A stretch of 64,000 nt of DNA, taken from positions 3,133,144 through 3,197,143 of the forward strand of contig CAJINV010000011.1 in NCBI GenBank assembly GCA_905178155.1. Direction: 5' to 3'. Below the pieces are notes generated by a model. That model was not told the origin of the DNA. It made no database searches and saw only the letters and a program-made list of their open reading frames with translations. Origin of the DNA: Amoebophrya sp. A120 (Eukaryota > Protista > Dinoflagellata). The position numbers and the translations under genes were made by a program. This document shows, in pieces, positions 1-64,000 of this stretch. Numbering within the stretch: the first letter of the stretch is position 1; the number at the start of each line of letters is the position of its first letter.

Positions 1-3000
1 AAAGCGGACCCCACTCGCGCCATGCCGTAGCAAGACATGGAGGATCCCAGTCGCGCGAACCTGCGGAAGGAGAAGGAAGAGCCGAGTTGCACGTAGTCGA
101 GAATGGACAAACAACTCGACACTTTCCCGATCCCGTAGACGGACATGGAGCTTCCCAGTCGGCAGAAGTACCGCGTGGAAATGTTCGACCCGACCTGGGA
201 AAAGTCCAAGGTGGACAACATCGAACCCAGCCGGATCTGCCCGTAGAGGCTGCAGCTACTCCCCAGTCTGGAGAACGTTCTGGTGCTGAACGCGGAGCCC
301 ATGTTCACGAAGTCCAAGATCGACAACGCGGACCCGAGCTTGGAAATGCCCCAGATGGACACGCAGCTGCCGAGTCTGGCGAACCCGCGGACGGAGCAGG
401 TGGAGGACAAAGTCAGTAAATCCAAGACGGATAAGCTGCTGCCCATCCTCGCCATTCCGAACACGGAGATCGAGCTGCCCAACCGCGCCATCGACCGCAA
501 AGAGAAACTCGACGCGAGATGCGTGAAGTCCAACACCGACAAGGAACTCCCGATCCTGCCCATGCCGTAGAAGGAGCAGGTGGATCCTAACCTTCCGAAC
601 GTCCGGAGCGATATGGTCGACCCGAGCGAGTTGAAATCGACGACGGAGACGAAGGAGCCCAGTCGTTGCATTCCGAAGACGGAGATAGAAGACCCGATCC
701 TTGCAAACATCCGTAATGACAAGCAACTCCCGACCTGGAAGAAGTCCAAGGTGGATAAACACCGGTTTGGGTCCCTGCAGTCGAAGTGCCTTTGCGCCAA
801 CCTCGCGCCGCCGAAGATGGACAGAGTTGATCCCATTCGCGCGTAACCGCGTAAGGACAGCGCCGACCCGATGTAGCAGGAATCCAACACGGAGCACGGG
901 TGGAATTTCGATAACCTCGCCAGCCCGTACAGCGATAAACTCGACCCCATCCTGGTGAACTGCCGGACTCTCGCGCCGCCGCCCCGCACATTCCCGCGGA
1001 ACTGGAAGTGGAAACCGTTCTGGTTGTTCGCGAGAATGGTGGATGGGAAGTACGCCATCACGTACCGGGGGTTCTCGATCGCCTCGCCGAAGGTCACCGT
1101 GCCGGTGTGGAAGGTTTCAATCCGATTCCACACTGTCGCGCTTGTCACCGCGAAATCGTGTGTATAATACGCTTGGAAGTAGTTCTGGATGTAGTCCGTG
1201 TCCGCGCCGGTCACTTCGAACCCAAACGGGTGCTGATCCCGTAGGTCAAAAGTCACCTCAAACTGCCCGTTCCCAGACACCGCGACACCGTCGGTCGCCG
1301 TCCCCCCGATCGGGTCCGGGAAAATGATGTCGTTTAAAGTCCCGCCGGAAAGCGACGCGACGCCCGACTGAATGAAGTCGGTGATCGACAGTTTTCCCGT
1401 GAGAGGTCCGCCACCGAGTCTTGTCGGGAACATCCCTCGGCCGAGATTCACGAAGTCCAACACGGAGAGACTCTTTCCGATGGTTGCGACCCCGTAGGCT
1501 GAGAAGGAAGAACCCAGTCTGACAAAAGACCGCAGCGTTAAGCTCGATCCCATCTGACAGAACGACATCACGGACAGGCTGGACGCGAGCTGCACGAGCC
1601 CGTAGTTGGACAAAGCCGAGCCTAACCGGAAAAACTTCCGAACGGACAGTTCATTCGCACCGACGCCGAAGTCCAAAATCGACAGGCAGGACCCCAATCG
1701 AGCGCATTTGTAGCAACTAGCCGAGCTGCCGACGCGGAAGAAGGACCTTAACGAGACAGAAGACCCAAAAGTCGCAAAATCCAAGCAGGATAAACACGAC
1801 CCCAGCCTCGCCATCCCGTACAGAGATAACGCGACGTTGCCCCGTTGGTGCCTGCTCGCGGCGTTGTTGTGAATGGAATACGCCGCGCCGATTCTCGCAA
1901 AGTGCCGGACGGAAAGGCTGGAACCGAAGGAAACGTAATCCAACACGGACAAGCAACTGGACAGTCTCGCCGTGCCGAACACGCTGATCGTAGATCCGGC
2001 CTTCATGTAGCTTCTCAACGACATGGAACTTCCGAAGTGGACGAAATCGACAATACTAATCGCCGACGACATCCGGGTCAGCCCGTAGACGGAAATACTG
2101 GACCCAAACCGTGCGAACGTTCGCATCGACAACATGGACCCGAAGTGGACGTGGTCCAGGAGGGACAAGGAAGATCCGAGCGTCATGGTTTGGTAAATCG
2201 ACATCTCACAACCCAATCTCGCGAAAGACCGGAGGGACATGCAACTCCCAAAGTGGATCGCGTCGATTACGGACATGGCAGATCCGAACCGGCTCATCCC
2301 GTAGAGGGACAAAGAAGATCCCATCCGCAGAGTACTCCTGATCGACAAGGATTTCCCTAAGGACAGAAAATCCAAAACGGACACCTGCGACCCGAGCTTG
2401 CACAGCCCGTAGATGGAAAAAGTACTTCCCATGCGCGCGAAGCTCCGCAGACTGTAGCTACTGCCGACGAAGAGGTAATCGAGGACGCTCAAACTGCTTC
2501 CCATCTGCATGAGGCCGTAGCAGGAGGTGCTGCTTCCCAACCGGTTGAATGCGCGGACGGAGATCGCGGACCCGCAGCTGATCGTGTCGAGCAGCGAGAA
2601 CTGCGACCCGAGTCGGCTGATCCCGTACACGGATAGAGAGCTGCTCATCTTGCACAGCTTTCGGATCGACAGACCGGAGGATAACACCGCGAAATCCAGA
2701 ACGCTCAAACTCGACCCGAAGAGCGACAACCCGTAGATCGACAACGAGCTTCCGAGCGCCTGCAGAGACCGTAGCGAATAGGACGACCCAAAAGTCACGA
2801 AGTCCAACACGGAAAGCGCTGATCCGAACCTGTGGCAACCGTACACGGACATCGTCGATCCCATGCGCATAAAGCTCCGGACTGACAAAGCCGAACCGAG
2901 AACGCAGTAGTCCATGACGGAGAAGCTGCTGGCGAACCGGGAAATGCCGAAGAGGGATAATGAACTGCCCATCCTCGCGAACATCCGCACGCTCATCGTG

Positions 3001-6000
3001 CTGCCGAGGGACACGTAGTCGAGAATAGAAAGAGACGATCCCAGCCTCGCGAGCCCGTACACAGAAACTGCGCTGCCCATCCGAATAAACCCTCGCAAAG
3101 AGATCGACGAGCCGATGTGGAACATGTCCAGAATCGACAAAACCGACGCGATTTTCGTCAGTCCGTACACCGAGCAGGTGCTCCCGAGTCGGCTGTAGCT
3201 TCGCAACGACAGTTGGGAGCCGATCGTGAAGTAGTCGAACAGCGACATGCTGCTTCCCAGCCGGCTGCACCCGTAGGTCGACATCGTGCTGCCCAGGCGG
3301 CACAGACCGCGGATGGAAAAACTGGAGCCCAGGCTGACGCAGTCCAAAATCGACATCCCGGACCCGATTCGCGCGATCCCGAAGACGGACAAAGATTGCT
3401 CGAACCGCCCGTAGGTACGGAGCGATAAAGAACTCCCGATGTATAAGTAGTCCAGCAACGAGACACTGCTCCCCATCCGGCCAATCCCGTACACCGACAG
3501 ACTGCTTCCGAATCTCGCGCAGCAGGACCGGAGGGAGACCGTGGAGCCTAGGGAGAGTAAATCCAAGATCGACACGTTCATCCCTAATTTCGAAACCCCA
3601 AACACGGAAAGACTGGATCCCGCTCGGTAGAACCCGCGGACGGACAATGAGCTGCCCAACTGCAGCACGTCCAGAACGGACAGACTCGACCCTAATGTGG
3701 AAATCCCGAACACGGACATGCTGGAGCCCAGTCGGACAAACGACCGCAGGCTGACCGCCGAGCTGAACCAGGAAAAGTCCAGACTGCTCATGGCGGACCC
3801 TAGTCTCGCAACGCCGAAGATCGACACCGTCGACCCTAATCTCGCGAACGACCTTAGACTGTAGCTACTAGCGCACACGATGAAGTCCAGGAGCGAGATC
3901 GTGGACCCAGACCTCGCCAAGCCGTAGACGGAGAGACTACTTCCAAACCGGTTGAAGTTCCGCATGGACAATCCGGAACCGAGGCTCAGCATGTCCAGAA
4001 CGGAGATGCTCGACGTGATCTGCTGCATGGCGTAAACGGAAAAGGAGGAGCCCATCCGGACCAAACTTCGCATCGACAGTCCGCTCCCGTAGCTCGCCGC
4101 GTCTAAAACTGACATCCGCGACCCGAGTCGGACCAGCCCGAACATGGATAAACTCGACCCGATCCTCGCGAACATCCGCACCGAGAGGGAAGATGAATGC
4201 GCACAGGTGTCGCAGATCGAGAAGCTGGATCCGATTCGCACCATGCCGTACAAGCTGTGCGTGCTCCCCAACCTCGCCATGGACCGGAGGGAAACCGACG
4301 ACCCGAGGGTTATCGCGTCCAAAACGGAGAAGTGCGACCCGAGTCGGCACATCCCGTAGATGGACAGAACGGAGCCGACTCGGCAGAAGCCCCGCAGGGA
4401 TAAACTACTCCCGAGTAGTAAATTGTCCAACGTCGACAGATTCGACCCCAGCTTGGCTAACCCGTATAACGAAACCACGCTTCCTAACCGGAAAAACGAT
4501 CGGACAGAAAACGCAGACCCGAGAACGGTGGCGTCGAGGAGGGAGGTTAACGAGCCCAATCTGTTGATCCCGTAGACGCTCAAGCTCGATCCCATCCGGA
4601 AGCAGTAGCGCAGACTCATACTGCTACCGATTGACAAATGGTCGATGATGGAAAACGCGGACCCGAATCTCGTGAAGCCGTAGACGGATAGGGAGGAGCC
4701 CAACCTGCAGTAGTTGCGAATGGACATGCAACTGGAGAGTTGGAACAGATCCAACACCGACGCGCTCATCCCCATCGTGTTGATCCCGTACAGCGACAAA
4801 CTGCTGCCAAATCGCATGCTCGTCCTTACCGACAGTGCGCTGCTGAAGTTCATGAAGTCCAGGATCGACATCGTGCTGCCGCACCGCATTACCCCGAAGA
4901 TGGACAGAGAACTGCCCAATCTCGAGAAGGATCTGACGGACAGCGAGGAAGCCAAGGAGGAGAACTCCAAAGCGGAAACCGCAGACCCCAATCGCGCGAC
5001 GCCGTACACACTGCAACTCGAGCCGATCCGGTAGAAGTACCGCGTGGAAAACGTACTCCCCAGACTTGCAAACGCCAGTACAGAAACGCAGCTCCCGAGC
5101 TTCGTGCAGCCGTACACACTGCAGCTACTTCCCATCCGCGCAAAGGAACGGAGAGATAGGGACGATGCGAACACGCAGCTGCCGAGCGCGGACATCTGGG
5201 AACCGAGGCGTAGAAATCCGTAGACGGACACAGACGAGCCCAACCTCGTCGCCATCCGGATCGAGATGCTGGACCCGAAGGAAACGAAGTCTAGCATCGA
5301 GGCAGAAGACCCGAGTCGTTCCATCCCGAACACAGAAAACGAAGATCCGAATCTCGTGCACCCACGGAGCGACAGACTCGAGGTCAGCATCACCGCGCCG
5401 AAAACGCTCATCGTGGATCCGAACCACGAGTAACTCCGCATGGACAAAGTGCTCCCGCACTCGATGAAGTCCAACGCGGACAAACTGGATCCCAGTTTCG
5501 CGATGCCGTACACCGACGCGTAGCCGCCCGCTCGCCCGTACGTCCGGAGGGACAGGGAAGAACCGAGATTCATGAAGTCCAGCACGGAGATACTACTTCC
5601 CAGCCTGCTCGTTCCGAAAAACGAGAGCGACTTCGCGATCTGGAAGTTCGCGAAGAAACCGTCGCAACCGACGCGGCCAAAGCTCCGTACAGAAATCGAC
5701 GACCCGAACGTGCACCACTGCGCCAGCGACATCGCGGATCCGAGCTTTCCGAACCCGAACACGGAAAAGGAAGAACCGTAACGGGTGAAGGAGCGGACGG
5801 ACATACAGGACCCGAAGTGGATGAAGTTCAGCAGCGAGAACGCGGACCCGAGCCGCGCGCACCCGTACGCCGACATCGCGGATCCGAGCCGCATGAACGA
5901 TCGGACGGACGTGCAGGACCCGAGGTGGAGAAGGTCTAAAACGGACAAACTTGACCCCAGCTTCGTGAACCCGTAGATCGACAGCGCGGACCCCATGCGG

Positions 6001-9000
6001 CCGATTCTTCGGAGCGAAATCGAAGAACCGAAGCTCACGTAATCCAACACGGAAAGTGCGGAGCCGAACCTCGCCGTTCCGTACAGGGAGAGACAGGATT
6101 TCCCCAACCTGGAAAAGCTCGCGACGGAAAAGCTGGATCCGAACTGCACGAAGTCCAGCACGGAACAGGAGGATCCCATTCGCGCGAACCCGTAGCTGGA
6201 GAAGGAGCTCCCTAACCGCAAAAACCCACGGGCTGATAACGACGATCCGATGCTGATGAAGGCCAGGATGGACAAACTGGAACCAATTCTGGTCGTTCCG
6301 TAGACGGAGAGCATAGAGCCTAGTCGGCCAAACGCTTTCAATGAGATGGAACTTCCCATGCACACGTAGTCGACCATAGACAACGTCGAGCCCAATCTGC
6401 TGATGCCGTAGACGGACAGCGCGGAGCCGAATCGGGAGAAGCCTCGGAGGGACAAAGACGATCCGAACAGCACGTAGTCGAGCATCGAGACGGATGAACC
6501 GAGCTTCACGAACCCGTAGATACTGGTTCCGGAACCCAATCGCGCTAGCGTTCTGACGGAAAGGGTTGACCCTAACGTGAAGTAATCGCAGAGCGAAAAG
6601 GCCGACCCGAGGTGACTGATGCCGAAGAAGGATAAGGATGATCCTAACCGGGCAATACTCCGCATAGACATGCTGGACCCGCAGGAGATCGTATCCAGGA
6701 TCGAGAACGAGCTGCCCAGTCTCGAGGCGCCGTAGATGGACAAAGAGCTAGCCATCCGTGCGAAGGTCCGCAGGGATAAAGAGCTGCTCAGCCACACGGC
6801 GTCTAAAACGGACAATCCCGAGCCGCACATCGTCATGCCGAAGACGGAAACGGTTGAGCCCAATCTGCTGTACGTTCGCAGTGACAGCGCGGAGCCGAAG
6901 TGGATCCAGTCGACGACGGAGACACTTGAACCGAGTTTCGTGAACCCGAACAGGGATAAAGAGCTCCCCAGCCTCGCGACAGACCTTAAGGAGAAGGAGC
7001 TGCCAATCTGCAAGAAGTCCAGCACGGAAATCTGGGATTTCATCGCCCCGATGCCGTACATGCTCACGGTGGACCCCAGTCGGGTGAAACTCCGCGGTCT
7101 TATCTGCCCTAGTGCCAAGTAGTCCAGCACGGAACAGCTGCTGCCGATCGAGCTGAACCCAAACACGGACAACGAACTCCCCAGCCGCGAGAAGCTTCGC
7201 AGGGACAATGCGCTACCTAAACTGAAGTGGTCCAAAGCCGACATGCTGGACCCGAGCCGCGCCACTCCGTACAGCGAGATCGCAGAGCCTAGTCTCAGAA
7301 ACCCGCGGGTGGAAAAGCTGCTTCCGACGTTGTAAAAGTCCAGGATCGACAAGCAACTGCCGAATCGCATTTGCCCAGACACTGAAATGGCACTGCCGAA
7401 GCGAGAGAAGCACCTTACGGACAGCGAGCTCCCGAGGTGCACGGAGTCGAGGACCGACAGTTCCTTTCCAATCCTGGCCAAATAGTAGCAGCTCATCGCG
7501 GATCCGCACCGGAAAAACTGCCGGAGCGACATCGAAGACCCCGCTTGGACCAGATCGAGAACGGACAAGCTCGAACCGCATCTCGCGACACCGTAGAGCG
7601 AGAACATCATGGCGCTGCCCATGCGGAAGAAGGACCGAAGACTGACGGAAGACCCGATGGTGATGTAGTCGAGTTGCGACATCTGCAATCCTAGTCTCGT
7701 CATTCCGTAGATGCTGTAGACCGATCCCATGCGACTGTAGCTCCGCGCGGAAAACTCCTGGCCTAAGTGTAGGTGATCCAGTAGCGATAAACTGTAACCT
7801 AATTTAGCCGTTCCGTAGCAGGACAATGCGGATCCGTATCGGCACAAACCTCGGACGGACAACCCACTCCCCATGCTGACGCAGTCGAGCAGGGAGAGTG
7901 TTGACCCTAGTCGCGCCATGCCGAACATGGAGAGAGAACTCCCACATCTTGCCGCTTTCCGGATGGAAATGCTGCTCCCTACGTGCACGAAGTCCAGTAC
8001 CGACAGTTGCGACCCGATGCGGAAAAAACCGTACACGGAGAAGCTGCTGCCTATTCTCGCCATGTTCCGGATTGAGAGCGCTGAGGACATCATAAGCACG
8101 TCTAACACACTCATGGAACTCGACATCCGCGACAGGCTGTACAAGGACAGAGTCGACCCGAGCCTGCTAAACGACCGCAAAGAGTAGCTGGACCCCATGT
8201 AGAGCGCGTCTAACACGGACATGCTGCTTCCGCACCGCGAGATGCCGTACAGCGACATGGACCGGCAGGTGCGACTAAAGCCCCGCAGCGACATGGAGGA
8301 GCAGAGGTACGCCTGGTCCAAAACCGAGATCGCGGAACCTAGTCTCGTCATTCCGTACACGGAGAGCGCGGAGCCGCACCGGACAAAGTTCCGGACGGAA
8401 AACCCGGACCCCATCTCCACGAAATTCAGCACCGACATCGCACTACCGAATCTCGCCATGCCGTACACGGAGAGCGAGCTCCCCAGCCGGGAGAACGTCC
8501 GCACGCTGCACGTACTGGCGCAGATCGCCGCGTCTAGTAAAGATAAGCTGGATCCGAGCCGCGCAATCCCGAACACGGACAAAGCCGACCCCAACCGCAT
8601 CTGGCAGCGCAACGACATGGAACTGCCGACCGCGACGGCGTCCAAGACACTCATGGACGAACCCATCCTGCTGACGCCGAACACGGACAGACTAGACCCC
8701 AACCTCGCCAGTCCTCTGCAACTGAAGCTGCTGCCGAAGTGCGTGAAGTCCAGGATCGACATCGCGGAGCCGTACCGCGACATGCCGTACACGGAGACGG
8801 AATGGCCGAGTCGCGCGTACGCACGCATGGAAAGCGAACTTCCCATGTGCAGCGAGTCCAGCACGGAGCAGGAACTTCCGATGTGCTGAATCCCGTAGCA
8901 GCTCATCGCACTGCCCATCCGCACTAAATTCCGGATCGACAAACCCATGCACATGTCTTGCGTCGAGAAGTGATTGGCTAAAAACACCGCGTCGAGGACG

Positions 9001-11050
9001 GAAACACTGGACCCCAACCTCGCAATCCCGTAGATGGAGATCGAGGATCCGATCCGAACGAAACTCCTCAATGACGTCGTAGATCCTATGTGCGCCATGT
9101 CTAGAAGCGACAAACAAGATCCTAACCGCGTGCACCCGTAGACGGACAGACTGGAGCCTAACCTCGCCAGTGTTCTGGTCGACAAACTGGACCCAAAGTG
9201 CACGAAGTCCAACACGGAAATCGAGCTTCCCAGTCGCGCCGCGCCGTACAAGGAGAGACAACTCCCGAGCCGCGCGAAATTTCGCAACGACAGCGCGGAC
9301 CCGAAATGCGAGCAGTCGAGTAGAGACAGGCTGCTGCCGAGGTGGGAGATCCCGTAGAGGGATAATGTCGACCCAACCCGGCAGTACCGGTTCAGCGACA
9401 CGGAGGACCCCAAGTGCGTGAAGTCGATCAGGGAAACCAGCGATCCTAACCTCGTCATTCCGTACACGGAGAACGTGGACCCGAACCGGCTGTAGGACCG
9501 CAACGACAAAGAACTTCCCATCGTCACGAAATCCAGCGCGGACAGACTGCTCCCGAACCTGGCGCACCCGAAGGCGGACAGAGCGGACCCGAGTCTCTTG
9601 AAGGATTGCACCGACACGCTCGATCCGTAGTAGCCCTGCTGGCCGACGGAGAGGTAGGAGCCCATCCGCGTGTTCCCGAAGACCGAGCACGTACTCCCCG
9701 CGCGGAAGAAGGTGCGGAGAGACATCGAACTACCCATGTTGCCCTGATCTAAAATCGACAACGTTGACCCGACTCGCGCCAACCCGTAGACCGAAATGCT
9801 GCTTCCCATCCGCGTGTACCGCCTAATTGAGATCGACGACCCGAGATGGTAGTAGTCCAACGCGGAGCAGATCGACCCTAGCCTCGTGAAGCCGTAGATC
9901 GACAGGGAACTGCCCAACCGGCACGTCGCGCGGAGGGAGAGGGAGGAGCCCAATCCCATGAAGTCCAGCATGGTCAGGTTCGACCCTAATCTGACCGTCC
10001 CGTACACTGACAAGGCGGACCCGAGGCGCGCGAAGTACCGCAAGGAGACCGCGGTGCCGATGGACACCAGATCCAGTATCGACAGATTCGACGCCATCGT
10101 GCAAATCCGGAACACGGACAGGCTGCTTCCGAGCCGCGAGAACGACCGTAAGCTGATCGCACTGCCGAGCGCGATGTGGTCGAGGATACTGCACCCGGAG
10201 CCGAGTTTGCCCAGCCCGTACACACTCATGCTGCTTCCGCACCGGCCTATCTTTCTCAACGACAAACTGGACCCGATCAGGACGAAATCCAACACTGAGT
10301 ACCCGGATCCCATTCGGTTCATGCCGAAGATCGACATCGCGGACCCCAGGCGGCCGAAGGAGCGGAGGGACAGGGAGGACGCCATGTTCAGGTAGTCGAG
10401 TAAAGACAGCATCGACCCGATCCTCGTGATCCCGAAGACGGAAAAGGTTGACCCTAATCTGCCCATCGTTCTCACCGACAAAGTCGACCCGAGCTGGCAG
10501 TAGTCCATGATACTCAAAGAGCTCCCCAACCTCGTCATGCCGTACACGGATACCCCGGACCCGAACCGGGACAAGGTTCTGATACTGTAGCTCGACCCGA
10601 GGAAGAGGTAGTCCAACACCGACAAACTACTCCCGTACCGCTGCACGCCGTAGACGGAAAGCCCAGAACCCAGCTTCGAGCACATCCGGATGGACAACGT
10701 GGAGGAGAAATCCACGCAGTTCAGCACCGACTGGCAGGAACCCAAAATCGTCTTCATGTAGACTGACAACGAAGTTCCTAGTCTCACAAACGGGTAGTAG
10801 GGCCGGTTGAACTGGTCCACGGGTAGTGGCCCTGGTCTGCCTAAGGAGAGCGAGCTACCCAGGTGCGCGCACCCGAGAACGGACACGGACTCGCCGAACC
10901 GACCGAACCCGGTCAAGGATAAGGTGCTCCCTAGCCTGGCGAAGGATCGCAACGACACCGCTGATCGGAAGGAGATGAAGTCGTAGACCGAGAGCTTCTC
11001 CCCGAATCCGGCAAAATACCGGACCGACAGCTGGTTCCCGAAGTAGCCCA
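1..11050 (-). repeat. Coding tandem repeat, 12-aa units in a 36-aa (108-nt) super-period
   Basis: Three unit types cycle: SVYG/SVFG, SVLDF/Y and SLRSF/SVR, each followed by (R)LGSS. Copies are diverged at the nucleotide level. Confidence 0.9.
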
Positions 11051-11207
11051 TCTGCGCGACGGACAGGTAGGACCAGAACCGCTTCAGGGCGTTGTTCCTT
11101 TTGAGCGTGATGTAGTCCTGCGGCAGGTAGATCGGCTCCGTGATAGGGATCGTACCGAGCGGCGGGTACGCGCGCGACTGGATGGAGGTGGCCTCACCCA
11201 GTTTCAC
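1..11207 (-). CDS. Giant beta-repeat fibre-like protein, exon 2 (at least 3,735 codons, 3' end beyond window start)
   Basis: Manual translation from acceptor CAG|GTG at 11207 gives VKLGEATSIQ...AVSLRSFARLGSTLSLTGFGRFGESVSVLG... The same frame is read at positions 1-1450 (...SCYGMARVGSA). The ORF track has no stop-terminated minus ORF in this frame, and the shadow plus-strand ORFs keep one register throughout. Confidence 0.92.
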   Translation of the reverse strand, partial: MKLGEATSIQSRAYPPLGTIPITEPIYLPQDYITLKRNNALKRFWSYLSVAQMGYFGNQLSVRYFAGFGEKLSVYDFISFRSAVSLRSFARLGSTLSLTGFGRFGESVSVLGCAHLGSSLSLGRPGPLPVDQFNRPYYPFVRLGTSLSVYMKTILGSCQSVLNCVDFSSTLSIRMCSKLGSGLSVYGVQRYGSSLSVLDYLFLGSSYSIRTLSRFGSGVSVYGMTRLGSSLSIMDYCQLGSTLSVRTMGRLGSTFSVFGITRIGSMLSLLDYLNMASSLSLRSFGRLGSAMSIFGMNRMGSGYSVLDFVLIGSSLSLRKIGRCGSSMSVYGLGKLGSGCSILDHIALGSAISLRSFSRLGSSLSVFRICTMASNLSILDLVSIGTAVSLRYFARLGSALSVYGTVRLGSNLTMLDFMGLGSSLSLRATCRLGSSLSIYGFTRLGSICSALDYYHLGSSISIRRYTRMGSSISVYGLARVGSTLSILDQGNMGSSMSLRTFFRAGSTCSVFGNTRMGSYLSVGQQGYYGSSVSVQSFKRLGSALSAFGCARFGSSLSALDFVTMGSSLSLRSYSRFGSTFSVYGMTRLGSLVSLIDFTHLGSSVSLNRYCRVGSTLSLYGISHLGSSLSLLDCSHFGSALSLRNFARLGSCLSLYGAARLGSSISVLDFVHFGSSLSTRTLARLGSSLSVYGCTRLGSCLSLLDMAHIGSTTSLRSFVRIGSSISIYGIARLGSSVSVLDAVFLANHFSTQDMCMGLSIRNLVRMGSAMSCYGIQHIGSSCSVLDSLHMGSSLSMRAYARLGHSVSVYGMSRYGSAMSILDFTHFGSSFSCRGLARLGSSLSVFGVSRMGSSMSVLDAVAVGSSMSLRCQMRLGSALSVFGIARLGSSLSLLDAAICASTCSVRTFSRLGSSLSVYGMARFGSAMSVLNFVEMGSGFSVRNFVRCGSALSVYGMTRLGSAISVLDQAYLCSSMSLRGFSRTCRSMSLYGISRCGSSMSVLDALYMGSSYSLRSFSRLGSTLSLYSLSRMSSSMSVLDVLMMSSALSIRNMARIGSSFSVYGFFRIGSQLSVLDFVHVGSSISIRKAARCGSSLSMFGMARLGSTLSLLDCVSMGSGLSVRGLCRYGSALSCYGTAKLGYSLSLLDHLHLGQEFSARSYSRMGSVYSIYGMTRLGLQMSQLDYITIGSSVSLRSFFRMGSAMMFSLYGVARCGSSLSVLDLVQAGSSMSLRQFFRCGSAMSCYYLARIGKELSVLDSVHLGSSLSVRCFSRFGSAISVSGQMRFGSCLSILDFYNVGSSFSTRGFLRLGSAISLYGVARLGSSMSALDHFSLGSALSLRSFSRLGSSLSVFGFSSIGSSCSVLDYLALGQIRPRSFTRLGSTVSMYGIGAMKSQISVLDFLQIGSSFSLRSVARLGSSLSLFGFTKLGSSVSVVDWIHFGSALSLRTYSRLGSTVSVFGMTMCGSGLSVLDAVWLSSSLSLRTFARMASSLSIYGASRLGSSFSILDTISCGSSMSMRSIARLGSSLSFFGISHLGSAFSLCDYFTLGSTLSVRTLARLGSGTSIYGFVKLGSSVSMLDYVLFGSSLSLRGFSRFGSALSVYGISRLGSTLSMVDYVCMGSSISLKAFGRLGSMLSVYGTTRIGSSLSILAFISIGSSLSARGFLRLGSSFSSYGFARMGSSCSVLDFVQFGSSFSVASFSRLGKSCLSLYGTARFGSALSVLDYVSFGSSISLRRIGRMGSALSIYGFTKLGSSLSVLDLLHLGSCTSVRSFMRLGSAMSAYGCARLGSAFSLLNFIHFGSCMSVRSFTRYGSSFSVFGFGKLGSAMSLAQWCTFGSSISVRSFGRVGCDGFFANFQIAKSLSFFGTSRLGSSISVLDFMNLGSSLSLRTYGRAGGYASVYGIAKLGSSLSALDFIECGSTLSMRSYSWFGSTMSVFGAVMLTSSLSLRGCTRFGSSFSVFGMERLGSSASMLDFVSFGSSISIRMATRLGSSVSVYGFLRLGSQMSALGSCVFASSLSLRSFARMGSSCSVYGCTKLGSCVSVLAFASLGSTFSTRYFYRIGSSCSVYGVARLGSAVSALEFSSLASSLSVRSFSRLGSSLSIFGVMRCGSTMSILDFMNFSSALSVRTSMRFGSSLSLYGINTMGMSASVLDLFQLSSCMSIRNYCRLGSSLSVYGFTRFGSAFSIIDHLSIGSSMSLRYCFRMGSSLSVYGINRLGSLTSLLDATVLGSAFSVRSFFRLGSVVSLYGLAKLGSNLSTLDNLLLGSSLSLRGFCRVGSVLSIYGMCRLGSHFSVLDAITLGSSVSLRSMARLGSTHSLYGMVRIGSSFSICDTCAHSSSLSVRMFARIGSSLSMFGLVRLGSRMSVLDAASYGSGLSMRSLVRMGSSFSVYAMQQITSSISVLDMLSLGSGLSMRNFNRFGSSLSVYGLARSGSTISLLDFIVCASSYSLRSFARLGSTVSIFGVARLGSAMSSLDFSWFSSAVSLRSFVRLGSSMSVFGISTLGSSLSVLDVLQLGSSLSVRGFYRAGSSLSVFGVSKLGMNVSILDLLSLGSTVSLRSCCARFGSSLSVYGIGRMGSSVSLLDYLYIGSSLSLRTYGRFEQSLSVFGIARIGSGMSILDCVSLGSSFSIRGLCRLGSTMSTYGCSRLGSSMSLFDYFTIGSQLSLRSYSRLGSTCSVYGLTKIASVLSILDMFHIGSSISLRGFIRMGSAVSVYGLARLGSSLSILDYVSLGSTMSVRMFARMGSSLSLFGISRFASSFSVMDYCVLGSALSVRSFMRMGSTMSVYGCHRFGSALSVLDFVTFGSSYSLRSLQALGSSLSIYGLSLFGSSLSVLDFAVLSSGLSIRKLCKMSSSLSVYGISRLGSQFSLLDTISCGSAISVRAFNRLGSSTSCYGLMQMGSSLSVLDYLFVGSSYSLRSFARMGSTFSIYGLCKLGSQVSVLDFLSLGKSLSIRSTLRMGSSLSLYGMSRFGSAMSVIDAIHFGSCMSLRSFARLGCEMSIYQTMTLGSSLSLLDHVHFGSMLSMRTFARFGSSISVYGLTRMSSAISIVDFVHFGSSMSLRSYMKAGSTISVFGTARLSSCLSVLDYVSFGSSLSVRHFARIGAAYSIHNNAASRHQRGNVALSLYGMARLGSCLSCLDFATFGSSVSLRSFFRVGSSASCYKCARLGSCLSILDFGVGANELSVRKFFRLGSALSNYGLVQLASSLSVMSFCQMGSSLTLRSFVRLGSSFSAYGVATIGKSLSVLDFVNLGRGMFPTRLGGGPLTGKLSITDFIQSGVASLSGGTLNDIIFPDPIGGTATDGVAVSGNGQFEVTFDLRDQHPFGFEVTGADTDYIQNYFQAYYTHDFAVTSATVWNRIETFHTGTVTFGEAIENPRYVMAYFPSTILANNQNGFHFQFRGNVRGGGARVRQFTRMGSSLSLYGLARLSKFHPCSVLDSCYIGSALSLRGYARMGSTLSIFGGARLAQRHFDCRDPNRCLSTLDFFQVGSCLSLRMFARIGSSISVFGMQRLGSFVSVVDFNSLGSTISLRTFGRLGSTCSFYGMGRIGSSLSVLDFTHLASSFSLRSMARLGSSISVFGMARMGSSLSVLDLLTLSSTCSVRGFARLGSCVSIWGISKLGSALSILDFVNMGSAFSTRTFSRLGSSCSLYGQIRLGSMLSTLDFSQVGSNISTRYFCRLGSSMSVYGIGKVSSCLSILDYVQLGSSFSFRRFARLGSSMSCYGMARVGSA

Positions 11208-11385
11208 CTGTGTATTTTTCGGGGTTTCGATTTTGGGAAAATGTATGAGATGTGTGCATAGAACTACAGATTGGATTCATCTATACTTCGATTTCATACG
11301 ACGAAGACAGTCTGTAGTTCGCGTCAAAACTGCCACACAATCTTCGAGAACTCGAATTTATGAAAAACCAAAATTCAGTAAATAC

Positions 11386-12900
11386 GTCGCCGGAGATGCT
11401 CAGGTCTGACCCGATACGCACGTCGTTTCCGATGCTCATCTTCGAATTGACCACGGTGTGCGCCGGGTCTTCTATTGGTTGGGTGGAACCAATACTCGTG
11501 CGCATCCCCATCAAGTACGACTGCTCGGTCACGGAGAGCGTCTGTCCGAAGATCGCAGCACCCTCGACATTTGCGGACGACACGACGTAGACCTCCTTCG
11601 GATCCCTTGTCAGCGCCATGAGTGTTTTGTACTCCTGCAAGACCGGACCTTCCGTTTCCCCGCTGGCCTGTATAAAGATCTCCTTCGAGATCAGAAACGC
11701 CTCGCGGTTGTCGAACCACTCCTGCATGTGCATGTTCCACTCCCGGATCCCGTCGTAGCGGAACCGGATCCCGGCTTGGGCAGATTTGTTGTCGATCGAC
11801 TGCCCCTGCGGATCGATATCGATCGGACCTAGGAGCGTGATCGCACCCGTGTTGGACACAAGCACAAAGGCCTGCGCGATTTCCGTCAGGAGCGAAAAGA
11901 ACGCAACGATCCGCATCAGGACGGTCTGTTTCGAAGAAGTTGCTGGTGGACTACTAGTGGTCTTCATTTTCCGTTTTATCCTTTTGTGGTTCGTGTGCTG
12001 GTATAATGTCGGTGTTGTGATATTGTTTTCCTCTACTGCGAACATCTCTTCAGCACTACAACTCCGTGGCGGCACGAGACTCCGCCTCCGAAGCTGTGAT
12101 AAAGAACTCGCCATCCTCTTCACCCGACGTATTCTCGATTTTCTCCGGCGCCTTATTCTGTTCCTCTGAATTATACTTGAAGTGGAACAAGTAGGCGACA
12201 CAACGAGCGGCTTTCGCCAGGAGAGCGACGCCCGTCTGATGTGGCCGTTTGTTCCATTTGTTGCCGTTTGGTGGAGAGATGATGATGATCCTTCGTCGTC
12301 GTTATCACAACTAGCATCGACACGGTCTCTGTCACTGCCAATAACAGAAGCCGTGGATTTATTTTGCCGTTGTTGTTGGTTTTCTTCGTTCTCTGCTCTC
12401 CTTATGCGGCGAAAAAGCTGCCAACAGATCCGCTGCAGGAAAGACACGAAGGCGAAGAAGTAACACCAGACGAGTTCGACGAAAGAGAAATTTTGTTTCG
12501 CAAAATAAGTTTCTTCTCTTCTACTCCGCCCCGCGGTATCGTTGTCGTAGTAACTGGAGTAGCTTTTGCGTTTTTTCCTCCGTTTCGACGTATCATCTTC
12601 TATTCTGGTCGTGGAGAGTAGACCAGCGGAGCTCCGGAAATGAGAGTTCTGAAACACGACTCCATCTTCTGAAGCACCGCAAGCCTCCTCCGTCGTTGAA
12701 GTTGTTGCAGCTACGCTGCTGTGGTCTTCATCCGGTTTTGATGCAGTTTTATCCGCTCCCGGTTTTGACGTAGAAGAGAGACAAAATCGACTAGAAGACG
12801 AGCAGCTTGGTGTGGCGGGGTCGAGCCACCCGAGGTCGGCAGGGTCCACCCATCTCCTGCGACCCCTGGATCGGTGTGGTGGCGCCTCTACCACCTGCAT
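11386..12900 (-). CDS. Giant beta-repeat protein, exon 1 (start at 12900, or at the signal-peptide-like Met at 11916)
   Basis: ORF 11281..12900. MRIVAFFSLLTEIAQA|FVLV at 11916 resembles a signal peptide. The exon ends SKMSIGNDVRIGSDLSISGD, already in repeat register, and joins exon 2 through a phase-0 GT-AG intron at 11208-11385. Confidence 0.75.
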
Positions 12901-13009
12901 TGCTCGAATCTGGTCTGCATCTGATGGCGGCCCACGACGAGAATCCGCTCTCCGGCAACTAGATGTGAGGAAAAAAACTTCATTTTTGATGGAAGGTGTT
13001 GCGTAGTGG

Positions 13010-13535
13010 TATGAAATAATTTGTAGGGTAACAGAAATTTAAATCGTGAGGTAGTATAGTGAAGTTGTGCATAAGTAGTACGGGTAGGTGAATTTTTAGA
13101 GTATTGAATTGAGTAATAGTTGTTGAAAAGTAATAAGAGTAATAAGATGTCAAAAAGTTACCTATTCTACTGGTGAGATACTAAGGGTACCTACTTAAAA
13201 GTAATGAACACTAAACCAGCAAAAAGAGTAACTTGTACAGATTGTTTCAAGATGCAATTGAAATAAAGTAAATAAGAAATAAGACTCGACTATAGTCTGT
13301 TGAATAGCGAATAGTAAAATCAGATAAAAAATGTTTGAATAAGTTTGAATAAAATGTCAATAGGATGCGATAAAAATAGAAAAATAAAGAGAGAGAGAAA
13401 TAAGTGTTTGCGATCTATCTATCAGAGTGTTATAAGAATAGTCTATCGATAAGTAAATATAAAGTGACCTAAATAATATCCGAGTACCTATAAAAATAGA
13501 AAAATATTTCAGAGATCTAAAAAACAAGAAAACCT
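13010..13535. other. AT-rich intergenic tract upstream of the giant gene
   Basis: Strongly A-rich on the plus strand (T-rich on the coding strand), with no ORF in the track. Confidence 0.5.
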
Positions 13536-14580
13536 ATTGTTGTTTGGATTGGGATTGGGTTCACGATGTTCACACAAGGGACGGGGTCATGGAAGTTTTG
13601 GAATGAAAGCAGACGAAAGATTGAACCTTTTTTTTTCGATTCGCGCGACATGCTACACAGTACCAAACAACTCACACAAACACATGGATTTGTCAGACTT
13701 GTTTCGGTGCTACTTCTCTCGACAGTGCAACAGGACAGAACTGTTTTTCAAAAAAAATCTAATGCCTATTCACACAGAAGGAAAACAAACAAACCGATCT
13801 TCTCAAATGCGTCATGATATGCTGGTTCTCGTTTTTTCAAAATCTCACAACCATTTGTACTCTTTCATACACCCGACTAAATCTAGCAAGTCCTAGTACT
13901 TATCACTAAAAAAAATCAGACCTGTTTTGACTCTTTGGAAAGCAGTTTCAGGAGGGGAACACGAAGTCGGGGGGTCGTGGGTAGATCCAAATGCTCTATG
14001 CCGACGTCACGACATTGCACGATGCTAGAAATTTTCGTACGGTACGGCTAAGGAATTTCAATTTTGTACGATTACGCCTTCGATACCTTTTTGGACGTTT
14101 TGCACGTTGCGCACGACTTTTCTACTTATCTTGTCGATTTGCTTGCCTTCGTTTGACCATGTTTGCTGACTTTTTTTGGCGAAAAAAACACGTGTCTACG
14201 CTACGTACCTACGACCCCTTGAATAGTAAACGATGCTTAGAGCTATGCTCAGACGTTTTCTTGCAATGTATAACTTTGCTCTTCTTGTTCTTGTGCAGTC
14301 TTTTTAGTGCACAGCATTAACGATGCTATTACGGTTACTAGACTCTGTCTTGCAAAAGCGGCATGAGCATGACGTCGACCACGCGTCACGCATTCTACAA
14401 AAATGACCGTGTACGAAACTCTGATTCAAAATTGCAACGATCTCGTAGTCGTTTAGTAACGACGAGAAACTGCATCTGACCTCTGTGCTGGAAACAACCT
14501 CTGAAACGAAATCTCTATATTTTGCGCGTATTCATAGCATGGACTTTTGTTGAACGAAGTACTTACTGAGAGGCACTGTA

Positions 14581-17500
14581 TCACAATCTTTCCAGTGCTT
14601 TCGCCAGCTTTTCGGCCGCCGCCCGCTCTCCTTCGCTCAACGGATGTTTTCTCTGCCGCATCTTGGCTGCCGGCGCCAGACTCGATGGACCACTCGATAC
14701 CTGCATGGAGTTTTCTATCGACAACTGTTTCCCCTTCGCCCCCAGCCGATCGCACACGTGGTTGAAATCTGTGGACTCTATGTCGTCCAGATCCAGCTGC
14801 GATAACTGCTCTAGAGTGGCGGAATTGGTTGGTTTCCCGCTGTGTCTCAGCAACTGCTCCATCAGCCGCTGGGTCTTCTTGCTGCTTGTGCTCTGATTGT
14901 GTCCAAACGCGCTGGCGTTTGGACTGTGGTCTTTATTTTGCGTGGCTGTGCTGTCCGAAGCGGCGAGAAGTGCTGCTGGGGGATGGACTAAGTTCACCTC
15001 CCGCCACTTCTGATTGAGCTTTTTCGTCAATGAGAGCATCATGTTCTCCGCTTCCGCGTATTTCAGCGTGCCGGCCGCGTAGAACATCTCCCATTTCGAA
15101 TCCGCATTGCAGAGGACACCTGATCATGGGAGTGAAAAACGAACAAAGTTTTACCTGCAAAAGGTGTGGCCGCATCGTGCTACCTCGTGGTCCTCGCACT
15201 AGTCAGTACATCCGGTAGTTTCTCCATCACAAGCTTTAAAGTACCTCGGCTTTTCCCGAGATCGGTGCACGTGGACACCTTCACCCTCTTATCCAGCCCG
15301 ACTGTTTTCACAACCGCGTCCTGCACTAATGTTCCCTCTTCTTCCTCCGACACGAATTCCAGCACCGCAATCTTCTGCACGCTGTCCTCGTGAAGAATCG
15401 CTTCTTGCAGCCTAAACGGCTTGTTCTCGTTTTTCGACTGCTTATTCATGAACCCGACGGAACTAGAGGGATTCGCCACGTTGGGAAGGATGTTGTTCCA
15501 GTAAAAAGTCAGGTCGTACTCCCTTACCTGGCCCTTCATGTCACCGAGGAACAGGTGCACGCGGTCGGGGGCGGCGGCGGGGTGGTGGAGTTTCAGGCAA
15601 GTTAAATCGCCTTGCTGCACGTAGGCGGAAAGGACTTCGGCTTGGTGAAATTGGTACCTTATTGATGAAACGAAAAAAACTTTTCATTTTCTAATGCACG
15701 ATAAAGCATTGCGTTTGTTCCTGTTCTTGAGAGGATCAAAGAAACAGTTCCAACGCAGTAGGATTGAAGAAACAACGTCGCAAACTACTCAGTATAGATA
15801 CGTTCTTCTCCACGGGCTTTCCCTGTCTGGTTTTTCAAAAATCGAAACATTCCCGCCCGCTTCTGCACACACCAAGCTGTTCGTTTTCACGACGAAATCG
15901 CAACCGACGACGAGGTCTTGGAAGACCGTTAAAACCTGCTCCTGCTTGAGTGACTTCAAATCACACAAGCAAACCGTCCCGTCCGACGACCAACTAGCAG
16001 CGGTTTCTCTCCCCACCGCTAGACCCAAAACCGCGTCGCCGTGCGCTTGGTACTCGGTTTTGAAATTCGGCAAGGCTGAGCCGGTGTCCGCGTGGATCTT
16101 CACGCTCCCTTTCCCACTGCCGGAAAGGACGAGAGGGCCGTCTAGTGGGCTGTCGTACAAAGCCATCGCGGTGACCTCTTCCCCGGGTGCGTTCGGGCTG
16201 GAAAATTCGCGGAGCAACTTCCCCATCATAGAGAAGCTCGCAATGCTCCCCTGGCTGTTCCCGACGATCAGTTTCCGATTGTTATTTGAAACGACAAACG
16301 CAGTTAATTCCCCGCTGGAAGAGGATGAGGATTTCGCTGTCGTTCCGGCGGCGAGATTTGTCGCGGCGCTTGTGAACTGCAAATCCTTCAGCAGTTGTAT
16401 CATTCGCCCGGATTCCGCGTCCCAGATTTTTATCGACTTCCGGCTCAGAGTGAAAAACCTGCCTCTGTGCCCATCCCAGGAGGTGGCGCGGACTTCCAGC
16501 GCATCAGTGACTTTTTCGTCCTCGTTGGACCCCGCAGCGTTCTCTCCTTCCCTGCTGTCAAGGTAGTCGTAGAGCCGGATGTTCCCGATTCCACACGCTA
16601 TCCTCTTTAGCTCTGGGATAACGCAGAAACTGGTGAGGTCGGTTATTGCGTCGGTAGCGCCGAAGACCTGGGTTAGATAAAACCCAGCATGTTGTTCGCA
16701 GAAGCAAATAAATAAGCAGGAGGAGTGAAATAAAGCACTCACGGTGCTGCACTTCATCGCATCACTTTAACCTTTCTTTCTAGTAGAAGCGTAACACCAA
16801 TTTTCATACCTGCGAGCAGCCGAAGTTCCTGACGTCCCACACGCGGAGAATTCCCCCGATATCGCCGGTGATAATCTGCGGGTAGGACCCCACCCCGATC
16901 TGTATCCCGACCAGGCTGTGCGTGTGGCCCTTCAGCTTGAAGAGGTGGGATATGTCCACATAGGGGTTCCACACCAGCGCCTCCTGATCCAGACCGACGG
17001 ATAACAAACAGCCCATGCTGTAGGCGAGCTGGAGCACAGATTTTTTGTGCCCTTTCAAGTGTTTTTTCGGCTTGAAACTCTGCACGTCCCAGAGGTAAAT
17101 CGTGCAGTCGGAGCTGGCGGACGCGATGAGGAGCATGTCGGGAAGCATAAGGAGGTCATTCACCTCCGCTTTGTGCGCTTTTCTGCTGTCCTTTAACGCC
17201 AGCGTGGTCAAGTCCCACTTGCTCACGGTGCCGTCGATAGAACCTGATGTAAGTAGTTGTAGTGAGTTCATCACATTGACAGAATTGCACTGCTCTTTCT
17301 TAGAAGGAAACAAATACGATACTTCCTTATGGGAAGGCAAGTGGCTTGTTTTTGTTAGCAAACAAACTCTATACCAGAGTAGATGCAGCTCGGGTCTACC
17401 TGCGAGTTGTACGCAAGACAAATCTGCACGTCCCGGCAGACGACCCGAGAGCGTAGTTTCAGGCTGTTGCTGTCCCACAGGCAAATCGTCATGTCGGCGG

Positions 17501-19374
17501 CACAGGTGGCGATTTGATCCATCGGCTCCACGTAAATACACGTGATCACAGAGCCCCTATGCCCGGCCACTTCCGCTTTTAAATGGAGTTTCTTCGGATC
17601 GTAGATGCGGAATTTTCTTGACTGGGAAAAGCAGGCGAGGTAGTTCTTCTCTGGTAAATAAACCAGCCGTTCCACGTTCGCCTCGTGCTTCGATAAATCG
17701 GTCACGCTGCTTTCCTGGTAGGCTTTGGTTTCCAGCTGGGCGACAGCGCTGTGGTTTGGTTTGATGAACACCAGAACTAGAAGATTATAATACCAGCCTT
17801 TCGATGCCGACCGGTAGTTGCACCGGATTCATCCAAAAGCAAATAGCAAATGCATGAAATGATAAATGAACTTTCAAAACAATAAAACCCTTCTACCCGT
17901 CCATCTCGTTGCTTTGACTCTTGCCTTGTTCTATCAGAAGAGAGCTACACTCCTCCCATGTGATTTCTCCCACCGAGTGCACATCGATTTCCCGAAACAA
18001 TTCCACTATGGACGCTATGTTGAACAGCAGCGCATCCTCCGCTTCTCTTGCGGCGGCGTCTTCTTCGTTTTCTTCTTTCACCTCACCACCCTCCTCCCCT
18101 GCTTTCTCCTCGTCGGCGCCGCCACCGGTAATTCCTGTCACACTTATCCTCCCGGTTGCTGAACTACTAGTACCTTTTGCTGTTGCTTGTGCTTGTTGCA
18201 CCATAGAAGTTGTACCCGCGGCGGAGGGTGTCCGCATTTCACTCGGGGGCCCACTGCCTTTCGCCCCGACCTGTCGACTTTGCGGCCTGCTGGGCTGGGA
18301 TTCGGTTTCCTGGTTGCCATGGACGCTTTCCGCATCCTCGCCAGAATCGTGCTCGATCTCTTCTTCTTCTGTGCCGACAAAAAGCTCGAAGTTGACAAGC
18401 ACGGAGATTAAAAACCTAAAGTTATGGTTTATTCAACGAGATGCTGCACGAAGACCCATGCATAATCAATCTACTGGCATGATGCAAGAGCAAGACAGAT
18501 ACGGACATAACGTACTAAAAACTCTCCTAAATAAAAGTACTTTTCCAGATCCAGCACGCCGTCGTTTCTGTCGAAGTCGGCCTGCAGCTTCGCCAATTTC
18601 TCGTGCTCGAATAGTATTTGCAGCACGTATTTTTCCCGGTACTTGCACTTCCGTATCATTCTCCTTGCCAGCTCCGCATCCCTCTCTTGCATCTCGGCTA
18701 TTGTAATCGGTTTCACCTCGGTCGTCGGACTCCGCTCTTGCTCCGCCTGCCGCTTTATGCATTGCAAATATGTCTGGGTCTCGAAGATTGCAAGCTTGTG
18801 ATGGGCAGCTCAGAACACACAAAGATCTGTCATGCATAGATAGCAAAAGTTGCCCCCTATTTTCTGGGCACCGAAACCAGGGATCTGTCATGCGGACCAG
18901 GCATTGAGAAGCGTGCTCAAAACCTGTGATGCCAGGGCATGCATGCCAGAGCTTCTGAGTCATGCGGAGGCTGCATCACAAACCTCTGCTTGTTTCTAGA
19001 ACACCAGATGGCATATTTGCAATGCATACGCCTCCCCTGCATCTCGTGCAGACTCCGCAACCTCCTGGTTCGTTCATTCCCGACCTCGATCAGTGCAATC
19101 AAATGCAAAAGTGTCTGGGTCTGGAAGATTGCTGAGGTTTGTGATGCTGTGTCTGCTTGACACAGAAGGTGTGGCATGCAAAGCCTAGCATCACAGGTTT
19201 TGAGACGGCTTCCCAATGCGTAATCCGCATGACAAACGCCTTCTCTCGGCGACAGTAAAAAGAGCTCTTTTTGCTGTCCAAGCACGACAGATTTTTGTGT
19301 GATCTAAGTATGCATCACAAGTTCGTATCCTTCCAGACCCAGACGTAATTTTTGCAGTCGATAAGTGCGGGCAT
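14581..19374 (-). CDS. EF-hand plus WD40-repeat protein (WDR49/EFCAB8-like), multi-exon
   Basis: EF-hand-like ELFREIDVHSVGEITWEEC. WD repeats include GHRGSV..ICLWD, AHKAEVNDL..IASASSDCTIYLWD, GHKKSVLQL..LVWN and GHTHSLVGI..LRVWD. The N-terminus MPALIEVG...GRRQAEQ assembles in frame across two introners. Confidence 0.85.
18756..19028. mobile_element. Introner family 1 (TIR core tgtctgggtctggaag), 273 bp
   Basis: Ends tatgcattgcaaatatg...catatttgcaatgcata, TSD cgctt/cgcct. Removal gives QGRRQAEQ in frame. Confidence 0.85.
19097..19363. mobile_element. Introner family 1, 267 bp
   Basis: TIR gtctgggtctggaag/cttccagacccagac, TSD agtgc/agtgc. Removal gives MPALIEVG. Confidence 0.85.
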
Positions 19375-19953
19375 GTAACTACTCTTCGACGGGGAAAGCA
19401 CGCCACCATGCAGCTGGGACGGGACCCGGATTGACTCACCGCTCTCCATGGCTTGCGGTTCCTCGTGCGGGCACGGCAAGTGTTTATTTTCCCCCGGCGT
19501 TTATTTCTTGTGCAGTACCGGTTTATCGATTGCTTCGTCACCTCCAACCCGCGCGAGCGGCTGGGCGTACGGATTGATGTTCACATCTTGTTTTCGAAAA
19601 CCACCTCTCGATCAAAATTCGAAAAGCGTAGCGCTAGCGGGAAGCGGATCAGGTGTTACTCATTAATTGATCTTGTATTGGGGATTCTGATTTTCCTCTC
19701 GTTTCCCTCTTCAACTCTGAAGTTCTTGCCATGCGGCATGTCAACGAGAACAATTCTAGAACACACGAACGCGGCAGTGAAAATGCACTCTTTCGCGGAA
19801 ATGTACACTGTCCTCAAGGCTTACGGGTTTACAACATCACAGCAGCTGCAATGTCGCGTCGTTCGTACTACATTCCCAAAGCGTTTTGTTTGCGTTTGCG
19901 TATTCAAGTATTCAGTATTGCGCTCGTTCTGGTTCATTCTGAAAAAGATGGCG

Positions 19954-20976
19954 CTATGGTGTTGGTGCGTTTATTTCTACCACATCATTATACACCTCCG
20001 ATAAATCTAGAAGTTGTACGTCCTTATCCGCGAAATTTCTTCGGTTCAAAGATTTCATTTCCAAAACGGTTTTGAACTTTGGAAACCGTCCGGCGGTTCG
20101 AAGCTCCTGTGCCTTCTGACGGTTTACCTTTCCACTTTTTAACAACAGTTCCTCCACATACCCGCTGTAAGGCTCTTTCGACAGATCCACCGGACCGAAA
20201 TTCCGGTTGTGCGGCTCCAGGTTGCACCCGATGTGCTTGTGGTTCAACACCGAAGGGTCGTAGCACGAGGTGCCGATGGAAATGATGTACTTGAATGTCA
20301 GCGGTGGCTGCAAAACGTTGTAAAGCCATTTCTTCACCAGTGCTCGCTCCGGTAATATGTTCAAAGTGTCGAAGGTCATCACCATGTCGAAATTTTCGTT
20401 TTTCGGAAACACCTCCGGGTCCGTCACGTCGCCGACTCGGAAATCCAGTGTGGCATTCTTGTCATGCAGCAGTTCCTTCCACAAATTGCAGTGTTGGCAG
20501 AAGTAGCTGCGTTGTGTCAGATTCCTCTTCGCGTCTTCAATTCGGCCGTTTGTCGACTGGATCATGGCGGCGTCTAAATCCACGGCGAAAATCCGCACGT
20601 TTTGCGGCCAGTCGACGAACAGCTGCCAGCTGGTGGGCCAGTGCCCGCACCCGCTATCCACGACAGAGCGGATCTTTTTTTCCTTTATGAACGCGTTTAG
20701 CCAGGTACGGAGGCGTTGATTCACCTTCGGGTCCGACTCCTGGCCCCACAGGGCGCTGGTGATGAGGTTGTGTCGCGAGGATTTGAACCACGGAAGGTGG
20801 TGCGCGTAGTTGTGTTCTTGTTCATACACGCTCCAGAACTGCTCTGCTTCTTTCCCACAGAAGGTAGAACTGTGGCACTCGCTGCTCATGCGCGCGCGCA
20901 AGTGCGCGGGGTCGGCAATGGAAAGGGTCGGGAGGACGAAGAGGCGTAGCACTGGAGAGTTGAAATTGTGCCACAT
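19954..20976 (-). CDS. Class I SAM-dependent methyltransferase-like protein, single exon, possible signal peptide
   Basis: Motif I IRSVVDSGCGHW, then IFAVDLD, FRVGDV and FDMVMTFDTL. Hydrophobic N-terminus. Confidence 0.75.
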   Translation of the reverse strand: MWHNFNSPVLRLFVLPTLSIADPAHLRARMSSECHSSTFCGKEAEQFWSVYEQEHNYAHHLPWFKSSRHNLITSALWGQESDPKVNQRLRTWLNAFIKEKKIRSVVDSGCGHWPTSWQLFVDWPQNVRIFAVDLDAAMIQSTNGRIEDAKRNLTQRSYFCQHCNLWKELLHDKNATLDFRVGDVTDPEVFPKNENFDMVMTFDTLNILPERALVKKWLYNVLQPPLTFKYIISIGTSCYDPSVLNHKHIGCNLEPHNRNFGPVDLSKEPYSGYVEELLLKSGKVNRQKAQELRTAGRFPKFKTVLEMKSLNRRNFADKDVQLLDLSEVYNDVVEINAPTP

Positions 20977-21604
20977 TGAACCACTCAGAGGCTTGGTGAG
21001 GTGCGCGACTGCACGCTGCAGCTTGCTAAGCTCTCATCTCCTATTCAATAGAAAGCATACTAACTTACCCTCTTCGGTACGCGATTCGATTAGGACAGAC
21101 AAAAATACTTTGAAAAGACACAACTGAAAGCACTGTAAATCGGTCGTAGGTTGCCAACCTCCTGGAGTCAAGGGCTATCTCTCAATTTCAGCACGAAATA
21201 AAGCACAAAACCCATGGTGAAACACGCACCGCAACCACACCTAAGGCTAGCGATGCGCATGACTGTATGAGTCGCAACCACACCTAAGGCTTTAGCTTGA
21301 CCGCCTCGAACACGCTCTGCCACTTCTCCGTTTCTGGATTGAACTTTTCCTGCAGTTCCTGCTTCAATGCCTCTACTCATTATGATGGTACGGGGTCAGA
21401 ATTACAAGCAAAGAATGTCAGAAACATTGGATGCGCAGAAGATGTAGTTCCGTTCATTTTGGGTCAGCCAGAGAAAATTGAATAAATGCTTTTCATACAA
21501 TTGGGAGATTGCAATGGGGAAAGAGCTAGTTGTACAACAGTCAATCATACAAAGCGGAGACAAGCTTCTTTTGATACATTCCCCCACAGGAGGACACCAC
21601 GCCT

Positions 21605-23990
21605 TTACGCCTTGAGCACCACGGTCACGTAGTCCTTCGCGCGGGCGCAGAGCCAGCCGTTCCCGTTGCACTCCCGGTTCAGCTCGCCGTAGTGTCGGCG
21701 CTTCACCTGGTAGAACACCCAACCGCCGTCCAGCACAATCTGCCCCGCGCACAACACACTTTCGCCCACCTTGAACGCGGGGCCGGTCACGATGCAGCAA
21801 TCCGCGAGCGTCGGGCCGGACCGGGCGCGAAGCGGGACCGCCGATTTAGGCTGCACGATTTTCCGAATCATGCTGTTGAAAATCTGGATGGGCATCAAGT
21901 CCGGAACCGACTTCCAGGCGTCCGACTGCTGCGCGGAGGCGAGCGTCATGTTCACGAACGCGAGCGACATCTCCTTGTGCAGGGTCTTACTGCTGTTCTT
22001 GTCGCCCGTGTGAATGCCCAACCTGGTTGCCTCGTGGTGCCACGCGCGCCGGTCCCACAGTGTCCAGCCCTTCACACCCGGCATGCCGTTCGAGAGGCAG
22101 ACCTGTGAAAACAAACAAGGGTTGGCACAGTCAAATCATCTGTATCTGTAAAAAGCAGTAAAACTAAAAGCAACGCATCAAATAAAAGCAACGCATGCAA
22201 AGAAATATGATAATGTCGTCTCGCAGCACCGACCAAGCAGAAAAGAAAACCGTCCTTATCTATACCCAGTGACACAGCGGCTCCCCATACACCGGCTCTA
22301 TTCCGATCTGTTGCCACATCGTCCCCGGTGCAGCTTTCACAACGTTTCCGCCCGACGTCGCGTGCTCGAACCCCGGCTGCTCCCGTAGTGTCACGCTCGA
22401 GTCTGCTGTTATTGCGAAAAACAGCGGTGGTTGGGTCAAATCTTGCACAAACGCGGTTTCTTCCAGCGAAGAGGCCCACAGCTGAATCGGCTTCAGCTCG
22501 TTTTCCTGCTGTTTTTTGCGCAAGAAGACGTAATCCTCTTCGGTGGGTTTCAGCAATTCCCGCATAAATGTCTGGTCATCCTCGAGGAAAGATTGTTTCT
22601 CCGCGGCCTTCTGCGTCGCCGTGTCGAAAACCTTGGCCGCCAATTTCTTCTTGCTGTTCTTCCCCGCAGTTTGTATTTTCTGCGGACTCCCGGCCTCGCT
22701 ACCGGTGCCCTCGGCGTCCTCGGTGCTGTTACATTTGTGCGCTTGTTCAACAGTGTTGCAGCCTGAGAAGCAAAGACTGCAGAACCAAGGAGAAGAACAG
22801 GCTCCAGAAACAACCCCTGACATCAAAAAAAAAGTTTTATCATACTTGTTCCAAATGCTCTCTGTTTTCTTGACTCCGATGTAGTCGAAGGGTATTTTCC
22901 CCGTCTCGTCCCTTTGCAACTTATCCGCACCGTGCCTGACCAACACTTCCGCGCACATCGGTCGGTTCCAGATCACGCATTTTTTAAGCGGATGCTGCAC
23001 CTGCGGGTTGGCCTTGCAGGTTAACAGCAAATCTGCGATCCGGTGGTCGTCGTGCATGCAGGCCCAGAGCAGCGGCGTGAAATTGTTCCGGGGGTCGACG
23101 TAGTTGACCACTTCGAAGAGCGTGTCGTCGTAGGTGTGGAACGACTTCTCGTTGTTGGACAGCATCCGGGTTTGCATGAAGAACGTCCGGCCGCCCGGGG
23201 CTTCGGGGTCGCGGACCCGATCGACTTGCTGGATGGTGTCCAGAATGCGGATATCAAATGCAAAAGTATCGCACTCGTACGAATGGCAGCCCAGCCTGAC
23301 AAATCTGGTTTCATCTCGTTCAATTTAGCATTACAAATTCCAACATTTTTCCTTCTGGAGAAATTTGTATATGCTGTTCCTACTAGTACGATGCTCTTGC
23401 AATGCATAACGGACGCACTTGTTAAACTCCCCGCCCCTCACCGTGTCGAGGAACTCGACGCAGAAGTCGACGAAACGCTTTCTCGTCGCAAAGTCGGAAA
23501 TCTGCTTCTGCTTCTCCTCGTAGAGCCGCTGTCTTCTGGTCTTCACCTCGAACGGTTTATCCGCCGTTGCCTCTTCCGCCGTCGCCGGGCCCTCGGGACT
23601 GGGCGGCTCGGCGGGGGGCTTTTGGGGGAGCGCGACCTGGGCCGCAGCGAGATCCACGCCGGTTTGCTGCTGGATGCCGGCGATCTGGGTGTGAGAAGAA
23701 GTAGGAGAATCGTCAATACGGAACTTTGTGTCGAAAAAAAAGTCAAGTGATGCCTCCCATAGGCTAGGTTGAGTAACAAGTGTATAAAAACCAACCAATC
23801 ATACCGCCGAGTCCACGCGCTGCAAAGCCGGTACCGAAGCGGAGTCGACCATACTTGGTGGCTTGCCCGGCTCCGTTTCCGGCGGGGCCGGGCCGGCTGC
23901 TTTCGCAGCGGTTGGGGAAGTTTCTGGGGACACTGCGGAAGGAGAGCTCACTGCTACGGGTGCGGAGAGACCGGCTGATATTGTGTGGAA
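21605..23990 (-). CDS. Ankyrin-repeat protein with two possible SH3-like C-terminal domains (5' end approximate)
   Basis: FTPLLWACMHDDHRIADLLLTCKANP and CAEVLVRHGADKLQRDETGKIPFDY. GT-AG intron near 22103-22264 joins HW|VCLSNG. Introner at 23252 joins KCVR|ILDT. Confidence 0.75.
23252..23408. mobile_element. Introner family 3, 157 bp
   Basis: tatcaaatgcaaaagtatcgcact...agtacgatgctcttgcaatgcata, TSD gcgga/acgga. Frame restored on removal. Confidence 0.85.
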
Positions 23991-24093
23991 TTTTTCTTTT
24001 CAATGCGTGTAGTCCTCCGGAGAAGTTAGTACAACAACATTCATCATACAATGCAGAAATCAATGAGCGATTGATTTTTCAACTCTTTCTTCT

Positions 24094-24412
24094 TCAAATG
24101 TCAACGAAACTACTACACACAAGAAAATCAGTACGTCCCCTCCTCATTGTTTGCACCAAACCGAAATTCGGGGCCATCGCAGCCATGGGTCCGGGGGCGC
24201 GGACACGGTGAGACTCCTCGGCTCTGTGCCCACCGCGATCTCCCATCATGGATTTCAGGTGCTCATAATCCTCTCGGCCCATGCCGGTCGTCGTCCCCAC
24301 CTCATTGTCCGGCCGGGAAAAATCCTTCCGGTGGTGGTCCTTCGTGGCCGCGATCGGAAACGCCCGCATATTCGACATGGTGGGCGAAGATGGATTGGGC
24401 TCGTCAAGAAAC
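24094..24412 (-). CDS. Probable terminal exon, gene assignment uncertain
   Basis: Open frame FLDEPNPSSPTMSNMRAFP... preceded by a pyrimidine tract and TAG acceptor. Confidence 0.35.
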
Positions 24413-25268
24413 TAGTACAACAGGGCGGGGAATAAAGTACTCCAGAATGCTTCCGCAGTAACGGAGCTCCTTCCCTTGATTGTCTGTGTTGCTGCGCTCT
24501 AGGACCGGAGTACAAGTGGCGCTGACGTATGCCAGAAGTGTTGCGATGGCCCTCGACGGTCCTAGCCAATCAGACCTGCGCTAGCGGCGGAGCACCTGAT
24601 GCGTAGCTTGTTCTGGTTCTGACATTCTATTGGTGCTGGATGCAATGAAAATGCCCAAGGCTGCGAAAACAGCGAAAAGTCAGCAGGCCCTTGGGTGAGA
24701 GAAAGCAACTTCGGCCTTCCTGCAAAACAGAGCCTCTTCAACAAAAACACTATATTGCACTTCTCTCGTCCCGGACAGCTAGGTACTTGGTTTTCTAGTT
24801 GTTAAATGGGAGCTTTTCGGAATAGAAGTTGAGGTCCTGTAAATAGTTTAGACGGAACGAAACCACGAGTTCTACTCTCTTCCTCATCAACTCCGCAGCA
24901 GCGCGAACTCTCGCTAACCCTGGATGAGAATGACAGTCTCGCATTTCAAAGCTCAAGCACTAAGTTCTTCGACTTTCTTATCTCAGTCGCTTTCTCCAAG
25001 TATCTCGCTCAACGGAACAAGAACGACCACCTTGTCTCGGTGAAAATGATTGATGGCCAATCGCAGGCTAAAAGCATACCTGCCAACTTCGAAAACCACA
25101 ACTGAAAAGATACAAGCAATTTCAATCTGTGCACATGCATGCTAGCGCGGAGTAGAAGTTTGCAGAAGTAAAACATTTCAGAAACAAGTGACATTATACA
25201 AATCTCGAATTCAAGAAGTTTAGGAAATGAGTACGCCTATGCTAAAGAACATCGTGAGTGCATTATCT

Positions 25269-27910
25269 CTACCGCACCGGCCGATTGATGTCAGAAACAT
25301 CCTCCCACCGCTTGTGCGTCCTGAATCTTTCCAAAAGCGCATTCTTCGGAACTCGCGGACTTGCTCCGTCAATGTCCTTTGTCAGCAAATTATCGACCGT
25401 ATTCACGCCCTTGCGTTCGTAGAAGAGCTTCCTTGGTGAATTCAGCGCGATCGGGCCTATCTCATATTGCAGCCGGCTGCTGTTATTGATGCTGCCACCT
25501 TCTGTTGCAGCTCCTACGTGGTTAATATTCCTGTTGCTAGTATAAGTACCCACACTGCTCGGGGGCGCAGTTGCTTGCTGCTGAAGTAGATCTACAGGAT
25601 GCTGCTTATCGGAATTCTCCGATAAGCCTATCGGAATTCTCCCGGTCAATTTTGCCCTGCCTTCCAACTCGTCGTAGATCGTCTTTCCACCTATAATATT
25701 CTGTGCAAAAGCATCGTACTCGTAGTAATTGCTATCATGCATTACAAATTTTTTCTCTCAAGGTAAATCCGCATGAGAAATTTTATTTCTCATGCTGAGG
25801 GAATTTGTCATGCATTGATACGAGTACGATACTTTTGCACGGCATATACAATCGCGTGGGTGCGCGGCTGTTTGCTGTGATACGCTCCGAGAGCGTCAAA
25901 TCCGTATCCCTTATTCCTACCAGAGAAGGGGGAGTCCGAGTTTTCCGTCAACAATGTGTTCGTGTTGTACTCGGTTAAATCTCTTCCGTCTTTCTTCATC
26001 GGCTGCGGATCGTGGCCGATAGACAACAAATTGCTCCGCAAGCTGGTCGAATGAACGTTATCCACTTGCTGGTGGGCAAAAACCGGACCCTTTTCGATGT
26101 ATTCTTTGTGTTTCTGCTTTTCCATTCTACTTCTTTCCTCATCTTCGAGAAACAGGTGCTGAAACACGTCGCCATCCGTCTCTTCAAACCGCCTACTCGT
26201 CCACTTCTCCGGCGGGTCTTGCGGCTGACAACGCGGGTCATTTTTCCTGTTGGAAGCGATGATGCTGTCTTGATTCATACTGTTGTTACCGGGATTTTTT
26301 GTTGCTGGCGCTGGTGTTCTGCTGGTACTAAAATTAGTTGTATTCCCGCCACCGCCCTCCACAAAGTCGTCCAAATGCAGCGCCCTCACCCGCGCGCTCC
26401 GTCGTGGCGACACCGAATTGCTCTGCGTGTCATTCACTTGGGATCGGTCGTGGTTGGAAAAAACCTCCGCGTGCCACTGCCGGTTCTCTGTGTCCAAAAC
26501 CGCTTGCCGCTTGCCGCGGCTGGTGTAGTACTCCTCGTTGGAGTTGCCGGAACGCCGCTCGCGGTCGCGCCTGGAAGGAGTTATATCAGCACCCGACTCC
26601 ACTCCTTCATTCAACCTCGACTCGTAATCTTCTCGTGACACCACCGATTCTAAATGCGGTTGCTGCGATCCCATCGAAACACTCCTTTCGTACTCGCTCC
26701 ACTTGCCGGTTTTGTTCTGACGCCAGACGGTTTCCGCGACGAGCGGGTTGTCCTCGTAGTTCATACCTGACAAAACACAACTACTGGCCGGTTTGCTGAA
26801 CGATTTCACGTACTGCGGAGTTCTACCGCCCGGGGAGAGTTGCGCCGAACTTCTCGGCGTCACTGAACTGCTGTTAATATTTGCGGAAATAGTGGAACCA
26901 GGTCCCGCATGAGGATGATCCGTTGGTCTATCACAACCGTTGTGTAAATTCCCGATGTTCACGTTGCAGTGAGACGTTAGATTTCCGTCCGGATTCAAAT
27001 CACTCTCCCCCATCTGCTTCCGACTGCTCGACTCAAAAACCGGAATCCCTCCCCGGACGTATTGCTCCAAGATCTCCGGGTCCGGCCCGCCCATCGTGTA
27101 TTTTGGCGTCAAGGGGTTTCGGTTCGACCGCGGTGTTTTCCTGGGTGTACTACCGGGGATAACTGCTTGTGTTTGCTTCAAGTGATCCTGGACCGTTTCC
27201 TCCGTGATGGGTTTGTGCACCCTGCGGAAGTAGTTCGGAGTCGCGTACGGAATGGACAGTAACTCCTGTGGCACCTGGCGGAGAATTTCGATCTTCTTTT
27301 TCTCGTCCAGTTTCCCATCTGGCTTCGTCGACTGCCGGTATGGGGGTACCTCCGGCGCCGGTTCGTGGGAAGTCGCAAGCTTGTACTGCGGGTTCAGAGG
27401 GTTCAAGGGGGCTGTTTATGTGGTGGGTTTGCAGTAGTGTTGAAATGCGATAGAAAAAAACATAGATGTCGTGTTACTCGATCTAAAACTCATTTCCGAG
27501 TGAGGATGAGCATCACAAATAATAATTTAGCACAATCACAAGCAAAAAACAAAGACAATACGTCCCCTCGTTAAATCGTATCGTCTCCACAGTGGGTCCT
27601 TTTTCGGCTGCGCAAATTCTACGTCCTTTGTGTACAGCGAAGACGCCGGCGGCCGGTTTCTCGTCAGGTCATGTTTCGTCGGCTGCAGCTCCTTCGGGTC
27701 CCAGGGTGCCCGCGTCGCTGCGGTTTGGTAGAACTTGATCTTAGGCCTCGCGCCCTGAACGTCGTCGGTGCGCAGGTTATCGGACTCTTGTCGTGTCTTC
27801 GTGTGGAACTTCAACCCGTAGTCCTCCCGCGCGTCGATGGTCCGCAATGACATCGTCTCCCCCGCCGTGCGAATCGGCGTGCGGGGGGAGGGCGTGACGT
27901 GAGATGCCAT
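25269..27910 (-). CDS. Hypothetical protein with D(I/V)xGAxP and NPLxPxY motifs
   Basis: LRTDDVQGARPK, LYTKDVEFAQPK, LTKDIDGASPR, NPLNPQYKL and NPLTPKYTM in three ORFs. The last two ORFs join in frame across the introner at 25697. Confidence 0.7.
25697..25846. mobile_element. Introner family 3, 150 bp
   Basis: TIR gtgcaaaagcatcgtactcgta/tacgagtacgatacttttgcac, TSD tataa/tacaa. Removal gives HAI(V/I)GGKTIY. Confidence 0.85.
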
Positions 27911-28845
27911 TTGTTTCTTTTTGGCTGCTGAGCCGGTTGTCTTTTTCTGTTGTATTTTCTTATTGTAGAAACACACGACGCACTTGCGTTCAATGGTCCG
28001 CGATAGGGTAGTTAAATAACATGCCAACGCCTACGATTCAGGACGAGACTAAAACTTCCGCGCGCCAGAAAGGGCTCGGGGAGCGGTGCCTATGTTTCTA
28101 TCAAGAAACGGGACACTAGTGCCTGTCCTGCGAGCAGCAGCGATGAAAGGACGACATTGACAATTGAAAAAACGAATCAGGGAAAAAAAAAGGGCGAAAA
28201 AAAGTGCAGACACAAGAACGAGATGACACTTCAGCTTCACGACCAGCTGGTGATAAGATATGGACGACTGGACGAACGGACACGAAGTTTTGGACGAAGA
28301 AAAAAAGTAGATACGAGTACGACAGAAGACACGAATAGAGAAATAAATTGCGTACGACTTACACCAAGAAATTGATGAACAGAGGGCAAAAACCAATTGA
28401 TTCATGATCTGCCACCGAACAATTTCACGACCGCAAAAAGAAACTCCTGCGAAAGTTTCGTTGCTCTTCTTTTTTTCTTCCACCCCACCTTACTTTGAAG
28501 GCTAGACAACTGAAGGTAGTATTATAAATATCACTTCGACAAAGAAGGAGCCATCTTCTAGGAAAGTGCAGCCCTTATTCGTCGTCTGTGATTGTCGCTG
28601 CTTATCAAAAAATTTCTCTACGCTAAAACCTTGCCACGCGGATGTGAGGTAGAAAACCTCTTGACCACGGGGTCCTTTTGTTGATTTCACTTTTCTATAG
28701 GACTTGGTTCGAAAACCTTTTGTGTATGACAACGTTTTAGTTTTGGAATTCGGATTTGGAGGGTGTATCCTTTTCGACACCCTGAAAAACTTTAGAAAAG
28801 CAAGGAATACTAGCAAAATACTTATCACCCCTCTCACTGGTGATT

Positions 28846-31800
28846 TTAAATGTCCCCCAGCAGGCTCTTATCCAGATCCAAGAACTTCGGATCGGTAATC
28901 TTCCCCCGCAAGCAGCTCAGGATTTGCTGGAAGTACTCCTTCAATTCTTCCCGCGCATCGGCGTCCGCCATCCCGGCGGAGGTCCCTCCGGCCATCAAAG
29001 CCCGGCAGTGCTCCCGACATATCGTTAATAGCGTGTTGATTTGGAGCATGTTGATCTCCGGACAACCGTGCTGGTAGTAGTAGATGTAGTTGTCAAGAGT
29101 CTCGATGTATCAAAAGGAAAAATCCCCCCTCCCCATATTGAAAAGGCATGTTTCCGAAAATTTGTGTTGCTGATTTGAGGTCACAAATCGCATTTGTTTT
29201 GCAAGACGACAAGGGCAGAGGCTTCCGCCCCATTATGGAGGCGATTTGTCATGCTGTTGAGCCAACATCACGGACGCTTCTCATGCTAAGCGCCTAAGTC
29301 AAAGCATCTCTGCTCAGGCTTGATATGGGTCTGCAGTCCTCTCTAGCAAGACAGATGTGATTTGTGTACTCACATACAGCAACACAAATTCCGCTTTCGA
29401 TATGGGGAGGGGGGATTTTTCCTCACAATACGATGAACAGAATCACCATGTTCGGATTGGTGGAAACGCACTGCTCGGACACGCGCACGCATTTTATTAC
29501 AGTGAAAAGTGCCCCCCACCCCCAAAGTCGCAAAGATTTGTGATGCGAAGTTTCCAAATGGAAACTTTTTGTCATGCATGAAAGGAATACGAATCTTTCT
29601 GATGCAGATTCTACTTGTGTTTCGCATCGCTTGCATGACAAGCACCGCTCTTGCCGGGATCTTTTGCAATACAAATTTTTGCTATTCACGATCGGAAATC
29701 TGTGATGCTGATACATGCAAGAAGGCGAATGTTTCATTTGGAAAGGTTTGCAATACAAATGCTTTCAAGTTCGGGGATGGGGGCACTTTTCATTGCAATA
29801 CATTTCTGGAGGCATTCCTGCACTTTGGTGCCGGTTTGCCGGCACTTGTTCCAGAAGAGGTGGGAGCAGATGTTGATGGCCTTCACCTGTGTCGTTGGGT
29901 ATTAGAGACGGATTTTTTGTAAGACATAGTGGATAGAGAATATTGTGGTGTGAATAGCATGCAAGCATGATACTCATCCTTTTCGTTTCCAAGACAGTTG
30001 TTTTGTTCGCATGACTTCAAAATCGCGCACTAATAAGTACCTGCTGTGGCTTCTTGAGCAGCTTCGCCCCATATTGCGTCACTTTTGCTGCGAATCCGTC
30101 GTAGACAGCTTCTTCCAAGCAAGACAGGTTCTCCAGCACGCCGACGAAGAGATTTATGCAGCGGAACTGCCCCCGCGACTCCTGTATGTCCTCCTCGAAA
30201 ACCGCTAGACTCTGTTCTACAAATTCTGCGCAGATCTCCGCAAAGGCACCGGACCCCTGGTCGATGGCGTTCGCTATGCTCGCGGACTTCAGCCATATTT
30301 GCACCGCGGTTTCCGAGGCATTGCCGTTCAAGCCGGAGGAAAGGGTCTTGTGCACGAAAAGGAAGAATTTCTTTGAACTGATCTCTGGTATTTTGTAAGG
30401 GACTTGCGTGACGGGGTCCACCACACCGTTTTGCGCGGCAAGCTCACGAAGCCGGATTCGGGGAAGCAGGTCGAGGATTTTGTACCTGATAGAGTGTTTT
30501 TCCAAGATCATCATACGAACTACCCATGGTGACTGGCACGAAGCAGGTACATAATTTCATCGCTGAAATCAATGCTGGATCTAGAAACTGAAACCCAAAG
30601 CAAAAGAAAGCAAAGTAGAAATGCCGTATCTAATACAGCAACGTCGGCAGCGTGAACGCGAGTCGCTTTGGGCCGCCTGGTCCGAAGAAGCTTCTCAGCA
30701 CCGTGTAGAAAGCGAAGAGTCTGTCCGTATCCTGGTGTTCTATTTGGTGCACCAGTTTACACACCAGCTCCTGTTCGGTAGCGAATTCCTCTTCTTCTGG
30801 TACCGCTCCCGAATTACTCGATAATTGGCTACTTCGTGGGTTGTTCGGGTTGGCCGGTGTTCCACCTTGCTCTGGATCGTCTTGTAACAACGGAGTCAAC
30901 AACCGCAGCAGCCTCTTCAGGTCGTCCTCGTTTGTCAGCCGGATGTCGTTGTCCAGGACGATCTTCAGTAATCCCAGTGACACCTTCTTTCTCCCCCCGA
31001 AGTGGAGCAATTGAAGCAAGTTTGCGTAGTGTTCCAAAGCGAAGACCTGCAATCCCAATGCTCTCACCGGTTCGGACAGAATTTCTACGACGGATTCCAC
31101 TGCGTGGTAATCTTCCAATTTCATCAAGGTCGACTCCTCGCTGTCGTACCCAAGGTGGCGAAGGAGAAGATTGACACAACTGGAAAGGATGATATCCACG
31201 TAGCGAATAGCGGGTAAAGGGGTGGAGACCGCTGCTGGTGCTGATGTGCCGCTCGTCGGACTGGAACTACTTGGCGGGGGTTTGGAGTAGAGGGTAAGGG
31301 TGAAGTTCATGAAGGCGACCTGATTTCAGCATTTGAAAAGGAAATGAACCTACACGTAGTGAGAACAAACACTTAGATGAAAAACCTGTTCATCTTGAGT
31401 CATCTTTTGATCGCCCATGCTGTTGCTCATGCTCATCCCTCAGAAACAAGAATTTCCATAATAGACTACCCCATAATAGATGTACCTGCAACTCCAGCAA
31501 CGGCCCGACTTCGAGCGTTTGCGTGGCGCCGGAAAATGGTGTCGCGGGCTTGTCGACAATTTGGGAGAGAAAATTGTTGAACAAACCGAAAATGTCAATG
31601 TCGTCGGGAATGGTGTCTTGGGAGTTCTGCACAAACCGGGCTAGCCGGTTCATCAGCGTGACCACCACCTGCTTGAGGTCCACGCCCGGTTGCACCTGTG
31701 TGCACGCGCCGAGGAGCTTTTCCAAAGTGTAAAGGTGATAGTCGTCGGGGAAAACCTGATAATTTTAGGATTGGATATGTGCTGTGTGGTGACTCTGATT

Positions 31801-32878
31801 TTTCAACCAAACAATCCTACAACGAGAACGACGCTCGTGTCTTTCGCAAACGTGGCGATCGAAAATCTCTCGGTTATACCTGGATAATGCAGTCCAGCAG
31901 GTACTGTTGCGCGATCGCGTCTTTCGTCTGGAGCAACTGCTCGACCAACTTTGGCAGCGCGTGGTCTCTGTAAAAATCCCAGGTCACGCCGTCCAGCTGA
32001 CTCAACCGCACGAGATTCGCGCCGACCAACGCGGACAAGTCCTGCCGCTCCTTTTCCCTCCTTGCCCGGTCCTTGCCCTGGGTCTGGATTCGGCACCACA
32101 GTCGCATGGACTCAAGAAAATTTCCGAGGATGAACTCGAACGCGTCGTGGATGCCGCACGTGGAGGTTTCGTACTCAGACCCGACGTCGGGGAGCTTGTT
32201 TTTCATCATTTGCGAGATGTAGTACCTGATATAGAAGATGCAAGTGTTGAAGCTTTTTGTCATGCTGAAATGCAGTGTCGCATGGTAAGCCAGATTCTGT
32301 ATGCCAGATTCGTACCGCTTCTACTTATAGTACCTCAAAAACAGCCCCCTCGTTGGATGCTGCACGCCCTTGCAGAGTTCCGATACATCTTTCAGAATCT
32401 CCCCGGCGCTCGCTTCCTTTGAACTAATGTAGCTGGCGCCGACGGTGACGAGAAGGTACAAGCGCGGCAGAATGTTCGCGGCGTGCTGTACGCTCTCGTA
32501 CAGGTCGCACATGCGCTTGTTGTGCCGCCTCGAGTCGGCAAAGAAACTGGCGAGAACTTGCAGCTCTTGAAAAACCTGAGGTGGGTTTCGTTTCGTTGAC
32601 TCATAGTCTTGCAATGGTATTCCTTCAAACTATAGGCCTCCATAATGCTCAATCGCATTACAACCATTCACAAAATTTCGCGGTCTTACCAGCATGTAAA
32701 GCTCGTAGTAATTTTTCGGGCTGAGCAAGCTGGTGCGGAGTTCGCAGATCAAGTTGCTCGCGTGCTTCAGGGCTTCCCTCAAGTTGTCGTTGTCAATGGC
32801 CCGTTTCATGTAGAACGCCTGCTCGCGGACGACGGCATTCGCCTCGTCGAGGAGGCGGTGCTGGTCCTCGAACTGCAT
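28846..32878 (-). CDS. VPS35: Vacuolar protein sorting-associated protein 35 (retromer), multi-exon
   Basis: [114 protein letters not shown] and [13 protein letters not shown]. Confidence 0.97.
29108..29430. mobile_element. Introner singleton in VPS35, 323 bp
   Basis: TIR aggaaaaatcccccctccccatat with a perfect inverse, TAT...ATA ends, TSD cgatg/cgatg. Removal gives the conserved VILFIETLDNY. Confidence 0.9.
29495..29800. mobile_element. Introner singleton in VPS35, 306 bp
   Basis: tattacagtgaaaagtgccccc...gggggcacttttcattgcaata, TSD cattt/cattt. Removal gives the conserved [13 protein letters not shown]. Confidence 0.9.
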
Positions 32879-33725
32879 TTTTATTTAGAACCGAGGCTCC
32901 AAAATAAATGCCCGGATGGAACAGTGCCACCGTGACAAAGCTTCTTCAAAGAAGCTTTTCGAGGCTGCTGGGAACTACCTCCTGCTGCGTCCTCGTCCAG
33001 AGTCGCTGGTAAGTCCTGCCATCCTGCCTGCCACTTATCGCATCGAAATGGAGAACGGCCCGATGCGACGCTCAAGAGGCGAAAGCAGAGTGTCGGTGAA
33101 AAATTCAGTGGCACCTACTGGAATTATTTCAAAACGGAGGACCATGTACTTACTTATTTTTCTTGGAATATTGTGAAAGCAAATTTTTCAAGAAGTTGTT
33201 GAAACTACACAATAAAATCTTCGAATAGCGTTGTTGTGTTGAAAAAATCCTACAAGTTGTTCACAGCCTGATGTAGAAACAGAAAGAAGCGATCGTGTAT
33301 ATTACGATCAGGGTTTTTTGCCCGCCATACTATCGAACTGAATTCAGGATCTTTGTCAAAATGAGATCGGTCAGTCCAGGCTCAGCGGATCTGATGAAGT
33401 GCGAAAAGGTGAGCCTAATCACGGAACGACCTGCTTCGTCGAGTAGAACACAAGGCGTCGAAATAGCTACAAGACTGGCTGCAGCGCCATGCTGCACGAA
33501 GGGCATCGTGGCTCAATCTCTACGGTTTTTTGGTTTTTATTTCTTGGAAACGTTTTCGTTCATTTTGATGCACGGGGTACTTAATGCTCCTGTCGTCTTC
33601 GTTTTAATGCCAACATTGTTGTTGATTCCAATCTTTCCGCCACAAAAGTCACAAACATCTAACACCAACAACGGTTATTGGCGATATGCTAGATGAAAAT
33701 TCTCGATTTGATTTCGTTGCTTCAT

Positions 33726-36700
33726 CTACACCACTTCATCCGGCAACCCCAACAGTAAACGCATGGCAAAGTCCAGTTCTCCGTGAATGTTTTTGCTCCA
33801 CCATTGCCCGGACTGAATCACTTCGTCAGGGTGCTTCTTCTGAAAGCTCCCCTTCCCGTCTCGTTGCGTCATTTCGAAATACCCACGAAGCTCTTTCGGT
33901 ACCAGCATGCACGCCTCGCCGTGTTTTTCACGAAAAAATTTCGCAGTTTCAGGAAAAGCGCGTTCGTTCAGCGGGAAACGGCACGCGACACCCTCTGGCA
34001 TACCGACTGTCAGTGCGTGGCCGCTTTCCGGCCGCAAGGCGTATTTCAAATTATCCGTGATGAAGGTTGTTTGCTCCTTGTCTTGGGCGTACAGCGACTT
34101 GCAATGTATCGCGAACGAAGAGTCCACATTGTCCCCCAGCAAGCGAACCCCACAACTGGTACCTTCCTCCACACTTGCCGCAACTTTTCGGAACTCGATG
34201 CGCTCCAGAATGGAAACCATAGAGCTATTTTGATGCTCCGGCCCATACCAGTCGCTATTCACGCGCCATGCTCCGCGGCTTCCTATTTCCACGGCACAGC
34301 GTGCGGCTTTTGCTTGTCTATGATTGCACACGAGTGGGATACTGTTTTTATTGCTTTCGGAGGAAGGAGACACTGCGAATGTGTCGGCTACTTCCAGTGC
34401 ATGGACAGGATACCGGTTTCTGCAAATGGCCGTATCGCACGGGGGCACTGCCGGATGACCGCCAGCATCGACATTAAGAACCGCAGCAGACCCCTTCGCT
34501 TCGAGCGAGTCGCTCTTCTGGCGTTGCAGTGCCATCAATATCACCTGATAAGATAGAACGATTAGACTTGCGCGTGTTCACTTACGTTTAGTTGCTCCAC
34601 CGAAAGGAACAAACAACAACGGGGACTTCAGTCACGATACGCATACGAGCCAACTCCTTCACAATATACTTCATTGATGAATATCATTCGTTTATAGTGC
34701 AGAGATGCACAGCAAAATGAAAATTGGGTACCCGCTCGGGGATTGTCGTCTTTTGCATGTATGTCTGGTACATGGAATGGCGCAGCTCTCGCAGTTTTGC
34801 CGTCACTGCTTCCTTCTCCCGAGATTTGTTGCTGCATTCAATTGGATACACCAGTGTACGTGGCAGCGTTGAAGATTTGCGTGGCTGCAAAAGATTTGCG
34901 TGCTCTACGAGAAATGATGCGAGATTGTGCCGCTTCTGTTCCATATGATCTTCGAAGACTTGCAGAAGCCGGCCCATTTCATCACGACGTGCGCACTTTT
35001 CGCCTCGCGCGTGTGCGTGTTTCTGATACCTTGCGCACCTCGTGGCCATCGGAACTTTCTCGACGGTGACTTGCCTGTCGAGGGGTACCGCGATTCCAAA
35101 CCCGCGCGCCAAGTACTTTCCCAGCCGATAGATGTACTGCGGAGACAGGTCATTCACGGTAACCAGGTTTGTTCGCGTCGCTAGAGCGGTTGCGCCCTTC
35201 CTGCTAGCGTAGAAGCGTCCACGGTCGTAAGCGACTTGGCAGGCTGCAATATCGAACGACTCGAGAACGTTCGTCAATGAAGAGTACCACCCGATCACCT
35301 GAATCGGGGGAAATTTGCTTCCACCAAAGCAACTAGGTATTTTCTCTGTGTAGAAGGTAAGCGCGTGCGCTGACCGTTGTATGCACTTAACGCGCAATAT
35401 ATTATCCCCAATCGACGGCAATCTTCGTTCTGGTTGTCCGCGTACTTCTAGGTGTGGTGGCCCATGTCTCAGTTTACTCAGCTCGTCGGCCAAGCGCTCG
35501 ATTGCGATCTCGCACCAGGTTCGTGCCTCCGCTTCTCGTTTTTCGGGTGGGAGATCTTGAATATGCGGCATTACCAAAAAAAGATCAACATCTCCGGAGA
35601 AGTCGTCAGGATCCTTCTGCGTCAGAGCATTGGTGACCGCACCGCCGCAGAGGACCCACCGCATATCCCGGTGCACCGAAAATGCCATGTTATCAATGAT
35701 ACCCAAGAAAATCCCGAACAGCCCGCTGTCACCCATAGTGCGTGCCAACTTATGCTGGGACTCAGCCAAACACGTTAGCTTGAACTCCCGGTCCAACCTG
35801 TTCTCTACTGGCTCCAACCGCATCACGTCGCGGGGCCACTTCAAGTCGTCGGTGCGATTCCGGATCTGCAAGAACCCCTTGGTATTGTGAAGGTCGATCA
35901 AATGTGGCTCGTCGGGCCGCGGTGCACTGTGCCGACCGCGATGGTGCAGCACATTATTCGATTCTTGTTCATCTTCCCACCGCAACACTGCAGTCATGTC
36001 TTGGCGAAAAAAAAGATCGACGAACTCCGTTTCGACACACCCCGGGACCATAAACAGAGACAATAAATCGTAGATGGACCGCGTGAAGCCCGACGCGCAG
36101 CATTCTTCAGTACTACTGTCATCCGTCGTTTCAGTGGTTCCTGCTCCTTCGGAGGCGGTTCCATCGGTATAATAATTTGCAAGCGTCGAATTTTTACTCG
36201 CAAGTGCAGCAGGACGATCGTCTGCAGGAGACCCGTGTTCACTGTCGGTATGCAGCGTCACAACTTCCCACGGCGACCGTGGCGACACATTTTGGCTCTG
36301 CGATTGAAACGCCTGAGTGGAAGTCGCAGGAGAGGAAGCTAATTGCTCTTCGAACGCCGGTCTAGCAGCGCCACAACTACCAGCAGCAGCATCATCTGCA
36401 GTGCCGGTCTCGCTACCCGCACAGCCCGGCTTTCTCTCCAAAGATGAAGCGGGGATCTTCGGAAGATAATGCGCCCCAGAATTCAGCTCCACCTCGTCGA
36501 GAGTGGCGATGTTGTGCTTGCGCCGGAGTTTGTACTCCTCCTGGGGTGTGAGAATGGGGGTGTCGGAGACCCGGTGCAGAACAATCAAGAATTCGTCGAA
36601 GGAAATACCCAGCTTGCCCATGTCCACCACATTGATCTCGCCGCCCCGACTGTCGTCCAGGGGAGAACTCAAAACCTTCGCCAGCATGGGCAAGCTCTCG

Positions 36701-36858
36701 CAGAGCGGTTTCCGCGGGAGCTTGATCACGCGCTCGGGACGATCTTCGGCCTCGCCGAAACGAAGCTCGAGAAAGGTTGGAGTGGACGACTTTGGTGCGT
36801 TGGGCATGGTGCTTGTCGGGCCGCCCGCGTCTTCCGCTAGTGCGGGAGAAGCGGCCAT
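33726..36858 (-). CDS. BTB-like plus nucleotidyltransferase-like protein, about 980 aa, 2 exons
   Basis: WVLCGGAVTNAL...SGDVDLFLV, VLESFDIAACQVAYD and RLGKYLARGFGI. GT-AG intron 34545-34731 joins the 746-aa and 272-aa ORFs in phase 0. The BTB call is weak. Confidence 0.7.
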
Positions 36859-37249
36859 TCTTTTGCTTCTTTTCCGTCCTTTGAAGAGAACAGTATATGT
36901 GCGTCCTTGTATGTGCAAAAACACGTGCTTCTCCCTTACGCCATTCGTCTTGCTCCTATTTGTTTCTTTGCTGATGCTTCTGCAGCGAACTAAAAAGTGA
37001 CGACTTAAACAACTTCAATTCGTTGAAGGCAATGAAACAAACCGCAATGTTGAAACAAGTCCGCCGCCCCTCGCGGGGATACTAGACCCGCCATGTGAAA
37101 CATGGCCCAGGTGATTCTTCTGGGGCGTTCTAGTAGAAGCCAACGAACGCGACACCAGTTAAAAACGGGCCGGCGTAGCCGGTACTTACGCTGCGAGCAA
37201 AGAACAAGATGCGGCCTCCCATAAAAAAGGGGGCTATCCGAAAGTGATG

Positions 37250-38950
37250 ACACCTACAGCGGAGGCACCAACACGCACCATCCTACACGGGCAGCAGCGA
37301 CGCGCGAGGCAAAGCAGGCGCCGGCAACGTCGCGCCCCGGCGAAGTGCGGAAGATCGGCGCGCGGCCGTCGCCGCCCCTGCTGAAGTGCCGCGCCAAGCC
37401 GGGGCCGCGCCGGGCGGCTGGCAGACAGTAGGACGGGCGCAGCCACTGCCGAAAGCCTCCCCATGCGCGACGGACGGCCCGCCGGCCCGGCCGCCAATAC
37501 TTGCCTCTCGCTCTTGATGCGCTTGACCTCTTCGGGATTTGCGTCTATCCCTGCGGGGGCCCTGCTCCCGGTCGTTGCTTTGTACTCCTTAAAACGCGCG
37601 AAGCATTCAGCGCCTTCCGCTAAATTTCCGAGCTCGAAAATGGCGTCGTGAGCTCCGGCATGATAAATTTGCTCAGAAGCGCCGGCCAGCTCGCGGTCTT
37701 GCTCTGTCGTGCGAATTACCGCGGCGCTTGCCATGGTTTTCAAGTAGCCGGGGTTTCTTCTTGGGTCTAACCGGGCCCCTGCTTTTCGTGCTGCAGGGGT
37801 TTCACCTGGCCGGCCTTGCGCTCGGTATCGCTCTGGCCCCGCGCGCGCACACGCAAGAAGGCCGGCGAAGGCAGCGCCAAAGCTTTCGGGTGAACAGTCC
37901 GGGCGCCGGCAACTGGGCTGGGGGGCCAGAGCAGCCGGGGCGCTCTGCCATGTGCCTTGTTCGACATCAATTCGACGCAGGCACGCGGGTCAGTGCGACG
38001 AACGTCCTGGGTGCCCCCCGGCGTGCCCGTGGCCCCGCCATGCAAATGGGCAACACCCCGGACGAGCCCCGCCCGCCCCGTCCGGGCGCCGAAAATCGCC
38101 AAGCAGCTGGCGCCCGCCGCCCTCGTTGGATGGGGGTCGCAGCTCCTTCGGCGCAAATCAGGGAGGCCCGGACCGCTTCGCCCGCCCGCGCCTGCAAGTA
38201 GCCACAAGCCAGCCCGTGCAAAGGGCGGCGGCTGGCGCGTTTTCGTCGGCAGCAAGTGCAAAGCGCCACCGTTCCGGGATTCTTGTGGCCGGTAAACTGC
38301 CAGCGGGCAGAGGAAGCTGGGGGCCCGGGAACACACACGCCCCACACCGCTCGCCCACTCCTGGACGAAGGAAGCAAAAAGGCGAGCACAGTCTCAGACG
38401 CATGGGCTTGGACTTCAAGCCCTGCGCTTCCTCGGGGCCGCAGCCTGCCGCGCCTTCCGTCGCGCCGCGACAGCCCTTAACGCGCCGCCGCCTTTCTAGG
38501 GCCTTTGTGCAGGTCCGTTGCCAAGTTCCCCAGCGCCGGGCAGCGATGGCCCCCGAAATAAAAAAGCCCGCAACCGCCCCACCACATCACCCAGGCGCGT
38601 GGCTATCGCGTTTATACCCGACGCCTGCGAACCAGAGAGACGCCTTGCGCCCTATGCGGGCGCGCAGCAATGCAACGGCGCACCCCTGCGAACGCGGCGC
38701 GGCTTCGGGGCCCGGGAAATGGGCGCGCTACGTGTGTGAACCCGCGCCTGCCTCCTGAGGGCGCGCCCTCGACCCTCTTCCCGGGGCCATCTAGTGGCCA
38801 GACAGGTGCGGCCCTATGGCGCGAGCGCGCCTTCGAAGACCGGAGCCCTGCGCCCCCGGCTTTTCTAATCACTGAAAACGCTGGCGGACGGCTCGCGGCG
38901 GCTCTCTCCAAGGGTGGCCGTGAGCAGATGCCGCGCCGCACAGCAACATC
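37250..38950. other. GC-rich segment without a coherent gene, possible decayed element or pseudogene
   Basis: Abrupt rise in GC, and only short Arg/Pro/Ala-rich ORFs in many frames. Confidence 0.35.
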
Positions 38951-39260
38951 AGATAACGGCTTGCATTTCTCAAAAGGCAGCGAAGATCTTTCAAAAAGCC
39001 GTCGAACGCGAAGATCTTGAAGGCATCCGAACTGAAGAGTACTTCTTCATATCTTTTCTTCACACGAAGAGGAACACCGCCGGCACAAGATGGAGAAGCC
39101 ACCACAAAAAACACTTCTATTCCCTCGGGTTGCAGCAAACAGTGCCTGCATGTTTATGCACTATGCTTTTGCGCCGTGCGTATGCGAAGATACTAGCTTG
39201 CAACTTATTGCAAAAATAGTCCGAACGATACTTATTCTTGAATTTTGAAAATCTTCTTCT

Positions 39261-40190
39261 TCACGTCATCAACTCACTTAATCCGGTCGCGTACTCGGTA
39301 AGCACTGTCGGGTCACAAAAAACCGGTTTTTTCACGTATATTTTCTCGCCGTCGTCCACAATACAGTCATCATCGATCAGACGTTGCACGGTCAACAAAC
39401 TACTTGCATCCACTTCCTCGTTCCAGAGCAAGCGCAAAAACTCCTGCCGATCGCTGCTCGACGTCGATGCTCCAGGCGCAGCAGCTCGTCCACTGGAATT
39501 TGTATTGGATTTTTTACAACTATCCTTCCCCTTATTCTGCTGCTGACAAGCACCTGCCGCGCTTTGGTGTCCTTCTGCCGTGCTGGCAACAAACCCTGGG
39601 AGCAATACTTTGAACTGCGCCGCCGGTAACCGCCAAGGCGACCCGGTTTTGTATGTGTCGAGAACCTTCGGGCCGATACCCTCGCGAAGCGTCCACTTGC
39701 CGTTGATATTTCGGTACGCGGGGGTGATAGGAATGGTTCGAGCGCAGTAGTGGTTTTTGATGTTATAATTTTCGCCATTTTTATCATCGACTTCTCGGTC
39801 TCCTCCTGTGGAAAAATCACAATTTTCGAACAAAACGGGGATATGCGGGGTTAAAGGCATGGGGTTTTTCAAAAATTCCTCTCTCTGCTCGACGACCGCA
39901 AAAGCTTCCTCGTATTTGATCTCCACACAGGTGGCACACGGATAGTAGGTAAGGGTATACCCGTTGGCGGGGAGACGCTGTTGTACTTGGACGTTTGCTT
40001 TACTCGCATTATCATGTGCTTTCCTGTCCAGAATCCGGCGCTTTACGAGCTTGACGATTTCCTCGCTTTCGGCATCGTGAAGCGTTCGCTTCAGCTGCCC
40101 AGTCAGCGTCGGGTGGACCTCGACAGTGTCCAGGACGAAAAGGTGGTAAGACCCGCAGAGAACGCACTGGCTTATCGTCGCGATCTCCAT
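39261..40190 (-). CDS. Hypothetical protein, 309 aa, with CxxC pairs
   Basis: Long ORF with globular composition, containing CVLCGSYH and YPCATC. Confidence 0.6.
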   Translation of the reverse strand: MEIATISQCVLCGSYHLFVLDTVEVHPTLTGQLKRTLHDAESEEIVKLVKRRILDRKAHDNASKANVQVQQRLPANGYTLTYYPCATCVEIKYEEAFAVVEQREEFLKNPMPLTPHIPVLFENCDFSTGGDREVDDKNGENYNIKNHYCARTIPITPAYRNINGKWTLREGIGPKVLDTYKTGSPWRLPAAQFKVLLPGFVASTAEGHQSAAGACQQQNKGKDSCKKSNTNSSGRAAAPGASTSSSDRQEFLRLLWNEEVDASSLLTVQRLIDDDCIVDDGEKIYVKKPVFCDPTVLTEYATGLSELMT

Positions 40191-40790
40191 CAGCAGAGAT
40201 GGGAAGTTTTGGGGTTATTGTGCGAGAAACAAGTGTATAGGGCTTTACCGCTGCATGCTACTCTCCTTGTTTTCACGCGACGCACCTCCATGGTCTGAGA
40301 GCATCTACTTCGGCTTTATTTTCACGCCTCACACACATCACCGCGGGAAACATGCGGGAAGGTGTGGGGGATTCGGAATGTTACGTCATTGTTTGCGAAA
40401 ATGTATGGTGAATCTAGCTGCTGTTAAAATGCGAAACAAAATGAAAATATCTTGAATTTATTTCAGGAAAACGAAACGGTGTACATATTAGCGGGTGGGG
40501 ATGGGGTCCTGGTTGTGGTTGGTTTCTTACCGCATTTCATATCCATCTTTTTGCCTGTACCTGCAACGACTCCTACGTACCGTGGTGGCCTTGCGCACAT
40601 CATGAAAAACTAAAGCATCACTGTAGTTTCCATCGGGATGAACACTGTTCACCGGAAGAATCATCGCGAGGGAAGAACATCGCGCGCTCTAGTAGGAAAA
40701 ACTAGATCTTCGTCTTTTCTCAAGCGAATTTTTCATCTTAGTTGCGACTGACTGTACGTTTTTATTCCAAATAAGTACAACTCTTCTACT

Positions 40791-42475
40791 CTACGTCGGT
40801 GGTCTTATCATACTGACTCCTTCCGTGCTCGCTTTACACCGATATTTCTGCGAAAAGACCTTGTCTGCACAAAGCTTCAACTCCCCGAAATACTCGAAGA
40901 TCCCGTCCTCCTGCTGTCTCGCGAGTCGGAACCACCACGAAATCAGCCTCGACCCCGTCTCCCCTGTGCCGGCTACGACAGCCGTTACCACTTGTTTATT
41001 TGTGTCACCAGAGGGAGGTCGGGCTTCCGACTGCGATTTATTCTGCTCTCCTTCTTGCGTGGAAGTGGCTGATGGCTCGGTACTGCTGCTGCTGCTGCTG
41101 CTTGAGGATGTGGAACCTGATGCACTGCTCGTTCCTGTCGACAACTCAATACTAATTTTCGTCTTCGACACGGTCGTAAACCCGCCCTCCGCCACACTCG
41201 CGTCGTTCAGCGTTTGCATCACAAGTTTCGTGCCCTTCTCGTACTCGAGTAGCTTCCTGGTGATGATGGACTCCCGGCGTTCTTCCTCACTCAACTCCAC
41301 GTCCTTTGAACAGAGGTGCATCACTTGCCCGACCTGTAAGGGAATTCAAACACACTAGGAAAAGGGAATGCAAAAAGTCCGACACTTGCAAGAAAGATGC
41401 TGCAGCTTCCCACAACTACACATGCGTGATTCCCGTCGCCGCGATCTATTTTTGCCATCACAAACATCATAGTACTCCGGTTTGTTAGTAGGCGCAAAAA
41501 TTAAAACATTACCTGTTCGAGCTTCTGCTTCTCCCCGACAATCTTTGCATACTTCAGCGTCGGATGCGTTTCCGCGTCCCAACTCGGCACGTCGGTAAGC
41601 AAGTCAAACACAACATCTTTATACGAATTCGCCGATTTCGCTCCTAAAGGGACCGGCAACTGCACTTGACAGAGCCACTCCACGGGGTGCCCTTTCTTCT
41701 TCACGTAGCGCAGGTAGAGATGGTCTAGCACGATGAGCAGGACGACGGAGAGAAGGATGGCGCACCACCAGAAAAAAAAGAACTTCACCAGCTGTTGTGG
41801 TTTTTTTTCGATTTTGATCTTGATAGATGGCATAATTGATGAAAAATCCGGTGCAGTGCAATAAAAAAGCTGGGCGCGTCGAATGCGAATCTGCTTTTGT
41901 ATACGAAATTACTCATAGTCACACATGCTTCTGCAGAAGGAGAAGAACCAATTATGCATCACTATCTTTACGTATGGAAACGGAGCGAGGAAGGTCGACT
42001 TTTTCTTCCTTTTTCCCGACATGTAGTTGCTCAATCCACTCCACCACGACTTGCTCGCATTCTGGGTCTCCTGTTCAACATCTCCGACATTCTTGCTGTT
42101 CCCCTCCCCCGTAGTAGTTCCGTGGTCTGCAGAAGGAACTGCAGTATTTTTACCTCCTACAGCTGCTGTACTTGGTGACTCATGCACCACTCCTTCTGGA
42201 AGTAGATCATCCCCAGCAGCTTCCACGGAACTGGGCGGCAACTCGTTTTTCCGAATTTTCTTCAGCTGGCTCTCCTCCACGATTTCCCCCGTTGCTGCGT
42301 TCAGAATTCCGCCGTCGGGCGCCACGGAAAAAGAAATCGTTTTCGTCGTCGTCGCGGGCGGGGCGGCGGCGGCTGTTGCGATGGCCGGGATGGGGAAAAA
42401 GACTGCGGAGAGCAATACTACGCAGAGAAAACGACATCGCGACAGCAAGGGCTTCATTTTTACGAGACAATTCAC
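40791..42475 (-). CDS. Hypothetical membrane or secretory protein, about 3 exons (could be two genes)
   Basis: Signal-like FLCVVLLSAVFFPIPAIA, TM-like FFFFWWCAILLSVVLLIVL, and a GT-AG junction EQ|VGQV. Confidence 0.55.
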
Positions 42476-43143
42476 AAGAGAAGTTTGACTGGCAATGGGT
42501 AGTGAAATTCAACTTCAAAGTCGACTTGTACTTGAAACAAATTGTGAATAAATTAGGTGGGGCTTTGGATACATCAAAAGTTGTACTAGTAGTAGCGCGG
42601 GTTAAAAATACCGAAGGAACGAGGTTCCGTCAAAAAACAGGCATACTCGGTGGGGCGTGGGGAGAAATCGAGTAAGCAAGTGCACCTCAGTCTGTGTTCT
42701 GTTGGTAATCAAAAAGTAAAGTTCTTTCGTGATCACAAATCAGTTCAGTTCCGGATTGACACACATACTAGCGTCTAAAATATGCGGGACAAAGATCCAT
42801 TCTCGGCGAGAAACTCGAACACTGGTTTTCCACGGTTTTGCTCCGGACCTTCACTTCACCGCTGTTCCCCCAGCGATGAAAGTGAAAAATATATTGCAAA
42901 GAACTGGGTACTTATGTAATTGATTTCCTATGAAGGTAATACGTAACTCAGTTACGCTCCCTTTGCGTCGCTTGAAAAGTTATAAGTGTCGCCATTGTAG
43001 TGCCGTGACAAGAATGTCGCCGGACAACTTCTAGAGCTGGGTGTGGGTCTTTGGTACAACAGCTATGTGTGGTCAACAGCTGATGCATATGAGAGGGAGT
43101 AAACCTCGTGCAAAGGCGCAGAGGACGCCCCGTCACCGCCGAC

Positions 43144-46100
43144 CTACTTGTCCCACCCATCCTCCCCGTCGAAGCCGACAAACCCGGTGAGCAGAAAGAC
43201 CGGGAAGTAGGGCTTGCGCTCGATCTGGGAGCACCAGTTCCAGGCGGAGGTGAGTCTCCCGTCCACGCAACTACCGGCGTCGAAGAAGTTGTCCCCGCCG
43301 GACCCATCGAACGCGTGGCGGAAAAAGTCGGCGAGGATTAGTTTCTGCAATCGCTTCACGCCGCCAAAGCTGTCGATCAGCCTGATAAAGTCGACAATTT
43401 TGGGTGAATTTGTTATGATTTGCAAGTGGATGAAAACGAGTAAATTGCAACCAAAGACAGAGCGGACTCCCTGGCCGCCCCCATTTCTTCGTACGTAGTG
43501 TCGTGAAAAAAACAGTCAGTAGAAAACAACTTTTTATATTATACCCCTTATTGTGCTCCCCCACCTCGCTGTACAGCTTGGGTATTTTGTCCAAGCACAA
43601 CACGATCGGCTGACATATTCTGGGCACTTGGGCGTACTTGTCGATGAACATCAAGGCGTTGGGGACGTTGTGGTCGCCCAGGTGGATTTGGTTGGACCCA
43701 ATCCACACGCCGACCTGCTTCTGCACTTTCTCTAATATTCTGCTCATGGCCGCCTGCACGCGCTGACAGGGCTGCACGCGGTGCAGGCCCTGGCCGGTGG
43801 AAGTTAGGGTGTAGGGGTGATCCGGGTCAAGCAGATCGTGTTCTGCGTAGTGCCACAGCTGGAACATGTGGGCCAGAACTTCGCGCCAGAGGAGGAGAGA
43901 CTGGAGCACGAACCTGTGTTTTGTTCTGCATATATGAAGATTTTTTCTTGCATCTTCTTCCGCAGTGCCTATATGCAGTGTCGTCGAGGAAGCATCGTTC
44001 TGGGTAGAATTTTCTCGGCAAAAGAAGGGAGTTGTGACCCCATGAAAGACAAAGGATGCATCAAGGAATCAACATTAATATTCTGCAACACAATTTAATA
44101 CCTGTATTGCCGTTCGTGCGTGTGGCTGAGCCTCGCGCCATGCTGCCCCTCTGCAATGGACAAGGTCAGTTTTGGATCGTCCCCGGGATCCGCCGGGGAG
44201 AAGAATTCCTTCAAATATTCCAGCAACCTGTCACACGGTTCCCGGTTGAACCGCAGATAGGTGCTGTGATCACCCAAAGAGGCGACGCACTGTTCTATTG
44301 TGTCTTCATCCAACGATTCGGAATTCCCATGGTAGCCTATCGTGCTGGTGTCATCCCCCTGGACGTCGTAGCCGCGGAAATACCCGTATCTTGGCGCGAC
44401 CCGTCTTGTAGAAGTCGCGTACTTGCTCTGCAGTGACTTTTTCGCATTTTGCTTCGTCCGCAAGTCTTTCTCCACTTCTCTTCTTGACCTGCCCCTATCG
44501 CGGATTTCCATGGTGGCTTGGTGCAGGAGAGGGTCGGAGAGAAGCTTGATACCCGACGGGTGTTGGGACAGAACCTGGCGGGGGTTTGTGGGATAATTGA
44601 TGCCTTTGCGTAGTTGTACATGAAAATACGAGTTGTACTTGTAGTGCCTGCTCCTACCTAGCTACTTACGTGCCGAATGTTTGTCATCATGCGAATATAC
44701 CAAAAGCAAAACTCCAAAAACTCCAAATGAAAACAATACGTCCCACACGGTCCGGACTTCCTGAACGCATGAGAAGCCGAGCAGCTCGCTGATGTCCTTG
44801 CTGTTGCTGTCCTGCATGACATACATCATCTTCCCGTAGGCCTCGCGCATGCGCTCCGGATTCAGGATCTTATACCTCCTCCCGATTTCGAAAACCTGTT
44901 TGATGATTTCATTCAGTTTGCGAAGCGACCACAGGTACTCGCAACAAAACAAGTAGTGCCACTAGTTCGTTGCACTGCTCCAATGATGAAGACGGTAAAA
45001 GTGGTCTGTCAGGGCTCAAATCCATCAATACCGCCCGGAAAAAATCCCGATATTCTGCGAACTCCCTGGTCTTCAGCAACTGCTGCCCTTTCTCGTAGGC
45101 CTGCGACACCAATATTCCCGATAACAACGCGCACATTTGCTTCATCATTATCGTGGTTCGCTTCATCGCCAGCCTGGGGTTGTTTGGGTCCACCGGCACG
45201 CCGTCGACCTTATCCGTGTAGCTGCTTACTGCCGTGGCCCCTTCTATCAACCTCAAATAGGGCCTCTCGTTGTACGAAAGCCGTATCGGAACGAACTTAC
45301 TCCGGTCCAGAAAACTCATCTCTTGGTCGTTTATGGTCGCCGAATCCGCATCGGCCATTAGCGCATCGTCGTTCACTTCTCCGTCCCCGTATTTTATCTC
45401 CTGGTACTGCAGTGCGGCATATCGCAAGAAAAAACTGTCTCACTGTGAACCTGTGATGCAGAGAACGAAACGCCAAAGCGTTTGTCTTGCTAGACCCGCA
45501 ACACAATGGATCTCTAAGCGTGTTCTCCCTTGGGAAACGCGCATGGCAAAATTTCTGTGTCATGTTTGACAAACTTGTGATGCAGATCTTGCAAAACCAT
45601 CACAGCGAAACAGTTTTTTCTTCGGATACGGCGGCCTCTTTCTCTAATTCCTCCGTGGTCTTCGCCGTGGTGCCGTGGTTCGGCTGCTTAGAGGAAGATG
45701 TTGAACCTGTAGCTGAACTAGTAGTTCCATTTGCACTTGATTTATTGCCAGACGGACCGGTTGAGCTTGAGGACGCGGTGGGGAGATCTTTTAGTAAAAG
45801 TTCTACCTCCTCACCCAGCTTCCCCGGCTTTCTCCTCAAGTTCGCCACAATCTGCTGCAAGGTTTTCGCATCAAATTTGGTGAAGTCCTGTTTATAAAAT
45901 TATTTTCATGTTTATAAACATGGTGAAAGTGTGTTCATTCACCTCCAAGGAAAGGAAGGATCGAGACAAAAGTAATTATGCAATATAGAAGTAGATCACG
46001 CGACCAAACACAAGCGACTGCAAAAACAAGTCGTCCTTCTTTAATTATCTTTCCGCTGAAAAAAAAATTCATACCGGTGGCGGTAGCCTTTCCACCTCCC

Positions 46101-46221
46101 CCTCATTTGACCTTGCCGTGTCGACTGCGCAAGCAGTGGAAGCGGACGACGACGTGACCATGGGCTCATCCGCGGGGGACATGGAAACGTCAGAATCGTT
46201 TGGCGCACTCGCAGTTGCCAT
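43144..46221 (-). CDS. UPF0652/DUF2009 family protein, multi-exon
   Basis: VPIRLSYNERPYLRLIEGA, FEIGRRYKILNPERMREAYGKMMY, GARLSHTHERQY, HLGDHNVPNALMFIDKY and FDGSGGDNFFDAGSCVDGRLTSAWNWCS. Confidence 0.9.
45420..45628. mobile_element. Introner family 4, 209 bp
   Basis: tatcgcaagaaaaaactgt...acagttttttcttcggata, TSD cggca/cggcg. Removal gives EKEAAALQYQ. Confidence 0.88.
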
Positions 46222-47673
46222 GGTTTCTTTCGACAGCAACAATCTATATACCTCTCAAGCGTAGAGTCTATAGTTCTCTTTTTACTTCTGCTGTATAAAC
46301 AGCGTCGGTAAATACACTAAGATGCTATCTACTTCACAGTTTGCTGCCGCTGTTGCAGCTTCTTACTATTTCTTTGCTACTTAATATCGTACTATGAAGC
46401 TAACTTTGTTCCTCTATGCCGCAGCCCTGTAGTTGTGAAGATTCGGTTAGATTGACAGAAAAGCTCTTTAGAGAAGAAATGGAGAAAAAAGTTGGACCTG
46501 GCAGTGTCGTTCGTGGAGACACTTCTTATCCAAACTGATCATTACTTTATTTAGTGCAAAAACTTTACTTGTAGTCAATTGCCATTGATTTCTCTCCAAG
46601 AAGTTTCTTTTGAGATTGTAAACCAACATCATAAGGTATCATCTCAGAACGATAGAACACAAACATTTCGTTCCTGCAATTAGCACAAATGTTTTGTTGC
46701 TAACAGTAGCAATGGCGATGCACAACTCGAGTCAAGACTCTGTTCGTCACGCGGCCCTCGCGACTTGGACTTGCTAGTCTCGCTTCCCAAGCTTTTGAAA
46801 AAAAAGACGTCTTGGGAGATTCGGAAATTTTTACATTCATTTTCATCAATCACAGACTGCCTTCCCCGCTTCTATTCGTAGCGTCAAGTTTTCTAAATCA
46901 TGAAGAAAATATAAATTTTTTGGAAAGCAAATTTCTCACCATACAAGCTATCGCAAATGACAAATCGTCTTTCCGAATCCGATACTTCTAAAATCTGAAA
47001 TTCAAAATTTTTGATTGCTCTGCTGGTATTGTGTCCACGAGAAAGCGACCCAACAATATATTCAATAAGAGTTGTACTTGTAGTATAAAGAAGCAAAAAA
47101 ATCGTAATAAGTCATCGAAAGGGACTCAACCAAAATACAGAGACGATAGCTTGTTCTTACATACCCATACATAGTACGCCTCGAAAAATTGACTTTTTTG
47201 TATCCCAAAAGTAAGGACAATCTTCCTAATTCTGTGCAAAACCACCTGAGCAGAGCAAATAGTACTGATTCAACTACATACCAGGCCGCAAACAAGTAAA
47301 TTTGAACTTCTTCGACCTGCAACGCTGTTCCTACGTGTTATCAAAGCTTGAAAACCTTTTCTACAGTGCAGCGGTGCGAAGGGACCGACTGACTGCACTG
47401 CGAAAAAGAAGAGGAAATAGAGGCAGGTATAAAAATCGTAAACTGTAAAAACGACTGTTCTATCCAAGAAACTTAGTTAACCTTTTCAACATCAAACTCG
47501 CGTCAGGTTTTCTTATTTTTCTTCGAGAAGGGCTGCCAACCTTTGATAGCGAAGCAAAAACGAAAACAGAAACGAGTCTCTCAACGCAGTGGAGGAAAAA
47601 AAATCATATTGAATTTCTGGTCGAAATTATACCTGATATGCATCAATCCCTGATACACTCGACTGGTGTGTCT

Positions 47674-49271
47674 GGTCGTCGTGAATGCAACAGCTACAAA
47701 AATATCGAATCTGACATGGAAATTGAAAGTGCCACTGACGTGGCGCCGGCGCTTGTGCCGCGAGAGAGCGGTGTGTCGCTCAGCCCAAGCATGATGCGGA
47801 ACGGGCAGTAGCTGGCCGCTGGAAGGCGGCGGGGGGTCGGGTAGTGTCGCGGACTGACGAGAGCACGCCGCGACGAAGACAGGTTCGGCGGAGGTCGTAC
47901 TGGGGGTGCTGGTCGGTCTCCGAGGATCTGCGCGGCCGGGGGGTAGTTGGGGGATATCCCTGTGTCCCCCTGCTCGTTCGCCGACGGGGGGCTGGCGCAT
48001 CTGGATCGCGTGCCTGGTAGGCGCGGTGATCGCCCCTTGTCCACACGCAGGGCGTGCAGACCGAAATGCGCGATGCCGAAATTATGTATGCAGACCGAAA
48101 TTAGACAGAAATGCTGCACGCTACACACTCACATCAGAGTGGGTCGCACGCCACTGGTATTGCCCGCACGCTCTGAATGCACGCACCAGATTCAGCACAC
48201 CTGGAGGGAACGAAGCGTGCGCCGAATAGTGGGGAAAGACTGACCTGCGCCGAGAAATGGCCACCGTCTCTCCATGCTAGCCTGTGGCAGGGCCGAAGAG
48301 TCGCGAACTCACTGAACCGATTTGGGAACCGGTGAAAAGGAAAACAGAACCCGACCGCGGCGGAGTAATATGGTAGGACTGGTATGCGCTGGCAGTGTGT
48401 AGAGACCAGAGTCCGTCTGTGTTAGTTCTCTGCTGCTCTACCCGCCCGCTATGGAGGCAAGTGCGACAGCTGCGTCCCAGGCCTCTGGTAAGGCCGGAAG
48501 CGGGTAACCGATCGCGATTTGATAATAGACAGTAGGCATTTATTGAGACCGAATAAGTATAAATGTACCGACTAAGGGCATTCAGGATCCAAAACCAAAA
48601 GTGATAGCAGCGATGTATCTTATCCGTCGAAAAACCGAACCGTAGCCGGTTTTCACTCCAAGTACTTATGCCTGTGGTAGGGCCGGAGGGGTGAGCACTG
48701 CAATGCCAATGGAGTAGGTCCGTCAGGTCGGGAAACATGGCGGCCCTGGTAGTCTTGCGGGCGTAGCCGCGCCTGGACGTCCGGTCGGGCAGCAGCCCAG
48801 TGGCGCCTCCCAAGAAGTCCGGTAGTTCAGGTCGTCCAGTAAGAGCGCTTGCACGCGCTACCGAAAAAGGCAAGGAGTGCCGGGCAAGGCAGTCAGTTCT
48901 AGTGGCCAACGATGGCGGACGGGAAGCCAGCAACCCAGTGCCCAATGCACCCTCACGGGCGCAGTCGTAAAGCGTAGGGGAAGACTTGTGCCTGGAATGG
49001 CCGATCTTGTCTCCATCCAGGCCTCTGGTAAGGCCGGAAGGCGAGAACCGATTGCATCGCACTTAGACATTTGGCATTTGAGACCGAGAAACTAGAGGTG
49101 TACCGATTTGCAGCATTCAGGATCCAAAGGTGATAGCACTACATAATCTATCCGCCGAAAACCCGAGCCGTAGCCGGTTTTCACTCCATGTATGCCTGTG
49201 GTAGGGCCGGAGGGGGTCGTCGTGAATGCAACAGCTACAAAAATATCGAATCTGACATGGAAATTGAAAGT
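47674..49271. mobile_element. Intergenic insertion of about 1.5 kb between identical 57-bp direct repeats, with an internal ~200-bp repeat
   Basis: ggtcgtcgtgaatgc...aattgaaagt at 47674-47730 and 49215-49271. Diverged internal copies at about 48478-48690 and 49018-49215. Confidence 0.65.
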
Positions 49272-49643
49272 TTGTGAAGGGCAGTAGAGCCGCGCGGGTG
49301 AACTTCTACTTTTTTCCAAGATAACAAAGTACATGGCAAAACCGCCGCTTGCATTTTTTGCCTCAGATGAATATCAAATCGCTTCTAATATTCGAGTCAG
49401 GAAGTAGATTTGAAAGGCCGTAGTATTTGTATTTCATTTTCCCTTTCCATTTCACTGTTCCGGTGCTGTAGGTTCGAAAGCAACTTTGTTTTTCCCCGTA
49501 GTAAGTAAGTACCCAACTTGACAGGACGGCTTGACAGGCGATTTTTACCGAAAAAACGCAGCGCGACCAACGTAGCAACTAGGTTATTAAACTCTATCGA
49601 AATAAACCGATAATTCTGAGGTCTTCGACGAAACAGGCCGTAG

Positions 49644-52600
49644 CTACTGATAAACCACTGGTTGTTGTAGTTCCGGCGGACCACTACTAGAACCAGCAGC
49701 GTCCTCTCGGGATGCTGCTTGAGAAGAAGACCCCTTGTTCACACCTCCCGGTACGGCGCAACCACTTCCGTAGAGCCCCGGATTGGAGGCGCTCGGCATC
49801 GTCATAGTCATCCACGGCATGGCAGCGTTTGATGCGCCCGGAGGTTGTTGTACTCCGGCGGGCAGAAAATGCATCCCTGTGGCCCCCGGTACTATTGGAC
49901 CACCGCCCATCGTCGGTCCAGCTGCCATGAGGGGCATTTGTGACATCATAGTACCTTCGATAATTGTTGACATTCATGTTAAGATCCATGTCGAGTGAAG
50001 TCGGCACCACCCGAAAGAAAACAAGCACAGGAGGATCCAAAATCTTTTTGTGGAATAACGCGCCAAATGCAGCTATACCTTGCTTATCGTCCGGTCCGCC
50101 GGGCACAACCGGATGGTATTGCGAGTTGTCGATGGACATGGGCATAGGTCCGTTATTGTAACAGCTTGGGACTCCTGTTGGTCCCGCCCACGAGGAGCTG
50201 CTAGTACAACTACCCATCTGATGCTGCATAGCATGCTGCATGGTATGCTGCCGATGCATAAACTGCTGGTGTTGCTGGTGCTCGTGTGCCATCTGCTGCA
50301 TGAATTGCTTTTGGTGCTGCATCGAATTAATACCAATTGGATGTTGCGGTTGCCCTTGCTGCGGTCCTAAGTTGCAGCTTGATGCGTTATTAATATTAAG
50401 GCCTCCTGCTCGCAGAGAAGTAGATGTCGTGCTCATCATAGTCGTACCATTACCGCCTGCTGATGATGATGGTGCTGTCTGTGTTGACAGCTGTTGCCCG
50501 CCACAGAGTTCCATGGGCTGCTGCTGTTGCTGTTGCTGATTCACCATACTGCTTTGCCGGTTTGGATTGTAGCTCGGGGTGGGACCTCCACCACGTTCCG
50601 AGGCGTTACTCGGCGTCGGGGCGGAGGAATTACTGTGCTGGTTTTGCAGATGAAGTTGTCCTTGCTGCTGTGCGGAACAAGATGTCGCAAGAAAAAACTG
50701 TTTCGATGTAAACTTGTAATGCAGAAAATGTATCTCAGAAGTGTCTGTCTTGCTAAACATGCAAGACAGTCGATATGTCGCTGCGTTTTCCCTTAGGAAC
50801 CTCGCATGGCAGGTTTTCGCTGTCCAGTAGAACAAACCTGTGATAGAAAACTTGCAAAATCCTTACAGTGAAACACTTTTTTCTTGCGATACAAGATGTA
50901 GACGATGCACTACTGGTCGTGTTCATCGTCGGGCCACCGCCGACTCTTGGTGGGGGCGGCGGCAAGTTTAGGTTCAACTTTGGATGTATCAAATGTAAAA
51001 ATGTCTGGGTCTGGAAGAATGCAAGTTGTCATGCTAAATCTGAAGCATGCGAAAATCTGTGTTGTATGATTACCAAAAGTCGTCCAGTTTTGACCAAGTC
51101 GGGAGCGAGTTTCTCATGCGGGATAGGCATGAGAGAGATCGCACAGAATCTGTCATGCTAGGTCACGCATTCCAGACCTCATGGGTCATGGAAACGCTGC
51201 ATGACAAATCGCGCACTCTTCCAGACCCAGACATTTTTACATTTGATAGGATGTCTCTGCCCGCGCCCGCAGCTGGTCATCCAGCGCTGGGGACCCGCGG
51301 AGTCGGCGTCCTGCGGGTAGGGTTAGAGCTTTCAGAAATTAGTTCCCAGAGCAGTTCCCAAAAGCTTCGGTTTTCAAAAATTTTGAAGCAGGTGCGTAGG
51401 ATCTGCGTTTCGACCGATGATCCCGGTCTGACGACACGTCCTGCGCACGCGACTTACAGAAATGAGTTCCCAGGATTTCCGCGCTTTTTCTGCAATCACC
51501 CCATTTGGACACCCGGATCGAACTTTCACGAGCAGGGCGCCAAAGTTCGGCACTTTGCGCGCGAAAGTTCTCTTGCGGCTCCCATCCGCGAAGTTCTCGG
51601 ATGTGAGCTGCAATCCGAGGAATTCTTGTATGTGGGATCCTGGGAACTAATTTCTGTGAATAGGTTGCGTAGGATCTGCGTTTCGACCGGTAATCCCGCC
51701 CTGACTGCAAATCCTACGCAACGGACTTACAGAAATTAGTTCCCAGGATTTCTTCTAGAATCTCAAGGCGCCTCTGATGCACCTTGAGACTCTAGAAGAA
51801 ATCCTTTGAGAGTCTAAAAGAAATTCGTTGGATTTCTTTTAGACTCTAAAAGAAGGCTTCTTGACTTCTTTTAGAAAAGGTCTCGCGGAAACCCCTTTCC
51901 AGAGGCCCTTTCGCTGACCCCTTTCGTTGACCCTTTGTTAGGTCGTGACTAAGGCACTTTTCGCGACCCCTTTGAAGACCCCTTTGCAAACCCCCCTTCC
52001 GAACACTTTTTCCGGAAGTTTTCTTCTAGAAACTGAGTTCCTAGAAGAGAACGCAGCTTCTTGTTCTAGAAGAAGCTGCGTCTTTTTCTAGAAGAAGGCG
52101 CGAAGTTTTGTCTTCTTCTAGAAGGCTGGCCTTCCTGTGGAAGACACAGCTTTGCTTTCTTCTAGAAAACGCAGCTTCTAGAAGAAGGCGCTTCTTCTTC
52201 TAGAAGAGGCTGCGTTTTCTTCCTAGAAGAAAAAGTAGATCTTTCTGTGCATGTGTTCAGGAGCACGCTTCTAGAAGGCCAGGAGGAAAAAGCTGCTGCG
52301 CGAGCTTTCTTACCTAAGAGCACAGCAGAACTCGCGCGCCTACAGCTTCGGCTTTCGTGCCTCAAAGAAATGCACTCCTGGGATTTGCGTACTGCGTTTC
52401 CAGTCGCCACACTTGGACACACTGATGATCCTCGTTTCCAAGTGAGGCGATTGGAGACGCAGCACGCAAATCCTGGGAAGTAATTTCTGTAAGTCACCTG
52501 CATAAGATTTGTGCCCAGATCGGTATTACCAGTGAGAAGACAAATCTTACGCAGGTAGCTTACAGAAATTATTTCCCAGGATCTTCGCTGCGTCAAGAAT

Positions 52601-55600
52601 TTCGTGATGCGACGGAAATCCTGAGAGCTAATATCCGTAACTCACCTGCGTAGGGTTTGTGCTCCAATAGGTATTGCCGATCGGACCACAAATCTTACGC
52701 AGGTGACTTCCAGCAATTTGTTCCCAAGGATTTTCGCCACATCAAATACTAACTCCTGGGATGTCTGCGCACATCCGCGAAGTTCTCGGATGTGAGCTGA
52801 CACACGAGGAATTCTTGGATGTGAGTTCACGTCCGGGAGTTCCTCGGATGTGAAGTGCCATCCGAGAAGTTCTCGGATGTGGGGTGCACACTTCTGCAGG
52901 CCAGAGCACGAGAATGCTATCCGAGTTTGTGTTCTGACCTTGAAACACAGAAAAACCCGCACAACATCATCTTGGGCGGGGGCTTAGGAGAACCATGATC
53001 CCAGGTCTCGACGCGGCGAAAATCTTAGGAGCGCGCTTCTTTATCTCCCAGACGTCGGATGATTTTGCGCGAGGTCTTCAGACCTACTGCCGGCCAGAGC
53101 ACAAATCAGACGTGGGGGCCTTGCCGAAATGTGCTCCCAGAATTTCCGGCAAACCTTGGGAACGCATTTCCGAAAGGCTAAAGTGTGGCAGCTGCAGGGC
53201 GACCCCTTATATTGAAGGCGCGTTGCTTTGAACGACCTGGCGCTGAACACGAATCACTTGCAACATACTAGCACAGCAAGCGCGGCAGCCCCGCCGAAGA
53301 CGGCTGCCCATTCTCCGCCAAGCTCGCACGCTGGCTGCTTCCCAGCCACAGGGTTCATGGCCTTCGGCCATTCCAAGCGACTGCGAGAGTGTGCAAGCTA
53401 AACCCCCCTCGCGGTTTGTTTCCATTTTTTTCAAACCTAAGCTTTCGGGAACAAGGGTAGGAACTAATTTCTGTAAGCCTTAATAGGGACTAATTTCTGT
53501 CTGTCCGCGCCCGCAGCTGGTCATCCACCGCTGAGGACCCGCGGAGTCGTATCCTAAGTAAAAACGTACCCACACCAGAGTTGTCATGCAGATTTGCAAC
53601 GACAGGAACATTTGTAATGCGCATCTGCATGAGAGGCATTTCCAGTCGTGTTTTGACATTTGTAATGCTGTAAACACGATGAGGAGATGGGTTTGTCATG
53701 CGGCTGCACTTGCTAACCTGCACTACACTGCGGAGTGCAACTTGTCATGCGTGACTCACAAAACTCCTAGGTTTGTGTTGCAAAATCGCCATCCTGACTC
53801 TGGTGTGGGTCCGTTTTTACTCAGGATAAGTCGGCGTGGTCCTGCGGGTAGGGAGGGAGAGGCACACCAGCAGCCAGACCTGCTGTATTTGATGTGCCAA
53901 ATGGTGCTGTCGTTGACGCAGTAGAGCCGGTGTTGACAGCGCTGTGGCTGTCCTGCTGTTGATTCATATTAACCCTATCCAACTTACTCGTCCCGGAAGA
54001 CGATGCAGTCAGACTGGTGCTGGCTGTCAGGATTGAGGGTCTAGCAGCTTGTTGCTGTTGCCCCCCGGTGGTCGTGCACTGGTTCATCATTCCGGTTCCT
54101 GGGCAATGAAAAATGCTGTGGTCCTGTAGATTATCCTCTTCTAAATTCCGAACACCGAGCCGCTCGCAGGCATAGGCGTAGAGCCACGGCTCCAGCTGTA
54201 GTGGGATTGGAGGTTTTTTGCATTTTCTGCATGTTGTATTTGAATGATGAAGATGAGCAAGGAAGGAGAAACTTGTACCTCCGAATGGTCTCAGGGGAAC
54301 GAACGAACTGCAGTGAAACTAAATAAGTATCAAACAACGAAAAAATTACCTTGTGCTTGCTCAGAATTTTTTCGTTCTCGAAGAGTTCCTTGATGAAGTT
54401 CATTTGGTTCACAATCGCTTGCATTTCCGGCTGCCGTATGCATTGCAAAAATGTCTGGGTCTGGAAGGTTGCAGCTTGTCATGCTAATTCTGGATAGTAC
54501 AGAAATTTTTGTTGCATGATTACCAAAAGGCGTCCACGTTTGAACAAGTTTAGTGGCAGTTTGTCATGCAGGATAGACATGATAGAGACTTCGCAGAACC
54601 TGTCATGCTAGGTCCTGCATTGCAGACCTCGTGGGGCATGCAAAGTATGCATGACAAGTTTGCATTCTTCCAGACCCAGACATGTTTGCAATTGATACGC
54701 CGGTAAGCGGGAGAGTGGGAGAGTAATTTCCAGCCCTCGAAGAGCGAGATCCGGTACATTCGTTGGTCTCGAAAATCGTCCTGGAAATCAAAATCCTCGT
54801 TGTTGTTGTAGAATTTCAAAGAATTCAAATTCAAGCTGCACATCCCCGTCAACTCGTAGATAACGGCTTCAAGTGCGAGGTGTTTTGGTAAAGTGGCCAT
54901 CGTTGCAGCAGCAGCAGCAGCAGGTGCTTCTCCAATAGACGTGTTGTCATCTTCAGCTGTATTCGACGCAGAGAGGATGCTGCTCTCCCCGTCTTCTGCT
55001 GCGGGGAGCTGATGATGTTGATGTTGAGTGGTTGTACTGTCATTGCAACCACTTTTTCCGGCCCCGCCAGCCGGACTCGAGGAAGACGCTGCCGCGCACC
55101 AGTTGTCCACTTCCTTCACGCACGTCGGTAACCGCACCCAGCACCACGTCCGATGCTTCAGCGCTACCATGAGCAGCATCGCCGCTTGGATTAGGGAGAG
55201 CGGCTGGTGGATCAGAGATAAAGGTTGTCCGAGCACCAGTTCCTGCGTTTTCTCCACGTCGTACAGCAAACCGAGAAACACCCGCACTTTCAGCAACTCA
55301 CAGGGCATGGTGCGCGGGAGGAAGGGAAGATTGTTTTTCATGATCCCTCGACCAAACTGCTGATTTTTATGTAGTTCGAGATTGTTTTTGTTCTGGCCAT
55401 CATGTACGCTCAGCAATACTTCTTCCTGCAGCTCCCCCGACCTGGTCGCGCCTTCCTTGTTCTCCTGCGAAGAAGAATTACAACCTCTACCCCCGTTCGC
55501 TTTTTCTACGGCGGTGAAAGCCATTTTCACCTTCAGCATCGCGGTCCGCGAGTGCCTTACGTCTTTCGGGGGCTGGTGCTGGTCTGGGCCAGTCGTCGCC

Positions 55601-58600
55601 ACGACGACATTGCTCCCGACGCCCGAGGCAGCGGTCGATGCGCCGGCAAGGGACGAGGAATGAGAGGTACTTAGTGGGTCTTGCTCCACCTGGTGCGCAA
55701 CTTTTAACGAGTAGATATTTTCTGTTTCAACATTGGTGTCAACCACACGATCTACTTCCGCGTTGCCTGCCTCTTCACTGCAAAAGTGTTGTGATGATGA
55801 ATTCTGGTTCTTCCTACTTCTCCCTTCCGTCGCCTGCATGACTGCCGCTGCAGAAAGCGTTCCCGGCGGCGCGGTGGTGTTGAGCCGCAGGCTCGCAGAT
55901 CTCGCGCCACCATCTTCCCTTGCATAGAAGCCATCCGAGGACTTCTCCCCTGAGTCGTCCGTGTCCGGAGATAACAGCATCTCCGACCGTCGGCGCTGCT
56001 CCAGCGGGCAGGAGAGGGACAGCTTCTGGATAATTTCCGGAGATGAACTGGTCAGTTGGCAGGGCGAACCCGCTCGCGCGGCCACTGGAGTTCGAGCCTG
56101 ACGGAGAAGGCTGTTGGAACTCGACTTATTCTGAACACTTATGGATCTGTCAGGATTGAAATCGTCAAAGTTGAAATGATTTGTCATGCATAAAGCCGAT
56201 ACCAGTTGGCGGCCAGCTTTCAAGTGGCGCATGACAAATTTAGGAAGAGCATAAATCCAGTTTGTCATGCTGTTTGGGTACGGAGGACGCCCTTTGTCAT
56301 GCTACTTTAGCATCTCTTTTCTTACCCCTCAACAGGCTTACAATCTGCCTCACTTGACTACCTTGCAAGACAGGCACTTTGTGGGTTGCATTTTATGCAT
56401 CACAAACTATTTCAACTTTGAAGATTTCAATCCTGACATTTCCATAACACTGTTGTTCAAAGTTGAGGAACTCGGTTCTTCGAGCGGAAGGTCAGAAGTT
56501 CTGTCTTGATTCATGCCATCTGCGGAAGAAGATGCTGCCCCAGCAGGTTGGACTGATGCAGCCGCTGGAATGATGCGCCCGGACGGGGACACCGCGACAT
56601 TGCCCTGCGGTGTACAACTGTGTGGATAACCACCACCACCAGCTGCGTTCATGTGCGAAGGAGCAGTGTGAGGATGAACTCCAACGCCAGGACCTTGATG
56701 TTGTAACCCTCCAGCAGCTCCTCCTGGGTACACTCCAGCAGCATTATTCGGTTGCTGCATTCCGTACGGCAAACCTCCGCCGTTCGCGTAGTTGTAGCAG
56801 GTGGCGTTATAGGCGTTCATATACGCCGCGTGCTGTTGCGACTGCATCTGCGCCGTCGCCATGGCTTGTTGCTGCTGAAAGTAGTTACAACTTTGCGGAT
56901 GGTGCGGCTGCGCAGTGTAGATCGGCTGTGATGTCCCGTGGCTGTTATAAGCACCTGCTGGTCCTCCGTGTGCACCAGCTGCTTGGCCATGTGCCATCAT
57001 GTGCGGAGCTCCAGGTCCTCCGGGAGGTGCTGGTGCGCCGTAGTTATGCGGATGTTGGTGCTGCGCCCCTTGTGGCGCGGGATAGAATCCAGTCGGCATA
57101 GGACCGTTCATAGTGCCGATTGGCTGCTGGCCGCCTGGTGGGTACATCATGTTCGGGCTAGTAGTATTGTTGTACTGGTTGTAAGTTGTACCCATATTAC
57201 CGGTGGGCATCGACATGTGCTGCGGAAAGGTATGTTGCGGAGGAGGTCCGTGTTGCAAAGTCCCCGGGTTACCTTGTTGCGCGTTGCTAGTGTTCATCGG
57301 AGCTACGGTTCCAGGCGGCCCCATACCGCCTCGGGCGTTGCAATTCACGTTATTGTTCACAGCATTGTCTACTGAAGCGCCACCTGTCGCCCCGTTGTGA
57401 TTATCCTCACCCCCATTTGACGCGGTGGGCATGGACAAATTGCTGATCCCCGGGACGTTCACGGGATGAAAGCTCTGCGGGATGGAAGCAGCGGTTGGGA
57501 CGTTCTGCCGGTTTTGCACCATTTTCGAGCGCAGGTTTCCGTATAGTTTCTGAATTTGATCCCGCGCTATCCGCAACATCACCGTCAGATTCGTGTCCGT
57601 GTGCTGCAAGATCTGCTGATCGAAGTTCACCAAAGCCACTGCCGCGCAGCTAGACCGGTTAGAGTGTTGCTCTTTCACGAAGGAAAACCTTTGGTGGTTT
57701 TTCATTTTGATTTTGATTTTGTTTTTGTATCCGTCATCCGCATGAAGACGGAAAGAGAATATGATTTTATCGGAAACAACATACAAACAAAAATACTTGA
57801 TATGCGTGGTCTGCAGGAGCGAGGAGAACTTGGAGACCATGGAAGCCGCAATTCTGTTCCGCTCTAACCGCAACACGCAGGGAGTGAAGACTTCCCGCCC
57901 ACTCTGCTCGTCCCGATCCAATTGCGGGTACAGGTGAGACAGGTACCCAAAAGCGAAAAGGAGGGAAAAAACGCCTAAAGGCGTCACTTGGTTGTATGAA
58001 CTGCAAAAGTATCTCACTCGCATAAATGCATTACAAATTTCCTCAGCATGAGAAATATAATTCGTAATGCTGATTTACCTTAAGGAAAAAATTTGCAATG
58101 CATGATTGCAATTGCTACGAGTACGATACTTTTGCACAGGATAGGTTGTCGGAGAGGACAATCTCGCGGAAAGGGTGCGTCTGTTGCGATTTTTGCATGA
58201 AATGATGAAGAGCATGTTTTGCATGACAAACTGAGTTCTTTCACAGCATGACAAAAAAACTGGGCAAGAATCGTATTGATACGTCACAAATCCTCGCTGT
58301 CCTTCAGATTTCGCATCACAGATCCGGACCCGGACATATTTGCGATGAATGTAAAAGTAATGAAATAAATACCTGGAGCAAGATGATTTTCGCCAAGTAG
58401 ACCAGTGCGACGTCGCACAATTTGTTGTGGTCCAGCCGCAGACAGCGGATGGAAATTCGGTGCTGGATCAGCAGGTCGAATGCAAAAATGTCTGGGTCTG
58501 GAAGATTGCGATTTGTCATGCAGGTTTTCCCTGCCCTGTGAGGTCTGGTGTGCGGGATATAGCATGACAGATTCTGTGAGATCTTCTTTCTCATGCCTAG

Positions 58601-59696
58601 CCTGCATGAGAGACTTCCTCTCAAATTTGTCGAAGGTGGACAGCTCTGGGTAACCATGCAACACAGATTTTTTCACAGTGCAGACTTAGCATGGCAAGTG
58701 GAAACCTCCTAGACCCAGACATATTTGCAATGCATAGAGCAAATCGCAGAGGTGTTGCATCACATCGGCGTCCACATTCTTCCCGGCCAAGTCGAGTTCC
58801 TCCAACACGTGCCCTCGGGGGAGCTGCCCGAGAGAGAACTGCCCGTCGACCACCGAAGGTGGAACAACAGTCGGACTAGCAGAAGGGATATTGGCATTGG
58901 CAGCGGCAGAGGAGCAGGACTGCTGTAGTTCTACTCGCGGACCCGGTCCTCGTGCAGTAGAGACTTCTGCGGCCTCTGCTGTTGTACCAGTTCCACCGAC
59001 AAGAACCACCCGGCTGTTCATTGGCTTCTTGGGCCAGACCTGCCCTTCTTGCGCGGGTGGCTTGCTCTCGCTAGTTAATTCCTCCTCCCCAAAAATGTGC
59101 GGGATGTCCTCGCTCTGCTCGCGGCCACGAGGTAGACTTTGATGAGTTGTTGCAAGAACTTCTACGCGGTGGTCTTTTTTGTCTTCCTCTTTATGTTCCT
59201 TTACATTTTCGTTTTGCTCCGTGCTTAAACTTGTTTCAGTTGCCAGGTTGTTGCAATTCTCCTCATCCTGATTCCCGCCCTGCAGCCGTTCTTCTTGTTC
59301 CGCATGATAATTTTCCGGGGGCGCAGCTGCCCCGTCGCTCCTCTCCTCGTGTAGTTCATCCCCTAGATCTTCGCTTTCTTGTTGCAACAGCACATCTTCT
59401 CCCTGTACCGCTAGTTTATTCTGCTCGCCCGTTGTTGCTCCTACACTGCAGCTTTCCTCCGAGCACGCTGGTGAGGCTTGCAAATCATTGTCCTCACTTC
59501 TCGCTTGATCCGGACTGGAAGTACTTCCCGCCGGTAGCTCCTCTGCAGCTAAATCCTTCGTATTTTCCGCATGATCCTGCGCGCTGGCACCGAACGCAGT
59601 GGCTGCACGACCTTCCGGAGCTGCATCGGGCTCGCCTTGCAATCCGGTAGTCGTACCTGATAGGGAAGAACGCTCGATGTAAGCATCTAGATACAA
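49644..59696 (-). CDS. Large LRR (RNI-like) and Q/P/G-rich low-complexity protein, many exons (ends approximate)
   Basis: Reassembled LEELDLAGKNVD..IRCLRLDHNKLCDVA..REIVLSDNQVTPLG..VLRLERNRI. The frame is continuous across each of eight TIR elements. Some other junctions were not verified. Confidence 0.7.
50683..50891. mobile_element. Introner family 4, 209 bp
   Basis: tgtcgcaagaaaaaa...ttttttcttgcgata, TSD caaga/caaga. Removal gives STSCSAQQQ. Confidence 0.88.
50987..51248. mobile_element. Introner family 1, 262 bp
   Basis: Perfect ~32-bp TIR tatcaaatgtaaaaatgtctgggtctggaaga, TSD ggatg/ggatg. Removal gives GQRHPKLNL. Confidence 0.93.
51323..53483. mobile_element. 2,161-bp foldback-like TIR element, predicted to act as an intron
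   Basis: TIR ttagagctttcagaaattagttcc / ggaactaatttctgtaagccttaa, TSD taggg/taggg, multiple internal copies of the TIR motif and a TCTAGA-rich core. Removal gives TEISPYPQD in frame. Confidence 0.82.
53550..53828. mobile_element. Introner family 2, 279 bp
   Basis: tatcctaagtaaaaacgtacccacaccagag / ctctggtgtgggtccgtttttactcaggata, TSD agtcg/agtcg. An empty paralogous site lies at about 51301. Confidence 0.93.
54437..54697. mobile_element. Introner family 1, 261 bp
   Basis: TIR atgtctgggtctggaag, TSD tgccg/cgccg. Removal gives PAYR(Q/R)PEMQ. Confidence 0.9.
56140..56446. mobile_element. Introner singleton, 307 bp, ~50-bp imperfect TIR
   Basis: tatggatctgtcaggattgaaatc...gatttcaatcctgacatttccata, TSD acact/acact. 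Removal gives LNNSVQNKS. Confidence 0.9.
57995..58143. mobile_element. Introner family 3, 149 bp
   Basis: tatgaactgcaaaagtatctcactcg...cgagtacgatacttttgcacaggata, TSD ggttg/ggttg. Removal gives LSDNQVTP. Confidence 0.88.
58474..58736. mobile_element. Introner family 1, 263 bp (left terminus decayed)
   Basis: TIR core present, TSD cagca/gagca. Removal gives LCDLLIQHRI. Confidence 0.85.
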
Positions 59697-61174
59697 GCCA
59701 CATTAATGTCTCTCACCACGACGATCACGATGAAGGGACGATATCATCAAATAAACACACAGCCTTTAACATCGTTCGCATCTTTTTATGGAAAAAAACC
59801 ATCGAAAGCTCCCATGGTTCTTTGTCGGGACAGCGGTTAGGCTGTCAACTTCCACGAAGGAGTAGCTGGTGTCGTCCTCTTCGTGCTCGTCGTTCGCTCC
59901 ACAAGTACGACTATCGCAAAAATCGCGAAGAAATCGGCGGCCGGTCCGGTTCCGTTCGGAACAACTGCCACGAAATGCTCGCCCGCCCCCTCCAATCTAT
60001 ACTTTTGCAATTTGGTTGGAAATGGAATTGAAAAATCAATACGAAACTTAAACTGCAGAAACCTGCTACGGAAGAGCCTTTCGAACCAGAAGTAAATGAA
60101 CGAGCAGTAGGTACTTATTTTGTGGAAGAAGTGAGAGCAAAAGGCGCGACCTAAAGCCAAGAAACCCTGCAAGAACTAGCCAAGAACTAGTTGTACCCCC
60201 GCACGTTCAACATCTTCAGAAAACTACAACTCTCAAAATAAAACCTCTCAACAGCTCGCGCTTCTCTCCAAGCACTACTCAGTGTCAGTGCTGTGAAATT
60301 TCGGTCGGATCTCACACTCTCCGCGTTGATGCTGCCATCGGATTCTCATTTTGTTGTTACTCCAAACAAAGCAGCCCTTCGCTACTTTGTAATTTTGCTC
60401 CCGCAAGCTTCCATTCCCACAGCTTCAAGGCGGATGAGATGAACTTGAACAGAATTAAACATGTCCCTCGTGACGAAAAAAGCTTGATAATTGCCGCACA
60501 GAAGAGGAGAAGTCCTCTTTTGTGGAGGCGCCCGTGCGTCTTGTTCAGTTCTTATTGTCGTGAAATAAATTACATCGAATGATACCTAATTCTGTCGGGG
60601 GTACAGCGTCTGAGACAAGTTAGTGAGTAAGATCTTCTGCGTAGGTAGAGGCCAACGATGAATAAATCGTTGGCTTATGATATGATGCCGCTAATGTGAA
60701 CATCCTCCAGTGAAGTAGATCCTCAACAGCTGCACCGACGGATATTTATGATCTCAATAGCGTCGCATACTTTATTTTTTCGAAGTAATCAGAGAGAAAA
60801 ATTTGAAAACTGGTGCTTTCACAACGACCAATCGCACAGCGCAAGGTAGAAGTACAACGAGAAGAACTAAGACCAAAAAAAGTTCGCTGCCTGTTCTTGG
60901 TCCTATTTGTTTGCGTGTGCTGATTGGCGTCGTGCTGTGTAATAATTTAGATACGTAATTGTAATATCCACCCAAGTGGTGTCTCAGAAATAATCAGTTT
61001 CAAAGTATAGAATCAGTTGTTTTTCGCCTCGGCATATAATAGTACTCCTGCGCCTGGAGTTGCTGAAGCTTTTACAACGACTAGCCGAAGTATAACAAAA
61101 AACACACTGCTGAAGCGGGTTTTGCTCTTCGGATATCTTTTTTGTATACTTCCGGACAGAAAGTAGAGTCCGTA

Positions 61175-64000
61175 TCACTGGACCCATTGTTCTTTTAGGT
61201 TTTTGATGGAAAGAGAGTAGTTGTTTGTAAAGTACTCTATTTTTAGAACAGCCGCAAAGCTACCAGCCATGCTGACCTGTGCCAGCGCCGGCGAGAAAGA
61301 ACGCTGGATCAGGTTTATCCGTGCGGACGACGCAGAGGAGCAAGCTGCTCCTGTTCTTCTAGCACAGTATCGACGATCCACCAGCACAACAAAATAACTA
61401 TGCGTCGTCTGATTTAAATCAAAAAAAACGGGGAAAAAGATTCGTCGCCGACTATTTTATTTACATGTGGGGAAGAAGTTGGTACAATATCGTCGCCAAT
61501 TTTCGTGTAAAAAGAAAAACCAGCACAACTTTACTCTTATCTACTAGGGGTCGTCGTGTTTACTCCGAGCGGGTCTACATGATGTGAAGAACTTTACTAT
61601 TGGGGTTTTCAGTCCTTGCTGCTCGTCCAGGACAACGAAACTGTCTTCAGATGGGAGAGGACGCCGAGGTTGTATTTGTTGGCACACTTACCTTGTAGCT
61701 CCATTTGTCATCTACCGGTGGCTTACTCCCAACTGGAACTAGCTGGTACCTTGTCCGCTGCGCGTCACTGAAGCACAGTTTCAGCTGATCTTTGCTCTCC
61801 AGGTCCTGTGTAGGTAATTGCTTTTCAACATCTTCCCGAGATAAATTTTCAACATTTTTTTCACTACTATAATCGAAGGGGCGTAAAATCATGGCCACCG
61901 AAAATGAATCGATATAATAGAGAAACTGTTCAAGGAGCATATTTATAAACAAGTACCAAAACTTCCCCCATGACCAGATGCGGGCTGCTTCCTTTCGCGT
62001 ACGCCTTGCCTTGTCCACCAGGTTTGTTCCCCGCATTGTTCGCCGAGGTGACGTAGACAAACATCTCTATGGGATAGGGCGGGGAGAGACACGAATCTAA
62101 AATGTGAAACACGTCCGTTCCACTATTCGTAAACGCCTTGTAGACCGCAAGCAAGAGTTTCCTGAACTTCGTCCTCTGTTCTAGCTCGTATCAAATGTAA
62201 AAATGTCTGGGTCTGGAAGATTCTGAAACTTGTCATGGGCCACGATGTCTGTGATGCATGCCCTAGCATCACAGACTTTTTGAGGGCTTCGTGACGCGTA
62301 TTCCGCATGACAAATGCCCTCGCCGCGTAGCCAAAATTGCATTCCCTTTGCTGGTCATGCAATACAAATTTTTTTAGAATCCAAATGCAGCATCACAAGT
62401 TCGGATTCTTCCAGACCCAGACATTTTTACGTTTGATAGCTCGCCGAATACCACCACGCAAAGACTGTCCCCGTCGTGGTTCGCGGAGTACTGGTAAAAA
62501 TGGGAATCCGACAACTTTCCCCCTTTTCCAGCGGCCCGCATGCCCCCATTCGCCGAGGGAGAGACGGAGCTAGCCGTTGGGGAGTGACTTGTGCTGTTCC
62601 CACTATTATTCCCTGTTAGTGCCACCACTGCGGAATCCGTAACCCCGGTCGCCTTCTCGAGAATCTTTTTTCGTTGCTGGAACCAGTCGACCAGATCCGT
62701 CGCGGACAGAGCAGGAGTCGATCCCGGGTTGTTCGGAGAGGCCGGAGGTATGGGTTGATGCAGTTGATGTTGTTCCCCTATTGCTGCTGCACTTTGGTTA
62801 GTACCACTGCTATTGCCCGAAGCTCCTGTTGATCCACCACCTGGTGCTCCTCCCGGCGCACTACCAGAACCCGCTGCTGACGTCGCTCCCGTGGGTGTCC
62901 TGGCAGTAGTTGTACTGCTGGAAGATATTAAACCTCTGTCGGAATTTGCGTTTACAGGAGTGACGTTTCCCGCCCCAGAAGTTGTTGTGTTAGAGTTCTG
63001 TGCTTGCTGTGTCGCACCGCCGCTGTTGCTGGACCCTTTGGAAGATGAACTAGAGCTGGACCCTCCGCCGGTGTTGTTACCACCACCAGTGATGCACTGC
63101 AGATGGAAAATATCTACTGCTTTTCCCTCGCACTGAGAAATGAACCTCCGATCCAACGGCCTGCCCTCGTCGTACGTGAGTCTTTTCAAGTCCTTCAACT
63201 ATCGTAAGCAAAAACGTCCCCACCCCATAGTCAAGTTGGCAAATCTGCAACACAAATCCCCAACCTTTGGGAGTTGTGCATGACAAGTTCTTTCCGTCTC
63301 TAGTATAGTGGTGCTTAGCAAGGCAAGCCGCATGAGAAAGCCAATTTCTCATCCTGTTTACAGCATTACAAATGCCAAATCACGATTAGAAATAGAAATG
63401 CCTCTCATGGGGATGCGCATTACAAATGTTCCTGTCATTGCGCATTTGCATTACAGCTCTGGGGTGGGGACGTTTTTGCTGAGGATATCAACTTCCGTGA
63501 AATCATGGCGTCATCCCCCACGGCTTTGGCAGAGACGCCGAGCCGCTCCACCCCGTTCCCCAGCAGGGTTTCGATCTCCTTGGGGGACTATCAAATGCAA
63601 AAATGTCTGGGTCTGGAAGGTTCTAGACTTGTAATGCTGTCGCTGGATTGTAAAAAATTTGTATTGCATGACCAGCCAGAGAACTCCAGTTTGTGGCACG
63701 CGGAGAGGGCATTTCTCATGCGGCAGAGGCATCGCAAAGTCCTCTAAAAATCTATGATGCTAGGGCATGCATCACAGACATCATGGGCCATTCCAAATAT
63801 GCATGACAAACCTGGTAATCTTCTAGACCCAGACATTTTTGCATTTGATAGGGATAGCGCGAGCTTCGTGCGGCTGTCGCCCTTCCGGCAAGGGTTCGGG
63901 GGCTCCGCGGCCATCCGCCCATTCACCGACTGCGCGGCAAAATGAACTTTGATGTAGGCGGCGAGCTGTGATGATTTTCATCAATCTTGAGTAGAATCTT
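61175..64000 (-). CDS. Hypothetical multi-exon protein, 5' part beyond window end, 3' end uncertain
   Basis: In-frame assembly across three introners: KLALS|PKEIETLL...ISRKL|KDLKRL...VFGEL|EQRTKFRKLLLAVYKAF. Confidence 0.7.
62189..62438. mobile_element. Introner family 1, 250 bp
   Basis: Near-perfect ~32-bp TIR, TSD gctcg/gctcg. Frame restored on removal. Confidence 0.93.
63200..63487. mobile_element. Introner family 2, 288 bp
   Basis: tatcgtaagcaaaaacgtccccacccca / tggggtggggacgtttttgctgaggata, TSD tcaac/tcaac. Frame restored on removal. Confidence 0.92.
63589..63850. mobile_element. Introner family 1, 262 bp
   Basis: tatcaaatgcaaaaatgtctgggtct / agacccagacatttttgcatttgata, TSD gggac/gggat. 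Frame restored on removal. Confidence 0.92.

Follow-up and report, generated by a model that had tools for sequence, protein, structure and literature searches.

A spliced gene of Amoebophrya sp. A120 for a giant dodecapeptide-repeat protein, a probable member of the TLP-12 glycofibril family

The 64,000-nt stretch of the Amoebophrya sp. A120 genome that was analysed in this study (the window) contains a very long minus-strand reading frame, which raises the questions of whether it belongs to a real gene, which protein it encodes, and what this protein might do. Reading-frame translation of 11276..3 (-) yielded 3,758 codons without a stop before the frame leaves the window at its edge, in agreement with an earlier note, made from the letters of the DNA, that had described an open minus-strand frame of more than 11.2 kb. 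The gene comprises the following features:

12901..13463, minus strand: AT-rich 5' region, likely the 5' UTR, with three short upstream ATG frames (RNA-like contigs)
11917..12900, minus strand: Ser/Arg/Lys-rich leader, 328 codons from Met 12900 (open frame, RNA-like contigs)
11869..11916, minus strand: signal-peptide-like 16-mer from Met 11916 with an A-x-A cleavage-like end (sequence)
11386..11868, minus strand: conserved N-terminal head domain, the remainder of exon 1 (BLASTP, alignment, profile search)
11208..11385, minus strand: phase-0 GT-AG intron of 178 nt (ends read off the DNA; absent from the X3, X4 and X5 contigs)
3..11039, minus strand: 276 GSxxSx7-type dodecapeptides in an A-B-C cycle of 36 aa, predicted triple-beta shaft (segmentation)
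948..1442, minus strand: non-repeat insert of 165 aa in the shaft (gap in the segmentation)

Gene structure, transcripts and the N-terminal region

The gene is real and spliced. Met 11916 lies outside the long frame, and the intron 11385..11208 connects the first exon to the frame of the array; the signal-like segment proposed in the earlier note is encoded by this first exon. The intron is spliced out in three RNA-like assemblies (X3, X4 and X5, all from one sample), which provides the transcripts whose absence the earlier note had regarded as damaging. In a strain comparison (X7), differences were silent throughout the exons (18/18) and the repeat array (16/16). Splicing from Met 11916 joins 177 and 3,735 codons into a product of at least 3,912 aa, a lower bound with the 3' end beyond the window, and the predicted size of more than 3,900 aa was therefore confirmed. 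Translation from an upstream in-frame Met at 12900 would give at least 4,240 aa, and the first-exon frame stays open as far as 13038. Repeat-like DNA runs on for ~10 kb past the window edge in an X1 contig, and further X1 contigs carry repeat-bearing paralogs. Within the window, Pfam identified cellular neighbours (WD40, ankyrin, Vps35 and DUF2009 genes), which together with the spliced GT-AG intron speak against the tail-fibre gene of a virus or provirus. Two of eight neighbouring introns were non-canonical, a reported trait of Amoebophrya.

The leader is probably coding and under weak constraint. Its frame contains no stop in 374 codons, where 13 were expected (0 of 2000 simulations), and it is carried on the same unbroken spliced contigs as the rest of the gene, although its low GC3 (0.51 vs 0.78) and the five non-silent among nine strain differences (11917..12900) count against coding. 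It has a single hydrophobic stretch at ~12489..12433, after which basic residues follow. Farther upstream, an X3 contig covers 12923-13463 and an X5 contig reaches 13247, and the GC content above ~12950 is 0.25-0.36.

The head domain matched a Perkinsus olseni protein (P0124) in BLASTP with an E value of 8e-8. A word search for longer proteins in which exon 1 was the query was negative; a later profile search with the head gave 101 matches, one of them named (Symbiodinium microadriaticum). The motif that follows the signal-like 16-mer was present in 53 of these 101 matches, and in 41 of the 53 it lay within the first 45 aa. Pfam assigned no family to exon 1 or the long frame. In the ESM Atlas the head scored best (0.91) with an unnamed cluster, followed by T4 tail-fibre clusters (0.88-0.89), which we treat as leads only. 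Head-profile matches to long Bacteroidota-type repeat proteins spanned only ~30 positions, which is a lead, short of homology.

A dodecapeptide array of the TLP-12 type

At lags 12 and 36 the identity autocorrelation reached 0.31 and 0.42, respectively, compared to 0.10 in 20 shuffles. Strict GSxxS motifs occurred 228 times (19.5 ± 3.9, maximum 32, in 200 shuffles), 178 of them at exact 12-residue spacing, and the segmentation into 276 dodecapeptides contrasts with 0-5 in five shuffles. The units fell into 95 A, 84 B and 90 C with 7 unclassed, corresponding to ~90 cycles, as anticipated by the note's three-unit 12/36-aa repeat of 90-100 cycles. The exact words are rarer than its consensus implies (SVYG 27, SVLDF 11, SLRSF 13, LGSS 49). 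Gly1 is present in 242/276 units, Ser/Thr2 in 261/276 and Ser/Thr5 in all 276, the last figure being partly circular because GSxxS units had served to build the profile; positions 4, 6 and 12 are hydrophobic. Ser acceptor residues are retained whether the codon belongs to the TCN or the AGY class, and glycosylation of Ser2 and Ser5, which the earlier note had missed, is likely.

These properties closely resemble TLP-12, a trimeric Ser-glycosylated beta-ribbon fibril with a cryo-EM structure (bioRxiv 10.1101/2025.09.30.679562). According to the main text of this preprint, the GSxxSx7 repeat is defined by Gly1, Ser2 and Ser5 with two short hydrophobic strands (positions 4-6 and 10-12), and the fibril has C3 symmetry and a helical rise of 9.6 Å, i.e. 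0.96 nm per repeat. There, TLP-12 is attributed to proteins of Amoebophrya that carry an intramolecular chaperone (ICA) at the C-terminus. A motif search recovered ~150 proteins from six alveolate species or strains, Polarella is also named, and Amoebophrya supplies the largest members known (e.g. UniProt A0A8J1ZHD7, 19,853 aa). Because the 228 strict GSxxS motifs and the Gly1/Ser2/Ser5 pattern fit the TLP-12 definition, we assign the A120 protein to this family. The two also share giant size, thousands of residues in TLP-12 and at least 3,912 aa here, a dinoflagellate and perkinsid range, and, in homologs, the ICA at the C-terminus. Taken by itself, the sequence finding adds one more member to a family reported in 2025, and for membership jointly with the steps of splicing, secretion, trimerization and glycofibre formation proposed below we estimate a probability of roughly 90%. 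Hence, the statement of the earlier note that no named family was known to it has to be dropped; a match to a characterised family, which it had listed as evidence against its interpretation, was found.

Several features described here were not found in the main text of the preprint, namely the conserved secretory head, the 36-residue cycle and the 165-residue insert; the terms 'signal peptide', 'N terminus' and 'flagell' have no occurrence in that text. Free-living dinoflagellate members beyond the preprint's six species or strains and a full member of 1,055 aa (L037) are also added. The named homologs that were checked all belong to dinoflagellates (Biecheleria, Pfiesteria, Apocalathium, Alexandrium, Symbiodinium) or to Perkinsus, with P. 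olseni possessing the same head and repeats, and member lengths differ greatly, from the 1,055 aa of L037 to about 20,000 aa. A literature search outside subscription papers found no paper assigning a function to the family. TLP-12 has been a near-atomic structure without an assigned function or confirmed source, to which the gene adds a spliced, selected and apparently secreted member whose conserved head and unique insert can be used as antibody or peptide targets to locate the fibril in the cell.

A 216-aa monomer of the repeat, modelled by AlphaFold with no alignment, showed short strands 12 residues apart. The fold assignment rests on the preprint because this single-chain prediction was weak (pLDDT 44.5). 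Foldseek gave no match at E 0.001, and a PDB sequence search with the repeat gave nothing significant (LpxA with E 0.12 at best). By VIA structure comparison the model aligned to beta-helices (best Z 12.3, rmsd 3.6, 212 residues aligned; 132 chains with Z ≥8). These alignments, the LpxA label that some sources attach to homologs, and scores of the repeat against PHROG 36281 and 5353 (no function assigned to either) would suit a single-chain beta-solenoid of the LpxA or pectate-lyase type or an endogenous virus gene. Both are highly improbable: the model is of low confidence, hundreds of unrelated solenoids score alike, homologs end in a triple-beta-helix ICA, and a spliceosomal-type intron amid ordinary eukaryotic genes and the absence of the repeat from every viral locus searched argue against a virus. 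The VIA matches were rejected as an identity, being generic solenoids, as was the hexapeptide left-handed beta-helix of LpxA, with no Pfam match and a lag 6 autocorrelation of 0.076, under the shuffled 0.10. No relative of the repeat was found in phages by tblastn or in viral and prokaryote contigs by exact 8-residue patterns (an insensitive method), and the two of 77 ICA-bearing viral loci with spaced G-S-x-x-S had Gly/Ser/Thr triplet repeats instead. The insert matched nothing in Pfam or PHROG (ESM Atlas best score 0.88; AlphaFold pLDDT 34.3); that it is a binding domain is speculation.

The C-terminal chaperone and fibre assembly

The C-terminus of the A120 protein lies outside the window, and an ICA is predicted for it from homologs. 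PF13884 (Peptidase_S74, ICA) was found on 86 of 120 homologs among those listed, and SDxRxK in 92 of 127 stored homolog proteins. Among 80 metagenome loci that were located via ICA patterns and kept, 35 are repeat-bearing, 30 of which have the ICA motifs in the same frame. A single frame of 1,055 aa in L037 carries a signal peptide and the head as well as repeats and an S74 domain (27 bits against a cut-off of 22). Self-cleavage is not universal, since L037 is without the canonical SDxRxK.

Phage tail fibres have a trimeric beta-shaft whose folding starts from the C-terminus. Family members resemble the S74 fibres and spikes of phages in the ICA as well as in the stretch that immediately precedes it: residues 194-382 of the homolog P0022 matched PHROG 1980 (tail fibre; E 1e-17), and P0022 matched the long tail fibre PDB 6f45 (E 0.001). 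In contrast to phage tail fibres, the A120 protein is far longer, is without virion context, and has an intron-bearing eukaryotic gene, a signal-peptide-like segment and a Ser-rich, putatively glycosylated repeat. A quick, unrooted ICA tree (137 columns; 73 rows, made up of L037, 23 of the stored proteins of the family and those domains that scored highest among 149 eligible ones, with MYRF left out) placed the 24 family rows on one side of a branch with an SH-aLRT of 92, below the mark of 95, and did not resolve the donor of the family ICA. Eukaryotic use of a phage-type ICA is also seen in the animal membrane transcription factor MYRF, in which the ICA frees a DNA-binding trimer, whereas in the TLP-12 family the ICA would serve to fold a structural fibre. 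The preprint, in its main text, cites MYRF as an ICA protein.

We propose that the spliced gene with its silent strain differences, both observed, gives rise to a fibre protein as follows. Judging from sequence and homologs, the chain would enter the ER via the signal-peptide-like segment. The S74/ICA expected beyond the window would then trimerise three chains, as suggested by homologs and the preprint, seed zipper-like folding of the shaft, and be released by self-cleavage, as happens in phage tail fibres. With the cryo-EM structure of TLP-12 as the model, every 12-mer would contribute two short strands with O-glycans on Ser2 and Ser5, and each repeat would lengthen the fibre by 0.96 nm. The repeats within the window would thus span ~265-280 nm, at the top of the 50-300 nm range given in the earlier note, or ~550 nm if those past the window share the frame, and gene length would set fibre length. 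The predicted product is a rigid three-chain sugar-coated fibre. The secreted-type, trimeric beta-helical fibre with phage tail-fibre kinship that the note had suggested is supported by the S74/ICA of homologs and the PHROG tail-fibre matches.

Possible functions of the fibre

The protein of simple flagellar hairs was called unknown in a 2017 review. Our working hypothesis, for which the odds fall somewhat short of even, is that the simple hairs on the transverse flagellum are made of TLP-12 fibres. More tentative still is a wider scenario in which the family provides the simple flagellar hairs of myzozoans, with one trimer forming one hair and repeat number setting its length. The gene would go back to the tail-fibre gene of a phage or bacterium, which was domesticated a single time, ahead of the perkinsid/dinoflagellate split, and gained a signal peptide and O-glycan sites, and the long membrane-type leader of some members would hold the precursor at assembly. 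If the hair hypothesis is true, it names the protein of this structure and adds a phage-type fibre turned eukaryotic organelle. Chlamydomonas mastigonemes (Mst1/Mstax) and stramenopile tubular hairs are also secreted, heavily glycosylated flagellar-hair fibres. The likeness is one of analogy: their proteins have folds differing from the TLP-12 type, and no Pfam match ties the A120 protein to them. Against a hair, L037 would yield a fibre of only ~55 nm, and trichocysts with filament heads are equally available as a structure.

The same fibre could belong to an extrusome, as trichocyst head filaments or as a mucocyst thread, or to a host-attachment thread, a possibility that we regard as doubtful. 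Trichocysts occur in the infective spores of Amoebophrya, where they are thought to aid host attachment, and across free-living dinoflagellates; perkinsid trichocysts have a twisted-filament head, and the 165-aa insert might, speculatively, be a binding domain. However, the shaft proteins known from dinoflagellate trichocysts are small and resemble those of Paramecium. Comparably doubtful is an extracellular glycocalyx, mucus, cyst fibril or carbon store. TLP-12 came free from pond water and, in the preprint's main text, its authors propose carbon storage; paralogs on other X1 contigs and widely different member lengths also fit. On the other hand, a conserved head and a long leader in the same frame point to anchoring or to an ordered assembly, and a chain of thousands of residues would presumably be a costly means of storing sugar.

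A parasite-specific invasion device, as suggested in the earlier note, appears unlikely. In its favour, no members are known to be larger than those of Amoebophrya, and the parasite P. olseni has the same head and repeats. This parasite-only role is weakened because the named homologs, from Biecheleria, Pfiesteria, Apocalathium, Alexandrium and Symbiodinium, include free-living dinoflagellates, and the preprint adds Polarella.

Repeat array and gene structure

The minus frame 11276..3 is free of stops across 3,758 codons and passes the window edge, in agreement with the open frame of more than 11.2 kb described in the earlier note. Ser makes up 22% of its residues, Leu 13% and Gly 11%. Identity autocorrelation in this frame has its peaks, 0.31, 0.31 and 0.42, at lags 12, 24 and 36, respectively (0.10 when shuffled), and strict GSxxS occurred 228 times versus 19.5 ± 3.9 in 200 shuffles. 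Profile segmentation yielded 276 dodecapeptide units, and the three units of the 36-aa cycle follow one another in almost regular A-B-C order (A 95, B 84, C 90, unclassed 7), consistent with the roughly 90–100 three-unit cycles proposed earlier. Positions 7–8 of consecutive units carry in turn Arg, Tyr/Phe-Gly and Asp. Because nucleotide identity among the cycles averages just 0.51 (maximum 0.69), we consider them old; a single 32-bp array was all that Tandem Repeats Finder called within the repeat region. Other elements of the gene are:

1442..948, minus strand: 165-aa non-repeat insert in the array, seen as a gap in the segmentation
11385..11208, minus strand: GT-AG intron of 178 nt connecting the Met 11916 exon to the long frame
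11917-12900, minus strand: long Ser/Arg-rich leader in frame with exon 1, probably coding; basic residues come after a hydrophobic stretch

The earlier note had placed a signal-like segment and an N-terminal domain before the repeats; both are present and the domain (head) is conserved, but Met 11916 lies in a different reading frame from the repeats and is reached through the intron. From this Met, the spliced protein comprises 177 + 3,735, i.e., at least 3,912 aa, as the predicted size of more than 3,900 aa implied. Transcripts, which the note had suggested looking for, are probably represented by contigs of assemblies X3, X4 and X5, which lack exactly the 178 nt of the intron. The three come from a single sample and their RNA nature is a tool's guess, but neighboring genes are also spliced there, and 13885-18300 is mostly without coverage. 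In an estuary metatranscriptome (X7), all 18 listed exon differences from the window were silent, although the one at 6054 may stem from a paralog.

Translation somewhat more probably starts at Met 12900, which lies on the same unbroken spliced contigs as exon 1. The first-exon frame is open as far as 13038; its 374-codon stop-free stretch arose in none of 2,000 simulations (13 stops expected), and both X7 deletions in the leader are 3 nt long. Some homologs (P0128, P0135, P0156, P0168 and P0079) also have leaders of this kind upstream of the head, dissimilar in sequence to that of the window. GC3 of the leader (0.51 vs 0.78) and residue changes at five of nine strain differences argue against this start. 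With either start, the head comes after a signal-peptide-like segment and a motif resembling a cleavage site.

A 29,974-nt contig (X1 record 1) spans window 1-16000, with window position 1 at base 11,197, and carries repeat-like matches at 962, 8877, 9329 and 11001, all past window position 1; X1 may be where the window comes from. These are the same gene continuing or a tandem copy, and matches on two further X1 contigs are paralogs. Should the matches down to base 962 form a single frame, the protein would be longer than 7,300 aa; they may instead belong to a tandem paralog.

Relatives and origin

Scoring 7,989 candidates with a 500-aa repeat query gave 260 matches. Among those listed, 86 of 120 homologs carry the intramolecular chaperone (ICA; Peptidase_S74, PF13884), and named sources are Biecheleria, Pfiesteria, Apocalathium, Alexandrium, Cladocopium, an unnamed dinoflagellate and Perkinsus olseni. 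Most are 3' fragments reading repeats, short beta linker, ICA and coiled-coil-like tail. The P. olseni protein shares the signal-peptide-plus-head layout of the window gene (E 8e-8). A head profile built from seven sequences had 101 matches among 1.84 billion representatives, one from Symbiodinium microadriaticum; 53 contain a cleavage-site motif, in 41 of these within 45 residues of the start. Some matches lacking it are long bacterial-type repeat proteins aligned over ~30 positions. Both ends of the family are connected by one metagenome locus:

L037:226-3390: complete short member of 1,055 aa, with signal peptide, head, repeats and S74 in one frame

Its ICA lacks the canonical SDxRxK motif and, by sequence, is possibly uncleaved. 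Seven homologs (P0027, P0044, P0047, P0065, P0076, P0095, P0113) have low identity and few intact units; the three that were read, P0027, P0044 (Cladocopium) and P0065, are Leu/Pro-rich and look like the family's repeat genes read in a shifted frame. JGI names seven members (P0005, P0006, P0013, P0056, P0057, P0073, P0089) 'acyl-ACP--UDP-GlcNAc O-acyltransferase', likely a misannotation caused by the repeat.

The ICA, together with the linker ahead of it, hits tail-fibre families of phages (PHROG 1980, E 1e-17; 40 phage records at E 0.01). The repeat alone scores against two PHROGs of unknown function, which may reflect common periodicity, and insensitive scans found no such repeat in viral or prokaryotic loci. 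In a quick tree, the 24 family ICAs share one side of a branch (support 92) and no donor is singled out; it is plausible that a fibre gene of a phage or bacterium was acquired once.

Predicted fibre formation and possible use

The earlier note knew of no named family, yet one exists: TLP-12, a pond-water fibril resolved at about 3 Å. According to the preprint (bioRxiv 10.1101/2025.09.30.679562), three dodecapeptide chains intertwine, with Gly1, glycosylated Ser2 and Ser5, strands at positions 4–6 and 10–12, a rise of 9.6 Å and a twist of −11.3°. Its authors tie it to ~20,000-aa Amoebophrya proteins with a C-terminal ICA (A0A8J1ZHD7 has 1,263 GSxxSx7 repeats) and count about 150 candidates from six alveolates (species or strains), not one of them with a characterised function. 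The window repeat satisfies GSxxSx7, with Gly1 in 242, Ser/Thr2 in 261 and Ser/Thr5 in all 276 units, the last partly inherent in the segmentation profile. The gene is real and, judged from its repeat, belongs to the TLP-12 family. The structural guess of the earlier note, a beta-helical fibre, was largely right. To the TLP-12 picture we add a secretory head, the insert, a wider spread among free-living species and a hair hypothesis that can be put to the test.

The signal-like segment would lead the chain into the ER. In phage tail fibres, the ICA starts trimer folding and self-cleaves; the ICA known from homologs would act likewise, and two Ser per repeat would be O-glycosylated, by analogy with TLP-12. 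The product would be a stiff fibre of 265–280 nm from the window part, or about 550 nm if the frame goes on. The same preprint also gives 18 repeats in 14 nm, i.e., 7.8 Å each, which would shorten these estimates by ~20%.

We favor use in the simple hairs of the transverse flagellum, at a probability of about 0.4. Hair lengths agree with the micrometre fibres expected from 20,000-aa members. This reading draws, besides the length fit, on papers reporting such hairs on Amoebophrya spores (bioRxiv 2025.04.10.648098), similar hairs between the nuclear membranes of Psammosa (PMC3377698), and non-tubular hairs of myzozoans whose proteins were unknown in 2017 (PMC5756292). The part of PMC6176090 available mentions neither hairs nor trichocysts. 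Trichocyst filaments or attachment threads (PMC9478091, PMC8375308) are a weaker candidate, and a general extracellular fibril is an equally weak one; an invasion device of parasites only is highly improbable. For the hair reading, a possible test case is a perkinsid with hairless zoospores, described in PMC8375308.

Gene neighborhood

The surrounding genes are ordinary eukaryotic genes, on the minus strand throughout:

15000-44100, minus strand: frames with Pfam matches (WD40, methyltransferase, ankyrin, Vps35, DUF2009)
23247-23410 and 25691-25847, minus strand: introns with ends other than GT-AG (4 and 2 letters assignable to either side), missing in X3, X4 and X5

None of eight plus-strand frames tested had a Pfam match. 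This fits the unidirectional gene clusters of Amoebophrya, for which PMC7789003 also reports non-canonical introns at over 60%; the share here is lower (two of eight, the other six being GT-AG). The likely source is a syndinian resembling Amoebophrya. A 29-bp tandem repeat with a palindromic core (four copies) lies at 52771-52886, with more short repeats at 51804-52231. At 18968-19631 and 28928-29730, numerous RNA-like contigs that are short, high in depth and loose-ended pile up; these are presumably repeated genome elements.

Follow-up and report, generated by a model that had tools for sequence, protein, structure and literature searches.

Analysis of a 64,000-nucleotide stretch of Amoebophrya sp. 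A120 DNA (the window) supported the conclusion that its TAT...ATA elements are mobile non-canonical introns, which are removed from mRNA together with one copy of the target site duplication (TSD). If a single register holds, RNA at five mismatched TSDs brackets the cut at 1–2 nt before TAT and 4–3 nt after ATA. We lean, with some reserve, toward reading the elements as non-autonomous MITE-like copies removed, with one TSD, by a relaxed major spliceosome that uses a donor-like N-U-A-Y signal and a hairpin ruler. The 17 elements, belonging to seven sequence types and lying between 18756 and 63850, were all located where the first-pass annotation had placed them; an 18th element with TTA...TAA ends (51323–53483), which that annotation had missed, is also removed. 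The features are as follows:

18756–19028, minus strand: family A TAT...ATA introner, TSD cgctt/cgcct; RNA joint 18750>19029, skip of 278, in 4/4 runs.
19097–19363, minus strand: family A introner, sense-3' end decayed, TSD agtgc; RNA joint 19091>19364, skip of 272.
23252–23408, minus strand: family B introner, TSD gcgga/acgga; RNA joint 23247>23410, skip of 162.
25697–25846, minus strand: family B introner, TSD tataa/tacaa; RNA joint 25691>25847, skip of 155, in 2/4 runs.
29108–29430, minus strand: introner inside VPS35, TSD cgatg; RNA joint with skip of 328, Pfam and spliced translation.
29495–29800, minus strand: introner inside VPS35, TSD cattt; RNA joint with skip of 311, Pfam and spliced translation.
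45420–45628, minus strand: family C introner upstream of DUF2009-domain exons, TSD cggca/cggcg; in silico frame restoration.
50683–50891, minus strand: family C introner, sense-3' end decayed, TSD caaga; RNA piece end, 671-nt sum and protein mapping.
50987–51248, minus strand: family A introner, TSD ggatg; 671-nt RNA sum and protein mapping.
51254–53860, minus strand: tandem duplication of a ~70-bp coding segment around the TTA element.
51323–53483, minus strand: 2,161-bp TTA...TAA element with an A25-like end, TSD taggg; 671-nt RNA sum and annotated protein.
53550–53828, minus strand: family D introner, TSD agtcg; 671-nt RNA sum and protein mapping.
54437–54697, minus strand: family A introner, TSD tgccg/cgccg; RNA piece starting at 54699 and protein Q at the junction.
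56140–56446, minus strand: introner in a family of its own, TSD acact; adjacent RNA pieces ending at 56446 and 56133.
57995–58143, minus strand: family B introner, TSD ggttg; 329-nt RNA sum and protein mapping.
58474–58736, minus strand: family A introner, sense-3' end decayed, TSD cagca/gagca; RNA piece starting at 58738, 329-nt sum and protein mapping.
62189–62438, minus strand: family A introner, TSD gctcg; RNA piece end and 226-nt sum with the canonical intron 61805–61955.
63200–63487, minus strand: family D introner, TSD tcaac; RNA piece leaving the genome at 63194, and frame.
63589–63850, minus strand: family A introner, TSD gggac/gggat; in silico frame restoration.

All host genes of these elements lie on the minus strand, and TAT stands at the sense-5' end in 17/17. 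One end has decayed in three elements, as first described, reading on the plus strand AAT at 19097, TGT at 50683 and GGT at 58474. The duplications, annotated as exactly 5 bp, are perfect in the ten elements listed at that time but carry one mismatch in the other seven of the 17 (18756, 23252, 25697, 45420, 54437, 58474, and 63589). The terminal inverted repeat (TIR) pairs stand far above chance: their alignment scores ranged from 12 to 30, whereas three block-shuffled windows reached at most 12, with no TIR pair there exceeding 3/5 flank matches. The TAT families have in common TAT-N7-AAA ends (the A-run occupies end positions 11–13 in 16/17 elements and is shifted in 56140), the TSD length, and an internal GCATGACAA-like motif; this motif, chosen by eye, is present in 17/17 elements at 10.7 per kb versus a background of 0.26 per kb. 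Like MITEs, the elements are short, possess TIRs and a fixed TSD, have no coding capacity, and, in one paralogous case, have an empty site with a single target copy; like A120 introners, they combine an inverted repeat of TAT, 7 nt and at least three A with a 3–5-nt border repeat, are repeated in the genome, and are spliced without GT-AG. The GT/GC...AG ends of a canonical U2 intron were found in 0/18 elements in any register from -3 to +8, extending to the whole set the earlier statement that sliding the junction yields no GT-AG pair. An Rfam search of the window returned no match.

The fixed TSD length was upheld in a sibling assembly, where 254/324 elements had an exact 5-bp TSD and 294/324 had one with at most one mismatch (shuffle mean 1.25), while 6-bp exact TSDs occurred in 0/324 and other lengths stayed near the shuffle level. 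One empty site, a paralogous one, was identified: the copy of the duplicated segment that lies near 51300 corresponds to the 53550 site without its element and has agtcg only once. The longest stop-free frame within the TTA...TAA element encodes 159 aa, and its removal follows from the 671-nt RNA sum and the annotated protein, both of which require it. The view that one grammar of ends governs all such introns is thus too narrow, since this element is removed as well and the consulted part of Gozashti 2025 (PMC12130899) lists an A120 Mutator-like GG/CC family with an 8–9-bp TSD.

Mapping of RNA, a check that the first-pass annotation had proposed, revealed clean removal with no GT-AG at the cuts. 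The element plus 5 nt was removed in 14/17 cases, seven by direct joints and seven by exact length sums, in contigs assembled from one sample (two raw-read runs contributed 4 and 0 reads). The direct evidence comprises six joints skipping the element plus 5 nt, together with 56140 via adjacent contig pieces, whereas 50683, 50987, 53550, 54437, 57995, 58474, and 62189 are covered by the sums of 671, 329, and 226 nt between RNA pieces. RNA support for 63200 is one-sided, and 45420 and 63589, which lie outside the RNA test, have their frame restored in silico. Removing each element with one TSD restored the reading frame as originally claimed, including the VPS35 C-terminus (Pfam PF03635 on the upstream exons; spliced translation). 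Protein P0001, an annotated Amoebophrya sp. A120 protein that is 100% identical to a window exon, maps across 59815–49647.

The position of the cut was expressed as k, the number of nucleotides between the 5' cut and TAT, with k=1 corresponding to 1 nt before TAT and 4 nt after ATA. RNA at mismatched TSDs gave k≥1 at three elements (23252, 54437, and 58474) and upper limits at two others, k≤2 for 25697 and k≤3 for 18756, where the right TSD copy was retained at the mismatch. These five constraints fit k=1 and k=2 alike, and by our own calculation they would agree under independent random registers ~19% of the time. Among sibling loci, stop codons ruled out k=4 and k=5 at two loci each, and the A120 protein P0005 has the 5'-copy residue at one position-4 mismatch, favouring k≤1; one further A120 protein contained no informative mismatch. 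Stop-codon exclusions of k=0/k=1 at L002:2123 and L047:6200 were dropped as the loci are non-coding or mis-bounded, and that at L060:14869 was dropped as it has 0/5 TSD matches and sits inside a different hairpin. A codon model on sibling loci did not separate the registers, its unfiltered version pointing nominally toward k=2. The predominant sites in Table S4 of Farhat 2021 (PMC7789003), as far as consulted, are NT-NN in nine of nine for A120 and TT-NN in nine of nine for A25; these fit the register but were not counted as independent evidence because aligner motif preference can yield them. Taken together, one fixed register N-TAT...ATA-NNNN appears probable, the alternative of 2 nt before TAT and 3 nt after ATA rather unlikely, and a variable register less likely again. 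This register and the donor match described below were not found in the literature searched, a comparison outside which the logos of Farhat 2021 (Fig. 3, S19–S25) and Roy et al. 2023 lie.

With k=1, TAT occupies donor positions +2 to +4, leaving the +1 base and the final two bases unconstrained. Canonical donors begin with GTAT or GTAC in 10/12 cases. Among 399 strand-called sibling elements, departures at positions 1/2/3 numbered 1/2/14 at the 5' end (12 of the last being TAC) and 9/3/4 at the 3' end, a per-position strand asymmetry with a Monte Carlo p of 0.0013 in a post hoc test on 33 events. A simpler proposal, that 5' ends decay less overall than 3' ends, was rejected (17 vs 16 of 399; 15 vs 14 in another count), and because these totals are equal in sibling elements, the 0-versus-3 decay pattern of the window is not general. 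Strand mutation bias cannot explain both asymmetries because their mutational directions are opposite. The 5' end seems to keep TA and to drift only to TAC, resembling the GTAY donors of this genome. Such decay would be more readily understood if a spliceosome read N-UAY together with the geometry of the hairpin than if the paired ends alone were recognised. Neither G at +1 (102/333 sibling elements) nor AG at the 3' end (25/333) was enriched, the bases at these positions occurring at exon background levels. Some excess of one or the other might be expected of a spliceosome that retained part of its preferences, and its absence counts against the mechanism preferred here.

That mechanism starts from non-autonomous MITE-like DNA transposon copies that sit in exons between 5-bp target duplications. 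A relaxed major spliceosome would likely read the donor-like N-U-A-Y at the 5' end, with the terminal hairpin likely serving as the ruler for the 3' cut, and TAT at both ends would make a donor available in either insertion orientation. According to the consulted text of Farhat 2021 (PMC7789003), nearly all spliceosome proteins plus U2, U4, U5, and U6 are reported in A120, and U1 was not detected. A more specific version, offered tentatively, is a U1-less major spliceosome that dispenses with +1 G and 3' AG and reads only U+2 A+3 Y+4, the hairpin measuring the 3' cut four bases past ATA and the branch perhaps forming at the A that lies seven bases before the end.

The strongest competitor, although in our judgement an unlikely one, is a dedicated non-spliceosomal nuclease/ligase that would bind the hairpin and cleave at set distances from it, a mechanism put forward for Euglena nonconventional introns (PMC12501133, as far as consulted); it is close to the original suggestion that paired termini are recognised. 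A long terminal stem is predicted for every element, with positions 9–13 paired in 17/17, and such an enzyme would sit well with the lack of selection at +1 or the 3' dinucleotide, the undetected U1, offsets that are asymmetric as in Euglena (N3 and N5-6), and the removal of the TTA element and the reported GG/CC family. However, spliced elements often lack pairing at their outermost positions: pairs 1–7 are largely unpaired in the predicted folds of 23252, 57995, and 58474, all of which are still removed. The most frequent change at the ends, 5' TAT to TAC, disrupts a pair, leaving C-A mismatched (12 cases, against 3 of U-G wobble), and the stems show no bias for G-U over A-C (292 vs 284). 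These observations speak against recognition of paired termini as first formulated, and the match of the 5' motif to the canonical donor at +2 to +4 also weighs against the nuclease/ligase.

It is improbable that the elements are spliced with a cut that floats within the 5-bp repeat and resemble donors only by chance, through ends imposed by the transposase. The consulted text of Farhat 2021 (PMC7789003) describes splice sites whose position varies relative to the hairpin, large A120 families have annotated junctions of mixed type (fam2, 5' NT in 6,681 and 3' AN in 6,598 of 9,716), and the RNA-resolved mismatches number five; yet k=1 is compatible with every one of the five RNA constraints, with the three stop-codon loci, and with the one protein comparison, end decay is strand-asymmetric, and the annotated mix has CT ~ AC and GT ~ AG, as strand-blind aligners picking mirror registers would probably give. 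Hairpins flanked by direct repeats are a classic substrate for template switching, but an origin of the joints in reverse-transcriptase switches across hairpins, or in DNA excision (rare events of which are compatible with the data, DNA-run joints listed being 15 of 490), is highly improbable given that retention closes the VPS35 frame with 6–19 stops per frame, that joint depth equals the depth of the whole transcript contig, that one sibling locus with 21 elements over 11 kb has long frames once they are removed, and that contigs of the DNA-like run X6 run into element ends at the borders listed.

Regarding mobility, the single transposase lineage postulated earlier is plausible for the TAT families given their common ends, TSD length and internal motif, but no transposase was found. 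Searches yielded no coding partner in 663 kb of sibling loci, where TAT-ended pairs were considered up to a span of 12 kb, and no exact end matches in viral and prokaryote sequence collections. Pfam, applied to 24 proteins of the window rather than to the 145 long ORFs of the sibling loci, gave no transposase, not even for two frames that overlap the TTA element. One integrase-like DDE transposase of putative IS3EU/Ginger type might mobilise the copies in trans. IS3EU/GingerRoot and Ginger2, as described in the consulted parts of PMC10045372 and PMC12730594, share TA..TA termini (TAYGG..CCRTA in IS3EU), and Ginger2 has a TSD of 4–5 bp, whereas that of IS3EU is usually 6 bp, not the 5 bp seen here.

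Comparison with published systems, each consulted in part, agreed with the first-pass annotation that the phenomenon was known: the element class, the TAT-N7-AAA motif, and a 5-bp repeat example were already published by Farhat 2021 (PMC7789003). The A120 introners in that paper share with ours the organism (by protein record), TAT + 7 nt + AAA ends, direct repeats, similar size, the lack of an internal transposase, and RNA-supported removal. They are described with 3–5-nt repeats and variable sites, whereas here a 5-bp TSD holds across families, the cut is bracketed 1–2 nt before TAT, and, unlike in that description, an A25-like TTA element occurs in A120. The A120 families of Gozashti 2025 (PMC12130899), to which the window elements were likened by description rather than by family sequence or number, are likewise TIR DNA introners of ~105–350 bp with thousands of copies; fam38 is labelled 'Ginger' with '5-bp TSD, TA/TA Termini', but most families are unclassified, automated TSD calls run from 2 to 11, and the 58 A120 rows hold no common register. 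Euglena nonconventional introns (PMC12501133) share TIR-like ends, sliding junctions from direct repeats, the lack of GT-AG, a suspected MITE origin, and asymmetric offsets from a paired motif, but their signature N3CDG...CH'GN5-6|R differs from the N-TAT...ATA-NNNN or NN-TAT...ATA-NNN found here, and they are proposed to be non-spliceosomal, whereas our 5' motif resembles the host canonical donor. Fritillaria borealis introners (PMC11282704, bioRxiv 10.1101/2025.08.15.670264) are also transposon-derived introns with TIRs and TSDs and are removed by a modified U2 spliceosome, but they prefer AG-AC and AG-AT ends, whereas here the terminal bases follow exon composition.

More than 60% of Amoebophrya introns lack GT-AG, and how they are removed has been a standing question since 2021. 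The elements themselves are not new; what is added here is the bracket on the cut register and the strand-asymmetric decay of the ends. With naturally mismatched TSDs (66/399 sibling elements), RNA-seq data that already exist can show where the cut truly falls. The asymmetric decay suggests a donor-like U-A-Y signal, from which lariats and a dependence on snRNPs are predicted. If the U1-less reading is true, a TIR transposon ending in TAT (A120) or TTA (A25) would be a ready-made intron in either orientation and at any target, and this would account for an invasion numbering tens of thousands of copies. If the proposed mechanism is true, it would show the extent to which a spliceosome can be relaxed and why a DNA transposon inserted in exons has no apparent cost.

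Scans that searched the window for inverted repeats bordered by short duplications found the 17 TAT...ATA elements described in the first-pass annotation (149–323 bp, seven sequence types), and block-shuffled windows contained no comparable inverted-repeat pair. A homology-bounded rescan refound 16/17, the one missed being 56140 (elements are named by start position). As annotated, three elements have one decayed end. The target-site duplication (TSD), originally given as exactly 5 bp at every element, is a perfect 5-mer at 10 of them and carries one mismatch at the other seven. The reported absence of GT-AG on sliding the junction holds, with no GT/GC...AG at any register tried for any window element. 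The scans also revealed an 18th element that had been missed, listed here with the other features of the window:

51323-53483: 2,161-bp element with TTA...TAA ends and TSD taggg (TTA element)
51254-51322 and 53484-53860: coding-sequence duplication of ~70 bp flanking the TTA element
58181-58372: canonical GT-AG intron with decayed element-like sequence
1-11100, minus strand: long, degenerate 108-bp (36-codon) repeat array, apparently coding, in which end scans found no introners
47674-47730 and 49215-49271: exact 57-bp direct repeat, unrelated to introners
48477-48691 and 49017-49215: ~200-bp repeat, 76% identical, unrelated to introners

RNA contigs from four runs of a single sample, mapped between 18300 and 30100, contained joints skipping exactly the element plus 5 nt at 6/6 elements, with five supported in 4/4 runs and 25697 in 2/4; the same contigs showed seven ordinary minus-strand GT-AG joints beside the introner joints. 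Between 44200 and 64000, removal was read from contig pieces of one run (X1) rather than from a joint table. Adjacent pieces bridge 56140, and three gaps, summed by hand with intron borders from A120 protein mapping and sequence analyses, equal the exon sums expected if each element is removed with 5 nt: 329 nt for 58474 and 57995; 671 nt for 54437, 53550, the TTA element, 50987, and 50683; and 226 nt for 62189. These assembled contigs from one sample support removal of the element plus 5 nt for 14/17 TAT elements, with 63200 covered on one side only and no RNA joint seen at 45420 or 63589. The claim that removal restores the reading frame was borne out, the VPS35 C-terminus being regained, compared with 6–19 stops per frame if the elements are retained.

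One exon of the window matches, with 100% identity, a protein whose record names Amoebophrya sp. A120; on the window this protein spans 59815-49647, leaving out seven TAT elements along with the TTA element. According to Farhat et al. (2021; PMC7789003), A120 introners end in TAT followed by seven variable bases and a run of three or more A, and are bordered by 3–5-nt direct repeats, with a 5-bp example in the legend of Fig. S19; the authors report no transposase for A120 and state that U1 was not detected. Excerpts of Gozashti et al. (2025; PMC12130899) list 58 A120 introner families, with fam38 labelled "Ginger, 5-bp TSD, TA/TA Termini". Given the protein identity and these descriptions, the phenomenon is already published for Amoebophrya sp. 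A120, and the window elements are real, ordinary for this organism, and of a class described before. The refinements are the fixed 5-bp TSD, a bracketed cut site, and a donor-like asymmetry, none of which we found in print in the literature text searched, which included passages of Farhat 2021 and Gozashti 2025.

A metagenome scan yielded 133 loci, every one from assembly JACKZZ01, a sibling strain that A120 proteins match at 78–99% per piece; dropping contained loci left 122 (663 kb). Among 324 TAT...ATA pairs selected blind to flanking sequence, the TSD was exact at 5 bp in 254 and within one mismatch in 294, and lengths of 3, 4, and 6–10 were exact in at most 9. Removing the element plus 5 nt left an 80-codon frame open in 296/363 cases, compared with ~180 in frame-shifting controls. 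At L062:1137-10533, 21 introners lie on one strand in 11.3 kb, giving frames of 432 and 554 aa once removed. Rare TAT...ATA elements at L038:10329-10608 and L089:76-330 carry 8-bp and 7-bp duplications, not 5 bp, and L060:14722-15294 is a long GC-rich hairpin element whose ends differ from TAT...ATA. At L071:8799-8978, the TSD copies agree at only 2/5 positions, yet the A120 protein skips the element, suggesting that removal can proceed without an intact direct repeat.

The cut position was expressed as k, the count of upstream-TSD bases leaving with the intron. At mismatched TSDs, RNA set k to at least 1 at 23252, 54437, and 58474, at most 2 at 25697, and at most 3 at 18756; any single register is therefore k=1 or 2, which reads N(N)-TAT...ATA-NNNN(NNN). 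Among the sibling loci, both k=4 and k=5 are ruled out by stop codons at L071:8799, as are k=4 at L038:7532 and k=5 at L040:8376. Three further stop-codon exclusions were dropped as mis-bounded or non-coding. At position 4 of L071:9055, the A120 protein carries the 5'-copy residue; as this compares two different strains, it gives modest support to k=1. Codon models failed to discriminate between registers. Independent random registers would meet all five RNA constraints with a chance of ~19%, so that one fixed register is no more than likely.

With k=1 the intron starts N-T-A-T, and of the window's 12 canonical donors, 10 read GTAT or GTAC. A codon model called the gene strand for 399/438 homology-bounded sibling elements (at least 4/5 TSD matches and no longer than 600 bp, with 55 candidates excluded for poorer TSD agreement) and was right for 16/16 window controls, window exons having been in its training set. 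Among the 399, total decay was similar at the 5' and 3' ends (17 versus 16), and a prediction of unequal decay failed. Departures at positions 1/2/3 numbered 1/2/14 at the 5' end, with TAC accounting for 12, and 9/3/4 at the 3' end, distributions that differ (p=0.0013, post hoc). Recognition of paired termini, as first proposed, fits poorly: a pairing-only model expects the opposite at position 3, because TAC creates a C-A mismatch and GTA keeps a U-G pair. Stems showed no wobble bias (292 versus 284), and in predicted folds the inner stem always formed and the outer pairs were often open. Within the TSD, neither G at +1 (102/333) nor AG at the intron end (25/333) exceeded exon background.

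The internal motif shared by the TAT families is absent from the TTA element, whose longest stop-free frame is 159 aa. This element has A25-like ends (A25 being another Amoebophrya strain) and many internal palindromes, and the A120 gene that carries it yields mRNA from which it is removed; raised DNA depth and loose contig ends point to further copies. The spacer between the flanking ~70-bp copies is translated (TEIS in P0001, an annotated A120 protein) and resembles part of the TTA element's inverted repeat, suggesting a transposon-linked exon duplication. The element-like sequence within 58181-58372 matches sibling loci across 110 nt at ~73% identity and is possibly an old introner that turned into, or entered, a canonical intron.

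Insertion of these MITEs with a 5-bp stagger is most likely due to a DDE transposase acting in trans. The TAT families have in common their ends, their TSD, and a GCATGACAA-like motif in the interior, features that suggest one lineage, as first proposed; the sibling loci, a small sample, contained no long copy with coding capacity. IS3EU elements have similar TA..TA ends, but excerpts on them give TSDs of usually 6 bp (PMC10045372, PMC12730594), for which reason the window elements, with 5 bp, were not assigned to IS3EU. For removal, the chief alternative would be a distinct enzyme that cuts hairpins, as has been proposed for Euglena (PMC12501133). The most likely agent, judging from the sequence patterns, would be a relaxed major spliceosome reading U+2 A+3 Y+4, disregarding the +1 base and the 3' dinucleotide, with the 3' cut set by distance from the hairpin. 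Through the symmetric ends, either insertion orientation would be functional under such a relaxed spliceosome, and the TTA element and the TT-NN sites predominant in A25 would fit the U+2 A+3 rule if the cut falls directly before TTA.
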